A stretch of 47,185 nt of DNA, taken from positions 1 through 47,185 of the forward strand of contig NJBI01000026.1 of assembly GCA_005222975.1 (NCBI GenBank), read 5' to 3'. Under the pieces are notes generated by a model. The model saw nothing but the letters and a program-made list of their open reading frames with translations. It ran no database searches and was not told the DNA's origin. The position numbers and the translations under genes are program-made. This document shows positions 1 to 47,185 of the stretch, piece after piece (position 1 is the first letter of the stretch; the number at the start of each line of letters is the position of its first letter). The DNA comes from Promethearchaeota archaeon Loki_b31 (GTDB lineage: Archaea; Asgardarchaeota; Lokiarchaeia; Sigyniarchaeales; SOKP01).

Positions 1-2
1 TT

Positions 3-500
3 TCCTACGAACCGATAGATGTAGAATCTGATAACTTCGATAACCTCAATAACGCCGTTAACTCCGATAGTTATGAAAGCTCTTCGCAAGCGCGAAAAAT
101 TAACGCTAAAAACCTAAAAAAAGCTTTTTCCGAGCATTTCGGCTCAATCTTCCACTACGAACATTTTAAGATGTATCAAGCTATTAAAGACGGAAATTTC
201 GAAAATTCGCTTAAAATCGGCAAAAACTTACTTAAAGAATTCCTTCTCGCCACATACAACTCCTATTATAACATTAATTGCGCGATTAAGGGCGCAGACA
301 TCAACAGATTTATCGAGTCAATATTGGAAGTCGAGAGCTTTCCGTTTACAGGAGAAGATTTACTACAATTTTTAACCTCTTGTAAAAATATTGAAGTAAA
401 CGATTCGGTAGAAATAGCCGAAACCTGTAAAAATATCTTCGAAATGTATTCTACAATAAGTAACGGCTTCAAACAATTCTTATATTTGGAGGAGAATTAA
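3..500 (+). CDS. Hypothetical protein, 5'-truncated by the window edge
   Basis: The frame of track ORF 171..500 is open back to position 3 (SYEPIDVESDNFDNLNNAV...HFKM). Its stop TAA abuts the ATG at 501. Confidence 0.75.
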   Translation, partial: SYEPIDVESDNFDNLNNAVNSDSYESSSQARKINAKNLKKAFSEHFGSIFHYEHFKMYQAIKDGNFENSLKIGKNLLKEFLLATYNSYYNINCAIKGADINRFIESILEVESFPFTGEDLLQFLTSCKNIEVNDSVEIAETCKNIFEMYSTISNGFKQFLYLEEN

Positions 501-2546
501 ATGGAACCCGACTGTTGGCACAGCGTAGTTAAAATTACGCAAGTCCCAGATATGAGCGGAAAAGACGATAGTGAAGTCTCGTGGCTTTGCGACCCTCTCA
601 GCGCGCGCGAGAACGAAGGAAATGTAGTGTATTGCACCAAATTTACGCTAGATAAAGAGTACTTTTCTTGGAAATTTTATCTAAAAGAAGAGACGAGGAA
701 ACAAGCAATTGAATCAGGGTTTTGCTTTCTGGATTATCTGCAAGAATTGTACCCCGGTTTAGATGGAAAAGTTAAGGTTAAGCCAATTTATTTAGAGCAA
801 ATTAGTAACGATAGTAAATTTACCGAATTAGTTTTGCCTGAGCCGCCATATCGTAAAAGAATAGATTTAATTAAAAAAATCGTTAATCTTTTTTGCAATG
901 TCGAAGAATATAAAGTTAAAATTTACATTTTCTGGCAGCGTTCCGACGACATAGTTAGTGAAATTAGCGATACTGAATTGGAAAAGAGGCATAAAATATT
1001 AGAAGATTATTATAAAGTCAAGATTTTTATTAATACGGTTCCAAACTCGCCACGCGCGGAAAAAAAAGAAGATTTAAGAGCAAAATTTGATGGTCATCTA
1101 CGATCTTTATCTTCTGGAATCTTAAACGAAAACAACGAGAGCGCTAAAATAAAAGAACAACCTCTTTTATCGTTAGAAAACATCTTAAACTTCCTGATAT
1201 TCTATAAGAATACACATAAACGCGATACGGGCAGATATTTTCGAAATATAATAGACGAAATTGAGGAAGATAAACTTCCCGGATTTGTGAACGCTGAAAG
1301 CATAGACTTTACAATCCCACAAGATTTTCTTTTACCTCAATCGAAAAAAATACAAAGCGAAAACGTCGGGTTTTCCTCTTCTTTTAAGAACGGACTCTAT
1401 CTCGGAAATTGGATTCGCGATGGAGTAATAAAGAAAAAACCAATGTACTTAAAATTTGACGATTTACTACATCACGTCTTTATATCAGGTTTAACGGGAG
1501 CAGGCAAAAGTTCCTTTTTTTATCACATTAAAAAAGAACTTGCTGCAAAAGCTCCGCATGTAGGAATATTGATTATTAATTTAAAGAAGAAAGGAGAAAA
1601 AAAATATTACCAAGCAGACATTAACCTTGAATATAAAGATTTGGAAGTGCCATACTCGTTTTACGATGGGAAAGGAGATATATCAGATACCATAGAAACA
1701 TTTGTTCCTCTTTTGATTGCCTCCTTAGGATTAGCTCCTTTTGTAGAACATGCTTTTATAAACTCTACTAAAGCGTATTATGACGAGCATAAAGCTTTAC
1801 CTACTGAGTTAAAGGATTTATTCCCTCCTTTACTGCTCTGGTTTAAAAATAAAGTCAAATAGGACGACGAAATAAATCAACGAACGAGAAGTGCAATCGA
1901 AAATAGGGTTATTAGGCTTTTAAATTCGCCAATACTTAACGAGATCGTGAAGTTACGTAAAGAACTACCAAGCTGGTTTAGGAAATGGAAAAGCGGTAAA
2001 GATGTTTTTATCGATTTAACCGGTTGCAAAAGTGCCGTAAAAAAGCGACTGATCTTGCTCTTAATTTTTCAAATGATAAACATCTTTACGCCAGAGCTCG
2101 ATGAACTCGATTTTAAGAAGAAAATTCTTGGAAATTTGCAGTATGTAATAATGCTAGACGAAATTGGTGATTTTTTAGCAGAAGCAAGCAGTCCAATCTA
2201 TTCAGATGACGAACATTTAGCAAAATATTACGTAAATGAAAAGTGGGAAAACTTTTTAGGCGTGTTTAGAAGTCGCGGTGTTTCTCTTCTATCGGCCGAT
2301 AATAAACCCTCAAGATTATTTGAAAGCGTACATTCGTTACCAAGCATACAAATCGTGTTCCGAACGGCACATTCCTGCAACCATTTGTTTACGAAAATTA
2401 TAGAAGAGCAAGAGTTTTTAAAAGGATTAGAACATCGAAGAGCAATAGTTGTTGATGGTGTTAACGGGTATAAATACGAAATTTTTACGCCCGATTTTTA
2501 TTATCCATATTTCCATACCAGTAGAGCAAAACGCATAAATTCGTGA
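501..2546 (+). pseudogene. HerA/FtsK/VirB4-like (DUF87-type) P-loop ATPase interrupted by one in-frame TAG at 1860-1862 (nonsense mutation, sequencing error or readthrough)
   Basis: Track ORFs 501..1862 and 1947..2546 share a frame and 1863-1946 is open (DDEINQRTRSAIENRVIRLLNSPILNEI). Walker A HVFISGLTGAGKS lies before the stop; Walker B YVIMLDE and FRSRGVSL lie after it. SD GGAGGAGA at 488-495. Confidence 0.75.
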
Positions 2547-2583
2547 ATTAAAAAGTTTTCAATTTTCAAATGGGAGGAGAGGG

Positions 2584-5500
2584 TTCTTCAGCGAATATGG
2601 CGAGGGAGGGGGGAGAGAAGAAGAAAATAAATCAGACACGGGTTCTGAGAACGAGGAAGATAATAAGGACGATTCGAGTAGTGATACCGAGGAGGATTTC
2701 GATGTTGATGGAGAGTACGATCTTGATGGTTCCTTAGATTTAAGCGAAGCAGATAAATACGATTTCGATGGATCTCTAGATTTAAGTGAAGCAGATAAAT
2801 ACGATTTCGATGGGTCTCTAGATTTTAGCGAAACAGAAAAAAATGATGAGGAAAATCAATTAGGGCCAACAGAAGAGTCTAATAATTCTAAAGAAACAGA
2901 TGAAGGTGGTGATACGAATAATAATAGTGACTCGTCTTCAGATACTTCTGAGCAAGGAAATGAATCTTACGAAAATCTCAGTTCTGAATCCTCAAGTACA
3001 ATCTTAATAAGCGAAAACAAGGAAGAGATGCAAGAATCCGACCAAGACGAGTTAGAAAAAGAGATTGAAAAAGAACTCGAGGAAGGAGTAGAGGCTATAA
3101 ACAAATATTTAGAGGAAGAGGCAGAATTTATTAACGCTTATCAGGAAATGGTGGGGAAAGCAAGGGAATTTGACGAAGAACGAGAGAGCGAAGGCGAGGA
3201 ACGTCAGAAGACCGATGAAGAATGGGAAAAAGAAGTCGAAACTGCTGCCTATACCGCTGAACAACTCTACGAGAGTATGAAAGAAATAGAAGCTAACACC
3301 ATTAATGAAGAAATTTCTGAAATTAACGAAGAGCTTGAAATTGAAAAAGAAGTAGAGAAAAACGAGGAAATATCAGAACCTCACTTGAACGATTCTAAAG
3401 AAAAATCTTCTGAAAGTTACGAAGAACTATACGAAGAAGTATATAAAGAAAGATATGAGCTCAATCAACACCAAGCCGAACCCTTGATCGAAGAGGAGCT
3501 CGAGACCGAACCCGAACCTATAGTTAACGAAAAGGAAAAAGAACAACTTCAAGAGCTGGACGTTGAGGAACAATTTGAAACCGTTCGTTTTAACGAATAC
3601 ATGGATGAGTTAGTAGAGAAGCAAAATGAAGAAGCTGAAAAATTAAAAGAACAGGAAGAGCAAGAAGAGCTAGAAGCTCAAGCAAGTAAAATAAAAAAAG
3701 CGAATTTGGAACTATACGAAGAAGTATATAAAGAAAGATATGAGCTCAATCAACACCAAGTCGAACCCTTGATCGAAGAGGAGCTCGAGACCGAACCCGA
3801 ATCTATAGTTAACGAAAAGGAAATAGAACAACTTCAAGAGCTGGACGTTGAGGAACAGTTTGAAACCGTTCATTTTGACGAATATATGGACGAATTAGTA
3901 GAAAAGCAAGAAGAAGATAAGAATATTGAAAACGATAAAATCGAACAAGAAAAAGAAAATATCGAACAGACTCAAAAAGTAATACATCAATCGACCTATC
4001 TCCAAGAAAAATTAGAAGAACAAGAGGAGGAGTTAGAACTGGATTATGAAGAAAAAGACGAAGTTGAGCAAAACCAAGTCGAATCTGCGATCGAGGAAGA
4101 ACTCAAAACAGAACCTAAACCTATTATCAACGAGGAAGAGTTGGAATACATCAAAGTTTTGGAACCTGAGAAACAACTCGAAGCCGAGCTTTTTTACGAA
4201 TTCATAGAAGAACTAGCAAATAAGCAAAATGAAGAAAAAGAAGAACGCGAGGAGAATGAAGAACAAGAAGAAATCTCCACAGAACAGAAAGTAGCTCAAA
4301 TCATGCGCGAACTCGACATACCCCAAGAAATAAACACTGGGAAGACTGAAGTAGAATCCAATAGTCAAGAAGGAGAACTAGAGCATCAAACTACTTCTCC
4401 AGATGAGGAAGTGGTAGAACAATTAGAAATAGAGGAAAGTAAAGACCACCAACAAGAATTAGAAGAAATCCTCGAACAAGTTAGAAAAATCGAGCAAGAA
4501 GCTCTCAACGAAATCGAACAGGAAGAAGAAGATTCGAATAAAACCGCTGAAAAAAAATACGAGAGAGCTAAAAGCCTCTATAAACAACAAACCGGGAAAA
4601 GACCAATTTATGCGAACAAGGAAACAAAAGGATTTAAACAGTGGTTAGAGCAGAAAAAAAAATCGGAAGAAAAAGAGAAAACGAAACAGAAGAAAGAACT
4701 AAAAGAAGAACAGAAAAAAGAAGAAGATTGGAAAACAACCTTTATAGAATGGATAGAGGAAGCTTCTGAAGAAAAATGCATTGTTGAGCTTAAATCCGAG
4801 TTAAAAAAAGCGCTTGAGACTTATAACGAGTTCGAGGGTTTGACTCGAAAGTTTATGGAATTATATGAAAAGTCTCAAAACGAAAAACTTTCTGAAAAAG
4901 AAAAGAATATATTAAAATCCTTAACAAAAAGGCTGCAGGAACTAGATCCGATCCAACTAGAACTATTAACAAGTGTTTTTTTTATTAAAAACTATATCAC
5001 CCAATATTGGTATGATTTTTGGAATACACCTCGTGTTAATCGAGTGCTTAGCAAATTTTATAAGCACATCTCACAGAAATATAAAGAGTTAAGGAAAGCA
5101 CATGAAAATAAAGAAAATTCAGAATTAATAATAAAAGATTGGATAGAGCAAGTGTCTGAAGGGGAAATTAGCCCCGAACTTAAAGTAAAGTTAAAGGAAA
5201 TCGTTGAGAACTATAGCGAACTAGAAGAATTGGCGACTGTATTCATGAAATTATACACCAAGGAACAACGCGAAAAACTCTCTAAACATGAAAAACAAGA
5301 ATTAAAGGTGTTAACGAAAACGCTCCAAAAACTCGAATCCGGCAAGATCGAACTATTTGCAAACATACGGGCTATTAAACATTTTTTAAAAGATCAAAGT
5401 TTTGACGAATTCTCGGACAAAGCACGCGTAAATCGAATCCTTAGCCATTTTTTTAAACACATCTCGCAGAAAATAATAAAATTAAAAAAAGCGCAGGAAA

Positions 5501-8500
5501 ATAAAGAAAATTTAGAAGTATTAAAACTAGAATTAGATGCTATCGAAATCGAATCCAAAGATAAGAAAGATTTTCTTGAGGAAATTACTAAGCTAGGAAG
5601 TGAAGAATCGGACGAAGAGGATTGGAAAACAACCCTTAAACAATGGATAAAAGAGGCTTCTGAGGAAAAATGCAACGCTGAGCTTAAATCCGAGTTAAAA
5701 AAAGCGCTTGAGACTTATAACGAATTCGAGGATTTGACTCGAAAGTTTTTGGAATTATTTAAAAAGGCTCAATACGAAAATCTTACTGAAATAGAAAAGA
5801 ATATATTAAAAATCTTAACAGAAAGACTACAGGGTTTAGGTCCGATCCAATTAGAATTGTTAGCAAATATTCGGGCTTTTAAAGATTATTATTATAATCA
5901 TTTGTGGGAACTTATGAACAGGTTTTTTGTTAATCGAGTGCGTAGCAAATTTTTTAAGCACATCTCGCAGGAATATAATCGTGTAATTTTAGAATATGAG
6001 GATTTTAAATACACTAAACAAGAAATAAATCTAAGAAAAAATAATAATACATTTGAAGAAAAACTCCAATTTAATAAATCAGAAATCAAAGTGACCAATC
6101 AAGAGAAAGCTTTAATAAGGGAAGAAGATCAAGCGGGAATCCCCATTCAGCGAATTTTAGAAAAAATTAACAACCATAAAGAGAATATTGAAAATGATTT
6201 CTATTTTAAAAAATCTTTTCCTCTATTTCCAACTTCAAAAGTAACACTTACCCCCCATAAACAAAGTTCTGTTGGAAGAAAGAAAAATATATCTATAGAC
6301 ATTAATAATTTAAATTTCCATAATTTACTTGACGAACTATTACTTAAGAGTTATGAAGAGTTTTACATAGAACATTTTGCTTTAAAAGTAAAGAATCCTT
6401 ATGCAAATACGGGTCGCACATTACGAGCTGTATTTATTAATTGGATTAAAGAAAGATATTCAAATGATAATCCTAAAAAAGATATATTGTTAAAAAAAAT
6501 TAATAATATTAACGAAAATGAAGAAATTGCACAATACATTTTATATCTTCTTATAAATAGTAATGTTACTCAAATTGGATTGAATTCCATCCTTTTAAAA
6601 TTTCATTTAAATGTTTCAAGGGAAACAGTTCGAACAATTGCTGAAAAGAATTTTACTAATGAAGATTATAAAAAAAAGTTTTCTAAAGGTGATGGTTGGA
6701 ACAAATTCAGTTTGCAAAACTCAGAAAATTATAAAAAATTAATTTTTTCTAGTCTATTAAATAAAGAATTATGTAAATTTTTTGAACAATATTATATGAA
6801 TACAGGTAATTATGCAAATTTTGGGAAGAAAATTACTAAAAATTTTATTGATTGGATTAAGCAAAGAAATATTAATGCTTCTAAAAAAAAAGATATTTTT
6901 GAACTTATAGAAAATATTAATAAAAATAAAGAAATATTGAATTACATTATATATCATGTAAAAAATTATATTAATTCAAATAGCCTTAATAAACTTCCTT
7001 TGAAAGTTTTTTCAAATAAGTTTACACCTTTATTTTTAACAGTTTCCGATTTAACAATACAACGAATAATTACGAAACATATTTTCCAAGGTAACATTAA
7101 TGAATTTAGGAAATTGTTTCCTGTTGGTGGTAGAAAAAAGAAAAGAATTGTCGATTTAGTTAATTTGAGTTTCGATAGTTTGTTAAATTCATCATTAGTT
7201 GATAGGTTTAGAGTTTATAAAGAAATTTTTTATACTTCAACTAATCATATTTATGCTAATCATGGAATGGAAATTACCGAAGATTTTATAAAATGGATTA
7301 ATATAAATGAATGTGATATTACTGAAAAGGAAAATTTAATAAATTTATGTAAAAAAATAAATGAAAATGAAGAGATTTTATCTTTTATTATTCACCTAAC
7401 TCTTAATACAAACTATAACCTTTCTGAAATCGCGAGAGAACTCAACTTAATCAATCTTAATGGTCAAAGAAATACAATTACAAGGATTGTAAAAGAATAT
7501 ATTTTTAATTTTGATAAAGAGGAATTTGACAATAGATTTCATACATCAGATATAGTATCTCAAACAGGTATATCTACTCATTTATGTTTAAACAGTTTAA
7601 TTGCTTTATCTTTTAATAACAATTCAAGCAATATTAAATATTACTCGGAGATTCAAATGTTTCCATCTTCCAATAAACGAGCTGATGGACTTTTTTTAAA
7701 TATTAATTCTCCCAGATTTTTCTATGATCGTCTTACCAAATTTGAAGATAGTGAAGAATTAGTAAAAATTCTAAATATAAAAAAATCTCTTTTAAATAAA
7801 TTAATTGGAGTTCAAATTGAGTTTACTAGTGATTTATCAGATGAAAACATACTAAAAAAATGTATTAAATATCAAAATAAAATGATATTATTAATAATTG
7901 TTGGAACAAACTGGAAAAATAAAGATACTAATAGACAATTTGTTCCAAATTATTCAGAAATATTATATCCCGATAGAGTTTTAGTAATCAGTCCTGGATT
8001 ATTCATTAAATTACTTAATCTTAATTCATATTTTATTCAAGAATTTTATAAAATTTTAGAATACTCTAAAAATTCTGACATTGAATCATTAAATAAGTAT
8101 AACGATAATATTAACATTAATAATAAAATTACTTTTTATGAAGTTAATGAGTTAATCAAAGATACATCATCACAATTTTTTGAAAAATATTTTTATAATC
8201 CAGAAACAGAATTAAATAGTTTAGAAATTCCTTATATTTTTTCAAAATTTATGTCTTATTGTAAAAATAATTTTTCTTCTTTAGAATTTAAAACTATCAC
8301 AAGAGGCTCATCTATCGGTACATACTATATTTTTAATACTCTACATTTAAAACAATTTAATAGTCAAATAGACATGTCGTATAATTTAATTAGTTTAGCT
8401 GATATTTTATGTAATCATATTGGTCAAGATAAAATTTTCTTTAAAAAAATTACAAAGCCTAATTCTGATGATAACCTAAGGGATAAACAAAGAAGTATCC

Positions 8501-8544
8501 TAATAGAAAGCTCGTTTTTAGACAATTATCAAGAAGAATTCTAA
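2584..8544 (+). CDS. Giant modular protein (~1,986 aa if started at 2584; 1,838 aa from ATG 3028): acidic N-terminus, helical repeats, three HTH-like modules, C-terminal PD-(D/E)XK-like nuclease
   Basis: Frame open from 2539 to 8544; SD-like GGAGGAGA at 2573-2580; C-terminal motif YYSE...KRADG...QIEFT...KKCIKYQ...LIIVG. Start position uncertain. Confidence 0.75.
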   Translation, partial: FFSEYGEGGGREEENKSDTGSENEEDNKDDSSSDTEEDFDVDGEYDLDGSLDLSEADKYDFDGSLDLSEADKYDFDGSLDFSETEKNDEENQLGPTEESNNSKETDEGGDTNNNSDSSSDTSEQGNESYENLSSESSSTILISENKEEMQESDQDELEKEIEKELEEGVEAINKYLEEEAEFINAYQEMVGKAREFDEERESEGEERQKTDEEWEKEVETAAYTAEQLYESMKEIEANTINEEISEINEELEIEKEVEKNEEISEPHLNDSKEKSSESYEELYEEVYKERYELNQHQAEPLIEEELETEPEPIVNEKEKEQLQELDVEEQFETVRFNEYMDELVEKQNEEAEKLKEQEEQEELEAQASKIKKANLELYEEVYKERYELNQHQVEPLIEEELETEPESIVNEKEIEQLQELDVEEQFETVHFDEYMDELVEKQEEDKNIENDKIEQEKENIEQTQKVIHQSTYLQEKLEEQEEELELDYEEKDEVEQNQVESAIEEELKTEPKPIINEEELEYIKVLEPEKQLEAELFYEFIEELANKQNEEKEEREENEEQEEISTEQKVAQIMRELDIPQEINTGKTEVESNSQEGELEHQTTSPDEEVVEQLEIEESKDHQQELEEILEQVRKIEQEALNEIEQEEEDSNKTAEKKYERAKSLYKQQTGKRPIYANKETKGFKQWLEQKKKSEEKEKTKQKKELKEEQKKEEDWKTTFIEWIEEASEEKCIVELKSELKKALETYNEFEGLTRKFMELYEKSQNEKLSEKEKNILKSLTKRLQELDPIQLELLTSVFFIKNYITQYWYDFWNTPRVNRVLSKFYKHISQKYKELRKAHENKENSELIIKDWIEQVSEGEISPELKVKLKEIVENYSELEELATVFMKLYTKEQREKLSKHEKQELKVLTKTLQKLESGKIELFANIRAIKHFLKDQSFDEFSDKARVNRILSHFFKHISQKIIKLKKAQENKENLEVLKLELDAIEIESKDKKDFLEEITKLGSEESDEEDWKTTLKQWIKEASEEKCNAELKSELKKALETYNEFEDLTRKFLELFKKAQYENLTEIEKNILKILTERLQGLGPIQLELLANIRAFKDYYYNHLWELMNRFFVNRVRSKFFKHISQEYNRVILEYEDFKYTKQEINLRKNNNTFEEKLQFNKSEIKVTNQEKALIREEDQAGIPIQRILEKINNHKENIENDFYFKKSFPLFPTSKVTLTPHKQSSVGRKKNISIDINNLNFHNLLDELLLKSYEEFYIEHFALKVKNPYANTGRTLRAVFINWIKERYSNDNPKKDILLKKINNINENEEIAQYILYLLINSNVTQIGLNSILLKFHLNVSRETVRTIAEKNFTNEDYKKKFSKGDGWNKFSLQNSENYKKLIFSSLLNKELCKFFEQYYMNTGNYANFGKKITKNFIDWIKQRNINASKKKDIFELIENINKNKEILNYIIYHVKNYINSNSLNKLPLKVFSNKFTPLFLTVSDLTIQRIITKHIFQGNINEFRKLFPVGGRKKKRIVDLVNLSFDSLLNSSLVDRFRVYKEIFYTSTNHIYANHGMEITEDFIKWININECDITEKENLINLCKKINENEEILSFIIHLTLNTNYNLSEIARELNLINLNGQRNTITRIVKEYIFNFDKEEFDNRFHTSDIVSQTGISTHLCLNSLIALSFNNNSSNIKYYSEIQMFPSSNKRADGLFLNINSPRFFYDRLTKFEDSEELVKILNIKKSLLNKLIGVQIEFTSDLSDENILKKCIKYQNKMILLIIVGTNWKNKDTNRQFVPNYSEILYPDRVLVISPGLFIKLLNLNSYFIQEFYKILEYSKNSDIESLNKYNDNININNKITFYEVNELIKDTSSQFFEKYFYNPETELNSLEIPYIFSKFMSYCKNNFSSLEFKTITRGSSIGTYYIFNTLHLKQFNSQIDMSYNLISLADILCNHIGQDKIFFKKITKPNSDDNLRDKQRSILIESSFLDNYQEEF
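2719..2844 (+). repeat. Three tandem 42-bp units encoding D(L/F)DGSLD(L/F)SE(A/T)(D/E)K(Y/N)
   Basis: Units at 2719-2760, 2761-2802 and 2803-2844; many differences are synonymous in the giant-protein frame. Confidence 0.9.
3424..3909 (+). repeat. Near-identical ~201-bp intragenic direct repeat (3424-3624 and 3709-3909), with a degenerate third copy near 4070-4230
   Basis: ELYEEVYKERYELNQHQ(A/V)EPLIEEELETEPE...YMDELVEKQ occurs twice, offset 285 bp. Confidence 0.9.
4720..5976 (+). repeat. Three copies of a ~120-aa helical repeat (DWKTT..WI.EASEEKC..ELKSELKKALETYNEFE...VNR..SKF.KHISQ)
   Basis: Copies at about 4720-5082, 5120-5472 and 5614-5976; copies 1 and 3 are similar at DNA level. Confidence 0.85.
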
Positions 8545-8655
8545 TAAAATTTTGAATTTTTTTTTTACAATTTTTTTAATTAGTATTTAAAGTAGTATAA
8601 AGTAAAAATATAAAGTAAATACACATAAGAGAAAAAATTTTAAGGAAAGGATAAT

Positions 8656-10665
8656 TCACAAATTTAACGTTTTAAAGAAAGACGGCAACGAATAGATTAT
8701 TTCACACTCATTTTTGGATACAACTTCAATGATAGCCCGGATTAAATAAGTGTCCCTCAATTCTTCGCTAGGTTTATATATCTTCACTTTAGATGTCGGT
8801 TTAAATTTTAACGTGTAATTTTCAGCTATACCAATCACAGTATCATCAGTTTTTACGACGATGCCAAATAATCCTAGCTCGTAGTGGGATACTATAAAAA
8901 GATATCGGCCTACTCCCCCTCCTTTCTTATTCTCTAATTTTTCAAAATGTACGACTTCCAAATAATCTTCTTGTAGTTCTTTAGGAAGTTTAATGTAAGG
9001 AATTATTTTTTTCTTCCCTGAGATGTAAGGAAATGGAGTGTAAAACAATATATTAAAACTGGAAATTTTTTTGATTTGCTCATTATATTTCTCTACATCT
9101 TTAACCGAATACGCTTTATCAAGTAATATATCTAATCGATCTATCATAATATCTTCGGTGGAATACCCGTTGAGAACAGTGGCAATATACGCTCGTTTTA
9201 ATTTTTCTATTAGTATATCGCTTCTAATTTTTAGTTTATAATCAATACTAACCTCTAATGCCTCGTTGTAAAGATTTGCTGCCAGTTGAGAATGCCCTAA
9301 AGCTAAAAAGTAATCTCCAAGCTCACTAAAAACAATAATTGCATCTAAGAAGTTTTCCTCCATATTAATACCAGAAACCTCTTCCATAATAGCCATTGCT
9401 GTCGCGACATCTTCACCTTGAATATAGAGTGCTATAGATTTCCCAATCGCACACTTTAGCTTGATTTTTTCGTCGCTATAAATTTCTGCGAGCTCCTCCG
9501 TAAAGTTATATGCCATTATTGCGTTTTTATAGAGACCATGAAACAATAGAATTAATGCTTTTACATAATTTAATGTCAAGCAAGTTTGATGATTATGGAT
9601 TATCGTTGCAAATAATGCTGCTCTTTCTAAGGAATCAATAGCCGTATTTACTCTTCCCAAAGAAACTAGAAGAAATGCTCTTAGAAATTCCATCTTTGAA
9701 ATTTCACTACAGATTAACTTTTCAACAATTTCGTAATCCTTTAAATTAGTCAATTGACCGGAAGCAATTTGTAATAATGAAATTAAGAAACCGTTGCCTT
9801 TCTTTAAAAATTTTACAGCGTCTTTCGAATCATGCTTCACGATGGCTTTTCTTGCTTGCTTAACATATTCGCGAGATATTTTTAAATTTTCAAGAAAATT
9901 AATTATGCCAGATATAAGTTTTTCTTCACTATTAGCTAGCTTCTGGTTTTCAATATATTTCTCGCAGATAGTGATTTCTTTTTCATATTTATTCGCTCCT
10001 ATCTCAAATTTAACAGGTCTCTTTTGACTATCAATATAATATGCGTCTCGGGTAACTATAGAGTCTTGTGTTACGCTGATCGCCTTTTCAATTAACCATG
10101 TTATTTTTTCCTCAGCAGGATAAATTTTAGAGCGCTCAATCATATATGAAAGAGTATAATTCAATGATTTTTTCCAAATATTTTTGAAATAATACCGCAA
10201 CTGCCTATTTGGGATTGTTCTGTGTATCTTTAATAAAAAACTTGAAAGAGATAAAATATTGATCTTCCCGCGAAAAAATAAATTTGCGTTTTTTACGAGT
10301 TTAAAGTCGTCAGAAACTAAGCTAATAGAAATTTCATCATTAAGATCTAATAATTTCTGCGACAAGGATAACAAAGACAAATCTGGGTCTTGAGCAGGAA
10401 AACGAATACCTTGTTTACTTAAGTCGTTTTTTATATTTTCAATTTCCAAATTCTCAATTTCTTCTACATTTATGAATTCTTGAAATTTGTCCTTGAAAGT
10501 GCGAGATGATTTAATTTCGTTAAAAACAATTAAGCTAATGTAATATTCAAAATCCAAATCTGAAGCCACACGCCTTAGATTTTCAAGAATATTTTTGGCT
10601 CTGATAGAATTCATGCAGATAAAGAAATTAGCATCGAACACTATTATTTCGTTTTTCTTAGTCAT
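8656..10665 (-). CDS. PIN-domain ribonuclease-like N-terminus fused to TPR-like repeats
   Basis: PIN motifs IIVFDANFF, VFNE, QDPDLSLL, LVSDDFKL; TPR-like helices such as FSELGDYFLALGHSQLAANLYNEALEVS. Confidence 0.7.
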   Translation of the reverse strand: MTKKNEIIVFDANFFICMNSIRAKNILENLRRVASDLDFEYYISLIVFNEIKSSRTFKDKFQEFINVEEIENLEIENIKNDLSKQGIRFPAQDPDLSLLSLSQKLLDLNDEISISLVSDDFKLVKNANLFFRGKINILSLSSFLLKIHRTIPNRQLRYYFKNIWKKSLNYTLSYMIERSKIYPAEEKITWLIEKAISVTQDSIVTRDAYYIDSQKRPVKFEIGANKYEKEITICEKYIENQKLANSEEKLISGIINFLENLKISREYVKQARKAIVKHDSKDAVKFLKKGNGFLISLLQIASGQLTNLKDYEIVEKLICSEISKMEFLRAFLLVSLGRVNTAIDSLERAALFATIIHNHQTCLTLNYVKALILLFHGLYKNAIMAYNFTEELAEIYSDEKIKLKCAIGKSIALYIQGEDVATAMAIMEEVSGINMEENFLDAIIVFSELGDYFLALGHSQLAANLYNEALEVSIDYKLKIRSDILIEKLKRAYIATVLNGYSTEDIMIDRLDILLDKAYSVKDVEKYNEQIKKISSFNILFYTPFPYISGKKKIIPYIKLPKELQEDYLEVVHFEKLENKKGGGVGRYLFIVSHYELGLFGIVVKTDDTVIGIAENYTLKFKPTSKVKIYKPSEELRDTYLIRAIIEVVSKNECEIIYSLPSFFKTLNL

Positions 10666-10781
10666 AATTGCATAAAACTTCTTCTTCAGTCATAAAGTAA
10701 TGTTAATTCTTTTAACATTAACATAATTTAATTATATTAAATCTTGAGTATTTTTATATATTTAAGAATCTGTGATTTTGA

Positions 10782-11285
10782 ATGATAATTATTAGCGTTA
10801 TTGGGTATTCTGGAAGTGGAAAAACACATTTCATACAAAAGGCGATAAGGAGATTAAAGACCGAACTAAATTTTGAAGTAGCGGTAATAAAAAATATTCA
10901 TCAGCATCAAATCGACGAAGAAGGAAAAGATTCATATATATTTACTGAAGCTGGAGCAGTTTATTCGATAATAAAAAACAAATTTAACGAAAATGCGATA
11001 TTTTTTAAAAAGAAAATCAATAGTGAAGAACTAATAAAATGGATTATAAAAGGTCCATTTAAAGTTGAAATAATCTTTACCGAAGGATTCAGGAATTTGT
11101 CTTTTCCAACGATTTTATGCGTAAAAGAAATAAGCGAGATAAAACCCCAGTTAAACGAAAATGTTAAAGCAATCTCTGGTCTAATTACAACAAGCAAACT
11201 TAGTCAAAAAAGTGAAATTAAATTGCCAATTGTTGATGCAGAAGAAAACTTCAAGAGCTTTTTAAAAATATTTGAAATTAAATAA
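10782..11285 (+). CDS. mobB: Molybdopterin-guanine dinucleotide biosynthesis protein B
   Basis: IISVIGYSGSGKT, VAVIK..H, D.EGKDS..F..AGA, EGF motifs. Confidence 0.9.
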   Translation: MIIISVIGYSGSGKTHFIQKAIRRLKTELNFEVAVIKNIHQHQIDEEGKDSYIFTEAGAVYSIIKNKFNENAIFFKKKINSEELIKWIIKGPFKVEIIFTEGFRNLSFPTILCVKEISEIKPQLNENVKAISGLITTSKLSQKSEIKLPIVDAEENFKSFLKIFEIK

Positions 11286-11307
11286 TTAAATTTAAGTTAT
11301 TAACTTT

Positions 11308-13230
11308 TTACTTGGATTTTTCCCAAAATATTGCGAGTTGCTGGCATACAAATTCAATATCTTGAATTATTTCATCATCTTTGTTACCTTTAACAAAAAA
11401 TTCTTTTAATTTTCCGCAAATCTCAGTTTTATTAGTAAGATCTTTTATTGAGTTGCGAATTGTTAAAATGAATTTGTTTAATGAAATAATAATTTCTTTG
11501 ATTAACCACTCTTCGAAAATGATTTGATCTGAGGATGATTGAAAGTTATATGTAACAACAAACCTAACTATGTCTTCATACTTATAAAAGAATTTTTCCG
11601 GGATGACTACTTTATAATCTTCTAAATCCTTTAATAGAGCATCCTTATTCATGCTAATAATGTAGTCTGGCCAAACGTCATCTGATACATTTAAATCGCT
11701 AAAAATAAATAATTCTAATACTCTCAAAGCAATGTTTCTACCAATATATCTGCTTCTCGGGTCTATAAAATTTTTGGATGCTTGACCAGGAATTTTTCTA
11801 ATAAAGATTTTATCAATTAAAGTGTAGAGCATACGACATATGTGGTCAACAACTATTTTAAAAGTTAAAGGCTCGTTATTTGGGTTTTCAGATAAAACCT
11901 TGTTTTCTCGGGCGATTAAACGAGTAATACTTATATTCAAGCTGCGCAAAAATGTTCTTAAAAAGTCGTAATTAATCTGTGAAATATTTTTATTAAATAT
12001 TTTTTCAAAAAATACATTTGGATATTCTACATTTGTTAAAACTGAAAAAATGTCCATAAAATCTTGGATCTCTTTAATATTTTTAGCACTAATTACATCA
12101 TCCAATGTCTTATTAAGTTTATTTAATCTGTTCCTAAACTCTCCTGGTAAAAATAATAAATCGCTTACTTCCAAAGCTTCTAAACTTCCACTACCAAAGT
12201 AATATTTCATATACAATAGAAATAAATTAAACTGAGACTTTTGAGATGGCAAATTATTAGCTTGAAATGTCGCATATAGCGTCGATTTCTTGTCAATGTA
12301 ATCGAAAAGTCTAATTAAAGAGTTCTTTTTCTCATTTGTGTAGTCAAAATTCTGTAGGAACTCTTTTTTTATTATATCTAGTTTAGGAAAAATTGAGTCT
12401 TCTACTCTTGAATTTACGAAATTTAGGAAATCCAATAAAGGCGAAAAGTTCTGAAGCAGATTACACTTCTTATAGAAATAATATAATAAATCAACGAGTC
12501 TTTCTTTAGCAAAAGAGTATTCCTCTAAAGCAATTTGATATACCCTATCCCTACCTTTTAATAGTTTATCTGAATACGCTTCTGGAACATTTTTAAAGTA
12601 TTTCAGAAAGTAATAAAGGTACATATAATAATAATTATCAAATAATTCATCTTTGCTATTTTTAATAACAATCAAAAAATTTAGAGTATTGTTATTATCG
12701 CCGTTTTTTATAATAGCTGCGTCTAAAACGATATAAAATTTTTCTTGAGTTAGCTTTCTCAGAATTACTCCTAATATTGAAACCACTAAATATAAATAAC
12801 CGAACGGAGAGGTAATCCCATCTGAAGTGTCTTTAAAACTTTCAGCAAATTCGTTAAAAGATCCCATCTCTTCGGGGGATAAGTAATAAGAATACTCTAA
12901 AAATAAGTGGTTGTCAGAAATCTTCTCCTTAGCAATTAATTTTAAGGAATTTGTATCAAATCCGCAGAAGTTTTGTAAATAAAATTTTAAGTAGATGTGG
13001 AAATATTGAAAAAAAAAAGTACTATAAGTTTTTTGAATTATTCTTTCTTGATTTTTTAATTTGAACTGTTCCCATTCTTTTCTAATCCCTTCTTTAAAAT
13101 CACTAAGCAAAGCTCCTTTACTTTTTAAAATATCAAAAAAGACATGGGAATTCATCTTAATAGTTAATTCTTTCCCTTTCGCTTTTTCTCCTATGGATTT
13201 CAGAATGGTACTTAATTCTTTATTCGTAAT
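11308..13230 (-). CDS. Hypothetical protein (615 aa from ATG 13155; 640 aa from proposed ATT start at 13230)
   Basis: Long ORF with an open upstream extension TNKELSTILKSIGEKAKGKELTIK bounded by an in-frame TAA. Confidence 0.75.
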   Translation of the reverse strand: MTNKELSTILKSIGEKAKGKELTIKMNSHVFFDILKSKGALLSDFKEGIRKEWEQFKLKNQERIIQKTYSTFFFQYFHIYLKFYLQNFCGFDTNSLKLIAKEKISDNHLFLEYSYYLSPEEMGSFNEFAESFKDTSDGITSPFGYLYLVVSILGVILRKLTQEKFYIVLDAAIIKNGDNNNTLNFLIVIKNSKDELFDNYYYMYLYYFLKYFKNVPEAYSDKLLKGRDRVYQIALEEYSFAKERLVDLLYYFYKKCNLLQNFSPLLDFLNFVNSRVEDSIFPKLDIIKKEFLQNFDYTNEKKNSLIRLFDYIDKKSTLYATFQANNLPSQKSQFNLFLLYMKYYFGSGSLEALEVSDLLFLPGEFRNRLNKLNKTLDDVISAKNIKEIQDFMDIFSVLTNVEYPNVFFEKIFNKNISQINYDFLRTFLRSLNISITRLIARENKVLSENPNNEPLTFKIVVDHICRMLYTLIDKIFIRKIPGQASKNFIDPRSRYIGRNIALRVLELFIFSDLNVSDDVWPDYIISMNKDALLKDLEDYKVVIPEKFFYKYEDIVRFVVTYNFQSSSDQIIFEEWLIKEIIISLNKFILTIRNSIKDLTNKTEICGKLKEFFVKGNKDDEIIQDIEFVCQQLAIFWEKSK

Positions 13231-13391
13231 TCTTTAACCACTTTAAATCAAATATTAATTTAATAATATAATCAAATGTATTTAGTAAACAACCCTTAAA
13301 TATAATATTATAATGAAAATTCAAAAATAAAAATCTTAGCTAATCGAATAATAACGAATTTATTTTCAAAATAAAATTTTTTTTAAAAAAA

Positions 13392-14432
13392 TTAATTAAA
13401 CAATTTTGTGATTTCGTCTGTTTCTGTATAAGACATTGGCGTCTTTTTATTGTTGTCATCTATTACTAAATATTTTTCTTTTTTCGAAGTAAATTGACCA
13501 ATCAATTCAGAATCGATGCCGTTTTTCGTCATTAAGTCAATTAAATCTGCAGCAAATTCTTCTTCAATTGAAATTAAAAGAGAACCGGAAGAAATCGTAT
13601 TATACGGATTTAAATCAAAAACTTTACTTAACTCCGTTGGTTCTGGTAAAACATTTATTTTGGTTTTTTCGATTAAAACCCCTAAATTCGAGGCAATTGC
13701 CATTTCCGCGATGCCACAAAATAGACCCCCTTCAGTAGGGTCGTGCATAGAATTAATTTTAAAATTATCGTTAGATAATAAGGCTTCTTTGAAGACGCTG
13801 ATGCCAGGATTAAATAGGTAATCTTTACATTTTTCAATAAATTCGACGCTGTACCCTTTATCCTTTAATATATTCTCTTTTTCTCGTGCTATAATGGATG
13901 TGCCTTCGATAAAAATCCCCTTGGTTAGTATTATTGAGTCTCCTGCTTTTGCTCCAGATGTCAAAACCAATTTATCCTTCTCAACTTCGCCAAGGAGAGA
14001 ACCAACAATAATTGGTCTGGTAAGGTCTGAAGTAATTTCAGTGTGACCGCCTATTACAGAAATCCCTAAAGATTTGCATGTATCATGTATGTTTTTGAAA
14101 ATGTTTTCAATTAAATCTTCATCTGTAAGTTTCTGAGGTAGTAGAATTGTTGATTGAAACCACTTAGGAGTAGCTCCTGTGCACACAACATCGTTTACAT
14201 TGACATTTACGGCGTAGTATCCTATAGCGTCTGTAGCAAAAGTAATTGGGTCGGTTTTAGCAACTAAGTAATTATCGCCCATATCAATCACAGCCGCATC
14301 CTCTCCAATGCTAGAGCCCATAATAACTCTATCATCTTCTAAATGAGTGTTAGAAATAAATTTCTTTAACATCTTTAAGAGAAACTTATGTTTAAGCTTA
14401 CCAATTGGAAATTTATTTTGATTCTCTCTCAT
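13392..14432 (-). CDS. AIR synthase-related (PurM/HypE/ThiL superfamily) protein
   Basis: GEDAAV, KTDPITF, NVND...GATP, GGHTE, MHDPTEGGL and SSGSLLI motifs. Confidence 0.85.
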   Translation of the reverse strand: MRENQNKFPIGKLKHKFLLKMLKKFISNTHLEDDRVIMGSSIGEDAAVIDMGDNYLVAKTDPITFATDAIGYYAVNVNVNDVVCTGATPKWFQSTILLPQKLTDEDLIENIFKNIHDTCKSLGISVIGGHTEITSDLTRPIIVGSLLGEVEKDKLVLTSGAKAGDSIILTKGIFIEGTSIIAREKENILKDKGYSVEFIEKCKDYLFNPGISVFKEALLSNDNFKINSMHDPTEGGLFCGIAEMAIASNLGVLIEKTKINVLPEPTELSKVFDLNPYNTISSGSLLISIEEEFAADLIDLMTKNGIDSELIGQFTSKKEKYLVIDDNNKKTPMSYTETDEITKLFN

Positions 14433-14460
14433 GACCTTGTCTTTATAAGAATTAACATTT

Positions 14461-14526
14461 TATTGAAATTTATTGAAATTTATTTTTTATTTTTTATGTT
14501 TTAAGTTAAATATGTTTTAAGTTAAA
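14461..14526. repeat. Two short perfect tandem duplications (10 bp x2 and 16 bp x2) in a divergent intergenic region
   Basis: TATTGAAATT x2 at 14461-14480; TATGTTTTAAGTTAAA x2 at 14495-14526. Confidence 0.85.
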
Positions 14527-14615
14527 TAAATTTAAATAGCTATTACAATCTATTTTATACATAAGAGAAGTAAATTAAATAAGATATATAATTTCAAAAA
14601 AAGAGTCTGACAAAT

Positions 14616-15134
14616 ATGGGATTAGGTAAAGCTCTAGGATTTAGTCTTTTGGGATTTATAGGGCTAAATTTTCTGTTTGTAATAATAGCTGAAACTATTA
14701 GCGGTAATTTAAACCTTCTTTTTAGCGATATTAGTAGCAATCCATTAATCATATTGCTGATTTTTTTCGGACCTATGGTTAGTATGCCGGGGTCTGTTTT
14801 TAGTTCAATTTTTGCTCAAATTTCCTCGGGAATGATTGATTCTATGCTAATTCAATATATTGGATTCATTATTTCTCCCTTTGTTGCATCATTAATCGCA
14901 GGACGAACCGGAGAGAATAAAGGGGGTAGTTTTGGTGGGTGGATGATTACAACTATGATAAGTGCTGTAGCTTTGGGGATATTAGCCTTCATACATACAG
15001 CAACCTTATCGTATTATGGTATCCCTTTAGCAGATCCAAGCTTAATGTTAATCACCTTTTTGATGAGCGGAGCTGTAAACGGCGTATTCTACGGTTGCTT
15101 CAGTTTGCTATTTACTAAAGAAGAGATGTATTAG
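14616..15134 (+). CDS. Hypothetical integral membrane protein
   Basis: 172 aa with several Gly-rich hydrophobic segments. Confidence 0.75.
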   Translation: MGLGKALGFSLLGFIGLNFLFVIIAETISGNLNLLFSDISSNPLIILLIFFGPMVSMPGSVFSSIFAQISSGMIDSMLIQYIGFIISPFVASLIAGRTGENKGGSFGGWMITTMISAVALGILAFIHTATLSYYGIPLADPSLMLITFLMSGAVNGVFYGCFSLLFTKEEMY

Positions 15135-15235
15135 ATAAATTTTCTTTTTCTTTTTAATTTAAAATACTAAAACCTAAAGTTCGTATTTTTATTTAAAGAT
15201 TTTACAAAAAAATTAATAAATTTAATATTTCCTCT

Positions 15236-16255
15236 TTATCGTTTACTCTTTTTGCTTTTATGAGCTAAAATTGAATACATTCCAAATATTAAATTGAAGA
15301 ATACAAAAATAATAAATAACACTTGGGCTTGTAAGATTTGTACAGCTACTGGAACAATTATTGCCCCGATTCTTGAAATCTGTACATAAATCTTCATAGT
15401 TATTAGAAATAAGGCTATAGTATCAACTCGAAAAACCTTTAATTTGTCTTGAATAAATTCAATTTTATCATAGACTGTGCCTAGGATGTATGCAAATAAT
15501 GCAGCATCTATTACAAACGAAACGATAACATGAGTTGGGTCTCCCGTTGCTGTGCTAAAAAATATTCCATATAATAAATCAAAAAGGATATATAATGCAT
15601 AGAAGAAAGTAAACAGAAAAAATAAAGTAATATATGCTGATAATTTCTTTGTTATAATCAAGCGAATTAAGACAATTATCATTAAAACTACGTTTATCCA
15701 AAATAATGTTTGTAAAATCTGAATTACAACAAGTAATAATGGTAGAGAAGTATAACTGAAAAAAATTACTGTCAATCTAAAAAACCATAAGACTAAAAAA
15801 CTAAAAACTAAAAATTCAATTACTCGAGTCACTTTACGAGAGCTCTTAGATTTATACAAATAATCATCGACTTTAGTAGATGAATCCATACATAATTTGA
15901 AGGCAAAAAAAGCTGTAAAAAATATATTAACATTAAGAAGAATTAAAAAGAATAAAATAAATGTGGTAGAAAAAATTGAAGCAGAGAAAAATATACCTAA
16001 AGCTATCGCAACTATAAAAATGATTATGTAAAACCATTTATTTATTTTATCGAGATTTTTAAATAAGGAAATAAATAAGAAAATTAAATTAAATAATAAT
16101 AAACCTCCTCCGAACATGAATATAAACGATTTAATCGCTGGAATAAGCAGATAACTATTAAGTATTATCAAAATCCAAGTAATTGTAAATAGGCTTATAA
16201 TAAATACAAAAATTGGTTTTTTAAACAATCCTTTCAGTCCAGAAATAAGACCCAT
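15236..16255 (-). CDS. Hypothetical polytopic membrane protein
   Basis: 339 aa, about ten hydrophobic segments, basic C-terminal tail. Confidence 0.75.
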   Translation of the reverse strand: MGLISGLKGLFKKPIFVFIISLFTITWILIILNSYLLIPAIKSFIFMFGGGLLLFNLIFLFISLFKNLDKINKWFYIIIFIVAIALGIFFSASIFSTTFILFFLILLNVNIFFTAFFAFKLCMDSSTKVDDYLYKSKSSRKVTRVIEFLVFSFLVLWFFRLTVIFFSYTSLPLLLVVIQILQTLFWINVVLMIIVLIRLIITKKLSAYITLFFLFTFFYALYILFDLLYGIFFSTATGDPTHVIVSFVIDAALFAYILGTVYDKIEFIQDKLKVFRVDTIALFLITMKIYVQISRIGAIIVPVAVQILQAQVLFIIFVFFNLIFGMYSILAHKSKKSKR

Positions 16256-16562
16256 TGATTTTCCCTTTTATCAATTTGAGATAATAATTAGATAATCTAT
16301 TCAATTTATTTTAAATATTGCTTTTAGGATTATTTTAGGTTTTGGTTTCTCCTTATTAACCCCTTAACACATAATTCGCTCTAAATTTAATATGCGAAAA
16401 ACAATAGTATATACAAAATTGAGATTATAGCCTTAATATCTCTCAAAAACGTACAATTTTTTAAGCAATTATATTAGTTACCGACAAAATTAGAAACAAA
16501 GCTTTAATTTCAAAAAACTTGAGGTTTAGATATATAAATTAATAATAATAGTGTGATAAAAA

Positions 16563-16844
16563 TTGAGTTCAGGAAAAGCTAATATCAATTATTCTATGGA
16601 ATCTTTTGATTTTACTAAATCAAACAATATATCTAGTCTACCAGTTTTTGAAGAAAAAGACTTAATTCACTTAAAACAACAAGATATTGTCAACAAATTA
16701 AACAAATTTTACGGAAAAATCATAGATGTCCATTTTTTCTTGTTAAACAATAAAGAATTAACGAATAATCAAAAATTAGATTATTGTAGTATTGAAAGAC
16801 ATTTTATGAAACTATACTTAAAAGAAGTTATAAAAAAAGGTTAA
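16563..16844 (+). CDS. Small hypothetical protein
   Basis: 93-aa ORF with TTG start behind SD-like GTGTGA; fills an intergenic gap. Confidence 0.55.
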   Translation: MSSGKANINYSMESFDFTKSNNISSLPVFEEKDLIHLKQQDIVNKLNKFYGKIIDVHFFLLNNKELTNNQKLDYCSIERHFMKLYLKEVIKKG

Positions 16845-16852
16845 TGCCTTTT

Positions 16853-18304
16853 TTACTGTTCATTTGAAATGTTGTAATCGTGCGATTTTAAAAATTCAAT
16901 ATAATCGCAATAAAGCGATATACTTCTCGCGGCATCTCTTAACGAGAAAAAATATAGAACTCTCTCCTCGTGTAGAATTTTTTTGACTGAAGAAAATCGT
17001 TGCGCGAGTTCTGAAGAGTCTGCTATACTGGGCATACAAAAAACAAATGGTTTCGAAGTAGATTTCTGGATTTTTATCATATTTTTGAATATATGGCTAG
17101 ATATAAAATGCGGCCATAACGGAATCACTATAATATCGATGTTAGTATCTTCAATCACAATTTCTATACATTTTAAAAATATTTCTAAAACAAAACCTGA
17201 AGCTCCTAAATCAATTGGGTTCCTAACATTTACATTTTCGTAGGGTAATACCTCACTAATTTTCTTTTGTGATTCCAAGGTTAATTCTGGAATTTTTAAA
17301 TAATGTGAGCTAAATAAATCTGTTGTGTTTACACTAGAACCACCACCAGGTGTTATTATTCCTACATTTCTACCATCTGGTATATATTTTGGGAATAATA
17401 ATTCGAAAGTTTTCATTGCGTTCCAAAATTCCTCGTTGTCTTTAACGATTATCGCCCCCGTTTGCTTAGCCATTGATCGCCATAATTTTAAATCGCTTAC
17501 AATGGCGCCCGTGTGCGAAAAAGCCGCTCGAGAGCCATCTTTCGTGTAACCACCTTTCCAGATAATAACAGGTTTAATTTTTCCTGTTTTTTTAAGCTCT
17601 AAAAAGAAATCATAACCCGTTGCTGAACCAAACGATTCTAGATAAGCTGAAATTACATGGGTGGTCGAATCACTACGGAAATGTTTCAAAAAATCAACAC
17701 AGTTCAGATCTAATTGGTTTCCAAACGATACTCCATACCTGAACCTGAGATCGCGCTTATAACCTACATCTAATAATTGGCTCATGTGTCCTCCTGATTG
17801 AGACATAAACGAAATAGAACCAGGAGTATTATTTTTAGCGCTAAATGTAAACGACATTCCTTCAGTGGCGTTATATGGGCCTAAACAATTTGGACCTATT
17901 ATTCTTGTGTTTGTACCTTTGATTATTTGTTTTAATTCTTGCTCTAATTTTAATCCAGATGAGTCTCCCGTTTCAGAAAATCCGGAAGCAAATATTACGA
18001 CCCAAGGGATTTCTTTCTGTACGCACTCTTTTAGAACAGCAGGAATATATTTTGTTTTCACTGAGATATAAGTTGTATCTACAGGAAAAGGAATATCAAG
18101 TACTGAAGAATAACACTTCCAACCAAGCACTTTTTCGTACTTTGGATTAACCGGGTAAAATGTTTCTGCCCATTTTGAATTTTTAAAGGCGGGTAAGTAA
18201 AGCATCGCACCAAATCTCGATTTTTCGCTCGCTCCTATAAACGCAATGTGTTGCGGGTGAAATAAGGTGTCGAACTTATCAAAGTTAAAATCTTCGGGTG
18301 CCAT
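16853..18304 (-). CDS. NDP-forming acyl-CoA synthetase alpha-subunit-like protein (CoA-binding)
   Basis: IAFIGAS, YPVNP, SGFSE, RIIGPNCLG, SQSGG, SFGNQLD, phospho-His motif AAFSHTGA, NPIDL. Start moved to ATG 18304 (MAPEDF). Confidence 0.85.
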   Translation of the reverse strand: MAPEDFNFDKFDTLFHPQHIAFIGASEKSRFGAMLYLPAFKNSKWAETFYPVNPKYEKVLGWKCYSSVLDIPFPVDTTYISVKTKYIPAVLKECVQKEIPWVVIFASGFSETGDSSGLKLEQELKQIIKGTNTRIIGPNCLGPYNATEGMSFTFSAKNNTPGSISFMSQSGGHMSQLLDVGYKRDLRFRYGVSFGNQLDLNCVDFLKHFRSDSTTHVISAYLESFGSATGYDFFLELKKTGKIKPVIIWKGGYTKDGSRAAFSHTGAIVSDLKLWRSMAKQTGAIIVKDNEEFWNAMKTFELLFPKYIPDGRNVGIITPGGGSSVNTTDLFSSHYLKIPELTLESQKKISEVLPYENVNVRNPIDLGASGFVLEIFLKCIEIVIEDTNIDIIVIPLWPHFISSHIFKNMIKIQKSTSKPFVFCMPSIADSSELAQRFSSVKKILHEERVLYFFSLRDAARSISLYCDYIEFLKSHDYNISNEQ

Positions 18305-18433
18305 TTGTATATGAAAAAATTTGAACTGTTTTATTTTTTTTGAAATTCGAAGATTAAAAGCTAATATGTACAAAATTGTTGCTTTTATTATGAAAATATA
18401 ATAGAAATAGAAAAAGAAAAAGTAGAAGTGTAC

Positions 18434-21400
18434 TTACAAGTTGTACTTATCCTTTCCATAAAACAAATCAGGATAAAACGGTTCAAATTTCTCGTTAAAC
18501 AACTTGTGATTCCGCCATTTTTTATCTTTATCGTTCCAAATAAGATTAATTAAAGGATTGTAAGTCTCTAATAATTTCAACTCTTTAAATGTTGATTTAA
18601 TTAAGTTTTTTCCGTCAACTAAATCGTTTAGAACAAGGTAATGATCGATTTCCAAATATTCAAAAATTAGATCGAAAAGCTTCTCAAATTCATCGAGTTG
18701 ACAATCTGGTAAGCGTAATTTTATCATCATTCCGTTCTCAAACTTTATCACTTCGTCAAATCCGTGAATAAAATACTCCCCTTCTACTTCATAAATGAAA
18801 CCAACATTAAAAAAGCTGAAGATTTTAATTATTGTCTTGTTTAGCTCTTGTTTCACATTCGGTAAAATAATAGTTATTTCTTCGATTAAATCTAAGTTTT
18901 TAATGGAGATATAAGGAAAAATCAATCCTTTTTTCAATAGTTCAGTTATACTATCAATTATTTTAAAGTAGCGTCTTGTTAAATAAGATTTAATATCTAA
19001 CGATTGCCTATTATAAATTTGAGACAACGCTTTAAATTCGGGGGAATCAGGACCAAAATAATCGGAAACGTTCAAATCTCCAATATTAAATTCTTTCATA
19101 TCTGGAATTTGAACTTTATAATCGGCGTTAAACAATATGTTTTGAAAGTAGATTTTGAATCGATTTGGGTCGAGATCCCAACCATCTGAACTCAAATTGT
19201 AATTAAAATGTAGTATCTGATAAATCTTTTTAATGAAAAATAGACAATATTCTCTAATGATTTTCTTCGATTTAGTTAACCAATTTAAATATGGAGATAT
19301 ACCAGGATTGCGATAAGGAGAAATATACTGGAATAAAAAAGAATTAGAGTTATCAATCTGTGCTGGATAACTAATTGATTGGAAGGCGTTGTTCATTAAA
19401 AGTTTGAAATCAATGTTATTAATATCTGTTGGATAGAAATACAATAAATACTGGCTCATACCAAAATTATGAAACGAAGGTATAAAATCAATTGATCTAA
19501 TATAGTTTTTGAAGAAAAATTTTTCTTGGGATTCTTTAAACTCACTAAGATTTAGTAAATTTTCTTTTAACCTATTATGGAATTTGAAAAGATCATTTAA
19601 TTTATTAACACTTAAATTTACATTTTCTGCATTAATACGGTCTTCAACAGAATCAATCAAATTAGAGATGTCTTCCTCTTTTGACCAAAATATATTATGC
19701 TGTATAGTTTGGGTTTCTGAGAGTGGTTTTTGTACTTCACCAAGAATACTTCTAACATTTAGGAAAAACTGCTCAAAAAGATCTTTTGTGTAAAAAAATT
19801 CTTTTTGCTCTAAATCGTAAAAATCCTTCCTTGAAAAAGCTTTTTGAAAACCACTCCACATATATCTTTTAATACTTATCAAATTTTTATTAAAGATATT
19901 AGTGATTGTTGAAATCAGGATTCTTTTTTCTTCGTTATTTAAGTAGGGAAGAAATAGTCCAACATAAAGTATATTATTAAAACCAATCACCATTTTTTTT
20001 GTTATATAAGACACTTTTTTAAGATTTTCTACAGTTTCCGTATTATTTTTTAGTAATAAAATAAAGTATTGTACCATAGAGAGTTGGATATTGACACTTA
20101 AATTAGGTTGTATTACAGGAGGATCGTTATTCAGATAATTTTCAAGTTTGTCTTCAATCAACTGGTAAGTTATTTCGGATAATTTATAGCTTTCATATGA
20201 CTTTTTTAATTTTTTTTCCTTTGATTTGAAAATTGTATCTAATAATGACTTATTTTTTGTTATCATACAAATAGAATGTAAGTTAAAAATCTTCAGATCA
20301 TAACACGAGCTAAAAATTTTATAGAAATTGTCAAATTTGTTAATTTCTTCTTCAAAACTCTCTTTAGATTTAAAATTCATTGGGAGGAATTCGTTAAATA
20401 TTGTCTTTCTAATCTGAGAAGTGTTAAAAATAATATTACTTTCAATTGAAGATGAGACCCCTTGTCTTTTAATATGTTCAAGAAGTTCGAAGACGCTATT
20501 GATAAAAGGATTCTTATTTAGAATTTCCTTAATTAAATCAAAGATAACAATATACTTATGGAGCATATTTTTAATATAAAAAAATCCAAATGAATCGTTT
20601 ATTTTTAAAAAATCTAAAAAAGTGTCTCTGAGTTTTGGTGATGAGTGAATGATTGACAAATTAGATTTTAGATCGTCTATAAATTTCCTTTGGCTAATTA
20701 CCTCGTTAATAAGATCTGACTTCAATAATTCAAGAGTTCCGGCTCTTCTTTCGAAATTAAATCCTGTTTGTGAAAAATAACGAATTCTATCAATTATTAA
20801 CCAATCGAGAAGTGATAGATTTGATTTATATCCTCCTTGTCCATAATCTAGAGAACTATGTAATTCATACTTTTTGTCGTATAATTTAAACTCTTTATTA
20901 ACTATGGCTTTTTTATTATGATGTTCTAGAAAATAATTTAAATTAACAAAGAATTCAGCCTTTTCAAACATTGTCCAATTAATTTGAAGAACATAACCTA
21001 GATCTTCGAATCTCTCAAAGAATCTTTTTATATCATTAAAGTATTGTTTTGGTATAACGAAAAAACCATCTATTTCAGAGCCGTAACTATTTCCACATTT
21101 TCTTAGAAGAAGAAAGAAGGGCATCTCATTAATGACTTGGTTTATTCTTGACCTTTTTAATGATGGGTTAAATTTGATGTGGCAACTAATTGAGTAAATA
21201 CATAATGCTGACCAATTTATGATATAACTTGGGGATAAATAACTAAATTCTTTAACCCATTGCATATTTTCTGTAAATTTGTTAAGACTCAGATGGGTTT
21301 GAATGAATCCATTTTCTTTGAATACCATAAAGTAATGCTGATAGTCCAATAATGCCTTATAATACTGAACTTCATCGAAAATTTTAACGAGAACTCTTAT

Positions 21401-22045
21401 AGTTTCTAGTATATCATCATCATATAAGGATTTAGAGGAAATGAGGAGATATTCTTTAAAAAAAGCGTCATAGAAATCATATTCTTTTTCACTAATAATT
21501 TGGATATTTCTTCTAATATATTTAAAGAAAAATATAAATGGGCTATCAACATTTTCTGTACTCTCACGTTTTAGAAAAATGTATAAACGGTTGTACATCC
21601 TCGAAATGAATTCATAATCAATTATTTTATTTCTTGTGAGCAAATCCCATTCTTTTATAGATATTAACTTTTTGAGATCGATTGACACTTTTTGATTAAT
21701 GAAAATATAAATAGTTTTCAATTGGGATGCAAGTGGAGGAATAAAACATTTATATGCCTCCCTTAGTAAAATTATTGGAACAAATTTATAAAAATCGTGG
21801 TAAATATGAATATTAAGAATCTTATTTTCATAAAATCTGTCAACTCCAATTGAGAAAAGATCAGTTTGTATTTTTGAATCAACCTTTTCTTCACCCTTAA
21901 CGGATATATTAATTCTACAATCAATTGGTTCTAAATTGAGATACGATTCAATTTCTTGAATTAATTTATTAAAAAAAGAATCTATATTTTCTACCAATCT
22001 TTCTATTGGAGTATTGAGTAAAAAATCAATATTTAGCTTTCTCAT
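18434..22045 (-). CDS. 1,203-aa hypothetical protein with repeated wHTH/Lrp-AsnC-like modules
   Basis: Long ORF; AsnC-like segments such as ITELLKKGLIFPYISIKNLDLIEEITIIL. Domain call by eye only. Confidence 0.7.
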   Translation of the reverse strand: MRKLNIDFLLNTPIERLVENIDSFFNKLIQEIESYLNLEPIDCRINISVKGEEKVDSKIQTDLFSIGVDRFYENKILNIHIYHDFYKFVPIILLREAYKCFIPPLASQLKTIYIFINQKVSIDLKKLISIKEWDLLTRNKIIDYEFISRMYNRLYIFLKRESTENVDSPFIFFFKYIRRNIQIISEKEYDFYDAFFKEYLLISSKSLYDDDILETIRVLVKIFDEVQYYKALLDYQHYFMVFKENGFIQTHLSLNKFTENMQWVKEFSYLSPSYIINWSALCIYSISCHIKFNPSLKRSRINQVINEMPFFLLLRKCGNSYGSEIDGFFVIPKQYFNDIKRFFERFEDLGYVLQINWTMFEKAEFFVNLNYFLEHHNKKAIVNKEFKLYDKKYELHSSLDYGQGGYKSNLSLLDWLIIDRIRYFSQTGFNFERRAGTLELLKSDLINEVISQRKFIDDLKSNLSIIHSSPKLRDTFLDFLKINDSFGFFYIKNMLHKYIVIFDLIKEILNKNPFINSVFELLEHIKRQGVSSSIESNIIFNTSQIRKTIFNEFLPMNFKSKESFEEEINKFDNFYKIFSSCYDLKIFNLHSICMITKNKSLLDTIFKSKEKKLKKSYESYKLSEITYQLIEDKLENYLNNDPPVIQPNLSVNIQLSMVQYFILLLKNNTETVENLKKVSYITKKMVIGFNNILYVGLFLPYLNNEEKRILISTITNIFNKNLISIKRYMWSGFQKAFSRKDFYDLEQKEFFYTKDLFEQFFLNVRSILGEVQKPLSETQTIQHNIFWSKEEDISNLIDSVEDRINAENVNLSVNKLNDLFKFHNRLKENLLNLSEFKESQEKFFFKNYIRSIDFIPSFHNFGMSQYLLYFYPTDINNIDFKLLMNNAFQSISYPAQIDNSNSFLFQYISPYRNPGISPYLNWLTKSKKIIREYCLFFIKKIYQILHFNYNLSSDGWDLDPNRFKIYFQNILFNADYKVQIPDMKEFNIGDLNVSDYFGPDSPEFKALSQIYNRQSLDIKSYLTRRYFKIIDSITELLKKGLIFPYISIKNLDLIEEITIILPNVKQELNKTIIKIFSFFNVGFIYEVEGEYFIHGFDEVIKFENGMMIKLRLPDCQLDEFEKLFDLIFEYLEIDHYLVLNDLVDGKNLIKSTFKELKLLETYNPLINLIWNDKDKKWRNHKLFNEKFEPFYPDLFYGKDKYNL

Positions 22046-22319
22046 CTAATATCTTTGGAAATTTAGAATTATAAATCTATTTGGTATAACCACTTATATA
22101 TTTTTTTATACCGTTAATTTTTAAATTTAATGACTTCTTGCTATAAATTAAACTATTTAAACTACAATTACATCTCAATTTCTTTTCTTTTAGTTTAAAT
22201 ATGAGATTAATTATATACTTTTGATATATAAAAGTATAAGAAATACGATACTGGTATTGAATATCATTTCAATCATTTTATGTATTAGATTAGTAAAAAA
22301 ATTATTGAGGTAAAGTAAG

Positions 22320-22420
22320 ATGGCCCCCGGGTGTGGGAATATTATACCCTAAATGTTTATCCCGCTTAAGGTTATTGAATAACCTAAAGTGCGGGAAAAC
22401 TATATTTTTTCTCTTTTTTT
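22320..22420 (+). promoter_or_regulatory. GC-rich two-hairpin element with tiny ORFs followed by a U-rich tract (candidate sRNA, leader or attenuator)
   Basis: Stem GGGTGTG/TATACCC (22329-22349, with G-U pairs); stem CCCGC..AGGTTA/TAACCT..GCGGG (22361-22395); T-tracts to ~22420. Confidence 0.45.
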
Positions 22421-22578
22421 GTAAGCATGATGGAAGATATCTGGCTCAATATTAATAATTTTCTTTTGCTGATTATTATAGCTTTCTAAGACATCATAAA
22501 ACTATTTATTGTGTAGTTTATTAAACCCGTTTTATATTTATAAGAGATTAAAACAAAATTAAAAATCTAACCGATATA

Positions 22579-23916
22579 ATGAAGTGTTTAAAAACTAGTT
22601 CGAATGTTTTAGTATTGGACTTAAAAGAAATAGCAAGAATAAAAAAACGGAATTACATCAGTTTTTTTATTATTTATTTCACCCTAAGTATAATACAGAT
22701 TTATTTAGCTGTTTATTTACCCCTTTATTTGCTAAACATACGTTTAGTGGTAAGGAGTGAACTGGCATTCATACAAGTTCTTGCTTTTTCAGTATTATTC
22801 TTAGATCCCGTTCTAGGATTTTCATTCGATAAATATGTGAAAAACAAAAAGATTATAATCTCATTCTCTATACTATTATTTCTAATTAGCTTTTTTGTAT
22901 CAATCTTTTCAAGCAACTACTTACCTATTTTTGGTATATTTTTAGCTTTAAATCTACTAAGTCAAGGAATTATAAAGGTAGGCATTAGTAAAATGATAAT
23001 CGATCTTTCTGCAAATGAAATTATCAAGGATAATAATTTAGTAACTATTAATATATCCTCAAATATCGGCTCGTTTATACCTTCTATTGTTTTTCTTTTT
23101 GTATTAAGCGATCTTTTTGATTTAAATCATTGGAATATGTTTTTTTTAATTGGAGTTTTATCATCTCTACCCATGCTTTTATCAATCATTTTCCTAAAAG
23201 ATTTCGGTAATAGTTTAATAAAAAAAAAAGAACTTCAAAATGAAGTTATGAATTCGCCGAAAGCGTCGCCTTTTAATTTTATCTTTCTATTCTCATCATA
23301 TTTATTAATCTGGAGCGACAAACTATACCAATTTCCGTTCTCTTCTTGGATCTTGACTAAATTTGGGCAACAGAGTTTCAACTTATATTCTATATCTTAT
23401 ATCGTATTTGTATTGTTAAATATTTCAGGATGGATTATTGGGCAAAAAATTTCCAAAAGAGAAAATAGAAAATTTAAAATGTTCATTTCAGAGAAGAAGA
23501 AAACCTCCGCTCTTGATAGCACACTTATTCAAGAAAAATTAATGTTTTCTTTTAAAATAAAAAAAAGAAAGAAGATTATCATTATTACAGTAGGAATTTA
23601 CATCTTTTTAACTTTCATAATGGCTTTCTCTGATTTCTTCCTAATGATGATTGTACAAGGAATAATTCAAGTCTTAGCAGGCATATTTCTGTTGAATTAT
23701 ATTTCTTTAATGATGACAATTGTGAATAACGGAAAACACAAAACTTTTTATTTCCAATGTTTAAAACTATCATACGCGTTTTCTTGTGTAATCTTCATTC
23801 CATTAGGAACCTATTTCTCTGATTTTATTCCGATTGAGACCTTAATTTTAATCGCTGGAATGCTATCAACCTTAGCATTAGCTCCTTTGATATTGTTAAA
23901 AGATAAACCCAAATAG
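22579..23916 (+). CDS. Major facilitator superfamily transporter
   Basis: About 12 hydrophobic segments, G-x3-D-K loop (PVLGFSFDKY), central hydrophilic loop. Confidence 0.75.
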   Translation: MKCLKTSSNVLVLDLKEIARIKKRNYISFFIIYFTLSIIQIYLAVYLPLYLLNIRLVVRSELAFIQVLAFSVLFLDPVLGFSFDKYVKNKKIIISFSILLFLISFFVSIFSSNYLPIFGIFLALNLLSQGIIKVGISKMIIDLSANEIIKDNNLVTINISSNIGSFIPSIVFLFVLSDLFDLNHWNMFFLIGVLSSLPMLLSIIFLKDFGNSLIKKKELQNEVMNSPKASPFNFIFLFSSYLLIWSDKLYQFPFSSWILTKFGQQSFNLYSISYIVFVLLNISGWIIGQKISKRENRKFKMFISEKKKTSALDSTLIQEKLMFSFKIKKRKKIIIITVGIYIFLTFIMAFSDFFLMMIVQGIIQVLAGIFLLNYISLMMTIVNNGKHKTFYFQCLKLSYAFSCVIFIPLGTYFSDFIPIETLILIAGMLSTLALAPLILLKDKPK

Positions 23917-23933
23917 AAGTTATTTTGAATAAG

Positions 23934-23956
23934 ATGCGAATTTTTTTTTTTCGCAT
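23934..23956. terminator. Hairpin with poly-T run after the MFS gene; probable terminator
   Basis: ATGCGAA/TTCGCAT inverted repeat around an 11-T run. Confidence 0.4.
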
Positions 23957-24087
23957 GCATAATTCTTATAAATAAATTATAGTGTCGAATTTCAAAAAAC
24001 CAAATTTTAATTGTAAAATTAGACTAAACTAAATATTATATTTTAAAATTTAATTATTTTAAAGAGAACAAATTTGGAGAAAGTGAA

Positions 24088-25542
24088 ATGGCAAGACCCA
24101 GCCCGTTAGAAATTTATGCGCTTTTAGATAGAAGTAATTGTAAAGACTGTGGTAGAGACACATGCATGGCCTTTGCAACAGATTTGCTTGAAAGAAAGGT
24201 TATAGTACAAGATTGCACACATCTTATGCAAGATCCTAAACAGGCAAAAAAACGCGATAAATTAATAAAAATTGTGACACCTCCGCAAAAACCAGTTAAT
24301 ATTGGAGTAGGTGACCGCAAATGTATAATTGGTGGAGAAGAGGTCCTAAATAGGCATTCTCTGACGTTTTATAATGAAACACAAATTTTTATGCAAATTG
24401 CGGACGATGATCCTGATTTAGAAGAAATTGCTAAATATTTAACCGACCTTAAGATTGAAAGAATGGGGGAGGTTCTTAGAGTTAACGGTATTACGCTAAG
24501 ATGCGTATCTGGAGACGCTGAGCAATTTAAACTCGCTGCTAAGAAATTAACAGAGGCTTCAGATCTTCCCGTAATGTTAGCGTGTTTGAATCCAGACATT
24601 TTGGTAGCTGCTGCTGAAGTTATTAAAGATAAAAAACCGTTGCTTTACGCCGTAACCAAAGATTCATGGGAACAGATTGGAAAATTTGCCGTAGAGAATA
24701 ATTTGCCCGTAGCGGCCGTTTCAAGCGATTTAGACGAATTGATGTCTTTAAGTGCCACCTTACAGAAGTTAGGCGTGACAGGTATAGTGTTAGACGCTAT
24801 GACCGTTTTTGGTCCAGGCAATGTAGCATTAACTTACGATAATATAATGCAATTGAGAATTGCTGCTATTGATAAAGGAGCCGTTAATGCAGGTTGGCCC
24901 ATTATGGGAGTTCCCGCTGCTTATTGGAGTCAAGTGAAAACTGACGATGATAAGGAACTCTGGGAGCATCAATATCAAGAAATTATTATGGGAGCGATCA
25001 TGCAATCAATTGATTGCAGTCTCATCATTATGCATAGCGGTAAAAGAAAAGAAGATATTTGGGCTCTTCTGGCAATGATGACATTAAGACAGAGTATATT
25101 CAGCGATCCTCGTATTTATCCCGCTGTGGATGCTGGAATATACATAATTGGAGAGCCAACAGATAAATCTCCTATTTTTGTGACTTCAAATTATAGACTT
25201 ACTAAGATTCCTGTTGAGATCGATATCAAAGGGGCAAATTTAGACGCTTGGCTTTTGGTTGTAGATTCTGAAGGTATAGGAATTGAATCAGCCGTCGCAG
25301 GAGGGCAATTTAACGCAGGATCTATTGCTGAAACAGTAAAAGAATTTAAAATGTTTGAAAAGGTTAATCATCGGATCTTGATTATTCCAGGTATGGCTGC
25401 GCGATTGAGTGGGGCTCTAGAAGACGAAGCAGATGCCTTTGTTGTTGTAGGGCCAAGAGATAGTTCTGGAATTGGCAAATACATAAAGGAACAATGGAAT
25501 CCCGAAGAATTTATGAAACAATACGAAGAAATGAAAGAATAA
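24088..25542 (+). CDS. cdhE: Acetyl-CoA decarbonylase/synthase gamma subunit (corrinoid Fe-S protein large subunit)
   Basis: N-terminal NCKDCGRDTCMAFA...C cluster motif, IGGEEVL.RH, LRQSIFSDP, VTSNY.LT, IIPGMAARLSG, VGPRDSS. Confidence 0.93.
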   Translation: MARPSPLEIYALLDRSNCKDCGRDTCMAFATDLLERKVIVQDCTHLMQDPKQAKKRDKLIKIVTPPQKPVNIGVGDRKCIIGGEEVLNRHSLTFYNETQIFMQIADDDPDLEEIAKYLTDLKIERMGEVLRVNGITLRCVSGDAEQFKLAAKKLTEASDLPVMLACLNPDILVAAAEVIKDKKPLLYAVTKDSWEQIGKFAVENNLPVAAVSSDLDELMSLSATLQKLGVTGIVLDAMTVFGPGNVALTYDNIMQLRIAAIDKGAVNAGWPIMGVPAAYWSQVKTDDDKELWEHQYQEIIMGAIMQSIDCSLIIMHSGKRKEDIWALLAMMTLRQSIFSDPRIYPAVDAGIYIIGEPTDKSPIFVTSNYRLTKIPVEIDIKGANLDAWLLVVDSEGIGIESAVAGGQFNAGSIAETVKEFKMFEKVNHRILIIPGMAARLSGALEDEADAFVVVGPRDSSGIGKYIKEQWNPEEFMKQYEEMKE

Positions 25543-25589
25543 CTTAATTCTTTTTATACTTTTTTTATTATTTTTAATCAGTTTTTACT

Positions 25590-26255
25590 TTACAATAAGG
25601 AATAAATTAAGTTAGGTTTTAACTCCTTAATGCTCTTTAATATTAGAGTTTTTGTAGTGTTATTTTTTTGCAATTCAATGGCTGAATGGTGTCCTGTTAA
25701 TACACCAATGAAGGGTGCGCGTAGATTTTCGGCAAGAGCTTTATCTTTAGGATGGTCGCCAATAATCAAGATAAAAAAGCCTTTATATTTATTCAATAAA
25801 TAAAATTTCAGATTAGGGTCTAGTTTGCTCTTGATATTTTCGCTTTCGCCTAAGATATATGCGAAATAGCTAAAAATTCCTAAGTACTTTATAATTCTAA
25901 CCGCCATTTCTTGCTTCTTTGAAGTTATCACGCCCAGGGTAAAAGATTTTTGTTTCAGTTCGTCTAATTTTTCTCTAACTCCAGGCAATAGGGTTGCTTG
26001 GTAAATCCCTTTTTTTCCGTAATATTCGCGGAAAGCGGTTGATAACTTTTTTGGATTAATATTAGAAATTTCTTCAAACATGTCATCTAAAGGCGTACCA
26101 ATCATTTTTTCTATTCTGTTTCTTTCGAGGGCTGGAAGATTATATCTTTTCAAGGCATAGTTGAACGAATTAACGATCCCTTCTCTATTATCGATTAGCG
26201 TGTTATCTAAATCAAAACTTAAAAGAATTTTTTTATGATCTTTAATATCTTTCAT
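25590..26255 (-). CDS. HAD-family hydrolase (phosphoglycolate phosphatase-like)
   Basis: FDLDNTLID, LGVITSK, IIGDHPKD, GVLTG. Confidence 0.85.
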   Translation of the reverse strand: MKDIKDHKKILLSFDLDNTLIDNREGIVNSFNYALKRYNLPALERNRIEKMIGTPLDDMFEEISNINPKKLSTAFREYYGKKGIYQATLLPGVREKLDELKQKSFTLGVITSKKQEMAVRIIKYLGIFSYFAYILGESENIKSKLDPNLKFYLLNKYKGFFILIIGDHPKDKALAENLRAPFIGVLTGHHSAIELQKNNTTKTLILKSIKELKPNLIYSLL

Positions 26256-26338
26256 AAATTATGGCAAAAAAATTATAATTCGTTGATATAATTATATATT
26301 GTTTCAATTTTTATAGAAATGTATAAAAATTCGTCAAT

Positions 26339-27991
26339 TTAAGGCGGGAATTTGTATCCTTTAAATAATTTAAGAAGGTACTTTATTTCTTCTGAACCTT
26401 GAACGATGCGTTGGAGATCGTATGGGAAATTTTTTAATTCCACTTCTTTTCCCTCCGATGCCCACTCTATAATCAATTTAACTAATTCTTTGTATTTATT
26501 TACCGTATTTCCCTCTAATTCGACTTCAGAAATGATTTCTAACGCTTTGCTATTCTTACCATTAAGAATCGAAGAAATGGCTGCCAGAACATAAGATTGG
26601 ACGATGTGAGAATGGCCTATCTTTTTTAAATTAGCGGCTCTATAGTAATACCTGTAGACATTTTTCACCATTTCGTTAACGAGAAAATCTTTAGCAGTAT
26701 CAAGTTGTTGATAGAATTTGATGCTTTCCATAATCAGAGTAGCTGCAGTATAGAATTGTTTATTTTTCAATCCATCTTTAGCTATTATGGTTAAGCCTCT
26801 AACAATTTGATTGAAAATGCCAAACCTATTGTATTCTAAGCCACCCTCAACTGCTATATCGTAGGCGTTTAAATAACTCTCCGTTGAATCGTTTACATTC
26901 TCAGTTTTCCAGTAGTTATCTCCTGCTTTTACATAGTTCTTATATGCCATCTCTAAATTGTTTAATTCTTTAAAAGTCACCGCAGCATTAAAGAAATTTG
27001 TAGCGGCTTCGTTATAATCCTTAACCTTTTCAGAATAGTTTCCAGCTAAAACAAAACAAGAAGCGGATTCAATTAAATTGTTATTGATTTCTTTATAACA
27101 TAACGCCGCACCACGATAATACGTTGCTATTTTATGATAATTTCCCTCGTTTTTCTCTAGTCTTTCTGCTAAATTAATATATGCGCCAGCTTCTTTTTTT
27201 GAATAACTAATGAATTGTTCTTCTTCATTTATGAGTTGATAGAGCGATTTTAATACTTGTGAAATTTGAGAAATTGCTAGATTATCATTTTTTTGTTCAA
27301 AAGTCTGAAAAAGATGTGCAAAAAACTCGATTCCGTCGTAAATTATGTCATTTGATTTATTTATCTCGTCTAATTCCTGATAGCACGACGCAACTTGCTT
27401 ATAGGAATACGAGAGCAAATCAAAATATTGATAATCCTTTGCTATATTTATAACATTTAAGTAAAATTTTTTTGCATTTTTGATATCCTGGGTTTTTAAA
27501 TACAACTCAGCGATGTTTTCGTAATTTTGAGCGAGCTTCCTAATATCATCGAAATCCTTTAATATTTTACTTTCCTGTTTTAAAAAATTGATACTATTCA
27601 AGAGATTTTTTTTATATAATTTAGAATCTTTAAGTTTTTCGTAGAGTTCAGCAATTCTTAAGAAAGTTTCAGCCACCTCATGCAATTTTCCTTGAAGCTT
27701 AAAGGAACTTATCTGTTTTTCCCAGAATTTAATAATTAATTTATTCAACTTGGTTGACTGAAAAAAAGCTATGCTTTCTAATAATTCCGTTACGGAAAAA
27801 AGAAGTTCACCAGCTTCAAAAAATTCTCCAGATTCAGCGGTTTCATTCGCAATTATAATAGAATCTTCAATTGCATTTTGAATTATGTGGTTTTTTTTCT
27901 TCTCGTCCTTAAGATTTCCAAGTTCCATTAAAGAATCTCTTATTTTTTCGAGGTAATCGCTGTAATCGCTAAAGGTATCCTCTTGAAGAAT
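26339..27991 (-). CDS. TPR/alpha-solenoid protein with SNAP-like repeats (529 aa from ATG 27928; 550 aa from proposed ATT start at 27991)
   Basis: Repeating A..Y/F..AA/AG..Y helices, e.g. EAATNFFNAAVTFKELNNLEMAYKNYVKAGDNY; open 21-codon upstream extension. Confidence 0.75.
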   Translation of the reverse strand: MLQEDTFSDYSDYLEKIRDSLMELGNLKDEKKKNHIIQNAIEDSIIIANETAESGEFFEAGELLFSVTELLESIAFFQSTKLNKLIIKFWEKQISSFKLQGKLHEVAETFLRIAELYEKLKDSKLYKKNLLNSINFLKQESKILKDFDDIRKLAQNYENIAELYLKTQDIKNAKKFYLNVINIAKDYQYFDLLSYSYKQVASCYQELDEINKSNDIIYDGIEFFAHLFQTFEQKNDNLAISQISQVLKSLYQLINEEEQFISYSKKEAGAYINLAERLEKNEGNYHKIATYYRGAALCYKEINNNLIESASCFVLAGNYSEKVKDYNEAATNFFNAAVTFKELNNLEMAYKNYVKAGDNYWKTENVNDSTESYLNAYDIAVEGGLEYNRFGIFNQIVRGLTIIAKDGLKNKQFYTAATLIMESIKFYQQLDTAKDFLVNEMVKNVYRYYYRAANLKKIGHSHIVQSYVLAAISSILNGKNSKALEIISEVELEGNTVNKYKELVKLIIEWASEGKEVELKNFPYDLQRIVQGSEEIKYLLKLFKGYKFPP

Positions 27992-28004
27992 CTAAAATCA
28001 ACCC

Positions 28005-28045
28005 TATAAATAATACTTAGATTTATAAATAATACTTAGATTTAT
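28005..28045. repeat. 19-bp perfect tandem duplication containing a TATA-like box
   Basis: TATAAATAATACTTAGATT at 28005-28023 and 28024-28042. Confidence 0.85.
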
Positions 28046-28288
28046 GCAATAAAATTTTTTAACTAATAAAAAATAATGGTTTTTCTGAAAAATAGAAAAG
28101 TTTTTGGTTTTACAATTACAAAATCCATTTTATCGGACATAACCCAGAACCCAGTTATAACCATTAAGTTAAAAGCCTATAGTATTAAATCTTAATATTT
28201 TTTGATTTCTTGAATTAATTATAAATAGTTGAATGGTTTTATTTATCATAGTTAAAATCAATAAATTAAAATTAGATGTGATTCTAAA

Positions 28289-28519
28289 TTGAAACAGATT
28301 GCTGATCTTTTAGAAACAGGCATTATTGAGACTTATACCCCGAAGAGGAAGATGTTAGTTAAAGACCTCCTTAAAGAGTTAAACCTTGAAGGTAAATACT
28401 TTGGGATCCTCGTTGATGGCAAGAAAGCTAGCGAGGATACAGTTTTAGATGAGAATTCAGACATAGTTATTCTTCCTCATATAGCTGGAGGAGAAAATAA
28501 TAATCCTTTGCTAAAATAG
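28289..28519 (+). CDS. MoaD/ThiS/SAMP-family ubiquitin-like protein with an 8-aa extension after the di-Gly
   Basis: Beta-grasp pattern VKDLLKEL...ILVDGK...L.E.S.IVILPHIAGG then ENNNPLLK; TTG start behind GATGTGA. Confidence 0.8.
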   Translation: MKQIADLLETGIIETYTPKRKMLVKDLLKELNLEGKYFGILVDGKKASEDTVLDENSDIVILPHIAGGENNNPLLK

Positions 28520-28690
28520 TGTTAGAGAATATCAGTTCTACATCTTAAACTTATTCTTTCTCAAAGAATAGGATTTGTTGTTATTCTGCTTATTGAATAA
28601 TCTATATTTTATTTATCTGTTTTTACTGTAAAGAGATTCTCATTAAGTCCTTTGCTAAAATAGTATTAGGGAATATCAGTTTTGCATCTT
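28504..28690. repeat. 43-bp imperfect direct repeat duplicating a segment near the 3' end of rnz
   Basis: 28504-28546 versus 28648-28690, 39/43 identical. Confidence 0.85.
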
Positions 28691-29603
28691 GAAGCAATTG
28701 GTTAGCATCCTCTTGATATCTCGACGAAATATGGGTTAAAATTAATTGTTTAGCGTTCATTTTTTTAGCATCGTTAGCTGCGTCAACAGAAGTGGAATGT
28801 TTCTTTTCAAATGCGACATCAGACAACTCCTTCGAAAAAGTTGCTTCGTGAATTAAAATGTCAGAATCTCTTCCTAATTCGATCAAGCTTTCGCAAGGGA
28901 TTGTGTCACCCGAGTATGTCACTTTTCGACCCGGTCTCTTTGGACCCACTATCCCTTCTTTTAAAGGATCAATTGTTTTTCCTTCATATTCTATAATTTC
29001 CCCTTCCTGTAATTTTTTCCACAGTTTACTCTCAGGTATTCCGAGTTCAATTGCTCTTTTGGGTTTAAATTTTCCATACCGTGGCTTTTCAACGAAAGAA
29101 TAAGCAAATGTTAATACTGAATGATCTACTTCTGTATATTTGAGAGTGTATTTATCGTTTTCAAAAATCACATTATCTTCTAAGAATTTTTCTTCACTAG
29201 GGATTTCGGAGTCCAAGGTCTCGAACACTATTAACTTATTATTATCATTATCAATTTCTACTATACTAATGGGATAATTTGCTTTTAGTCCGAGAATTTT
29301 TCTATGGACAAATAAATAAAGAAACAAATTCCGAGGTCCAAATATAGTAACGGGAGCCGTTCTTTCAATTAAACCAAACCTAAATAAAAGCCCTGGAAGA
29401 CCAATGATATGATCTCCATGAAAATGCGAAATTAATATTTTTAAAGGTTTATTAAACTTTAAACCCGCTTCAATTAGCCTTCTTTGGAGGTCTTCCCCAC
29501 AATCAAATAGAAAGAGTTCGTTTTTATATTTAAGAGCTGTTGAAGGAAGGTTCCTTTCGCGAACAGGAATCGCCGCGGAGGAACCTAGGATTATTAATTC
29601 CAT
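28623..29603 (-). CDS. rnz: Ribonuclease Z
   Basis: LGSSAAIP..RN, FDCGE, SHFHGDHIIG, GP-containing exosite arm, YSGDT, HEATF, HST, LTHISSRY. Confidence 0.95.
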   Translation of the reverse strand: MELIILGSSAAIPVRERNLPSTALKYKNELFLFDCGEDLQRRLIEAGLKFNKPLKILISHFHGDHIIGLPGLLFRFGLIERTAPVTIFGPRNLFLYLFVHRKILGLKANYPISIVEIDNDNNKLIVFETLDSEIPSEEKFLEDNVIFENDKYTLKYTEVDHSVLTFAYSFVEKPRYGKFKPKRAIELGIPESKLWKKLQEGEIIEYEGKTIDPLKEGIVGPKRPGRKVTYSGDTIPCESLIELGRDSDILIHEATFSKELSDVAFEKKHSTSVDAANDAKKMNAKQLILTHISSRYQEDANQLLQDAKLIFPNTILAKDLMRISLQ

Positions 29604-29623
29604 CGAAGTTCATTTAATATTAA

Positions 29624-30820
29624 TTATTTGCTTTTTCTTAACTGCGAAATTTCAAGCCGTTGTTGAATATTTTGCTTGCTCAGATCGTCAACCAAACTTT
29701 CGAGTTCTTTAAACCTTAAATTAACATCTGGGTTTATTGTTTGTGTTGTATTTGCCTGAGTTTGAATTTGAATTCTTAAACCATCTAACTCTGCTTCAAT
29801 TTCATTTGATTTTTGATCTTTTCGTTTGATTTGGTTGTCTAAATCTTCGTATTTTCTTTTTATTCTTATAGCTTCGTTCTTAATCGTAGTAATTTCTTCT
29901 TCTTTCGTTTTTAACGCGTTTTTTGATTCAGCTAATTGTTTTTGCAAAAAACTTGCCATTTCTCTTTGAATTTTCAATTTGCCTTCAATATCTCCTTGAG
30001 GGATGCTAACAGGAGGAGCTTCTCCTTCTTTAATTTGTTCTTGAAGGGTTGTTATTTGTACTTTTGATTTACTTAATTTACTTTTTAATTCTTCCACAAC
30101 TTCTTTTAAAGCAATCGGCTCTGCTCTACCTTTCTTACCTTTATCTTTTTTCTCGTATTTAGTTATAACCTTTTTTAATTCTTCATTTTGTCTTTTTGCT
30201 TTATTAAGATTTTTTTGCAGATCTTCTAGTAGATTTTGCGTAATATTATTATCAACATGGTTAGTTTCTATTTGAGAAGAGCTATTCTCGAGCTTTTCAG
30301 TTAAATCCGTAATTTTATCAGTTAATAATTCAATTTTTTCGTCCTTTTCTCTTATTTTTTCGTTATATTCATCGCTTCCAAGATCTTTACTCTTCAACCG
30401 CCTAATTAAAGATTCTTGCTTATTTAATTTATCTTGTAATTCATGAAGTAAAAGATTAAGTGGCGGTTTGTCCTTTTTTCTTAGCTCTTCTACGCTAATA
30501 ACAGAAGTATTAGTTGTTCTCCTAACAAGATTATCGTGGTTTTTTTGTAATTCCATTTTGTCTTTTCTTAAAAAACCCATTCGATTCTTTAGCTCTCGTA
30601 TTTCTCGATCCTTAGCATCTAATTCAATATTTAATTTTTCTTCTTTCGCCTTTTTCATCTTTTTTTTCGGAGCCTTTTCGTCGAACATTTCCTCGTATCT
30701 CATAACTTCTTCTTCAAAGCCATCAATTTTATCTAAGTAAAGATTAATTTCATTATCTTTTTTGTTTAGTTCTGACTGTAACTCGTTTATCTTCTTGCGC
30801 AAGTTATCTTCTTCCGTCAT
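29624..30820 (-). CDS. Long coiled-coil protein
   Basis: 398 aa, K/E/L/Q-rich heptad pattern throughout; 20 bp upstream of rnz. Confidence 0.8.
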   Translation of the reverse strand: MTEEDNLRKKINELQSELNKKDNEINLYLDKIDGFEEEVMRYEEMFDEKAPKKKMKKAKEEKLNIELDAKDREIRELKNRMGFLRKDKMELQKNHDNLVRRTTNTSVISVEELRKKDKPPLNLLLHELQDKLNKQESLIRRLKSKDLGSDEYNEKIREKDEKIELLTDKITDLTEKLENSSSQIETNHVDNNITQNLLEDLQKNLNKAKRQNEELKKVITKYEKKDKGKKGRAEPIALKEVVEELKSKLSKSKVQITTLQEQIKEGEAPPVSIPQGDIEGKLKIQREMASFLQKQLAESKNALKTKEEEITTIKNEAIRIKRKYEDLDNQIKRKDQKSNEIEAELDGLRIQIQTQANTTQTINPDVNLRFKELESLVDDLSKQNIQQRLEISQLRKSK

Positions 30821-30912
30821 CTTCGCACCTTACCATTTAATTAGAAAAAATTATATTATATATATTTCATCTATTTCCACTTTTTTAATCTTTTTCTTTC
30901 TGCAAATGAGAT

Positions 30913-32826
30913 TTAATATATGTCGAAATCTTTGATGGTAAATTTCTTAATCTTGCTCAATATAGGAAAAAGACTTAAATAATTAAAAGTTAAGAAAGCG
31001 ACAAAAAGTAAACCAATTATAATGAAAGGCGTTAATATATGTGGTAAAGATACTCTTTGAAATAAAACGAGCGAATTTAATATCATTCCTATTCCTAAAC
31101 TCAAAAAAAGTGATGGTATAATTACATAGAGAGCTTCCAAGAAAAGAATTTTCTTAATATTTTTATATTTCGAGCCAAGAGCCTTCATTATTAGGAAATC
31201 TTTAGCTTTTTCCATAATACTACCTTTTTGATAATTATATAAAGAGAGCATCGAAATTACGGCCATGACAATAATTAAAAAAGCGGGATATAGAGTTAAA
31301 TTATTTAAATATTGTATATTATCGTCGAAAGTTTGATTTAGGTTGATATAAGTGAAATTATCTCCAAGATTTCCACTAATAATTAATTCAATATTGTCTA
31401 TAACGCTATCATATTCGCCTGGTCTTATTTTTAACAAAAGGAGATTAATATTTTGTCCACTAAAATTCAAATCTTCTTGCATAACCTCTAAATCTACATA
31501 TCCCGCAAAGCCGCTATAAAAACTATCCAAGACAACCCCGGAAATGTGAAAGGCGTGACCTAATCCTAATTCCTCAACTCTCAAACTCTGCGATAATGGA
31601 TAATCAAAAAAATTATAACTTAATCCGTCTCCAATTATCATGTTTACTGAATCTTCCTGAGTAAAATATTCTCCCTCAATTTCAAAATCTTGTATTATTT
31701 CACTAATATTAACTCCTACAATCGGGAAAATTCCTGAACGTTGTTGACCTGCTATTAAATAACCTCCATCTACGAGATAATGATACCCATCTAATTCAGT
31801 GAGATTAAAAAAATTAATCAAACGCTGATCTATGCTTTCAACTTCAGTAATACTATTTAGTTCTTCAATATCAGAAAGGTTAAACATGTAGCTTGGATTT
31901 AAAAAATCAATACTGTTCTCAGTTATAATAATATTCGGATTAGAAAACATACTGTACATCAAAGTATAGTTTTGAATAACATCTCTATGACCAATAGCAA
32001 TGATATCTTCGCCTTGAGACTTTCGTATCCATTCTTGAGACGAATCCCTCATAACGATATTCCCTAATCCTAAAGTAAAAATTACTAAGGAAATTATGGA
32101 AAAAACTATTAAATACCTCCTAAATTCCCCTTTTCTCCTGATTGTGTTAATAACGGAAATTTTAAAATTAAATCCTATTGAGGACAACCATTTTGGAACT
32201 AATATAAATCCTCTTGAAGCGTCGTAATTATAGGGTATATCCTTTGAAAATAATTTTATGGTATTTTGATTTCCTAGCTTCCTTAAAATTACGCCAGGAA
32301 CGAAATAAATTCCCCCTACACACGAAAAAAACAATATCGGGGTATAAATTAAATCAATTTGAAAAGAGGATACAATTCCTAAAAGCGACATAATAAACGT
32401 GAAGATACCGTATGAAACAAAACCGATTATTAAACCTATCAAGAAACCAACGATAAACACTACATATACTTCGGTTAAATAAAAGTTATATAATTTCTTT
32501 GGTAGCGTCCCCAAGGCTTTCATAATAGCAATATCACGTTTTTTATTAATAACTAGAGTGCTTGTCACGATTATAACAATAATAAAAGCCAAAGTAACTA
32601 TTAGGCTCAGTATTAGAATAGTAAAATCTGTAAAGACTATGCTAATTCCTCCTGAAAAATAAAATTCATTTTCGTACTGATAAGTTAAAAATCTATTTAA
32701 GCCCATTGAAGACATAAAATATGTTAAGAAAATTGTGAGCGCAATAACTAAAGCAATTATTACTACATAAGGGAAAGTGACCTCCCTTTTTCTAAAGAAG
32801 TCTTTTAAGGCAAAATCTAAACTTAT
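30913..32826 (-). CDS. FtsX/MacB-family ABC transporter permease (proposed ATA start at 32826 or 32829)
   Basis: Two permease motifs (KKRDIAIMKALG, AKDFLIMKALG). Upstream extension SLDFALKDFFRKREVTFPYVVIIALVIALTIFL supplies the expected N-terminal helix and first TM segment. Confidence 0.85.
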   Translation of the reverse strand: MSLDFALKDFFRKREVTFPYVVIIALVIALTIFLTYFMSSMGLNRFLTYQYENEFYFSGGISIVFTDFTILILSLIVTLAFIIVIIVTSTLVINKKRDIAIMKALGTLPKKLYNFYLTEVYVVFIVGFLIGLIIGFVSYGIFTFIMSLLGIVSSFQIDLIYTPILFFSCVGGIYFVPGVILRKLGNQNTIKLFSKDIPYNYDASRGFILVPKWLSSIGFNFKISVINTIRRKGEFRRYLIVFSIISLVIFTLGLGNIVMRDSSQEWIRKSQGEDIIAIGHRDVIQNYTLMYSMFSNPNIIITENSIDFLNPSYMFNLSDIEELNSITEVESIDQRLINFFNLTELDGYHYLVDGGYLIAGQQRSGIFPIVGVNISEIIQDFEIEGEYFTQEDSVNMIIGDGLSYNFFDYPLSQSLRVEELGLGHAFHISGVVLDSFYSGFAGYVDLEVMQEDLNFSGQNINLLLLKIRPGEYDSVIDNIELIISGNLGDNFTYINLNQTFDDNIQYLNNLTLYPAFLIIVMAVISMLSLYNYQKGSIMEKAKDFLIMKALGSKYKNIKKILFLEALYVIIPSLFLSLGIGMILNSLVLFQRVSLPHILTPFIIIGLLFVAFLTFNYLSLFPILSKIKKFTIKDFDIY

Positions 32827-32870
32827 TATTCACTCACCAAAGTTAAATATTTATTAATTCATAATCCTAA

Positions 32871-33617
32871 CTACTCTTCACTTGTTATCTTACCATCTTC
32901 AAAAATTATGACTCGATTTGCAAGTTTTATTAAAAAATCGTCGTGTGTTGCTATAATAATCGTTTTACCATCCTTTTTCATATCATTAAAGAGATCTCGT
33001 ATAAACATACTTGTATTTTTATCGAGGTTGGCTGTAGGCTCATCTGCCAAAATAATTGGAGGATTGTTTGCTAACGCTCTTGCTATTGCTACCCTCTGTT
33101 GTTCACCAGCCGAAAGTTGAAATGGTAAGTGTTCTCTTCTATCCCCTAAACCTATTTTTTTCAATAAACTTACTGCTTTCTCTCTTTGCTCTTTTAGGCT
33201 CATTCCAGCTAAATTCATTGGGAACATCACATTTTCTTCAGCAGTTAAAGTGCTAATAAGATTATAGTTTTGAAAAACGAATCCTGTATTAATTAATCTA
33301 AATAGAGAGAGTGATTCTTCATGTAAATCGGTAATTTTTACCCCATTTGAAAAAATCGTGCCTTCGTTAGGAGAATCTAACCCTCCAATTAAATTTAGTA
33401 AAGTAGTTTTACCTGCTCCTGACGGACCTTTAAGAACGATGAAATCTCTCTCTTTTATTTTCAGATTTACATCATATACGGCTTTTACAATAAAATCTCC
33501 AATTTCATAATTTTTGTATAAATTTTTAGCTAAGATTACAATGTTTTCCTCTCTAATTTCGTTTATAATATCGATATCCTCTAATTCAGTAGGCTCTTCA
33601 AGAAAATCTTTATCCAT
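32871..33617 (-). CDS. LolD/MacB-family ABC transporter ATP-binding protein
   Basis: GPSGAGKTT, GFVFQNYNLI, LSAGEQQRV, ILADEPTANLD, ATHD. Confidence 0.93.
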   Translation of the reverse strand: MDKDFLEEPTELEDIDIINEIREENIVILAKNLYKNYEIGDFIVKAVYDVNLKIKERDFIVLKGPSGAGKTTLLNLIGGLDSPNEGTIFSNGVKITDLHEESLSLFRLINTGFVFQNYNLISTLTAEENVMFPMNLAGMSLKEQREKAVSLLKKIGLGDRREHLPFQLSAGEQQRVAIARALANNPPIILADEPTANLDKNTSMFIRDLFNDMKKDGKTIIIATHDDFLIKLANRVIIFEDGKITSEE

Positions 33618-33742
33618 TTTTATTTCAGCAACACATTCTTTTTATATCTCTCTTTTTTATAATCCTTAGTTATTTAAAATATTGTTCTATCGACTTCATT
33701 TTAAAACCAATATTAAATTGTGTCATTACGATCAAACAAAAG

Positions 33743-33750
33743 TTTAAATA
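33743..33750 (+). promoter_or_regulatory. Candidate archaeal TATA box with purine-rich BRE-like upstream sequence
   Basis: AAACAAAAG-TTTAAATA ending 24 nt before the 5' end of the candidate RNA stem at 33775. Confidence 0.4.
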
Positions 33751-33774
33751 TTGCCATGTTATATTTGAATATTA

Positions 33775-33901
33775 GAGGGAAAGCCGCAAATAAAAATATC
33801 CCCTAAATTTCCTAATTAAAATGGTAACGGAACTAAATTTTATCCCAAAATCTAACCTCATCTTGAGGTCAATTTCTGGCTTTCTCTCGTCTCTTCCTTT
33901 T
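33775..33901 (+). ncRNA. Candidate ~115-125-nt structured RNA of unknown family
   Basis: GAGGGAAAGCCG (33775-33786) pairs with TGGCTTTCTCTC (33877-33888) using two G-U pairs; internal hairpin ACCTCA-TCT-TGAGGT (33855-33869); pyrimidine-rich tail. Confidence 0.5.
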
Positions 33902-34088
33902 GTAAATAAAATTAAGTAATTTGTGTTATAAATTTAAAAAAATTTATTTTAGTTAAGATATTTCATTATTAAAATTACAGCAGTTTTAAACTTTTCTTAA
34001 AAAAAGTTTGAAAAAATCATTCTTATTACCCAGAATTGAAAGCTGGCAGAACTAATTCTTCAGAATTAAAGAAAAAGGGGAAAAAAAT

Positions 34089-34724
34089 TTGGATTTTGAA
34101 AAATTAACAGAATTAATAATTGAGCTAGAAGTAGATGATATTGAAGCCGCAGTGAAGGAAGCCCTAGAAGGAGATGGAAAGGATCCATTTGACATCTTAA
34201 GCGCTTTAACAAAAGGAATGGATGAAGTAGGGAAGCGATATGAAGAGAAGGAATATTATTTAACTGAGCTGGTATTAGCTGGGGAAACCATGAAAGAAGC
34301 GTTTAAAGTGCTCCAACCAGCCTTAGCTGCGTCAGACCAATCTCAAGATAAAACAAAAATAATCCTCTGCACAGTTAAGGGGGACAATCATGACATCGGA
34401 AAAAATATTTTAGGCTCATTATTATTAAGTAGTGGTTTTGAATTACATGATTTGGGGATGGATGTTGATGCAAATGTCATCGTTGATAAAGTAAAAGAAA
34501 CAGGAGCTACAATCATAGCGTTAAGTTCCCTATTGACTATGACTGTCGAACAAATTAAAAACGTTCACGAAGCTTTAAAGGCAGCAGGTCTTAGGGATAG
34601 TGTAAAATTAATCGTTGGCGGAGCTCCTTTGAATATGGAACTTGCTAAGCGGTTGGGCGCAGATGATTTCGCAGATGATGCTGTCGATGGAGTCAGGCAT
34701 ATTAAAAAGTTAGCAGGAAAATAA
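34089..34724 (+). CDS. Methyltransferase cognate corrinoid protein (MttC/MtbC/MtaC-like)
   Basis: Cap domain (GMDEVGKRYE..EYYL.EL), DxHxxG motif GDNHDIGKNI, LSSLLT, VGGAP. Confidence 0.9.
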   Translation: MDFEKLTELIIELEVDDIEAAVKEALEGDGKDPFDILSALTKGMDEVGKRYEEKEYYLTELVLAGETMKEAFKVLQPALAASDQSQDKTKIILCTVKGDNHDIGKNILGSLLLSSGFELHDLGMDVDANVIVDKVKETGATIIALSSLLTMTVEQIKNVHEALKAAGLRDSVKLIVGGAPLNMELAKRLGADDFADDAVDGVRHIKKLAGK

Positions 34725-34962
34725 TATGTTCATTCAATTTTTTATTTTTATACTTTTAACTTTGTAAATTTATGGTATACATTTTTTGATATTTATAATT
34801 TATAAAGTCGGTTTAAAAGAGATTCTATTTTATTCTTTTTATTACTGAGAAACTTAATTAAAATATAATGAGAATATTTATTTTACTAAGGAAAGTATAT
34901 CTCTTAGAACCAATCAAATAAAATTAATTCTATATGTTTATAAGAAAAAGGAGGCTTTTTTA

Positions 34963-35217
34963 ATGACTGGTGGAAAGGACAAGGAAATAAAATTTGATGC
35001 AGAATTAGATACGAGGGGATTATTTTGTCCAGAACCCATTTTTGAAGTAAGAACCTTTTCAGAATCTTTAGATATTGGTCAATGTTTTAAAGTTTTAGCT
35101 GATGATCCGGCAGCAGAAGAAGATTTGAAAAGGTGGGCAAAAAGAACTGGTACAGAGTTGGTTGAGTTTTTTAAAGATGGAGATGATCTAATATTTTACT
35201 TCAGAAAAAGGGAATAA
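34963..35217 (+). CDS. tusA: TusA/SirA-family sulfur carrier
   Basis: LDTRGLFCPEP, VLADDPAA..D...W. Confidence 0.88.
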   Translation: MTGGKDKEIKFDAELDTRGLFCPEPIFEVRTFSESLDIGQCFKVLADDPAAEEDLKRWAKRTGTELVEFFKDGDDLIFYFRKRE

Positions 35218-35249
35218 TGATTAGCTTGAAATTAAGGAGGGATTAAGTT

Positions 35250-36440
35250 ATGAGTATATATCTAGACAATCAGGCTGCAAGACCCGTGGACGCAAGAGTC
35301 GTGTCTGAAATGGTCCCATACTTTAATGAAAGATTTGCAAATCCAGCTTCTCTTCATTGCGATGGAGATATTGCTACAGATATTTTAGAGACATCACGAG
35401 AAAAAATTGCAAAGTTTGTAAATGCCTCTATTCCATCTGACATCCTATTTACATCTGGAGCGACCGAATCAAATAATCTGGCTTTAATAGGAGCTGCTAT
35501 GAGACAGAAGAAAAAAGGGAACCACATAATTATTTCTGAAATCGAACATATATCTATCTTAAACCTTGGGAAATATTTAGAAAGACAGGGGTTTAGAGTA
35601 AGCAGAGTTTCTGTAGATCGATTTGGTATCATTAGTTTAGATAAGCTTGAAAAGTTAATAACAGATGAGACAATTTTAATCTCAATATCAACGGCTAGTA
35701 ACGAAGTTGGCTCCCTGCAACCAACTGCTGAAATCAGTAGGATTGCTGCTGAAAAGGGGATATTATTTCATACTGACGCTGTTGCTAGTGAAAGCGTAGT
35801 TCCAATTGATGTTCAAAAAGTTCCGATAGATTTAATCACATTATCGTCTAACGATATTTACGGACCAAGAGGGGTTGGCGCGTTATACTTAAAAAAGGGA
35901 GTACGAGTTAACCCTATAATAATTGGTGGCGGTCAAGAAAGAGGTATGAGGTCAGGTTCTGAAAATATACCCGGTATCGTTGGGTTTGCTAAAGCCGCAG
36001 AGATTTTGAAGGAAGAAATGCCCAAAGAATCAGAAAATTTAAAAAAATTAAGAGATAAGTTGATTAAAGATATCTTGGAAACAATTCCTAAATCGCATTT
36101 AAACGGACATCCCGAAAAAAGACTTGCTCACAACGCACATTTTCGATTTGATTATATCGAAGGGGAATCGTTGATATTAACGCTAAAAGAACACAATATT
36201 GCTGCTGCTACAGGCTCAGCTTGTAGTTCAAAAACATTAGAGGCGTCTCATACATTAATTGCAATGGGTCTATTGCACGAAGAAGCACACGGTAGTCTAC
36301 TGGTTTCTTTAGGTAGAACTACTCGCGAGTCCGACATTGATAAGCTTATAGAAGTTTTACCAAACGAGGTAAAAAGGTTGAGAAAGTTATCTCCATTAAC
36401 GCCTCCAGAATTATTAAAAAAATATGATGAGGTAAAATAA
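35250..36440 (+). CDS. iscS: IscS/NifS cysteine desulfurase homologue with the PLP Schiff-base Lys replaced by Asp
   Basis: IYLDN, FTSGATESNN, EH.S, HTDAV, SSNDIYGPRGVG (usual SxHKxYGPKG), RSGSEN, GSACSS. Confidence 0.9.
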   Translation: MSIYLDNQAARPVDARVVSEMVPYFNERFANPASLHCDGDIATDILETSREKIAKFVNASIPSDILFTSGATESNNLALIGAAMRQKKKGNHIIISEIEHISILNLGKYLERQGFRVSRVSVDRFGIISLDKLEKLITDETILISISTASNEVGSLQPTAEISRIAAEKGILFHTDAVASESVVPIDVQKVPIDLITLSSNDIYGPRGVGALYLKKGVRVNPIIIGGGQERGMRSGSENIPGIVGFAKAAEILKEEMPKESENLKKLRDKLIKDILETIPKSHLNGHPEKRLAHNAHFRFDYIEGESLILTLKEHNIAAATGSACSSKTLEASHTLIAMGLLHEEAHGSLLVSLGRTTRESDIDKLIEVLPNEVKRLRKLSPLTPPELLKKYDEVK

Positions 36441-36444
36441 TAAA

Positions 36445-37239
36445 ATGAAATCTACTACATATTCAGACAAAGTATTAGAGCACTTCAAGAATCCTCGTAA
36501 CGTAGGTGAAATTGAAGATGCAGACGGAATTGGCCGAGTTGGAAACCCTGTTTGTGGAGATCTTATGTGGATCTACCTCAGGATTGCCAAAAATGAAAAA
36601 GGTGAAGAAATAATTAGCGATATTAAATTTAAAACATTCGGTTGTGGTTCAGCTGTTTCTACGTCATCAATGATTACTGAGATGGCAAAAGGCATGACTC
36701 TTGACGAAGCTTATAAAATCACGCGACAAAATGTTGCTGACGAATTAGATGGACTTCCTCCTATAAAAATGCACTGCTCTAATCTAGCTGCCGATGCTTT
36801 AAAAGCCGCAATCGATAACTATCGTTTAGGTACAGAACCAGAAATAGAGATCGTTACGTCTTGTCAATTAGATGTTAGGATAATACTCGGAATCGATGAC
36901 TTTCTTGGGAAAGGAGTCTATAAAGAAGTACCCGCGGATTTAGAAGAGTTTAGAGAAAAAAGAATTATTATAGTCGACTCGGGAGACGAATCTTTAGAGC
37001 TCGCACTTAAACTGACAGAATATACTGGAAGAGTAATTGTTGTAACTTCTGCAAAATCAGTTCCTGGCACTGTTGATTTGAGGAGAAAATTGAAGCATTC
37101 AGATGTAAAACTATTGCAAGAATCAGAATTGATTGAAATCAAAGGAGAGCTTGATGAAGTAGAAAAAATTGTTATACATGATTTCGATGAGGACGAGAAT
37201 TACGAGCTATTCGTTGATGTCGTAATAGTTTTAGATTGA
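36445..37239 (+). CDS. iscU: IscU/NifU scaffold fused to a degenerate thioredoxin-reductase-like NAD(P)-binding domain
   Basis: YSDKVLEHFKNPRNVG, GNPVCGD, FGCGSA, LPPIKMHC; C-terminal GKGVY...KRIIIVDSGDESLELALKL...ELFVDVVIV. Confidence 0.85.
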   Translation: MKSTTYSDKVLEHFKNPRNVGEIEDADGIGRVGNPVCGDLMWIYLRIAKNEKGEEIISDIKFKTFGCGSAVSTSSMITEMAKGMTLDEAYKITRQNVADELDGLPPIKMHCSNLAADALKAAIDNYRLGTEPEIEIVTSCQLDVRIILGIDDFLGKGVYKEVPADLEEFREKRIIIVDSGDESLELALKLTEYTGRVIVVTSAKSVPGTVDLRRKLKHSDVKLLQESELIEIKGELDEVEKIVIHDFDEDENYELFVDVVIVLD

Positions 37240-37420
37240 TGCTTTAAACGAATATAAGGATGATGAAATTATAGTAGTTTGCCATAGTGGGGCACGCTCG
37301 ATGATGGCAGCCCAATTACTGGTCAGAGAGGGATTTAAAGACGTTAGAAACTTAACATGTGGCATGATGATATGGCACCGGAATGGTTATCCTGTGTTGC
37401 CACCTAAAAAAGAATACTAG
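37235..37420 (+). pseudogene. C-terminal half of a rhodanese domain (absent from ORF track)
   Basis: The +1 frame relative to iscU reads IDALNEYKDDEIIVVCHSGARSMMAAQLLVREGFKDVRNLTCGMMIWHRNGYPV...; in-frame TAG at 37232-37234 directly upstream; no DVR/GHIPGA half. Confidence 0.8.
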
Positions 37421-37661
37421 AATTTACAAATTATAAAAAAATATTTTTAATTATTATTTTACCAAATCCCAGGAAATATCTTATAACAAGCGTTTTTTGT
37501 TGAAAATTTCTTCATACATGGTAATCGTCGTTGAAATTTAATTCTTAATCTAAAAATAGTTAGACAACATGATAGATTTTTTTTAAATTATAAGTATAAA
37601 ATTTTAAAGTTCGCGTAATAAATATATATTCAAATCCCTATAAATTTAAAAAAGTGATAAA

Positions 37662-38246
37662 ATGAACGAAACACCTAAAAAGTTATTTGCTGCTTATGTT
37701 GGCGAATCTCAAGCAAGAAATAGATATACATTCTTCGCATCGATAGCTAAAAAGGAAGGGTATGTATTAATATCGCGAATATTTCAAGAAACTGCCGATC
37801 AAGAGCGTGAACACGGTCTAAACTTTTATAAAATGCTCCAAGAATTCAAAAAGGAAGAGAATTTTGATGATTTCCTTGTTAATGAGATGTATCCTACGAC
37901 TTATGGAAAAACAATAGAAAATTTAAAATCCGCAGTTAATGGCGAAACAATGGAGTATACGAAACTATATCCGGATTTAGCTGATACCGCTGAAAAAGAG
38001 GGGTATCCTCATATTGCAGAAAGAACGCGCGCTATCGCTCGTGCAGAACAACATCATGCAGAACGTTACGGTAAACTGTTGAAATTAATTGGAGATGATG
38101 CGTTCTTTAAACGAGGAGAGAAAGTAGTGTGGGTCTGCCTTGAATGCGGCTACGAAGTAGAATTAGACGAGCTTCCAAAAGATTTTGATTGTCCGAGTTG
38201 TTCACATCCAAGGTCTTATTTCAGAAAGAAATGCGAAGTATTCTAA
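37662..38246 (+). CDS. rbr: Rubrerythrin
   Basis: GESQARNRY, QEREH, GE..EY..LYP, AEQHH, C-terminal CLECG...CPSC.HP..YF. Confidence 0.93.
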   Translation: MNETPKKLFAAYVGESQARNRYTFFASIAKKEGYVLISRIFQETADQEREHGLNFYKMLQEFKKEENFDDFLVNEMYPTTYGKTIENLKSAVNGETMEYTKLYPDLADTAEKEGYPHIAERTRAIARAEQHHAERYGKLLKLIGDDAFFKRGEKVVWVCLECGYEVELDELPKDFDCPSCSHPRSYFRKKCEVF

Positions 38247-38346
38247 ATTCCGAATATGTATTATAAAACTTAAGCAAAATAATTAAATATTAAACTTTCA
38301 ATTATTGGAAACAACTATTGACTAAAATAGCGATAGTGAAAGCGAT

Positions 38347-38733
38347 ATGAAACAAAAGGAAATATATAAATGTGAAATTTGTGGAAAAGTAATCGAAATC
38401 CTTAAACCAGGCGTACCTGATACCATCTGTTGTGGAAAACCAATGGTATCTATGGAAGAAAAGACTGCTGATTGGAAAGGAGAGAAACACGTTCCTAAAA
38501 TTACGATTGAAGGTAACAAAGTCACAGTTGATGTTGGCGTATCAATGGGAACTCCACACCCTATGACAGAAGAGCATTATATTATGTGGATTGAGTTAAT
38601 CTGCAAAGACAATTGTTATAAGCGCAAGTTTTTAAAACCTGGAGACGAACCTAAAGCTACGTTTGTTGTAGCAGATATTGATGTTGTAGGCGCCCGAGAA
38701 TATTGTAATTTACACGGTTTATGGAAGAGTTAA
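38347..38733 (+). CDS. dfx: Desulfoferrodoxin (2Fe superoxide reductase)
   Basis: YKCEICG...CCGKPM, EKHVP, HPMTEEHYI.WI, EYCNLHGLW. Confidence 0.93.
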   Translation: MKQKEIYKCEICGKVIEILKPGVPDTICCGKPMVSMEEKTADWKGEKHVPKITIEGNKVTVDVGVSMGTPHPMTEEHYIMWIELICKDNCYKRKFLKPGDEPKATFVVADIDVVGAREYCNLHGLWKS

Positions 38734-38857
38734 GTTTTATCTAAGTTAATTTTAATACTTTTTTTTATTTTTATTATTACATCAAATATTTTAGATTATT
38801 ATTGATTTTCTAATGTATATTTATTAAGTTATAAAATAGAAGGAAATTGCCAATATT

Positions 38858-40213
38858 ATGTTGATCCTCTTACAAATTTTTGTAATTAGTTGCTTTGTTG
38901 TGGTTATAATTGCACTTTTCAGAGAAAATGTAGATTTTTTGACTTACAGTATGGGAGCAATGTTAGCTGCGGCTACTGCTACATATTTTTTTTCTCTTGA
39001 AGCTGTATCTATGGAGGAATTTTTTCTGTCAGTTAATTGGGAGGTAATTTTTTTCTTAATTTCAATGTTTACAATTGTGGCTATACTAGAAGAAAATCTC
39101 ATATTTCAAGAAATAGCCAGAAGAATTACTAAGAAATTCAGTACGAATACTAGGGAGTTCTTTTGGGTAATTTGTCTTATATCAACTGTAAGCGCCGCTT
39201 TTATTGAAGACATTTCTGTGGTGATTATATTTATTCCGATGATTATTAAGACAAGTGAAAAAATGAAAATAAACCCTGCTCCAATCCTTTTAGGCATGAC
39301 GATTTGTATTAATCTTGCTTCTACTTTAACTCCTTTTGGTTCTGCGGAGAATATATTAATTGCAAGTCAATTTTCGCTCACATCACAATGGTTTTTTTTT
39401 AATCTTGGCATTTATTTCATCATAGGGACTTTATCGACGCTTTTATTGTTAGATTATTTTATAGTTAAAAAACGTCTTACTGATATCTGGATCCCACATT
39501 GCGAAGAACATGAGGAATCATTGGAAATTAAGCATATAGAAGAACATGAATTAGTAATTTTAGAGGACCCCATTGATAAAAAAGTATTTAATAGTAACTT
39601 GATTGCACTTGGCGTTCTGTTTGTTCTATTAATAGTTATTCCTAATATTTTATTTGTGGGATTGTTAGGAACATTAATTTTTGTTTTTATAAATCCAAGG
39701 AGGAGGAAATCTGGAAAAAGTAAACCAGATCTCTCTTATTATTTCACTAAAGTTGATTACAAGTTAGTATTCTTTTTTATTAGTTTGTTTGTTTTAGTGT
39801 TTTGTTTTGAAAAAGTGGGAATTATTCAATTCCTTGAAGATTTTGTAATAAGCGTTGCTCCCGCTAATCTTTTTTTATTATGTATTTTTATTCTAGTAAT
39901 AACTTCAATTCTATCTGGACTTCTTGATAACCTTCCAGTAACAATTCTGTTTCTTCCCATTTTACAAGTGTTAATGGATGCTGGATTTTCAGCAACACCT
40001 ATATTAATCGCATTCATCTTAGGAATAAACTTGGGAGGAAATATATTACCTCAAGGCTCAGCTGCTGATATGATGACCCTTGAATTATCAGCGAAGTATT
40101 GTGTAGATGAAATGAATTATAAAAGATTGCTAAAAACTGGCGGCATTTTCGCTATATATCATATAATTTTAGGAATTGCTTATTTGGCAGTATTAATATT
40201 CGTTTTCTTTTAA
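38858..40213 (+). CDS. ArsB/NhaD/SLC13 (ion transporter superfamily) permease
   Basis: NWEVIFFL, SAAFIED, TLTPFGSAENI, SGLLDNLP, NLGGNILPQGSAA; many TM segments. Confidence 0.85.
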   Translation: MLILLQIFVISCFVVVIIALFRENVDFLTYSMGAMLAAATATYFFSLEAVSMEEFFLSVNWEVIFFLISMFTIVAILEENLIFQEIARRITKKFSTNTREFFWVICLISTVSAAFIEDISVVIIFIPMIIKTSEKMKINPAPILLGMTICINLASTLTPFGSAENILIASQFSLTSQWFFFNLGIYFIIGTLSTLLLLDYFIVKKRLTDIWIPHCEEHEESLEIKHIEEHELVILEDPIDKKVFNSNLIALGVLFVLLIVIPNILFVGLLGTLIFVFINPRRRKSGKSKPDLSYYFTKVDYKLVFFFISLFVLVFCFEKVGIIQFLEDFVISVAPANLFLLCIFILVITSILSGLLDNLPVTILFLPILQVLMDAGFSATPILIAFILGINLGGNILPQGSAADMMTLELSAKYCVDEMNYKRLLKTGGIFAIYHIILGIAYLAVLIFVFF

Positions 40214-40295
40214 TGTCTGAAATTTTTCATATTTTTTAATCTCAATAGAATATGTAGATCAAAGTTAAATTGGTTGAAATGTAATCTTACTTAAT

Positions 40296-40844
40296 ATGGG
40301 AAAGATTAAAGCAATTATACTAGATCGAGATGGAACGTTAATAGAGGATAAAGATTATGCTTATAAAATCGAAGATTTCGAGCTTTTACCTGGAGTTATT
40401 GAAGGCTTAAAAATTTTACAAAAGAATTTCCTTCTTTTTATTGTCACAAATCAATCTGGTATTGGAAGAGGATATTATACCGATAGAGAATTCCATAAAT
40501 TCAATGATTACTTGATTGGGATATTAAAAGAGAATCAGATAAGGATAGAAAGAACTTTTTACTGTCCACATGTAAAAGAAGACAATTGTGAGTGTAAGAA
40601 ACCAAAAATAAAATTTATTAGAGAAATTGTTGATGGATGGAATGTGGATATAAATAATTCCTGGGTAATTGGGGACCATCCTTCAGACATTTTATTTGGC
40701 ATTAACGCTAGGTGTAACACAGTATATATGAGTACGGGACATGGTGAAAGGCATCTAAACGAATTAGAAGTAGAGGGAATTACTCCAACATATATAAGTA
40801 ATAATTTTCTAAAAGCAGCACTTGAAATTGTAAGAGTGAAATAA
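40296..40844 (+). CDS. HAD-IIIA phosphatase (GmhB/histidinol-phosphatase family)
   Basis: LDRDGTL, VTNQSGIGRG, CPH...CECKKP, VIGD..SD, TGHG. Confidence 0.88.
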   Translation: MGKIKAIILDRDGTLIEDKDYAYKIEDFELLPGVIEGLKILQKNFLLFIVTNQSGIGRGYYTDREFHKFNDYLIGILKENQIRIERTFYCPHVKEDNCECKKPKIKFIREIVDGWNVDINNSWVIGDHPSDILFGINARCNTVYMSTGHGERHLNELEVEGITPTYISNNFLKAALEIVRVK

Positions 40845-40969
40845 TTTACTAGGTTATACTCACGATATTGATTTAATATAAATATTCAACGATTTTGTGC
40901 GAATTTAAATAACAATCAATATAATATTAAATATATACAATAACCGTACATCCTATTTTAGTGAATTCA

Positions 40970-41668
40970 ATGATAAAAAATATATTGTTTGATATTGACG
41001 GTACACTTATTGGACAGAAAATAAGAGGAGATATAACTCTTAGAACATTTTACCTTGAAAATAAAGAAAAATTCGATAATGTTTCAGAAAAGGAATTTTT
41101 TAATTTATGGTTAAATGCCGGGAAAATAAATTTTCAACAATTTCTTAAGGGAGAAATCTCTTTTGAAGAAAAAATAACTTCACAAATTCTGGAGGTCTTT
41201 AAGCATTCCAGTAGTGAAATTGATAGACATAAAGCTAATATGATTTTTAATAAATTTTTGCCTTTATATGAGGAAAATCTCCAATTATATGAAGATGTAA
41301 TACCATGTTTAGAAGATTTAAAAAAAGAGGGTTATCGCCTTGGTATAATTTCTAATGGGCATAGTGAAGATCAAAGAAAAAAATTAAATAAATTTGGTAT
41401 TAAAGATTATTTTTCTACTATAGTAATATCAGGTGATATTGGATTTGCGAAACCTAATCCTAAAATATTTCTCGAATCGATTAAAATTCTTAACGTGGAC
41501 CCCCAAGATGTAATTTATATAGGAGATATGATAGAAATGGATATTATTGCAGCTAATAAAGTAGGAATGAAAGCAATTTGGATAAATAGAGCTAAAAGGG
41601 AGGTAAAATTTGATGGTCCCTCTATTTCAGATTTAACCAATTTAAAAGAAATCATTGAAATGAAATAG
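40970..41668 (+). CDS. HAD-family hydrolase (YjjG-like)
   Basis: FDIDGTL, LGIISNG, KPNPKIF, YIGD...DI; ATG 40970 preferred to GTG 40961. Confidence 0.85.
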   Translation: MIKNILFDIDGTLIGQKIRGDITLRTFYLENKEKFDNVSEKEFFNLWLNAGKINFQQFLKGEISFEEKITSQILEVFKHSSSEIDRHKANMIFNKFLPLYEENLQLYEDVIPCLEDLKKEGYRLGIISNGHSEDQRKKLNKFGIKDYFSTIVISGDIGFAKPNPKIFLESIKILNVDPQDVIYIGDMIEMDIIAANKVGMKAIWINRAKREVKFDGPSISDLTNLKEIIEMK

Positions 41669-41709
41669 TTAAATGAGAAGAACGATGGAAGGCTTTTTGT
41701 CTTGCAAAT

Positions 41710-43206
41710 CTATGTGCGACGACTCTCTTCGTAATCCTTTCTTTTTCGTTCGTGCATAATACGGACTTCTTTTTTCATCTCTTCTACAACCTCTCCAGTT
41801 AAAGGATAAAATTTTACCCATACTATTAAGCCGATTAGGCATGCAATTCCAGGTATGAGAGTCATACTAAGGTTAACGCCTAAAGAAGCTGAAGCCATAC
41901 CTTGAGTTGCTGCTAAACCACCTACCGCATCCACATATATCAAACCAAAAGCAGTCATTAATGCTGTTGGAACCGCTAAAGCAACACTAATCATAGGCTT
42001 GCTAAGTAAGGGCCCTACGCCAGCATAAAGTCCCTCTCTCCTTTCTCCTGAAATTTTCCAATAATCGTAATCAATCGTATCAGCTCGCATTGGATTATGT
42101 TGAATAAAATCTCCCGCAAAGCCTAGCATAAATATTGAAAACCCAATTGAAACAAGGACCCAGTTGCCTGAAAGTCCAGCAAAAAAGCTAAAGAAAAACC
42201 CTATAACTAAAGCTCCAAGGTAATATGTTATTGACGCTTTTGTTGATAGTCTTGCGGCGATTTTCAGAATAATTGGAATTGAAATAAGCAAGCAGATTAT
42301 TGGTCCAATCCAGAAAAGAATCATATCAAAACCTTCCATCGGTGTTAGGACCCAAGTTAAATAGAAGGGTAAGCTTACCATTACCAAATTCAATAATAAT
42401 ACTGAAACTCCGTCATATATTACATATACTCTGAAGGAAGGGTTTTTGAAGGCAAGTTTTATCGATTTTAATAAGGGGGTTTTTTTTTCGGGGATATGTT
42501 CACTATGCTCATGAACATATTTTGATAATAATAGGTATGGAAATACACCAAAAATAGCGATAATTACTACAAGCAATTGAAATTGGGCAATGGTTGCTGT
42601 GGTTGGATTTGCTAAGTACATAACGGGAACAATGAAGCCAATTATAATTGCTGGTAACATAAAAGCAGTGCTCATTAGCTGAATTTTTTCTCTTTCTCGT
42701 TGATTTAGCGTCATTTGGGGGAGTAGAGCTACATGAGCGCATAACACAAGCGTAAATAAAGTATCGTATGCAAGTTGACTTACAAGATACCATATGAAGA
42801 GCCAAATTTGAATCGTTAGATTTGATGTCTGTCCTCTCCATGAAATTGGCGGAAAAAATACCAACGCGAAACATAAACTAAAAAGTGGAGCACCAAATTT
42901 AATATAGGGGATATATCTTTGAACTTCTCCTCTTTTTTTATTATAATATCGTGTATTTCCAATTGCATTGCCAAAGATCGGATCGTTTATAACATTCCAA
43001 ACCGCATATATAATCTGTGCAATGAAAATCCATATGTTTAATAATCCCATCCATGCGAAATAGAAAGATTGGATTACACCCATCATTCCACCGTAGAATG
43101 TACCTGGCATTTGAGCAAAACCATAGGATAATTTTTCCTTCAAAGGTACCATTTCCGAACTACGATGTTCTAAATGCTTAGCAATTTCTTTGTCGTTATC
43201 GGGCAT
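41710..43206 (-). CDS. GPH/MelB-type (MFS_2) transporter
   Basis: EKLSYG, WNVINDPIFG, ALLPQMT....ER, ADTIDYD....GERREGLY, YPLT. Confidence 0.88.
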   Translation of the reverse strand: MPDNDKEIAKHLEHRSSEMVPLKEKLSYGFAQMPGTFYGGMMGVIQSFYFAWMGLLNIWIFIAQIIYAVWNVINDPIFGNAIGNTRYYNKKRGEVQRYIPYIKFGAPLFSLCFALVFFPPISWRGQTSNLTIQIWLFIWYLVSQLAYDTLFTLVLCAHVALLPQMTLNQREREKIQLMSTAFMLPAIIIGFIVPVMYLANPTTATIAQFQLLVVIIAIFGVFPYLLLSKYVHEHSEHIPEKKTPLLKSIKLAFKNPSFRVYVIYDGVSVLLLNLVMVSLPFYLTWVLTPMEGFDMILFWIGPIICLLISIPIILKIAARLSTKASITYYLGALVIGFFFSFFAGLSGNWVLVSIGFSIFMLGFAGDFIQHNPMRADTIDYDYWKISGERREGLYAGVGPLLSKPMISVALAVPTALMTAFGLIYVDAVGGLAATQGMASASLGVNLSMTLIPGIACLIGLIVWVKFYPLTGEVVEEMKKEVRIMHERKRKDYEESRRT

Positions 43207-43325
43207 ATTATAAACCTAATTTAACTTAAGAATCATAAAAAGTGATAGTTCAGAAAGTAGTCTAGGATATTTCAATATTTTGTAAAAATGTAAATTAAAA
43301 AAATAAGTAATAAAAAATTAATTTT

Positions 43326-44729
43326 TTAGATTTTTGCAAAGTTAGATTTATCGCTTCCGCATACCGGACAAAACCAATCATCTGGGATATCCTCAAAAGG
43401 AGTTCCAGGAGCTATTCCACTATCGGGATCGCCGTTAACTGGATCGTAAACATATGCACATATTAAACACTTCCACCTCCCTCCCAATTCAGCGCTGGAT
43501 TTTTCTACTTTAATGGTGGCTTTTTCAGCTTTTTTTTCTACTTGTATTTCCACTCGCGGAATTTCAAATAAATTAGGCATTGCGTGTTGATATTTCTTCA
43601 TAATGAACCTTGCAATTACTATTCTCTGAATTTCCGAAGTACCTTCGTAGATTTGATACAATTTTGCGTCTCTAAACAATTTTTCGACAGGAAAGGTTCT
43701 AATATACCCATATCCTCCAAAAACTTGGATAGCTTCAGTGGTAACATTCATTACAACATCTGAAGCAAACGCTTTTGCTATAGAAGATGTAAGATTGCTG
43801 TCTAAACCTTGATCTCCTTCCCATGCCGCCTTATAAGTTAATAGTCTCGCAGCTTCAATATCCTTATACATCTCTGCTAATTTAAATTGAATTCCTTGAT
43901 AATTTCCTATAGGTCTTCCAAATGTCTCTCTTTTCTGAGCGTAGTCAATAGCATATTCCATAGCTGACCTTGCACACCCTACAGCAAACGCTGCGACAGC
44001 AGGTCTAGTTTTTTGAAAAGTTTGCATAGCTAACAGAAATCCTCTACCCGGTTTTGCCAATACATTTTCTTCAGGTATTCTCACATCTTTCAATACTACA
44101 GAACAAGTATTAGATGCTCGTTGACCCAATTTTGGTATATGAGGTCCAGTTTTAACTCCTTCGTAATCAGTTGGTACAATGAATCCTGCTATACCACGAT
44201 GTTTTTTCTCTGGATCAGTCGTTGCAAAAACGGTGATATAATCAGAATATCCTGCGTTTGTTATCCAATATTTAGTTCCGTTCAATATAAAATCTTTTCC
44301 ATCTTTTTCGGCGCGGCATTGCATTCCAGCTACATCACTACCCATTCCTGGTTCTGATGTGGCAAACGCGATTAATTTGAAATTTTCTGTTATATCCTTT
44401 AATACTCTATTCTTTTGCTCTTCGTTCCCCCCAATTACTATAGGTCCTGAGCCTAGATCGTTATCAAATATTGAAGTTGCGGTCCCCGGACATGCAGCTG
44501 CAATTTCTTCTACAACTATTACTGATTCCATTAAACCATACCCTTGCCCGCCATACTCTTTCGGAACCCCTAAATTTGTCAATCCTGCCTTCCACGCTTT
44601 TTCAATGACTTTCATAGGCATAACTTCATGCTCGTCATAACTGAATGAAGTGGGTAGAACTTCCTTTACTGCAAATTCTCTAGCTTTCTTTTGTAAAGCT
44701 AGTTGTGCTTCTGTTAAATTAAAATCCAT
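43326..44729 (-). CDS. Acyl-CoA dehydrogenase with a C-terminal rubredoxin domain
   Basis: [44 protein letters not shown]; then [16 protein letters not shown]...[17 protein letters not shown]. Confidence 0.93.
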
Positions 44730-44746
44730 TTTTTTTAACCTCTATT

Positions 44747-45955
44747 TTATTTCATTTTTTCTATTAATTTATCTACAATATCTTTAAAATCTAAATCCTC
44801 TGCTTTCGGAACGAATTTAATCTTAATCAACTCGTCCATAACATCTATTCCAGCAGCTTTCATTTGTTCAGCTATTTCTTGTGCAGCTTGACCTGACCAT
44901 CCATAAGAACCAAAAGCTAATCCAACTTTATTCATAGGTTTCAACCCTCTTTGATAACATAAGTATTCTGCAACAGAGGGGTATAGTCCATTGTTTAGGG
45001 TAGGACTTCCAATCAATATTGCTTTTGCCTTCATTGCCTCAGTAATAACATCAGAATAATCTGCTTGAGTCAATCTGAATCTTTTAACTGGAATACCTCT
45101 ATGACGGATTTCTTTCGTTAAAGCTTTAGCAATTTTAGCTGTACTCTCCCACATTGTATCGTAAACGATTAAAACGCTTTTTCCTTCGATTTCTCCGCTT
45201 GACCATTTCCTATACTTCTCTAATATCTCTGGGATGTTTTTTCTCCAACCAACCCCATGAGCAGTACATACAACATCAATAGGCAATGCTCCAACTACGG
45301 GAAGCGTTTTTGCAATAAGTCCCGATAAATGAAGTAAAATATTAGCGTAGTATTTTTCCGCTTCTTCCATAATCTCACACATGTCATTTTCATCGTCCCA
45401 ACGCATAGTGGTTGCAATATGTTGCCCGAAAGCATCGCTAGAAAACAGGATATTTTTCCCATTATCGTCACTCATAAATGCTACCATGCTATCTGGCCAA
45501 TGTATCATGGGTATCGGTACGAATGTGAATTTTTTACCATTTCCAATATCCAAAGTGTCTCCATTCTTAACGGCTCGAATTCTATCGAATATTTCAGCGT
45601 CAATTTCTTGATGGAAATGGCTCTTTAGAACATCAACCCCTCTGGCAGAAGTAATTATTTCTGCGTTAGGTATGTGTTTTAAAATTAGCGGGAAAGATCC
45701 AGAATGGTCCATCTCAATGTGATCCATGATTAGATAATTGATTTCTGCTGGATCACATATATGTTTTATTTTATCCAGATAATATTCGAAATACGGACGC
45801 TTAACAGTGTCTATTAATACAGTTTTATCTCCTGATTTAACTATATAAGCGTTATAGGAGGAACCTCTATGAGTGGAGTATCCATGAAAATTTCTTACTT
45901 CAAAATCTACATAACCAACGTACCATACGTCTTTCAATAATTCTAAATGAGTCAT
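44747..45955 (-). CDS. fprA: Flavodiiron protein (O2/NO reductase, FprA type)
   Basis: GSSYNAY, HIEMDH, HWPDSM, SSDAFGQH, YDTMWEST, GSPT, FGSYGWSG. Confidence 0.93.
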   Translation of the reverse strand: MTHLELLKDVWYVGYVDFEVRNFHGYSTHRGSSYNAYIVKSGDKTVLIDTVKRPYFEYYLDKIKHICDPAEINYLIMDHIEMDHSGSFPLILKHIPNAEIITSARGVDVLKSHFHQEIDAEIFDRIRAVKNGDTLDIGNGKKFTFVPIPMIHWPDSMVAFMSDDNGKNILFSSDAFGQHIATTMRWDDENDMCEIMEEAEKYYANILLHLSGLIAKTLPVVGALPIDVVCTAHGVGWRKNIPEILEKYRKWSSGEIEGKSVLIVYDTMWESTAKIAKALTKEIRHRGIPVKRFRLTQADYSDVITEAMKAKAILIGSPTLNNGLYPSVAEYLCYQRGLKPMNKVGLAFGSYGWSGQAAQEIAEQMKAAGIDVMDELIKIKFVPKAEDLDFKDIVDKLIEKMK

Positions 45956-46134
45956 ATTTTTTTAATTCCAATTTTTGGATTAATTGTTGTTATTTAAGTT
46001 ATTTTTTTGTTTGTTTTTAATAAATTTAATTTATTTATCTTATAAATTTTAGAGAAGTTTTATGCTAAATACAAGCTAACGAATAACCTATCGCCTAATA
46101 TAAAAGAAAAAAATAAGAATAAAATTAATTAAGT

Positions 46135-46275
46135 TTAATCTGAGATTTTTGTAAAGAAACTCTTGTCTACGCCGCAAACTGGGCATATATAATCATCAGG
46201 GAGATCTTCGAACTTAGTCCCTTCTTTTTCTTCGTCGTAAACATATCCGCAAGCGCCACATTCCCATTTAACCAC
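46135..46275 (-). CDS. Rubredoxin, 46 aa (absent from ORF track)
   Basis: GTG start behind AGGT; [46 protein letters not shown]. Confidence 0.92.
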
Positions 46276-46421
46276 TATAAACTACCTTTCTTTTAATTTA
46301 ATTAATTTGTATTTATGGATTTGTTAATTGAATGTACATTAAAAATATTAATTTAATATTTTATAAATTAATCTAATTAGGCTTTAGCCTTTAAACTTGG
46401 AGTCTGAAAAAAGTACAATTT

Positions 46422-46565
46422 TTAAGGTGTATTTTTTTTTACAAAAAATTTCTTAGAGGTGCGACACCTCGGACATTTATAGTCTTCCCCAACTTTTTCA
46501 AACGGAATCTCCTGTTCTTCGTCTATATATACGTAATTACATCTTTTACATCTGTGTATAGTCGT
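46422..46565 (-). CDS. Rubredoxin-like protein, ~47 aa, with no canonical start (absent from ORF track)
   Basis: TIHRCKRCNYVYIDEEQEIPFEKVGEDYKCPRCRTSKKFFVKKNTP; two CxxC pairs; GGTGG 6 nt before ACG. Confidence 0.8.
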   Translation of the reverse strand, partial: TTIHRCKRCNYVYIDEEQEIPFEKVGEDYKCPRCRTSKKFFVKKNTP

Positions 46566-46582
46566 AATTTTCCACCATATTT

Positions 46583-47185
46583 TTAATTCTTATTAAATCC
46601 TTCTTTTGAGTGCTTACAATTTGGACATTTCCATTCTTCTGGTAAATCTTTGAAAAGTACTTCCATCTTTGTTTCATCATACTCAGCACCACAATTAGAA
46701 CACTTATAAAGATATAATTCAAGAATTTCCATAAGTTCTTGCCTTGTAACATCTTGTTCCATTTTTTTGTAAACAAACGACATAGCTTTGTTGTCTCCAA
46801 AAAGGATGGCTCCTTTTAGTTTATTATCTTTCAAGATTAACTTTTGATAACAACAATCGTCTTTGTCTGCTCTTTTTAAGATATCCCAACCCCCACCCTC
46901 TTCTTTTGAGGGATCGAAAATTCCTATTGAAGTTAATTCCACACCCACTATTTTTAACGTATTTTTTGGAGTGGTTCCCTTGTATTCAATCTTTTTTAAG
47001 CCTAAAGCAGAAGCCGCAACTATTTTTGACTATTCCATGCAGGCGGGGATAATTCCCCATGTTTGATTTTTATATTCTATACAATCACCAACGGCATATA
47101 TATCCTTTTGGCTTGTTTCTAAGAGTTCATTAACAATAATTCCTCTATTTGTGTCTATTTTTGCTTCCTTAGCTAAACCTATAGT
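46583..47185 (-). CDS. NAD(P)H:rubredoxin oxidoreductase-like flavoprotein with C-terminal rubredoxin domain; 5'-truncated by window edge; in-frame TAG at 47032-47030
   Basis: Frame from the edge reads [22 protein letters not shown]...[15 protein letters not shown]...[14 protein letters not shown]...GAILFGD...YKCSNCG...WKCPNC. Confidence 0.85.

Follow-up and report, generated by a model that had tools for sequence, protein, structure and literature searches.

Free-standing homing endonucleases include cassettes that carry along a replacement gene end, as in the phage seg/mob genes and the mobile endonuclease ORFs of fungal mitochondria. The 47,185-nt stretch of DNA analysed here (the window) carries a single copy of a lineage-specific module found in multiple copies in Loki-type Asgard archaea. 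Its three genes encode a membrane-anchored, degenerate HerA/VirB4-like protein (UP), a soluble ATPase, and a giant "stalk-and-tip" protein. Like homing endonucleases, the module has tips of LAGLIDADG and PD-(D/E)XK-like families and no recognised integrase, and its tip abuts a conserved host gene end that is duplicated or exchanged in relatives, with the module present or absent at the site. Unlike in homing endonucleases, the nuclease is the last 15–20% of a protein of 1,300–2,000 aa that has a huge acidic arm, two HerA/VirB4-type motor genes are added, and homing is here a proposal.

Polymorphic toxins of type VII secretion systems (T7SS; EssC/YueA, LXG/WXG) offer a second comparison. In the portions of the survey by Zhang et al. 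2012 (PMC3482391) drawn on here, a constant head and repeats precede a recombining, variable C-terminal nuclease, and export is driven by membrane-anchored FtsK/HerA-superfamily pumps with degenerate ATPase domains, encoded next door. The module shares both traits. It differs in that no immunity gene, WXG/LXG domain or secretion signal was found, in its LAGLIDADG and HTH-array tips, and in its archaeal host. Those portions of the survey nowhere contain the word LAGLIDADG.

In HerA-effector complexes (Sir2-HerA/Nezha, DUF4297-HerA) and HerA-NurA, a HerA-fold ATPase likewise adjoins a nuclease, and the module's tip fold resembles the DUF4297/Cap4 type. The module's effector, however, is giant and modular, a second, membrane-anchored pseudo-ATPase is present, and the family, with its multiple copies, is mosaic and linked to the ends of host genes. 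Conjugative type IV secretion systems (VirB4/TrbE plus VirD4/TraG) and the archaeal Ced/Ted systems come to mind because the best fold matches are VirB4/TrwK, and the soluble and membrane pair recalls VirB4 plus a coupling protein. In contrast to these systems, relaxase, pilin, VirB3/6/8 and CedA-like genes are not recognised, and Walker A and B are missing from the membrane member. Finally, the aloposons of Heimdallarchaeum, which are mobile elements of Asgard archaea, are like the module organised around giant genes without a known function, but the tandem 3,000–6,000-aa giants, MinD/ParA-like ATPase and tRNA-gene integration described for them (Wu et al. 2022, PMC8813620) are not seen here.

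The sequence-only reading had recognised the architecture from no named system. Searches of PADLOC, Pfam, NCBIfam and PHROGs bear this out, no description was found in the literature searched, and the multi-copy gene set is apparently undescribed. We put at roughly 40% the probability that the module, instead of having a housekeeping function, is a selfish mobile element of the homing type, lacking an integrase and equipped with motors.

Gene layout and the two HerA/VirB4-like proteins

Three co-oriented + strand frames are densely packed at 3..500, 501..2546 and 2539..8544. The tight spacing claimed by the sequence-only reading is real, as the TAA at 498–500 directly abuts the ATPase ATG at 501. 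So is its pair of identical motifs: GGAGGAGA is expected 0.63 times in the window and matches three times, including at 488 and 2573. The first (488..495, + strand) is Shine-Dalgarno-like, its GGAGG core ending 8 nt before the ATG. The second, conserved and also SD-like (2573..2580, +), precedes the giant frame, whose codons at SD distance read TTC TTC (2584–2589). Relatives keep the order TPR protein, UP, ATPase, giant. In the window no co-directional ORF lies 3′ of the giant; the next gene is convergent, and no immunity-like ORF is seen after the giant, as had been reported. The neighbours in the window are housekeeping genes, with no defence island.

The frame at 3..500 (+) had been taken for a gene of its own. 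It is instead the last 165 codons of UP, a protein of ~1,300 aa that is truncated by the end of the contig, beyond which the remainder lies. Full-length paralogues are found on contigs C97 (a 1308-codon open frame, 88% identity) and C16 (1258 codons, 60%), and L022, L053 and L057 have orthologues upstream of their ATPase. The C97 copy has four transmembrane (TM) helices, a degenerate Walker A (LITNGIAREREF) and a degenerate Walker B (IIIPNVD). UP has a language-model feature score of 0.90–0.92 against DUF87/TrwB clusters. It is a membrane-anchored, catalytically degenerate HerA/VirB4-like protein without working Walker A and B motifs.

The second gene (501..2546, +; 681 codons, stop-interrupted) encodes the ATPase, with Walker A GLTGAGKS at 1488–1511 (+) and Walker B VIMLDE at 2145–2162 (+). 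Profile matches are to DUF87 (E 2e-4), PADLOC mad8 (3e-9) and HerA (1.5e-5), HerA 4d2i among PDB profiles (3e-6) and, weakly, the DNA-translocating ATPase CedD of NCBIfam (E 0.0019). With the AF2 model (pLDDT 77), Foldseek gives TrwK/VirB4 as the best match (1e-14), with HerA at 4e-13 and the VirB4 ATPase domain 4ag5 at TM 0.62; matches extend to the HerA subunits of two complexes, Sir2-HerA and DUF4297-HerA. The protein is a true HerA/VirB4-fold motor with intact Walker motifs. Of the earlier description as a ~680-aa HerA/FtsK-superfamily ATPase, the type stands, in its HerA/VirB4 form, whereas the single intact frame does not: an in-frame TAG at 1860..1862 (+) sits at a nearly invariant Tyr codon. 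Uninterrupted homologues of ~680 aa occur, the C1 paralogue and the relative L109 have TAC at this position, and Tyr is at least 90% conserved there in 20 homologues. No pyrrolysine synthetase (PylS) scores above cut-off in the genome, in which TAG terminates 309 of 2,169 long ORFs. Either a nonsense change or a base-call error accounts for the TAG, and because of this premature stop the window's copy of the module may be disabled.

The giant protein

The giant frame spans 2,001 codons from stop to stop (2539..8544, +), in line with the ~2,000 aa first proposed. It contains no ATG, GTG or TTG between 2539 and 3028, and an ATG at 2570 is out of frame. Giants of close relatives likewise lack a canonical start in this region; more distant homologues have a normal ATG start, aligned to FFSEYG. 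The probable N-terminus lies near 2584 (FFSEYGEG), the first canonical start being only at 3028.

The protein runs from the acidic arm and its repeats through the basic motif and a trio of helical repeats to an exchangeable tip, made up in this copy of three HTH-like modules, a restriction-endonuclease-like (REase-like) domain and a winged helix; no signal peptide or TM segment is found. The acidic arm (2584..4578, +) deserves the name it was first given, with 36% D+E, and holds 14-aa acidic-aromatic repeats (2716–2841) and ~100-aa repeats (3424–4235). Two repeat families had been claimed; the repeats are real, but we count four families: 42 bp ×3 (2716–2841), ~300 bp ×3 (3424–4235), ~390–500 bp ×3 (4720–6032) and ~410–440 bp ×3 (6465–7377). 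The conserved basic motif YKQQTGKRPIYANKETKGFKQWL (4579..4647, +) is a family signature, present in 8 ORFs of the genome, 7 of which are giant-family ORFs, and in the giants of L021, L022, L053, L057, L058 and L060. Next comes modB (4720..6032, +), three helical repeats of ~130–168 aa, across which GC changes from ~0.36 to ~0.23. Alignments indicate that this is a recombination joint, heads and tips of giants recombining inside the helical repeats.

Repeat and alignment evidence defines three "YAN-G..F..WIK + HTH-like" modules (6325..7542, +). They align with residues 331–409 of P0044 (hhalign probability 91.7%, E 8e-7), a segment overlapping that protein's own Tc3-type HTH Pfam match (364–409), itself below Pfam's cut-off. 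The modules probably bind DNA.

The PD-(D/E)XK-like C-terminus proposed earlier is upheld by an REase-like domain (7522..8124, +) with an AF2 pLDDT of 90, fold matches and column conservation. Atlas matches are Eco47II/EcoO109I, PDDEXK_4 and YhgA (TM 0.27–0.55, normalised by the matched model). PDB matches at Z 4.3–6.1 include DUF4297, Can2, McrC, the R2 endonuclease, Bse634I, SgrAI and Cfr10I; 1y88 matches at Z 5.8. Among REase folds the top match, at Z 6.1 over 126 residues and level with other nucleases, is the DUF4297 nuclease from the HerA-DUF4297 complex (9c1m_G). Counted from the ATG at 3028, the residues that are conserved are E1541, D1553, E1598-x-T1600 and K1611/K1614-Y-Q; the third catalytic position is E-x-T rather than E-x-K. 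The modelled nuclease fold with its conserved acidic residues makes the tip a putative nuclease. In type-I membrane proteins the same domain is predicted to form the cytoplasmic tail, so a signalling or effector role also fits. A C-terminal winged helix follows (8212..8541, +; TcpK 5vfx, Z 8.4, rmsd 3.1 over 90 residues), which also matches the winged helices of Cdt1, ORC and Rep and adds to the architecture first described.

A putative nuclease at the end of a giant protein raises the possibility of a polymorphic nuclease effector that comes with an export machine of its own, UP and the ATPase acting as EssC- or VirD4-VirB4-like motors and the variable nuclease hitting neighbouring cells. The toxin-like layout, the precedent of FtsK/HerA-family pumps with degenerate domains in T7SS toxin export, the four TM helices of UP and the closest fold match of the ATPase, to the type IV secretion protein VirB4/TrwK, are consistent with this. 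We nevertheless think it rather unlikely: the tip is followed by a convergent gene and not by an immunity gene, the giant has neither signal peptide nor TM segment, and WXG/LXG, pilin, VirB6 or other secretion components are not recognised. In addition, LAGLIDADG tips and HTH arrays suggest site-specific rather than general cutters, and the REase-like domain is cytoplasmic in its membrane-protein relatives.

Copies and tips in the genome and genus

ATPase copies lie on contigs C66, C1, C96, C97 and C13, the genome total being at least three close copies and one distant paralogue. Giant paralogues number about 10, many at contig ends; giants outnumber motors, whose loci are four or more per genome. 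The tips differ: LAGLIDADG_3 in C96, C13 and C5, a zinc ribbon plus CapR in C75, and REase-like in C66 and C41. The pairing of ATPase and giant recurs in the genus: in relatives, a long co-directional ORF lies immediately downstream of the ATPase at 12 of the 15 loci examined. The sequence-only reading had named the lack of such a neighbourhood in other genomes as grounds for abandoning it, and the neighbourhood is kept at these 12. Its exchangeable C-terminal effector also finds support, in the differing tips and in a sister species that joins the same tail to another head. Its suggestion to examine the left flank for an integrase was followed with a near-identical cassette, the window copy's own left end being off the contig; no integrase or transposase was recognised there.

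The copy numbers bear on whether the module is a HerA-nuclease antiviral defence, in which an ATPase hexamer would join and activate the nuclease-tipped giant, as in Sir2-HerA or HerA-DUF4297, the acidic arm being an autoinhibitor or DNA mimic. About 10 giants and at least four motor loci per genome, with giants in excess, argue against defence. So do tips of homing-endonuclease families with site-reading modules, the tie of the tip to a host gene end, the housekeeping surroundings in the window, and PADLOC matches that are all weak, with none to the giant. Defence would account for the mad8 and HerA matches, the resemblance of the ATPase to HerA subunits of defence complexes, the tied DUF4297 match of the tip, and a paralogous ATPase that adjoins a SIR2_2-TPR protein. 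Effector-domain swapping is typical for defence systems and also counts in favour. All in all, we regard defence as distinctly unlikely.

The family is patchy, found in 11 of the 36 other genomes of the genus, and some copies are mosaic and broken. These features, and variable tips that a constant function does not predict, make a cellular, non-selfish role very improbable. Such a role would be Ced-like DNA uptake or exchange, or chromosome handling, with the giants as a fast-evolving paralogous family; the weak CedD match, a distant ATPase homologue whose locus also encodes a prepilin peptidase and a T2SSE ATPase, and a possibly vertical tail point that way.

The mosaic giant and the end of gene X

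A conserved host gene, gene X (8656–10665, −), has its 3′ end next to the giant tip. The order g615-MobB-X is kept in 30 of 30 genus loci, and only in G000 and G005 (contig C67) is a giant next to X. The giant of G005, the sister species, is mosaic. Its head is 78% identical to the C35 giant of G000, and its tail matches the window at 84% (aa) and 92.5% (nt), while the ATPase and UP of its cassette are 35% and 43% identical to those of the window. The block shared between the window and G005 extends from 5404 to 8880 and comprises the tail, the spacer and the end of gene X. The last ~80 codons of X (8656..8896, −) are thus shared along with the giant tail.

We suggest that these features reflect homing. 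The tip nuclease would act on chromosomes lacking the element, cutting them at a matching site within or close to the host gene end, and repair would copy the tail, or the whole cassette, along with the replacement end of the gene. DNA or protein transfer, or the handling of cut DNA, may be the job of the acidic stalk and the two conjugation-type motors. Several points count against homing. Tail identity of 92.5% (nt) equals the divergence of gene X, so the tail may have come by vertical descent and the head alone been exchanged. A displaced X end is not seen elsewhere in G000, and the E-x-T position and the cytoplasmic-tail relatives of the domain also weigh against it. Homing endonucleases, moreover, require neither a 700-residue acidic arm nor motors. 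In favour of homing, the tips are of homing-endonuclease kinds that vary among paralogues, and the mosaic G005 giant, the link to the X end, presence or absence at a conserved site, and the lack of a recognised integrase or immunity-like ORF all fit.

The tip's link to the neighbouring host gene end, like the membrane-anchored pseudo-ATPase, is absent from the sequence-only reading. G005 has two extra copies of the last 77–79 codons of X, beside a full gene on another contig. This duplicated end flanks a permease-like gene, not the cassette, so another event could account for the duplication. The link is also supported by the comparison of G000 with G027, between which the end of gene X is 96.2% identical and the adjoining body 87.7%.

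Two motors, one degenerate

Three plus-strand frames occupy positions 3..8544. The packing is as tight as the sequence-only reading had it, TAA 498–500 directly abutting ATG 501, and GGAGGAGA does occur at 488 and 2573, with three matches in the window vs. 0.63 expected. The remainder of the window consists of ordinary genes, encoding MobB, an AIR-synthase-like protein, a CoA ligase, an MFS protein and CdhD. tRNA and Rfam scans of the window gave no tRNA and nothing from Rfam. The source genome, G000, comprises 3.52 Mb in 99 contigs with 31.5% GC, and is 92% complete with 6% contamination.

The middle frame (501..2546) is a single ATPase frame of 681 codons with a TAG at 1860–1862. Walker A (GLTGAGKS, residues 330–337) and Walker B (VIMLDE, residues 549–554) are both intact, and residues G335, K336, D553 and E554 do not vary among 20 homologues. 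Sequence searches return weak HerA-type matches: the PDB profile match is to HerA (3e-6), and Pfam DUF87 scores 21.8 bits on this copy vs. a cut-off of 23.2. Several homologues of 35–37% identity carry PF01935. The AlphaFold model (pLDDT 77) matches PDB entries by Foldseek with E-values from 1e-14 to 1e-12, among them TrwK/VirB4 (7o43, 1.3e-14) and HerA (4d2i, 4e-13); the VirB4 ATPase domain (4ag5) superposes with a TM of 0.62 and DndH-C (7es4) with 0.61. The label HerA/VirB4-like was correct.

The TAG interrupts the frame between Walker A and Walker B; homologues of 675–690 residues are uninterrupted. The position is a tyrosine that is at least 90% conserved in homologues, encoded by TAC in the paralogue on contig C1 and in a 91% relative. 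The G000 genome has no PylS above cut-off, and TAG is the stop codon of 14% of its long ORFs. Pyrrolysine is ruled out on these three grounds, and for the same reasons the TAG is, judging from the sequences, a nonsense change or a base-call error and not a recoded codon.

The frame at 3..500 had been taken for an unknown ORF. It is instead the 3′-terminal 165 codons of a gene whose protein, hereafter UP, has ~1,300 residues, with full-length paralogues on contigs C97 (88% identical) and C16 (60%). UP has four N-terminal transmembrane helices followed by a cytoplasmic region with HerA/VirB4 landmarks, in which Walker A (LITNGIAREREF) and Walker B (IIIPNVD) are both degenerate. In a language-model search, the UP orthologue at locus L022 of a relative (69% identical to the C97 copy) lies near DUF87/TrwB clusters, at scores of 0.90–0.92. 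Pfam matches neither the UP orthologue of locus L053 nor the C97 copy over its C-terminal half. In a second subfamily, small membrane proteins replace UP, one of them weakly M50-peptidase-like.

The giant and its tip

The giant (2539..8544) had been put at about 2,000 codons, and the open frame has 2,001. Though it opens at 2539, its first ATG, GTG or TTG is at 3028. A strong SD sequence is present, and the in-frame codons at SD distance from it are TTC TTC, from which the giant reads FFSEYGEG. The 5′ sequence GGAGGAGAGG(G/A)TTCTTCAGCGAATA(T/C)GGCG is conserved in this contig (C66), C1, C96 and four metagenomic relatives, and its T/C variant is synonymous in that frame. In more distant homologues, an ordinary ATG stands at the corresponding position and opens the gene. 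The ATG at 2570 was rejected as a start, being out of frame and replaced by GTG, ATT or GTA in relatives. The frame relation between ATPase and giant differs among copies, +1 in C66 and C1 but the same frame in C96 and L022; therefore, neither fusion nor read-through accounts for the start. The missing start codon would reflect either an unknown mode of initiation or an RNA-level event. The case is a puzzle of archaeal translation, in which a gene of 2,000 codons is conserved and has a strong ribosome-binding site, yet lacks any canonical start codon. The start-less N-terminus (window 2539–3027) recurs in C1, C96 and the related loci L022, L109 and L110.

The predicted acidic arm is indeed there, extending over ~665 residues with 36% Asp+Glu and built of 14-aa and ~100-aa repeat units. 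It is followed by a basic motif, YKQQTGKRPIYANKETKGFKQWL, by three helical repeats of 130–168 residues and by three 'YAN-G..F..WIK' modules. The basic motif is found in seven giant-family ORFs and in one unrelated 265-aa ORF of G000. The modules had been called HTH-like. Agreeing with this, their second half is homologous (hhalign 91.7%) to a region overlapping a Tc3-type HTH match in a relative, a match below Pfam's cut-off; a profile search of the modules against the PDB gave nothing significant. The giant as a whole has no Pfam match above threshold, no hydrophobic segment and nothing usable from Pfam, NCBIfam, PADLOC or PHROGs, and its residues 500–1000 have no usable match in the ESM Atlas. 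A complex prediction pairing the ATPase and the first 100 residues of the giant scored 0.00, a value that counts neither for nor against binding. GC within the gene drops from ~0.36 (2000–5000) to ~0.23 (6000–8500). This compositional drop, within window 5000–8500, coincides with the joint of the head–tail recombination treated below.

An exhaustive search with the last 359 residues of the giant, its tip, returned 95 clusters. The matched proteins are 92 to 3,037 residues long, and it is their C-terminal end, or a stretch close to it, that aligns with the first ~240 residues of the query. A model built from 38 of the 95 clusters (pLDDT 90) resembles the restriction-endonuclease fold at its residues 20–220, and a REase-like domain of PD-(D/E)XK type is accordingly placed at 7522..8124. 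Almost every match of model residues 1–230 is a PD-(D/E)XK nuclease, individual scores being modest. In the PDB, the matches are the DUF4297 nuclease of the HerA–DUF4297 complex (Z 6.1), AF1548 (Z 5.8), and Can2, McrC, R2 endonuclease, Bse634I, SgrAI, Cfr10I and others (Z 4.3–5.6). The ESM Atlas gives Eco47II/EcoO109I, PDDEXK_4 and YhgA-type matches, with TM by matched model of 0.27–0.55. Foldseek against the PDB has no match at E ≤ 0.001 (best E 0.06 or weaker), so the fold assignment rests on VIA-align and the atlas search. Model residues 250–359 form a winged helix (TcpK, Z 8.4).

Conserved columns of the tip are E1541 (31/38), D1553 (33/38), D/E1598 (30/38) and T1600 (35/38). That is, the third catalytic position is occupied by T1600, not by lysine, and a conserved K1611/K1614-Y-Q lies in the next helix. 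PD-(D/E)XK variants with a migrated lysine exist. Of the earlier proposal of a PD-(D/E)XK-like C-terminus, the fold is upheld by the tip model; the catalytic signature departs from it at the third position, reading E1598-x-T1600 with K1611/K1614 in the following helix. The tip has a PD-(D/E)XK-like constellation that lacks the usual lysine and is, on the strength of the model, a predicted nuclease.

The REase-like domain is also the predicted cytoplasmic tail of eight membrane proteins (P0052, P0067, P0072, P0078, P0079, P0099, P0108 and P0116), lying ~110–200 residues past a hydrophobic helix; five of the eight have an N-terminal hydrophobic segment. Pfam finds LamG in one of the two scanned (P0072) and Ig in the other (P0099). 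Some relatives thus carry, ahead of the domain, a signal peptide, LamG or Ig domains and a transmembrane helix. Such proteins would be surface receptors with an intracellular nuclease-like domain.

A mosaic family and the end of gene X

The cassette belongs to a multi-copy family. Copies of the ATPase in G000 lie on C66, C1, C96 and C97, where they share 94% identity and sit at contig ends; a paralogue on C13 is 28–30% identical. Giant paralogues number about ten. Their tips are LAGLIDADG_3 in C96, C13 and C5, a DUF4379 zinc ribbon with CapR in C75 and REase-like in C66 and C41; none is recognised in C1, C35, C54 and C29. Giants without an adjoining ATPase or UP are found at C35:17219–21067, C5:15207–18176 and C75:125734–128843, and the one at C54:2–4816 starts at the contig end. 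With more giants than motors in G000, some giants are orphaned, decayed or served in trans. In a search for the left flank of this copy, contig C19 was found to end in a UP N-terminus, and locus L111 to join C97-like and C66-like sequence.

Among the relatives sampled, the ATPase is present in 11 of 36 further genomes of the genus and in five of 24 more distant ones. G055, a 6.04-Mb genome of the same order in a single contig, has a homologous pair made up of an 859-aa ATPase and a 1,823-aa giant. A search for related loci with a single protein returned one locus in the genome collection and five in the metagenome collection. The pairing of ATPase and giant holds in other genomes, a co-directional long ORF following the ATPase in 12 of 15 loci, and the recurring gene order is TPR protein, UP, ATPase, giant.

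In the sister genome G005, the giant is chimeric. Its head shares 78% identity with that of the G000 giant on C35; from the helical repeats on, its identity to the window is 84% (aa) and 92.5% (nt). Identity is only 35% for the G005 ATPase and 43% for its UP. The paralogues and the G005 comparison together bear out the idea of an exchangeable C-terminus: variable tips are carried on a conserved N-terminal part, and they recombine.

The segment shared with G005 is window 5404–8880, and it includes the spacer and the last ~80 codons of gene X (8656–10665), a conserved core gene convergent to the giant. Synteny of X, MobB and the gene beyond them holds at all 30 loci of the genus. Among 40 genomes with X, a giant tail follows it only in G000 and on contig C67 of G005. 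G005 carries a full X on another contig and, on C67, two distinct copies of the last 77–79 codons of X, one against the giant tip and the other 1.5 kb away past a permease-like gene. At this locus (L057, 3–242 and 1749–1982) the two X ends are in direct orientation and flank a 338-aa permease-like gene that has no G000 orthologue. The doubled X end suggests, from the sequence, either repeated insertion with a substitute gene end or strain polymorphism. The X end of G000 is phylogenetically discordant: identity to genome G027 is 96.2% over the final 236 nt of X, vs. 87.7% over the adjacent 865 nt. This step points to a gene-end exchange in G000 X, with a breakpoint near codon 590. The regions found 3′ of X in relatives that lack the cassette are not closely matched anywhere in G000, and they yield no clean 'empty site'.

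Readings of the cassette

The structural description is secure. The parts are of known kinds, i.e., a HerA/VirB4 ATPase, a restriction-like nuclease and polymorphic C-termini; no description of motors combined with a tip-swapping giant was found in the papers searched. Aloposons have tandem giants of 3,000–6,000 aa, a MinD/ParA ATPase and integration at tRNA (PMC8813620). Aloposon identity was rejected: no tRNA is present in the window, there is only one giant, and the ATPase belongs to the HerA/VirB4 type.

We favor, with a probability of about 0.4, a selfish homing-type element in which the tip matches the insertion site and heads and tips recombine. The family resembles homing-endonuclease elements in having homing-family tips with DNA-reading modules, LAGLIDADG_3 in the paralogues on C96, C13 and C5 and, in this copy, the REase-like domain with HTH-like modules and a winged helix. 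Further grounds are the absence of recognised integrase and immunity genes, the behavior of the host gene end, and a distribution that is patchy and multi-copy. For the first of these, the left flank of a 96–98% identical cassette showed no recognisable integrase or transposase. On the other side, the tail has diverged as much as X has, and therefore may be vertically inherited, which counts against homing. So does the left boundary of this copy, which lies off the contig, and so does the lack of a displaced X end, none being found elsewhere in G000. The duplicated X end of G005 may also come from another event. A cellular role in DNA handling is set against the same patchy distribution, and we hold it to be highly improbable.

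The swapped tips also bring to mind an exported polymorphic nuclease effector. As in polymorphic toxin systems, variable C-terminal domains sit on a conserved N-terminal part and are exchanged by recombination. The cassette differs from these systems in that no trafficking domain or signal (Sec, WXG/LXG, PAAR) was found on the giant. It also differs in having no immunity gene, which matches the earlier observation that no immunity-like ORF follows the nuclease: the giant ends at 8544, and what follows it is the convergent core gene. Export of the giant as an effector is judged unlikely. A HerA–nuclease defence system is a further rival reading. The cassette differs from HerA–effector defence (Sir2–HerA, DUF4297–HerA, MADS), as PADLOC matches the ATPase only, and weakly (mad8 3e-9, HerA 1.5e-5), with no match for the giant or UP; no PADLOC defence model covers all components. 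We regard a defence role as quite unlikely.

Returning to the homing-type element, its motors would serve DNA or protein movement. A broader proposal, which we advance tentatively and with some doubt, is that these loci are an undescribed class of integrase-free mobile elements of Loki-type Asgards. In such elements, a site-specific nuclease at the giant's tip and a HerA/VirB4 motor pair would join homing and cell-to-cell transfer in one cassette. The nuclease, at the end of a giant acidic stalk, would open a host gene end; a conjugation-type motor pair, one member membrane-anchored and catalytically dead and the other active, would move or handle the DNA; and tips would be swapped to invade new sites. 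The cassette differs from T4SS/conjugation in that its membrane partner, UP, has degenerate Walker motifs. In the window, the left flank of a near-identical cassette and the orthologous loci, Pfam recognised no relaxase, active-P-loop coupling protein, VirB3/6/8-like protein or pilin, components that could escape it if divergent.

Should the homing reading hold, it would be a new route of DNA spread in the archaeal lineage nearest eukaryotes, combining homing nucleases, conjugation-type motors and a tip-swapping giant without integrase or relaxase. It would explain the poor assembly of these genomes at such loci, and would account for duplicated or replaced host gene ends and for the origin of many Asgard 'giant hypothetical proteins'. 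Whatever its function, the family is a natural set of modular, probably site-specific predicted nucleases.

Two further loci place relatives of the ATPase in other company. At L062 (2216–7252 on contig C72 of the related genome G019), the gene immediately 3′ of a 993-aa SIR2_2 + TPR protein encodes a paralogous ATPase and is interrupted by a TAA, a pair that recalls Sir2–HerA defence pairs. At L025, on an ENA scaffold, the same ATPase clade appears in another setting: the neighbours of a distant 911-aa homologue include TFIIB-like genes, small Arf/Ras-like GTPases, a T2SSE ATPase and a prepilin peptidase (A24).

Follow-up and report, generated by a model that had tools for sequence, protein, structure and literature searches.

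Comparison of orthologues across the genus indicated that a minority of genes in this lineage (roughly 2–6%) in all likelihood start, regularly and heritably, at AUU, AUA, AUC or ACG. The window analysed, a stretch of 47,185 nucleotides, comprised one entire contig from a Promethearchaeota (Lokiarchaeia) MAG, which bore out the assignment to an Asgard archaeon made in a first-pass annotation of the same DNA. That annotation had singled out five loci (here g1 to g5) with apparently non-canonical starts, and their coordinates, upstream-open frames and bounding stops were all confirmed; in none of the five was an in-frame ATG, GTG or TTG present between the upstream stop and the conserved N-terminal coding sequence. 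It had further argued that five cases were too many for independent errors, and that start selection was relaxed and SD-guided. Both the orthologue alignments (20–30 independent genomes of the genus) and frame- and spacing-specific counts over the whole genome agreed with this, and alignment of orthologue N-termini showed the near-cognate codons of g1, g3 and g4 to be homologous to canonical starts. The SD-like motifs proposed for all five loci fared less evenly, being strong at g3, g4 and g5, imperfect at g2 and weak at g1.

The near-cognate explanation applied to g2, a TPR/SNAP-like protein gene (26339–27991, reverse strand; Pfam SNAP/TPR), and to g3, an FtsX-type ABC permease gene (30913–32826, reverse strand; Pfam FtsX), for which the alignments point to starts at ATT 27991 and ATA 32826. 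In g2 the ATT (27991–27989) directly follows an in-frame TAG and lies 21 codons ahead of the ATG at 27928. The start codon was ATT in 18, ATC in 8 and ATA in 4 of all 30 genus orthologues, bounded by TAG or TAA, or by TGA two codons upstream, and a canonical start occurred in none of them. A putative ribosome-binding motif, GGGTTGAT (27997–28004, reverse strand), stands 5 nt before the ATT and was invariant in 29 of 30 orthologues; its TGAT plus 5 nt corresponds to the modal spacing of the genome, GGTGAT followed by 5 nt and ATG. The g3 frame (30913–32829) opens with ATA ATA after a TGA, 38 codons ahead of the ATG at 32715, the second ATA (32826–32824) being the most likely start. Its SD core, GGTGA (32834–32838, reverse strand), has a TGA overlap region that gives the in-frame stop at 32832–32830. 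S-L-D-F was preceded by ATG in 3 of 20 genus orthologues, by ATT in at least 9 and by ATA in 6, and GGTG(A) followed by 7 nt was always found upstream of that codon.

It is extremely improbable that the true starts are instead the first downstream ATG, GTG or TTG, and that the upstream stretches are untranslated leaders open by chance. An in-frame ATG does exist downstream in each of g1, g2, g3 and g5, and the six genomes of the g1 clade were too similar to reveal a coding substitution pattern, or to prove coding selection, in that extension. However, the extensions of g2 and g3 were conserved as protein across the genus and displayed an excess of synonymous change in frame (g2: 88 changes, with 35 and 39 in the two alternative frames; g3: 200, with 49 and 34), while the first transmembrane helix of g3, like its FtsX-type N-terminal motif, falls within the extension. 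The downstream ATG of g2 (codon 22) was not conserved, being GTG, TTG, CTT or absent in orthologues; g4 lacked a canonical codon altogether; SD motifs were absent at the downstream ATGs; and Pfam domains across the genome would be truncated by such starts.

Sequencing error was excluded for g1, g2 and g3 because the same codons were observed in 6, 30 and 20 independent assemblies respectively. Contigs assembled from public runs of other studies also agreed, leaving positions 27989–27991 of g2 (run X5) and 32824–32829 of g3 (runs X1 and X5) unchanged. The ORFs of g1, g2 and g3 were otherwise intact, and random indels common enough to have struck five start codons would also have disrupted the window's long ORFs, which were unbroken. 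Assembly or sequencing errors, or pseudogenes in which the start codons of decaying genes have mutated, are therefore a very improbable source of these codons. What speaks for such an origin was confined to g1 and g4.

The first of these, g1, encodes a conserved 640-aa protein of unassigned family (11308–13230, reverse strand), and comparison with its orthologues suggests that it probably starts at ATT 13230–13228 or ACG 13227–13225. The first ATG (13155) lies 26 codons into the ORF (11308–13233), and both candidate codons come directly after the TAA; the series TAA-AGA-ATT-ACG was shared by six genomes of the clade to which the window belongs. GTG, TTG or ATG occupied the same or the adjacent codon in 23 other complete orthologues, with one further orthologue locus ending at a contig edge, and the N-terminal NKEL..ILKSIGE stays in frame. 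The ancestral GTG, identified by the same comparison, now lies out of frame at 13239–13241 (reverse strand), where it was displaced within this clade by a 14-nt duplication-like insertion (AAAGAATTA..). This displacement counts in favour of the error or decay reading.

Similarly, g4, a small rubredoxin gene (46422–46565, reverse strand; Pfam Rubredoxin), has changed from ATG to ACG in the window's lineage only. Its ORF (46422–46589) is devoid of any ATG, GTG or TTG and contains ATT 46568 and ACG 46565. The latter (46565–46563) occupies the orthologues' start position, where 28 orthologues had ATG (25), GTG (2) or ATA (1). An SD-like GGTGG (46572–46576, reverse strand) precedes the ACG by 6 nt, a geometry matching that of the V-ATPase subunit C gene (GGTG, 7–8 nt, ACG), and the region 46350–46807 was identical in a contig of run X9, positions 46563–46565 included. 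The ACG, one of two starts proposed in the first pass, coincides with the ATG of orthologues; however, just upstream in the operon a rubredoxin-reductase-like gene has a CAG-to-TAG nonsense mutation (in-frame TAG at 47030–47032, reverse strand) replacing an invariant Gln, a position that was CAG or CAA in 29 of 29 orthologues and TAG in a single genome. An intact paralogue of this gene and operon exists elsewhere (G000:C38). With a nonsense codon in its operon, g4 may be decaying, and on the alignments it possibly starts at ACG 46565. Against decay as the origin of ACG starts, ACG was conserved as the start of an essential gene, V-ATPase subunit C (atpC), in 28 of 30 genomes, the other 2 having ATG.

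Reassignment of a stop codon, or an alternative code, was considered and rejected: the bounding stops differ (TAA in g1 and g5, TAG in g2, TGA in g3), readthrough of the g2 TAG would meet a TGA two codons upstream, and the only internal TAG is that which replaces the invariant Gln in one genome.

The genome-wide signal was evaluated against an SD consensus and spacing derived from 979 unambiguous ATG genes; the consensus was GGTGAT and the modal aligned spacing was 5. The anti-SD was assumed from the archaeal consensus, because the MAG lacks the 16S rRNA 3' end. In-frame ATT, ATA or ATC codons positioned before the first canonical start and behind a 5-mer SD numbered 33 at spacing 5 and 26 at spacing 6, against approximately 6 at each other spacing, so that the ATH peak fell at 5–6; out of frame, ATH at these two spacings numbered 7 + 9 of 3605. 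The same count returned 8 of 91 for ACG. In total, 77 genes were candidates for an SD-led upstream near-cognate start, g3 among them (C66:32826, aligned spacing 6), and the 5'-most SD-led codons were ATG (137), ATT (36), TTG (32), ATA (25), ATC (15), GTG (8) and ACG (7). The window's g2, g3 and g4 fitted the SD spacing of ATG genes, while the fit of g1 was weak. Pfam domains began 1–40 residues past the near-cognate codons and would be cut at the first canonical start, as the first pass had anticipated in stating that gene callers truncate such proteins; examples of the domains affected are AAA_5, dCTP deaminase-like, GD_AH, IF-2B, ABC2, AcnX, AFOR and V-ATPase C.

The gene for aIF1 (Pfam SUI1) itself begins at ATT, behind a conserved AAAGGTTGTGA, in 28 of 28 genomes of the genus, which added weight to the suggested link between relaxed starts and a/eIF1. 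Outside the genus the aIF1 start was ATA, TTG, GTG or ATG. Hence, a fidelity-factor gene with a conserved non-canonical start, as known from infC, was present here also. In vitro, the S. solfataricus factor selects against AUU starts (PMC4705826), so that aIF1 would set the relevant fidelity. The initiator tRNA was canonical, with a CAU anticodon, three G-C pairs and A1:U72.

The remaining locus, g5, is the ORF of a giant acidic-repeat protein (2539–8544, forward strand) that has no canonical start before codon 164; it is bounded by TAA and open for 163 codons ahead of the ATG at 3028. The frame was common to seven paralogues and orthologues, among which indels were 42 and 12 nt long and changes were synonymous, with a 1-nt indel just upstream of the SD. 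Within a nearly invariant 34-nt block (2573–2606, forward strand), a strong SD, GGAGGAGAGGG, is followed directly by TTC TTC (2584/2587) AGC GAA TAY GGC GAG GG, the second TTC (2587) lying at optimal aligned spacing. The g5 family is thus truly without a canonical start, and it falls outside the near-cognate model. No near-cognate codon was shared among the paralogues and orthologues, ATT occurring in one paralogue only, and none was found at the position of a canonical start in orthologues. The earlier proposal of TTC as the start found no support: TTC is not a near-cognate, and its synonymous variation between TTC and TTT suggests that it is read as Phe. Since there is no near-cognate candidate, another mechanism is needed at g5. 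A stranger and less probable reading is that the family initiates at UUC, with a very strong SD, or an uncharacterised RNA element in the 34-nt block, as the driver.

The lack of a near-cognate candidate in g5 is also among the observations that would fit an unseen step, that is, a BHB-type mRNA mini-intron, a programmed frameshift, or a GTG or TTG start inside the SD-like motif followed by termination and by re-initiation at the near-cognate codon. BHB-like introns of 29 nt are present within coding sequence of this genus, in aIF2-gamma; g1 retains its out-of-frame GTG 9 nt upstream; the AAAGGTTGTGA leader of aIF1 contains TTG-TGA; and GGGTTGAT in g2 holds a conserved out-of-frame TTG. Translation of a tiny upstream ORF with re-initiation could occur because several SD motifs contain GTG or TTG (GGTGA, GGTTG). 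However, g2, g3, g4, aIF1 and atpC were collinear with their orthologues and had no insertion, and orthologues of all but g2 had ATG at the very same codon. A BHB search that detected the aIF2-gamma intron as a positive control found neither a conserved BHB among g5 paralogues nor a frame-restoring one at the 14-nt insertion of g1; the out-of-frame canonical codons near g5 were not conserved. Furthermore, the spacing peak of ATH equalled that of ATG, as direct SD-guided initiation predicts. An unseen step seems quite unlikely on this evidence.

The explanation proposed is that translation does begin at the near-cognate codons; Met would be inserted there, the starts would be weak and aIF1 would be autoregulated. 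In such a scheme, the SD (GGTGAT, approximately 5 nt before the start) would pair with the 3' end of the 16S rRNA and set the codon in the P site, where the ordinary initiator Met-tRNA (CAU) would pair despite a single mismatch, which falls on the third codon position in AUH and on the second in ACG. Enough of these complexes would slip past aIF1 for expression at a useful, if probably low, level. The AUU start of aIF1 would create a homeostatic loop like that of bacterial infC; synthesis of aIF1 should rise when fidelity drops, because its gene starts at AUU across the genus.

It may also be, although this is offered tentatively and as the less probable case, that start stringency is systematically lowered throughout the Lokiarchaeia, such that AUU, AUA, AUC and ACG serve as ordinary regulatory starts of core genes (V-ATPase subunit C, permeases) and a negative feedback acting at the AUU start of the aIF1 gene determines how much aIF1 is made. 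If this were true, the logic of infC and eIF1 would have been invented independently a third time, in the closest archaeal relatives of eukaryotes, and eukaryote-like use of near-cognates would predate scanning.

The accepted archaeal starts in the literature are AUG, GUG and UUG only (PMC4705826, PMC7531240), and no published description of near-cognate starts such as these in Asgard archaea was found. In bacteria, infC (encoding IF3) is AUU-initiated and under translational autocontrol, and pcnB also starts at AUU (Butler et al. 1987, as cited in PMC4705826). The likeness lies in an SD-led AUU on the gene of a factor that rejects non-canonical starts, and in weak near-cognate starts being kept over evolutionary time; yet aIF1 is unrelated to IF3, being a homologue of eukaryotic eIF1, and far more genes are affected here than the handful in E. 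coli. NCBI translation table 11 (bacterial ATT, ATC, ATA, CTG) shares the ATT/ATA/ATC set and the dependence on SD, but lacks ACG, which is conserved here in V-ATPase subunit C. Near-cognate initiation in eukaryotes (PMC4705826) involves the same eIF1/aIF1/SUI1 family and the same spectrum of AUU, AUA, AUC and ACG, and eIF1 autoregulates through its poor start context (PMC4705826), so that a weak start of its own provides the same feedback logic as is proposed here. However, eukaryotes rely on scanning and Kozak context, whereas here the SD positions the codon, and eukaryotic near-cognates serve mostly uORFs or N-terminal extensions, rather than as the sole start of the main ORF. The AUU start of aIF1 suggests a feedback loop convergent with both bacterial infC and eukaryotic eIF1. 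Among archaea, ribosome profiling of Haloferax volcanii gave signs of near-cognate initiation, about 30% of putative alternative sites being near-cognate (PMC7261190). The authors set aside those alternative or internal sites, which were unlike the conserved sole starts proposed here for core genes.

Common gene finders consider ATG, GTG and TTG only (PMC2848648), and because Prodigal-type callers allow no other start, approximately 2–6% of proteins in such Asgard genomes would be truncated or missed in public databases. The cases include the P-loop of an AAA ATPase, TM1 of the permease, V-ATPase subunit C, AFOR and the whole zinc knuckle of aIF1, and such truncation affects searches for eukaryotic signature proteins as well as structure predictions. 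A weaker form of the genome-wide signal was detected in a complete 6.04-Mb genome from another family of the same order, and tests in cultured Lokiarchaeia should therefore be feasible.

The MAG holding the window comprised 3.52 Mb in 99 contigs at 31.5% GC, of which the window was one complete contig (C66). Relatives found with its TPR/SNAP-like protein were all labelled Promethearchaeota or Promethearchaeia (i.e., Lokiarchaeia) and derived from marine sediments and cold seeps; near-identical DNA was present in sediment and cold-seep metagenomes from at least five studies, whereas public runs labelled as RNA contained just a small fraction of the window. The first-pass annotation had placed the starts of five genes at codons other than ATG, GTG and TTG (the canonical starts), and the coordinates of every locus were confirmed through stop-to-stop ORF lists and direct reading. 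The five loci were taken from 20–40 other genomes of the genus, all independent assemblies. Alignment of orthologue N-termini across the genus placed non-canonical codons at the homologous start of four genes: those for a 640-aa protein (g1), the TPR/SNAP-like protein (g2), an FtsX permease (g3) and a rubredoxin (g4). The observation is real, and its interpretation was essentially right for ATT, ATA and ACG.

It is near-certain from these comparisons that the starts of g2 and g3 are non-canonical. In g2 (26339–27991, minus strand), a TAG was followed directly by ATT 27991, with the first ATG 21 codons downstream. Across 30 of 30 genus genomes the start codon was ATT (18), ATC (8) or ATA (4), lying 5 nt downstream of a near-invariant GGGTTGAT and preceded by a stop codon, either immediately 5' or as TGA two codons upstream; the downstream ATG was not conserved. 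In g3 (30913–32829, minus strand), TGA was followed by ATA ATA, with the first ATG 38 codons downstream. Alignments began at residue 1–2 in all g3 orthologues. Directly before a conserved S-L-D-F-A-L-K-D-F, 3 orthologues had ATG, at least 9 had ATT and 6 had ATA, always 7 nt 3' of GGTG(A), and the start in the window was therefore taken to be the second ATA (32826). Within the extensions (i.e., the open in-frame stretches 5' of the first canonical start), synonymous codon differences numbered 88 in frame versus 35 and 39 in the other frames for g2, and 200 versus 49 and 34 for g3; judged by this pattern, both extensions evolve as coding sequence.

The start of g1 (11308–13233, minus strand) is probably non-canonical also. 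Here, TAA was followed by AGA ATT ACG, with ATT at 13230 and the first ATG 26 codons downstream, while 23 orthologues had GTG, TTG or ATG at or adjacent to the position of the ATT. A clade of six genomes that includes the window carried a 14-nt duplication-like insertion; the old GTG (13241–13239) is now out of frame, and only ATT and ACG are left as start candidates between the stop and a conserved NKEL..ILKSIGE. This clade was too uniform for a selection test on its extension.

Assembly or sequencing error, or gene decay, might explain such codons, but these were excluded for g1, g2 and g3, the non-canonical codons recurring in many independent assemblies. Contigs assembled from other public runs, one of which may be the source sample itself, covered 27186–28440 (X5), 29128–33513 (X1), 32012–33095 (X5) and 46350–46807 (X9); since all differences in these contigs were accounted for elsewhere, ATT 27991, ATA ATA 32829/32826 and ACG 46565 were unchanged in them. 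Homopolymer indels that push a neighbouring ATG or GTG out of frame (such a codon lay near four of the sites) were rejected because an error rate that hit five starts would shatter the long ORFs of the window, and because the same sequences were found in many independent assemblies.

The proposal that such cases are too many for independent errors, and reflect SD-guided selection of non-canonical starts behind Shine-Dalgarno-like (SD) motifs, was borne out across the genome. The analysis used 2,992 likely genes, derived from ORFs with a minimum length of 100 codons. The SD consensus 5' of 979 unambiguous ATG starts was GGTGAT, separated from the start by 5 nt, and an aligned spacing of 5 was the commonest for 5-mer matches to AGGAGGTGATCC upstream of these starts. 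The 3' end of the 16S was absent from the MAG, which held only a partial 16S at a contig end, and the anti-SD was not directly readable. Among codons in frame and 5' of the first canonical start, ATT, ATA and ATC (ATH) showed the same spacing peak as ATG, with 33 cases at spacing 5 and 26 at spacing 6, versus approximately 6 elsewhere; the out-of-frame ATH control gave 7 and 9 of 3,605, and no spacing peak was seen for A/T-rich control codons. An SD accompanied 8 of 91 in-frame ACG codons. The 5'-most SD-led in-frame codons were ATG (137), ATT (36), TTG (32), ATA (25), ATC (15), GTG (8) and ACG (7), and 77 genes had a candidate near-cognate start (ATH or ACG), the excess being specific to frame and spacing. 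The distance from upstream stop to first canonical start had a heavy tail (it reached or exceeded 20 codons in approximately 300 genes, versus about 110 extrapolated), which was read as an upper bound near 6% on the share of genes with a non-canonical start.

Pfam domains in 20 scanned candidates typically ran from profile position 1–4, within 1–40 residues of the proposed start. These included AAA_5, dCTP-deaminase-like, GD_AH, IF-2B, Roadblock, ABC2, AcnX, AFOR (ACG) and V-ATPase subunit C (ACG). Such domains would be destroyed if translation began at the first canonical start, in agreement with the earlier expectation that gene callers truncate these proteins. The alternative that a downstream ATG is the true start was contradicted both by the conservation of the extensions and by their domain content. 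A similar signal was observed in 1.2 Mb (G059:C1:1000001-2200000) of a complete 6,035,313-bp genome from another family of the order, where 7 in-frame ATH versus 0 out-of-frame occurred at aligned spacing 5; examples from the aligned-spacing scan were ATA at 1647625 and 1302319, ATC at 1650626 and 1914232, and ATT at 2111975. This amounted to approximately 0.7% of genes and was weaker than in the window's genome (G000).

Two conserved genes outside the window showed the same behaviour. Among 30 genus genomes, the start of V-ATPase subunit C (atpC; G000:C13:24960, plus strand) was ACG in 28 and ATG in the other 2, after GGTG and 7–8 nt; given this conservation, ACG is a real start. The aIF1 gene (Pfam SUI1; G000:C88:29421-29774, minus strand) had no ATG, GTG or TTG ahead of its zinc knuckle. 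In 28 of 28 genus genomes it comprised a conserved AAAGGTTGTGA, three variable codons, an invariant ATT AAA GA(C/A) and then the zinc-knuckle ICPxC, and alignment with M. jannaschii aIF1 placed the N-terminus at the ATT. Elsewhere in the order and class, other genera had ATA, TTG, GTG or ATG as the homologous start. Work in vitro has shown archaeal aIF1 to reject AUU complexes, and weak starts serve autoregulation in bacterial infC and eukaryotic eIF1 (PMC4705826). Fidelity-loop substitutions in aIF1 had been envisaged, but alignment to solved aIF1 gave no basis for fidelity-relaxing changes.

The case of g4 (46422–46589, minus strand) was more evenly balanced. This 55-codon rubredoxin frame was without any ATG, GTG or TTG; ACG 46565 aligned with the codon at which 28 orthologues start (ATG 25, GTG 2, ATA 1), which was positioned behind GGTG(G/A). 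In another species of the genus, the g4 orthologue, a rubredoxin gene 3' of the reductase gene (L108, G053:C58), had an ATA start behind GGTGAAAAATTT, which represents a further independent near-cognate start. The ACG of g4 is credible because the ACG of atpC is a real, conserved start. Error or decay may also account for it, given the rubredoxin-reductase-like gene directly upstream, which runs off the contig end and has an in-frame TAG (47030–47032, minus strand) at a Gln (CAG or CAA) invariant in 29 of 29 orthologues. This TAG is probably a nonsense mutation; a reading of TAG as a sense codon was rejected. The gene had an intact paralogue (G000:C38:37008-37448), and the presence of an intact paralogous operon likewise leaves room for decay. 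The chances that ACG 46565 is a functional start are about even.

The fifth gene (g5; 2539–8544, plus strand), encoding a giant acidic-repeat protein, had 163 codons before its first ATG, with TTC TTC immediately 3' of GGAGGAGAGGG. Seven paralogues or orthologues, three of them in this genome, had in common a nearly invariant block comprising this motif, TTC TTC (once ATT TTC, once TTT TTT), and AGC GAA TAY GGC GAG GG. Downstream of the block, the indels measured 42 and 12 nt, and synonymous changes were numerous; a 1-nt indel occurred just 5' of the SD. Coding must therefore begin at about the SD. No canonical or shared near-cognate codon was found at the block in the seven members, and the proposed TTC start (2584/2587), which varied among them, was not supported. 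Codons in other frames (out-of-frame ATG 2570, ATG/ACG 2597 and ATA at ~2595) were rejected, being unconserved or in frames that close soon and evolve non-synonymously. The gene belongs to a two-gene cassette with at least three copies in this genome (window 1863–8544, plus strand; G000:C1:27053-29998; G000:C96:1-2614) and occurrences in a few relatives, in which a 227-codon ORF precedes a giant protein whose acidic tandem repeats are 14 aa long (DLSEADKYDFDGSL); conservation among the copies included the sequence upstream and the 34-nt block that surrounds the SD.

Hidden processing that supplies a canonical start is unlikely for g2, g3, g4, aIF1 and atpC, which were collinear with ATG-bearing orthologues, but is possible for g5. 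A scan for BHB introns, which was unspecific and gave many chance matches, found nothing conserved for g5 and nothing frame-restoring for g1. Re-initiation following mini-ORFs inside the SD is conceivable. The initiator tRNA gene (G000:C55, ~13287–13393, minus strand) was found solely by sequence pattern, having been missed by ARAGORN (14 tRNAs, no tRNA-Met) and the Rfam tRNA model (22 tRNAs, none with a CAU anticodon). Its anticodon was CAU, its anticodon stem contained three G-C pairs, and it had A1:U72 and a T-loop intron of 30 nt; this initiator is canonical, and variant-initiator decoding is therefore not the cause. Reviews give AUG, GUG and UUG as the only archaeal start codons (PMC4705826, PMC7531240); near-cognate sites were seen in H. 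volcanii profiling and set aside by the authors (PMC7261190). A literature search found no description of AUH (AUU, AUA or AUC), ACG or other non-canonical starts in Asgard archaea or Lokiarchaeota.

The aIF2-gamma gene was rejected as a non-canonical start candidate: its apparent signal was a false positive that arose from a mini-intron. A 29-nt insert (G000:C32, ~7216–7244, minus strand) within its P-loop codons (GHVDHG / KTTL) folded as a relaxed bulge-helix-bulge and occurred at the same site in 8 of approximately 27 genus genomes, being absent from the rest. Its stems covaried (central helix AUGG with CUAU or CCAU; inner stems GCC/GGC, GTCG/CGAC and AAGAC/GTCTT), and the insert is likely to be a mini-intron that is spliced from the mRNA of an essential translation factor.

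Two further features of the window were observed. A 1203-codon ORF (18434–22045) and a CoA-ligase-like ORF (16853–18433), together spanning 16853–22045 on the minus strand, shared a frame with one TAA between them, after which the next canonical start was TTG 18373, 20 codons downstream. At 44738–45991, contigs from three public runs, which came from different studies, had 20 other letters in place of a flavodiiron-like gene (44747–45961), joining 44737 to 45992; this represents strain-level presence or absence.

What the first reader, a model, noticed from the sequence alone, without database searches (positions are those of the whole stretch)
33743..33901. Candidate stand-alone small RNA with a 12-bp closing stem, internal hairpin and Sm-site-like motif
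Seen: TATA-like box ending 24 nt before a 12-bp 5'/3' stem (33775-33786 with 33877-33888; G-U pairs favour the + strand), a weakly structured ~70-nt loop with repeated CCC/CCT-AA tracts, a 6-bp hairpin, then AAUUUCUGG (33871-33879) and a pyrimidine tail. Established: eukaryotic Sm sites follow RAU(3-6)GR-like patterns next to hairpins, and archaeal SmAP proteins bind U-rich RNA; a closing stem around a large loop also recalls Y and vault RNAs. Inference: an unannotated ncRNA, or a 5' leader for the corrinoid-protein gene 190 nt downstream. The Sm-like match is short, partly inside the stem, and could be chance.
Basis: partly seen in the sequence, partly recalled or inferred. Interest (0 to 1): 0.7.

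Follow-up and report, generated by a model that had tools for sequence, protein, structure and literature searches.

The report
Conserved small RNA gene in Lokiarchaeia-type archaea
This is a real, stand-alone gene for a structured RNA of about 130 nt, conserved in one family of Asgard (Promethearchaeota) archaea; its invariant C-rich core is antisense to the ribosome-binding site of MFS transporter genes in related genomes, so it is most likely a trans-acting regulatory small RNA rather than an Sm-type or Y/vault-type RNA.

Summary
The TATA box, the 12-bp closing stem, the 6-bp hairpin and the pyrimidine/U tail are all present, and the + strand folds better than shuffles (z -3.3).

The element is a single-copy gene found in 111 of 131 genomes of one GTDB family of Promethearchaeota and in 0 of 19 genomes of its sister families. 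On 51 homologues, 88.6% of cells pair, 21 of 23 pairs show double changes, and the covariation score is 0.46 against 0.08-0.15 for slid controls.

It is autonomous. The promoter and the oligo-T tract are conserved. The gene is inverted in place in four genomes. It persists where the corrinoid gene is missing, and one genus has an empty site.

The "Sm site" is the 3' strand of the inner closing helix and it covaries, so it is not a single-stranded Sm site. There is no Rfam match, no TROVE gene and no conserved ORF.

The invariant core is AAUAUCCCCUAAUUUCCUAAUUAAAUGGUAAC. Its reverse complement sits 3-8 nt before the start codon of 14 MFS transporter genes in 9 genomes, with up to 24 contiguous bp. 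The best reading is therefore an anti-RBS small RNA.

No target was found in the window's own genome, and no RNA-seq was available. First readers of this scan flagged look-alike elements in three other genomes.

The parts
33736..33750 (+). Archaeal promoter: purine-rich BRE-like ACAAAAG (33736-33742) plus TATA box TTTAAATA (33743-33750)
   Evidence: AAAGTTTA[T/A]ATA is conserved in all homologues. It starts 29-32 nt upstream of the conserved AGAGGG 5' end (alignments).
33774..33901 (+). Predicted transcript, about 128 nt (inferred start at A33774/G33775, inferred end in the U-tract)
   Evidence: Start and end are inferred from the TATA-box spacing and the oligo-T tract. The covariance model matches 33772-33903 at 146.6 bits (R1) and 130 bits (R2). 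No RNA-seq was available.
33775..33786 (+). P1a, 5' strand of the 12-bp closing stem (all purine except CC)
   Evidence: Helices 1-2 have double changes at every pair.
33877..33888 (+). P1a, 3' strand of the closing stem
33788..33791 (+). P1b, 5' strand of the inner closing helix (AAAU)
   Evidence: Helix 3 is 98% paired, and one of its pairs reads AU:19 and UA:18.
33872..33875 (+).
33794..33828 (+). Invariant, mostly unpaired core AAAUAUCCCCUAAAUUUCCUAAUUAAAAUGGUAAC. It holds two CCUAAUU-type repeats; the second can form a small UCCU-loop hairpin.
   Evidence: Invariant columns. It is antisense to the RBS regions of MFS genes in relatives.
33837..33851 (+). P2 hairpin (33837-33841 with 33847-33851) presenting an AUCCC loop. 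The loop is absent or replaced in genus g21.
   Evidence: Helix 4 (88.7% paired, 3 pairs with double changes). One search shows the g21 variants.
33855..33869 (+). P3 hairpin ACCUCA-UCU-UGAGGU
   Evidence: In helix 5 all 5 pairs have double changes (for example CG:31, UA:12).
33889..33901 (+). Pyrimidine-rich 3' tail ending in an oligo-U terminator (U4 here, U5-U9 in most homologues)

Best explanation
This is an independently transcribed, trans-acting regulatory small RNA of about 128 nt in this genome and 125-185 nt in relatives. A long closing helix (P1a/P1b) formed by the 5' and 3' ends, plus two small hairpins, holds an invariant C/U-rich stretch open. The consensus of that stretch is AAUAUCCCCUAAUUUCCUAAUUAAAUGGUAAC. 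The proposal is that this stretch base-pairs with the translation-initiation region of target mRNAs (an AGGGGAU Shine-Dalgarno-like element plus upstream AAUUAGGAAAUU), masks the ribosome-binding site, and so represses translation and/or changes mRNA stability. Shown here: conservation, covariation, autonomy of the gene, and long complementarity to the RBS of MFS transporter genes in related genomes. Inferred: transcription, the ends of the RNA, the direction of regulation, and the targets in this particular genome. The 3' stem plus U-tail would be the natural site for an SmAP/Lsm protein if one takes part.
For: 1. Real structured RNA. On 51 homologues, 88.6% of cells are paired against 44-65% for slid controls. 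21 of 23 pairs have double changes. The covariation score is 0.456 against 0.08-0.15 for slid controls, and 0 of 500 shuffles reach it. Every homologue folds on its own with a 16-22 bp closing helix whose inner half differs completely in sequence between lineages.

2. Autonomous gene. The TATA box sits at a fixed distance and the oligo-T tract is conserved. There is one copy per genome in 111 of 131 family genomes and none in 19 sister-family genomes. The gene is inverted in place in G010, G018, G020 and G054. It is retained where the corrinoid gene is absent. Genus g18 has an empty site.

3. Not coding. Reading from the only shared ATG gives peptides of 3-55 aa with nothing conserved beyond MVT.

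4. Target lead. Across 61 family genomes, 0-1-mismatch copies of the reverse-complement 20-mer occur only at the sRNA genes and at other loci in genus g21; the seven of those other sites that I fetched all lie just upstream of MFS genes. In all, 14 MFS genes (PF07690/PF05977) in 9 genomes (8 from genus g21, 1 from the window's own genus) carry the motif ending 3-8 nt before the start codon, often in tandem polycistronic arrays. In G074 the pairing is 24 contiguous bp at -35.2 kcal/mol, against -8.6 +/- 3.0 for shuffles.

5. RNA-level logic. In G053, G067, G086 and G088 the sRNA core is split by a self-folding hairpin while the mRNA site stays contiguous. That keeps the two half-sites adjacent in the RNA but would break up a DNA operator.

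6. Precedent. The archaeal sRNAs sRNA41 and sRNA154 mask ribosome-binding sites, sRNA41 within polycistronic mRNAs (PMC5867862).
Against: No expression data: no RNA run holds the stretch. In the window's own genome the single MFS homologue (C14, 47-48% identity) shows only weak, interrupted complementarity, and no other convincing target was found. The core nevertheless stays invariant there, so the MFS genes cannot be the only constraint, or perhaps not the main one. A 32-nt invariant stretch is longer than a typical seed and would also fit a protein-binding platform. The MFS complementarity could be a by-product of a past duplication or inversion of the core rather than a working interaction. 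A crude survey suggests Shine-Dalgarno use is infrequent in this genome (GGAGG upstream of about 3% of long ORFs). The covariance-model alignment leans towards the modelled structure.
Confidence: 0.55

Rival explanations
1. The RNA is a protein-binding or scaffold RNA (a decoy or RNP component). The invariant core, with its tandem CCUAAUU repeats and C-rich loops, would be a platform for an RNA-binding protein such as a KH-domain, SmAP or other protein, and the closing helix would only stabilise it.
For: The 32-nt invariant stretch is longer than usual seeds. The motif is a tandem repeat. Optional hairpins are tolerated between sub-motifs, as in junction-type RNAs. The core stays invariant in genomes where no complementary mRNA was found. 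Three LSM-domain genes are present in the genome.
Against: No partner protein is indicated by gene neighbourhood; the flanks are an ABC ATPase/FtsX pair, a corrinoid protein and Fe-S genes. This reading does not explain why the exact reverse complement sits on the RBS of 14 MFS genes.
Confidence: 0.2
2. The RNA is a cis-acting 5' leader or riboswitch, for example cobalamin-responsive, for the downstream corrinoid-protein gene.
For: It lies about 190 nt upstream of a B12-binding protein gene in the same orientation in this window.
Against: Rfam gives no riboswitch match. The orientation is inverted relative to the corrinoid gene in four genomes. The RNA is kept in genus g15, where the corrinoid gene is absent from the locus. 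It has a conserved oligo-T end, and a separate conserved promoter-like block lies between it and the gene.
Confidence: 0.03
3. The RNA is an Sm-class, Y-RNA-like or vault-RNA-like RNP RNA. SmAP would bind AAUUUCUGG, or a Ro- or MVP-type protein would bind the closing stem.
For: There is a closing stem formed by the 5' and 3' ends, a pyrimidine-rich loop and a U-rich 3' end. LSM genes are present.
Against: The proposed Sm site is base-paired and covaries, and its sequence is not conserved (CCUACUCCCG, GCUUUUCUCG and others). No TROVE gene was found. No Vault-repeat gene was found, but the positive control for that search was also silent, so it is uninformative. The conservation pattern is an invariant loop with a variable inner stem.
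Confidence: 0.04
4. The conserved core is a DNA-level element, namely an operator for a transcription factor that is shared by this locus and the MFS promoters, and the transcript is incidental.
For: The same 20-mer occurs at two kinds of loci in either orientation.
Against: Hairpin insertions of 24-28 nt split the motif in four sRNA genes. The helices around it covary at the RNA level and include strand-specific G-U pairs. In the MFS genes the motif overlaps the SD/start region inside polycistronic arrays, not promoter positions.
Confidence: 0.04
5. The element is a MITE or other mobile-element remnant with terminal inverted repeats, or a small protein gene.
For: It has 12-bp inverted termini, and this window contains a 32-aa ORF.
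Against: It is single-copy in the genome and syntenic across a family. The 'TIRs' show compensatory changes. The ORF is not conserved.
Confidence: 0.02

Closest known systems
Methanosarcina mazei sRNA41 and sRNA154 (archaeal trans-encoded sRNAs that mask ribosome-binding sites; PMC5867862)
   Same: An intergenic, independently transcribed archaeal sRNA. It is lineage-restricted. It exposes conserved anti-RBS sequence from a stable fold. The proposed targets include RBSs inside polycistronic mRNAs, which here are the tandem MFS arrays.
   Different: No sequence or Rfam relationship. It comes from a different phylum (Promethearchaeota). Complementarity is much longer (up to 24 bp). The architecture is a closing helix around the seed rather than seeds in terminal loops only. 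Nothing here has been tested experimentally.
Bacterial C-rich anti-SD sRNAs such as RsaE/RoxS (from my own knowledge, not tested here)
   Same: Several unpaired or loop-displayed C-rich motifs (UCCCCU, UCCU, AUCCC) that could pair with G-rich Shine-Dalgarno elements. The RNA ends in a stem plus U-tail.
   Different: Unrelated sequence and domain of life. The conserved stretch extends well beyond the C-rich motif. The archaeal promoter and terminator are of a different kind.
Y RNAs and vault RNAs
   Same: About 100-130 nt long, with the 5' and 3' ends forming a long stem around a pyrimidine-rich internal region, and an oligo-U 3' end.
   Different: No Ro/TROVE gene was found in the genome. No Rfam match. 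Here the loop is invariant and the inner stem varies.
Sm-class snRNAs and SmAP-bound archaeal RNAs
   Same: U-rich tracts next to hairpins. Lsm genes are present.
   Different: The candidate Sm site is helical and covaries. The only plausible SmAP site is the 3' oligo-U tail, which is generic.

Membership tests
Trans-encoded base-pairing (anti-RBS) sRNA | Own transcription unit, separate from its targets | tested here: met
   The TATA box sits at a fixed distance and the oligo-T end is conserved. The gene is inverted in place in four genomes. Transcription itself is inferred, not observed.
Trans-encoded base-pairing (anti-RBS) sRNA | Conserved accessible seed within a stable fold | tested here: met
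   The 32-nt core is invariant and is flanked by covarying helices.
Trans-encoded base-pairing (anti-RBS) sRNA | Complementarity to the translation-initiation regions of mRNAs encoded elsewhere | tested here: inconclusive
   Met in 9 related genomes: 14 MFS genes with 16-24 nt complementarity ending 3-8 nt before the start codon. Not found convincingly in the window's own genome.
Trans-encoded base-pairing (anti-RBS) sRNA | Demonstrated regulation of target translation or stability | not testable with these tools
   Needs experiments.
Sm-class RNA | Single-stranded RAU(3-6)GR Sm site flanked by stem-loops and conserved in sequence | tested here: not met
   33872-33875 pair with 33788-33791 and 33877-33879 lie in P1. 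Helix 3 is 98% paired and covaries. The sequence varies between lineages.
Y RNA | A Ro60/TROVE partner encoded in the genome | tested here: not met
   PF05731 was not found in G000 (92% complete). The positive controls did respond.
Y RNA | Match to the Rfam Y RNA models | tested here: not met
   No Rfam match at gathering score or at E <= 10.
Vault RNA | Major vault protein encoded in the genome | tested here: inconclusive
   PF01505 was not found, but no control genome responded either.
Cobalamin or other riboswitch / 5' leader | Fixed position and orientation upstream of the regulated gene, and a known aptamer | tested here: not met
   No Rfam match. The orientation flips. The RNA is present without the corrinoid gene.
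MITE / mobile element | Multiple dispersed copies | tested here: not met
   Single copy in G000. As a rule one covariance-model hit per genome. The second hit in G148 lies inside the FtsX ORF.
C/D-box or H/ACA guide RNA, tRNA | Box motifs or a cloverleaf | tested here: not met
   No Rfam match. ARAGORN finds none. No C/D or ACA boxes are visible in the conserved columns.

The most novel reading that the evidence does not exclude
This would be the first defined riboregulator family of Asgard archaea: a family-wide sRNA whose invariant core is a modular antisense surface. The half-sites stay adjacent across optional self-folding hairpins and would form three-way junctions with targets. It would control transporter expression (MFS and possibly other genes), perhaps with an SmAP protein acting as a chaperone on the 3' U-tail, which would be an Hfq-like sRNA system in the closest prokaryotic relatives of eukaryotes. 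A more radical reading is that the invariant core serves an RNP of unknown function and the MFS pairing is secondary.
Probability: 0.2. Interest if true: 0.7.

Novelty: new member of a known kind. Interest (0 to 1): 0.5.

Why it matters
I found no regulatory RNA described for Asgard/Promethearchaeota archaea in the literature I could search. This element gives a concrete gene defined by a covariance model, present in more than 110 genomes, with strong covariation and a testable target class (the ribosome-binding sites of MFS transporter genes). It is therefore an entry point for post-transcriptional regulation, and for asking whether Lsm/SmAP proteins act as sRNA chaperones, in the lineage closest to eukaryotes. 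It also removes a tempting but wrong snRNA-like or Sm-site reading.

Tried and rejected
1. Rfam at gathering score and at E <= 10 returned only chance-level hits. ARAGORN found no tRNA.

2. RNAalifold on the plain MAFFT alignment found almost nothing, because the stem registers were misaligned. I replaced it with covariance-model alignments.

3. Expression: no RNA holder was listed for the stretch. Laying four marine-sediment RNA or metatranscriptome runs at 80% likeness put nothing on it. This says nothing either way about expression.

4. A genome-wide duplex-energy scan was too slow and was dominated by AU-rich noise, so I abandoned it.

5. Testing complementarity to rRNA was not possible. 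The rRNA models found nothing usable in G000 or G116, and the MAG holds only a 16S fragment at a contig end.

6. Exact-complement and RBS-restricted searches in G000 gave only 13-16-nt matches of chance size. These were a C34 5' end, two C78 sites and a C96 RBS.

7. A recurrent 3-mismatch hit, AAUU..GAAAUUAUGGGAUA, turned out to be a conserved coding motif (IKKLWD) and not an RBS. The G012:C59 hit is also coding.

8. A search for sites matching the window-type core, which has an extra A, in G000, G021, G005, G017 and G012 gave background only. One search failed with a tool error and was repeated.

9. The second covariance-model hit in G148 lies inside the FtsX ORF and is spurious.

10. The NCBI labels 'Thorarchaeota', 'Hodarchaeota' and 'Hermodarchaeota' on some holders do not show a wider distribution.

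11. Four pattern hits in bacterial or Woesearchaeota records have no covariance-model support and are chance matches.

Full report
**Observation**

- TTTAAATA lies at 33743-33750.
- A 12-bp helix joins 33775-33786 (GAGGGAAAGCCG) to 33877-33888 (UGGCUUUCUCUC). Two of its pairs are G-U and would be C-A on the other strand.
- A 6-bp hairpin forms at 33855-33869.
- AAUUUCUGG lies at 33871-33879, followed by a pyrimidine tail that ends in U4.

The + strand folds to -26.4 kcal/mol (z = -3.27, 0 of 200 shuffles as good). The - strand is weaker (z = -1.95). The MFE also extends the closing stem inward: AAAU (33788-33791) pairs with AUUU (33872-33875).

The element lies in a 470-nt AT-rich spacer between two divergent genes. 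One is an ABC ATPase (32871-33617, - strand, next to an FtsX-type permease). The other is a B12-binding corrinoid protein (34089-34724, + strand), followed by TusA, a class-V aminotransferase and NifU.

**Not a known family, not repeated, not coding**

- Rfam gives nothing at gathering score, and only chance-level hits at E <= 10.
- There is no tRNA.
- The stretch is single-copy in the 3.5-Mb genome.
- The window has a 32-aa ORF starting at the ATG of AUGGUAAC. In 51 homologues the same ATG gives peptides of 3 to 55 residues with nothing shared beyond MVT.

**Conservation**

BLAST against relatives found the spacer element in the genomes of the same genus at 72-94% identity. The fetched loci align over a promoter block, the RNA and an oligo-T tract.

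I built a covariance model from nine close homologues (R1) and a broader one (R2). Together they find, as a rule, one hit per genome in 111 of 131 genomes of the GTDB family, and none in 19 genomes of three sister families of the same order.

I also scanned 185,579 species genomes for the exact core pattern. It returned 40 records, and 36 of them are confirmed by the model. Nearly all of those are titled Promethearchaeota or Promethearchaeia. The four bacterial or Woesearchaeota hits have no model support.

A few confirmed records carry other Asgard labels or, in one case, a bacterial label.

Two genera differ from the rest. Genus g13 has a divergent homologue whose core reads AUAUCCCUUUAUUUCUAAUUA. 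Genus g18 has the ABC and corrinoid genes side by side with no RNA gene between them, which is an empty site.

**Structure and covariation**

Each homologue, folded on its own, forms a 16-22 bp closing helix from its two ends. The outer half is nearly constant (GAGRGRAAG / CUUYCYCUC, purine strand against pyrimidine strand). The inner half differs completely between lineages. Examples:
- AGCCG.CAAAU / AUUUC.UGGCU
- CGG.CGAGUA / UACUC.CCG
- UCGAGAAAA / UUUUCUCGA
- ACCAA.AAAAGC / GCUUUU.GUUGGU

On the 51-sequence model alignment:
- 88.6% of cells pair, against 44-65% when partners are slid by 1-3 columns.
- 21 of 23 pairs show changes on both sides.
- The covariation score is 0.456, against 0.08-0.15 for slid controls.
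- None of 500 shuffles reaches the observed values on four of the five measures (1 of 500 on the fifth).

All five helices contribute. The caveat is that a model-fitted alignment leans towards the modelled structure. The slid controls and the independent single-sequence folds argue that the signal is real.

G-U pairs are frequent in P1 (for example GU:11 and GU:10 at two pairs), which fits transcription of the + strand.

**The 'Sm site'**

AUUU of AAUUUCUGG is the 3' strand of the inner closing helix. That helix is 98% paired, and one of its pairs reads AU:19 and UA:18. UGG belongs to the 12-bp stem. In other lineages the same position reads CCUACUCCCG, GCUUUUCUCG or CCUUUUCCCG, always complementary to the 5' strand. 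It is therefore not a single-stranded, sequence-conserved Sm site.

Three LSM-domain genes do exist in the genome. If an SmAP protein binds this RNA, the generic 3' U-tail is the likely place.

No TROVE/Ro gene was found, and the positive controls responded. A Vault-repeat search was blank, but its control was silent too, so it is uninformative.

**Autonomy**

- The TATA box (TTTA[T/A]ATA, preceded by AAAG) starts 29-32 nt before the conserved AGAGGG in all homologues. That places the start at about A33774/G33775, which is the first base of the closing helix.
- Every homologue ends in a pyrimidine-rich tail and an oligo-T tract.
- In G010, G018 and G020 (same genus) and in G054 (another genus), the RNA gene lies on the opposite strand relative to the same flanking genes.
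- In genus g15 the corrinoid gene is missing from the locus and the RNA is followed directly by tusA.

These facts exclude a leader or riboswitch for the corrinoid gene and show a self-contained gene. The constant neighbour is the ABC ATPase/FtsX pair. Whether that adjacency is functional or just conserved synteny is open.

**The core**

Between the helices lies a stretch that does not vary across genera: AAUAUCCCCUAAUUUCCUAAUUAAAUGGUAAC. The window and its two closest relatives carry one extra A at each of two places; in the window the core is 33794-33828.

The core contains two CCUAAUU repeats. A second conserved element, the P2 hairpin with an AUCCC loop (33837-33851), is present in most genera but replaced in g21.

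Optional hairpins of 20-50 nt are inserted at four positions in different lineages. These are between P1 and the core, between CCCCUAA and AUUUCC, between AAUUAA and AAAUGG, and after GGUAAC.

**Target lead**

I searched 61 family genomes for the reverse complement of 20 nt of the core, allowing up to 3 mismatches. The 0-1-mismatch hits were the sRNA genes themselves and a set of other loci, all in genus g21 and often spaced about 1.3 kb apart. The reversed-pattern control tallied no more matches per genome than the 3-mismatch background of the forward search.

These other loci do not match the RNA model beyond the motif. The motif lies on the sense strand of genes for MFS transporters (PF07690/PF05977). 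These genes are often tandem paralogues separated by about 45-55 nt and sit beside an M29 peptidase.

In total, 14 MFS genes in 9 genomes carry (A)AAUUAGGAAAUUAGGGGAUA with 0-4 mismatches, ending 3-8 nt before the start codon. Eight genomes are from genus g21, and one is G053 from the window's own genus. AGGGGAU therefore sits where a Shine-Dalgarno element would.

In G074 the sRNA and one MFS leader can form 24 contiguous base pairs covering -25 to -1. The duplex energy is -35.2 kcal/mol, against -8.6 +/- 3.0 for shuffled leaders.

In G053, G067, G086 and G088 the sRNA core is interrupted by a self-folding hairpin exactly between the two half-sites, while the mRNA motif remains contiguous. 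At the RNA level this keeps the half-sites adjacent and would give a three-way junction. At the DNA level it would destroy an operator. This is the main reason I prefer RNA-RNA pairing over a shared DNA site.

A genome of genus g18, which lacks the RNA, has MFS homologues without the motif. That is one case only.

**Limits**

The window's genome has only one homologue of these MFS genes (C14, 47-48% identity). Its leader shows only weak, interrupted complementarity.

Searches in G000 for other RBS-proximal complements gave matches of chance size, or matches inside coding sequence. Yet the core is invariant there. So the MFS genes cannot be the sole constraint: either other targets exist that my crude searches cannot separate from noise in a 31.5% GC genome, or a protein partner constrains the core.

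No RNA-seq evidence could be obtained.

**Mechanism and odds**

I put about 0.9 on this being a real, independently expressed structured ncRNA gene.

For function:
- about 0.55 on a trans-acting antisense sRNA that masks ribosome-binding sites, with MFS transporter mRNAs as targets where they exist. This is the mode described for M. mazei sRNA41 and sRNA154 (PMC5867862).
- about 0.2 on a protein-binding or scaffold RNA.
- the remaining rivals (leader or riboswitch, Sm/Y/vault-type RNP, DNA operator, MITE or small ORF) are each below 0.05.

**Novelty**

I found no description of Asgard regulatory RNAs in the searchable literature, and there is no Rfam family. In kind, this is a new family of a known class (trans-encoded sRNA), not a new class.

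First readers of this scan flagged look-alike elements in three other genomes. Those notes were untested, but their descriptions agree with the anatomy found here.

Noticed in passing
window 33904-33973: A second conserved block lies between the RNA gene and the corrinoid gene in the same genus. It reads AAAAT-ATTTATCTTAAGTAAGATATTTTATTATTAAAT in most genomes and contains the inverted repeat ATCTTA-AG-TAAGAT (imperfect in the window). It is probably the corrinoid gene's promoter with an operator-like palindrome.
   Followed up: no
window 32871-33617 (- strand): Homologues of the ABC ATPase in many relatives align only from residue 30 onwards. The true start may therefore be an internal codon about 29 codons downstream of the ATG at 33617.
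   Followed up: no
L118-L123 (G088, G086, G074, G093, G050, G083): In genus g21 there are tandem arrays of two to three paralogous MFS_1/MFS_3 transporter genes beside an M29 aminopeptidase. Within the arrays, genes carrying the sRNA-complementary leader alternate with paralogues that have an ordinary GGAGG-type leader.
   Followed up: partly
L070, L071, L086, L092, L096, L101: The NCBI record titles disagree with the GTDB placement used by the tools. Where checked, the model score or contig identity shows that records titled Thorarchaeota, Hermodarchaeota, Hodarchaeota or Nanopelagicaceae bacterium belong to the same family, and in two cases the same genus, as the window.
   Followed up: partly
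L108 (G042) and L178 (G063), genus g13: These carry a divergent homologue of the RNA. The closing helix and the oligo-T tract are kept, but the core has changed to AUAUCCCUUUAUUUC(C)UAAUUAUUUGA. It is a natural variant that could help define which core positions matter.
   Followed up: partly
G000 contig C92, about 35576-35675; G116: The MAG holds only a fragment of 16S rRNA at a contig end. The Rfam archaeal SSU and LSU models found no rRNA in a single-contig relative (G116) either. The cause may be introns or expansion segments, masking, or limits of the search.
   Followed up: no

Follow-up and report, generated by a model that had tools for sequence, protein, structure and literature searches.

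How an IscS protein that lacks the lysine of its PLP site takes part in Fe-S cluster assembly, and where the sulfur comes from, is the question raised by a gene cluster of Promethearchaeota archaeon Loki_b31. For the IscS-IscU pair of A. fulgidus, the building of a cluster without desulfurase activity and the sulfur source were considered an open question in a 2022 review (PMC8918507). The archaeal MIS system (MisS/MisU) was presented as the least-studied Fe-S system, described as having no additional components and with electron donors that are unknown (Garcia et al., reviewed in 2026 in PMC13066941). The cluster was analysed in a stretch of 47,185 nucleotides of contig NJBI01000026.1 (hereafter the window). 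A first-pass annotation, made from the DNA sequence alone, had seen four non-canonical parts in it (tusA, iscS with a K to D exchange, an iscU-TrxB-like fusion and half a rhodanese), and had proposed that sulfur reaches IscS-IscU independently of cysteine through a TusA/rhodanese relay, a combination that it did not recognise from any described system. It had also suggested looking in other genomes for the co-occurrence of the K-to-D IscS with tusA, rhodanese and the fused IscU, and for another Lys-containing desulfurase or SufBC.

Table 1. Features of the tusA-iscS-iscU locus and its surroundings (positions in the window).
Feature	Position	Strand	Supporting match or remark
Corrinoid (B12-binding) protein, upstream neighbour	34089..34724	+	Pfam B12-binding, B12-binding_2
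tusA, 84 aa, sulfur-carrier protein, CPxP cysteine motif (CPEP)	34963..35217	+	Pfam TusA (PF01206) 6e-19, full length
Lysine-less IscS/MisS homologue, 396 aa	35250..36440	+	Aminotran_5 2e-72; NifS/IscS models
IscU fusion ORF	36445-37239	+	NifU_N 3.5e-45; weak Pyr_redox/TrxR match, residues 149-261
IscU/MisU scaffold domain, residues 1-130 of fusion	36445..36834	+	NifU_N 3.5e-45; PDB IscU matches to 2e-51
C-terminal domain of fusion, residues ~149-264	36889..37236	+	TIGR01292 positions 119-231, 2.3e-11; PDB TrxR 2e-7; Foldseek TrxR ~1e-10
Deletion junction, 3-bp microhomology ATT	37235..37237		End of iscU fusion joined to last 61 codons of downstream gene
Non-coding remnant: second rhodanese domain, C-terminal half with CHSGARS	37235..37420	+	3' end of deleted 790-aa gene
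Rubrerythrin, downstream neighbour	37662-38246	+	Pfam
Desulfoferrodoxin, downstream neighbour	38347-38733	+	Pfam

The ORF positions and the Pfam matches confirmed the gene order. A tight unit of three genes, tusA-iscS-iscU fusion, opens with tusA, which follows a GGAGG ribosome-binding motif; the genes are 32 and 4 bp apart. The tusA product displays the TusA fold and the CPxP cysteine motif, and the CPEP form noted before is conserved in 13 orthologues. With 44 bits it stays under the 78 bits that NCBIfam requires of an E. coli-type TusA equivalog. The iscS and iscU genes form an adjacent misS-misU pair without hscBA, fdx, iscA or iscR; the neighbours of the pair are tusA and the genes for the corrinoid protein, rubrerythrin and desulfoferrodoxin. 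Synteny of the corrinoid protein and rubrerythrin genes holds within the genus, and desulfoferrodoxin follows rubrerythrin in those relatives whose loci extend that far.

At the PLP site of IscS, N201-D202 (codons 35850-35855) were found in place of His-Lys. The loop cysteine Cys325 (36222-36224, in GSACSS) is kept and is invariant in the orthologues aligned. Among solved structures, A. fulgidus IscS2 gave the best match (4EB5_A, E 2.5e-131, 380 residues aligned); its SSNDIYGP motif is identical and its D199 aligns with D202. This alignment, together with that of the orthologues, verified both the K to D exchange and the retention of the cysteine; the 13 further cluster orthologues in the alignment, which come from 13 genomes of the order, all have Asp at the PLP-lysine position. 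A quick ML tree included orthologues 80-89% identical to the window's IscS (L020, L041, L093) in place of its own row, and in it the 27 lysine-less IscS rows formed one clade (SH-aLRT 99). The non-Lys residue at the Schiff-base position, the mobile-loop cysteine and the clade placement all assign the protein to the lysine-less, A. fulgidus-type IscS. Judged by these features, the K-to-D IscS is not new and corresponds to the known inactive A. fulgidus IscS2 type (PDB 4EB5). This kind of protein had already been described (PMC7585200, PMC8918507), and the IscS1 of M. acetivorans, too, is reported to be lysine-less (PMC7585200). The A. fulgidus IscS carries Asp199, has no desulfurase activity and contributes a Cys as ligand of the [2Fe-2S] cluster that sits on IscU; the inactivity and the (IscS-IscU)2 complex are both known from the A. 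fulgidus protein only (PMC7585200, PMC8918507). Since the IscS of the window belongs to the type shown to be without desulfurase activity, a cysteine-independent sulfur supply is a reasonable expectation. Free sulfide, the subject of a published hypothesis, may suffice for an IscS(D)-IscU pair.

The third gene encodes a fusion protein. Its N-terminal part has the IscU fold and the ligating residues of an IscU/MisU scaffold: Cys37, Asp39, Cys67, His110 and Cys111 are invariant in 15 orthologues, which bears out the three retained cysteines reported earlier. In the AlphaFold model of the fusion (pLDDT 83), this part matches IscU and the C-terminal part the NADPH domain of TrxR. A Foldseek search of the model against IscU structures gave an E-value of 1e-16, and superposition on 4EB5_C an rmsd of 1.0 A. 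The C-terminal domain is derived from the NADPH-binding domain of low-Mr thioredoxin reductase. It is acidic (pI 4.5) and comes without FAD domain and without the redox-active CxxC, whose loss had been noticed before. The Gly-rich nucleotide-binding loop, too, is degenerate (GGGDSA replaced by DSGDES), and the HRR motif for phosphate binding is missing, so that none of the elements of a thioredoxin reductase (TrxB), namely FAD domain, CxxC and GxGxxA NADPH loop, was found. As far as these motifs can tell, the domain is a relic and not a reductase; binding of NAD(P)H was judged unlikely on the same motifs.

Among 1.8 billion proteins, only about 32 cluster representatives matched the C-terminal domain at E<1e-10, and all eight of the sub-1e-10 representatives inspected were IscU fusions or fragments of such fusions. 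The fusion is kept throughout Lokiarchaeia, on contigs labelled Thorarchaeota and on some contigs with bacterial labels. By sequence comparison, a degenerate TrxR NADPH-type domain fused to IscU is conserved in a whole subclade. No prior description of an IscU-TrxR fusion was found in the open literature (subscription journals were outside the search).

The gene neighbourhood of iscS was compared across genomes. Among 23 lysine-less loci sampled, 21 had upstream sequence, and in all 21 of them tusA lies directly upstream of iscS, in most cases along with dsrE. In contrast, none of 57 Lys-bearing IscS loci has tusA or dsrE within 4 kb. The lysine-less loci carry the labels Promethearchaeota (Loki), Thor, Bathy, Hades, Methanosarcinales and Methanocellales, and some of them bacterial labels; the arrangement tusA-[dsrE]-iscS(D)-iscU is present across the order. 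In A. fulgidus, a DsrE-family ORF ends 9 nt upstream of the IscS2 gene (product 381/382 identical to 4EB5_A), and no tusA was found near it; TusA is therefore not obligatory. Lysine-less iscS is thus linked to tusA, to dsrE or to both in several archaeal phyla, and the suggested co-occurrence was borne out for tusA, with dsrE in addition. As the lysine-less IscS form one clade, the 21 loci represent one inherited linkage that was retained, and not many independent events. In the Loki_b31 genome, the DsrE orthologue is encoded elsewhere (C83:97898-98254; 83% identity to the DsrE encoded in the cluster of the related genome G018), where it adjoins thiolation-type genes (ThiF/MoeB-like, PP-loop ATPase, TusA-like). 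An earlier account of tusA/dsrE beside lysine-less iscS was sought in the open literature, subscription journals being outside the search, and none was found. The adjacency of TusA/DsrE and IscS(D) genes gives no direction of sulfur transfer.

The locus is probably best understood as a Lokiarchaeial copy of an archaeal IscS/IscU (MisS/MisU) pair of the A. fulgidus kind, to which a persulfide feed is proposed. IscS(D202) would not desulfurate cysteine and would act as a structural partner of IscU, with Cys325 taking up persulfide or ligating the cluster. TusA would deliver sulfane sulfur as a protein persulfide, and DsrE, which is in-operon in relatives, may also carry it. Transfer from TusA to IscS would be the reverse of the IscS to TusA direction of E. 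coli. The fused acidic Rossmann-like domain, which from its motif losses would no longer bind NAD(P)H, could be a docking or assembly module. A relay from TusA/DsrE via Cys325 of IscS to IscU is plausible on these sequence features.

The strongest competitor is free sulfide as the feed of IscS(D)-IscU. TusA and DsrE would then have another task, be it the downstream uptake of sulfur or of a product derived from the cluster, the buffering or detoxification of persulfides, or tRNA/cofactor thiolation. Sulfide is the published hypothesis for A. fulgidus (PMC8918507) and can be used by minimal archaeal systems (PMC13066941). The lack of tusA beside A. fulgidus iscS2 and the thiolation-type surroundings of the DsrE orthologue in this genome point the same way. 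However, the linkage of tusA/dsrE to lysine-less iscS has persisted through deep divergence and is not seen at Lys-bearing iscS loci. With a linkage confined to lysine-less iscS, carriers unrelated to the loss of desulfurase are hard to explain, and the free-sulfide feed is considered rather unlikely. The persulfide relay can tentatively be extended: possibly, the lysine-less IscS-IscU of anaerobic archaea, including the A. fulgidus complex, is fed by TusA and/or DsrE persulfides on the IscS loop cysteine, and the degenerate TrxR domain of Lokiarchaeia and relatives would be an adaptor recruiting an electron/iron donor or carriers.

The rhodanese part of the relay did not survive the comparison with sister genomes (92-94% DNA identity). 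In these, the iscU stop is followed by a 140-170-bp spacer and a complete gene of 790 aa with the architecture CoADR-rhodanese-TusA-rhodanese (Pyr_redox_2, dimerisation domain, two rhodanese domains, TusA) and the conserved cysteines Cys43, Cys514, Cys589 and Cys745. The frame in the window shares 86-90% identity with residues 727-790 encoded by the intact gene of genome G005. Of the 102 positions of the rhodanese profile it matches 58-101 only, and the conserved Gly of the GG motif is changed to Cys. Relative to iscU it is shifted to the +1 frame, with two in-frame TAG stops before it. No ATG, GTG or TTG precedes the cysteine, and the only listed ORF starts at 37301, past the Cys codon; a complete rhodanese domain of about 100 residues, expressed within a protein, was thus not found. 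About 2.34 kb is missing at the junction relative to the sister genomes. By blastn, window positions 35306-37237 correspond to 2-1933 of the sister locus L014, and 37235-38800 to its positions 4277-5851. The last three codons (YRL) of the IscU fusion were also lost, and the protein has 264 aa here only, as against 267 aa in all other orthologues. Judged from this comparison, the half rhodanese is the scar of a recent deletion of about 2.3 kb; it is not a gene and no working member of a relay here. Of the first-pass annotation, the CHSGARS motif and the overlapping frame stood, and the gene did not. Similarly, the cysteine-independent relay kept its IscS of inactive type and its tusA linkage and lost its rhodanese.

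Could the deletion be an artefact of assembly or binning, in an organism that really has the intact 790-aa gene? The genome is a metagenome-assembled one of 99 contigs, 92% complete with 6% contamination, and the junction was sought in other assemblies (genome and metagenome contigs) with no match. On the other hand, the two flanks share three bases only, presumably far under the k-mer overlap of an assembler. Such an overlap is too short for the joining of unrelated paths, so reads across the junction should exist. Moreover, this assembly holds no second copy of the 790-aa gene, and an artefact is considered improbable. That the half rhodanese nevertheless functions as a non-canonical relay member, translated alone or through overlap or frameshifting with the IscU fusion, is hardly credible despite its intact CHSGARS active-site loop and a frame that is open for 61 codons and overlaps the iscU stop, given the missing start codon, the two TAG stops, the half profile with its altered GG motif, and the intact gene at this site in sister genomes with a junction in this assembly only. 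A programmed +1 frameshift giving a fused IscU-rhodanese protein was discarded in view of the stop, the spacer and the separate 790-aa gene of the relatives, and an independent small gene in view of the half domain and the absence of a start codon before the cysteine. The deleted multidomain reductase may have been an accessory feeder or a persulfide reductase. It appears dispensable, as it is absent beside the operon in other families of the order and in at least one genome of the genus (G016).

The search for further Fe-S genes was answered by the close relatives, which possess, besides, a normal IscS with its lysine, an unfused IscU and a SufB-like gene. SufB and Lys-IscS are absent from the present assembly, and the operon had been considered as the sole Fe-S system. 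This was dropped, since relatives have both and the site of the locus coincides with a contig boundary in this assembly, where C12 begins just downstream of the position that the Lys-IscS locus has in the related genome G017. An assembly gap most likely accounts for the absence. Given these genes in relatives, the operon is probably not the only Fe-S system but one of several in the lineage. With rubrerythrin and desulfoferrodoxin next door, its role may be specialised, for instance in stress, rather than general.

As fixed neighbours of the lysine-less IscS sampled, TusA and DsrE are concrete candidate sulfur donors, open to in vitro tests on proteins known to crystallise. A further component is suggested by the conserved fusion of IscU with a TrxR relic. 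Caution is advised by the fact that one of the four "non-canonical parts" in the window is a deletion scar.

Among known systems, the A. fulgidus IscS2-IscU pair (PDB 4EB5, 4EB7, 4HVK; D199K variant 4R5F) has in common with the window the Asp for the PLP lysine, SSNDIYGP, the loop Cys, iscU directly downstream and a sulfur-carrier gene directly upstream. That carrier gene is dsrE in A. fulgidus, whereas tusA precedes iscS here. Moreover, the A. fulgidus IscU (156-aa ORF) is without extra domain, while the Lokiarchaeial one has a TrxR-derived C-terminal domain of 130 residues, and the A. fulgidus proteins are known from biochemistry, the Asgard ones here from sequence. With the MIS system, the locus shares the two-gene pair of a desulfurase-like and an IscU-like protein with no chaperones, carriers or ferredoxin, as well as an anaerobic archaeal host with an SMS-type SufB-like gene in its relatives; it differs by the sulfur carriers as fixed neighbours and by the scaffold being a fusion protein.

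With E. coli IscS-TusA (PDB 3LVJ) and the TusA/DsrE/rhodanese cascades of sulfur oxidisers (PMC11094781), the locus shares the carrier families and their conserved cysteines, with the genes next to that of a class-I IscS-type protein. In E. coli, however, an active IscS loads TusA, while the IscS here is predicted to make no persulfide, so that any flow would run in the opposite direction; no Hdr-like or Dsr genes are present here. The likeness to CoA-disulfide reductase-rhodanese fusions (NADH-dependent persulfide reductase type) concerns the deleted neighbour only. The 790-aa gene of the sister genomes matches the CoA-disulfide reductase model TIGR03385 (7e-159, 529 bits, just under the cut-off of 579) and shares the active-site Cys43 and C-terminal rhodanese domains with these fusions, but exceeds them by a TusA domain and one further rhodanese domain. 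Finally, low-Mr thioredoxin reductase and TrxR-type ferredoxin-NADP reductase share with the C-terminal domain of the IscU fusion the fold of their NADPH-binding domain and a detectable sequence similarity.

Four reading frames were found in head-to-tail order on the plus strand between positions 34963 and 37420. The coordinates bore out the gaps of 32 bp (tusA-iscS) and 4 bp (iscS-iscU) reported in the first-pass annotation, and a GGAGG motif precedes both tusA and iscS. The 238-bp AT-rich spacer between the corrinoid-protein gene and tusA is likely to be the promoter region of the operon.

Features of the operon and its upstream spacer
Feature	Position	Strand	Remarks
Spacer	34725-34962		
TusA	34963-35217	+	84 aa; Pfam 6e-19
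Class-V aminotransferase, NifS/IscS kind	35250-36440	+	396 aa
IscU fusion	36445-37239	+	264 aa; first 130 residues IscU, NifU_N 3.5e-45
Thioredoxin reductase (TrxR) NADPH-binding part	residues 149-261 of the IscU fusion		weak match, TIGR01292 positions 119-231, 2.3e-11
Rhodanese-like open frame	37235-37420	+	only profile positions 58-101 of 102 matched

The lysine-to-aspartate exchange noted at first pass is present in IscS (D202), as is the loop cysteine C325, but the type is already known. The closest solved structure was Archaeoglobus fulgidus IscS2 (4EB5_A, E 2.5e-131), the wild-type motif SSNDIYGP being identical in both proteins; 4R5F is the D199K variant. A. fulgidus IscS2 has no desulfurase activity because Asp stands in place of the lysine, its loop cysteine is a ligand to the [2Fe-2S] cluster on IscU, and M. 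acetivorans IscS1 also lacks the lysine (PMC7585200). In the alignment of IscS orthologues across the order, D202, N201, C325, H100 and D176 were unchanged.

A locus scan with one genome per species gave 80 loci when these IscS proteins were used, as an alignment, for the query. At the 23 loci with a lysine-less IscS (SSND, SAND and one SANE), tusA was directly upstream in all 21 having upstream sequence and dsrE was present in most, whereas neither gene was found within 4 kb of iscS at the 57 lysine-bearing loci. The co-occurrence of tusA with the exchanged IscS was thus confirmed. The lysine-less loci are labelled Promethearchaeota (Loki), Thorarchaeota, Bathyarchaeia, Hadesarchaea, Methanosarcinales and Methanocellales, and some Actinomycetota, Nitrospinota or Spirochaetota. 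In a quick maximum-likelihood tree all 27 lysine-less rows formed one clade (SH-aLRT 99); the constant association therefore reflects one old linkage retained and not many independent gains. Nested in this clade is a subclade of 17 rows labelled Promethearchaeota (Loki), Thor or Actinomycetota (SH-aLRT 99), the loci of which carry the IscU fusion. No description of the tusA/dsrE linkage to lysine-less iscS, or of the IscU fusion, was found in the open-access literature.

Within the genus, the full-length IscU fusion was detected in 21 of the 24 other genomes sampled, and three further families of the order have it with 53-61% identity. The order-wide cluster is tusA-dsrE-iscS(D)-iscU fusion, from which dsrE was lost in the window's own lineage. 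An orthologue with 83% identity to the cluster DsrE of a compared genome (G018) is kept on contig C83 of the window's genome (97898-98254, minus strand). Around it, names read off the sequences indicate three small DsrEFH/TusBCD-like ORFs, a TusA-like ORF (88 aa), a ThiF/MoeB-like E1, a PP-loop ATPase-like ORF and a small ThiS/MoaD-like ORF; C83:94575-101953 would then form another cluster for sulfur relay or thiolation.

Several of the loci deserve separate mention. Contig L093 (DATKTW010000107.1), labelled Candidatus Nanopelagicaceae (Actinomycetota), shows full Lokiarchaeial synteny with an IscS 88% identical to that of the window and is almost certainly Lokiarchaeial DNA placed in the wrong bin. 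The arrangement tusA-(dsrE)-iscS(D or E)-iscU fusion is also carried by five contigs (L046, L047, L049, L050 and L054; 14-264 kb) with Actinomycetota or Thermoleophilia labels; in L054 the lysine position is occupied by Glu and not by Asp. As the IscS of these contigs nest within the Asgard subclade, horizontal transfer or mis-binning is suggested. In a Methanosarcinales MAG (L059:4419-5747), the IscU homologue lies within a 443-aa ORF 3' of tusA-dsrE-iscS(D), a scaffold extension of a different kind.

The half rhodanese, previously counted as an operon component, does not hold as such. Three sister genomes with 92-94% DNA identity over the operon region display the order corrinoid protein, tusA, iscS(D), iscU fusion, a 140-170-bp spacer, a 790-aa gene and, where the contig continues past the latter, rubrerythrin. 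The 790-aa protein consists of a CoA-disulfide-reductase-like flavoenzyme (TIGR03385, 7e-159) followed by rhodanese, TusA and second rhodanese domains, with conserved cysteines 43, 514, 589 and 745; its gene adjoins the operon in only part of the genus. The alignment of the window with the sister genomes stops at 37237 and resumes at 37235, skipping 2,335-2,362 bp of sister-genome DNA, and only ATT is common to both sides of the junction. The iscU fusion was shortened by three codons at its end as well: the sister-genome protein has 267 aa ending in YRL, and among the 120 best homologues listed, nearly all others of 267 aa, the 264-aa end is unique to the window. The surviving 61 rhodanese codons are shifted by +1 with respect to the iscU frame and have two in-frame TAG stops upstream, no canonical start codon was found in that frame before the rhodanese cysteine, and one glycine of the conserved GG motif is replaced by Cys. 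These features identify the half rhodanese as the scar of a deletion, the 3' remnant of the 790-aa gene. Neither a second copy of this gene in the window's assembly nor the junction in the other assemblies searched was found. As a join sharing three bases is not the product of an assembler error, the deletion is probably real, if perhaps not in every member of the population.

The AlphaFold model of the IscU fusion (pLDDT 83) displays a disordered linker (134-144) between an N-terminal part matching IscU and a C-terminal part for which Foldseek gave hits, at about 1e-10, to the NADPH domain of several thioredoxin reductases. The loss of the CxxC was confirmed. Where thioredoxin reductase has GGGDSA, the fused domain has DSGDES, in which a single Gly is widely conserved, and it lacks the Arg pair binding the 2'-phosphate. 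With a pI of 4.5 the domain is acidic, and D248-E249 are invariant inside an acidic DEDE-type stretch. A search of 1.8 billion cluster representatives gave only about 32 below 1e-10; the eight inspected were all IscU fusions or their fragments, and among full enzymes CxxC-less TrxR-like proteins come nearest. Judging from motif loss, the fused domain may be a docking or assembly module rather than a reductase.

Neither a SufB-family gene nor a second IscS was found in the window's assembly, but relatives have both: a separate locus encodes a Lys-bearing IscS (SAHKLYGP), an IscU of 120 aa and a SufB-like protein. In one relative (G017, contig C34), a P-type ATPase gene lies about 3 kb downstream of the stand-alone IscU and 7 kb downstream of the Lys-bearing IscS. 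Compared with this locus (L034), contig C12 of the window's genome (1-2720) starts inside the P-type ATPase gene, just downstream of the expected place; the absence is therefore most likely an assembly gap. Two IscU-like paralogues (146-147 aa) are encoded on contigs C30 and C74. A 575-aa class-V aminotransferase (C63:33140-34864, minus strand) with Lys (SPHKF) and Cys (AGCMCAG) is distantly SufS-like (TIGR01979 3e-38, far below cut-off) and could possibly be an alternative desulfurase.

While the identity of the components, the deletion and the retained linkage are shown, a persulfide transfer from TusA/DsrE via IscS to IscU is inferred. TusA, and DsrE, would bring persulfide to Cys325, which would hand it to IscU or share the nascent cluster with it; the deleted reductase-rhodanese-TusA-rhodanese protein may have been an accessory persulfide supplier or reducer. 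As the principal alternative, free sulfide would be used directly and the carriers would have another purpose; sulfide is the hypothesis of a 2022 review, which lists cluster assembly without desulfurase as an open question (PMC8918507).

The A. fulgidus iscS2 locus was found via its own peptide motif in a 2,178,400-bp single-contig genome (G247; IscS 381/382 identical to 4EB5_A). The DsrE-family frame there (L124:5476-5826, stop to stop) has its first ATG/GTG/TTG at codon 24, preceded by the conserved N-terminal DsrE motif; this suggests that the start codon is unusual or the gene truncated. This ORF (Pfam 2.4e-18) ends 9 nt 5' of iscS2, and no tusA was found within 5 kb. While tusA is directly upstream of iscS in the window, dsrE takes this position in A. 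fulgidus; this locus, too, thus has a sulfur carrier, TusA itself not being universal.
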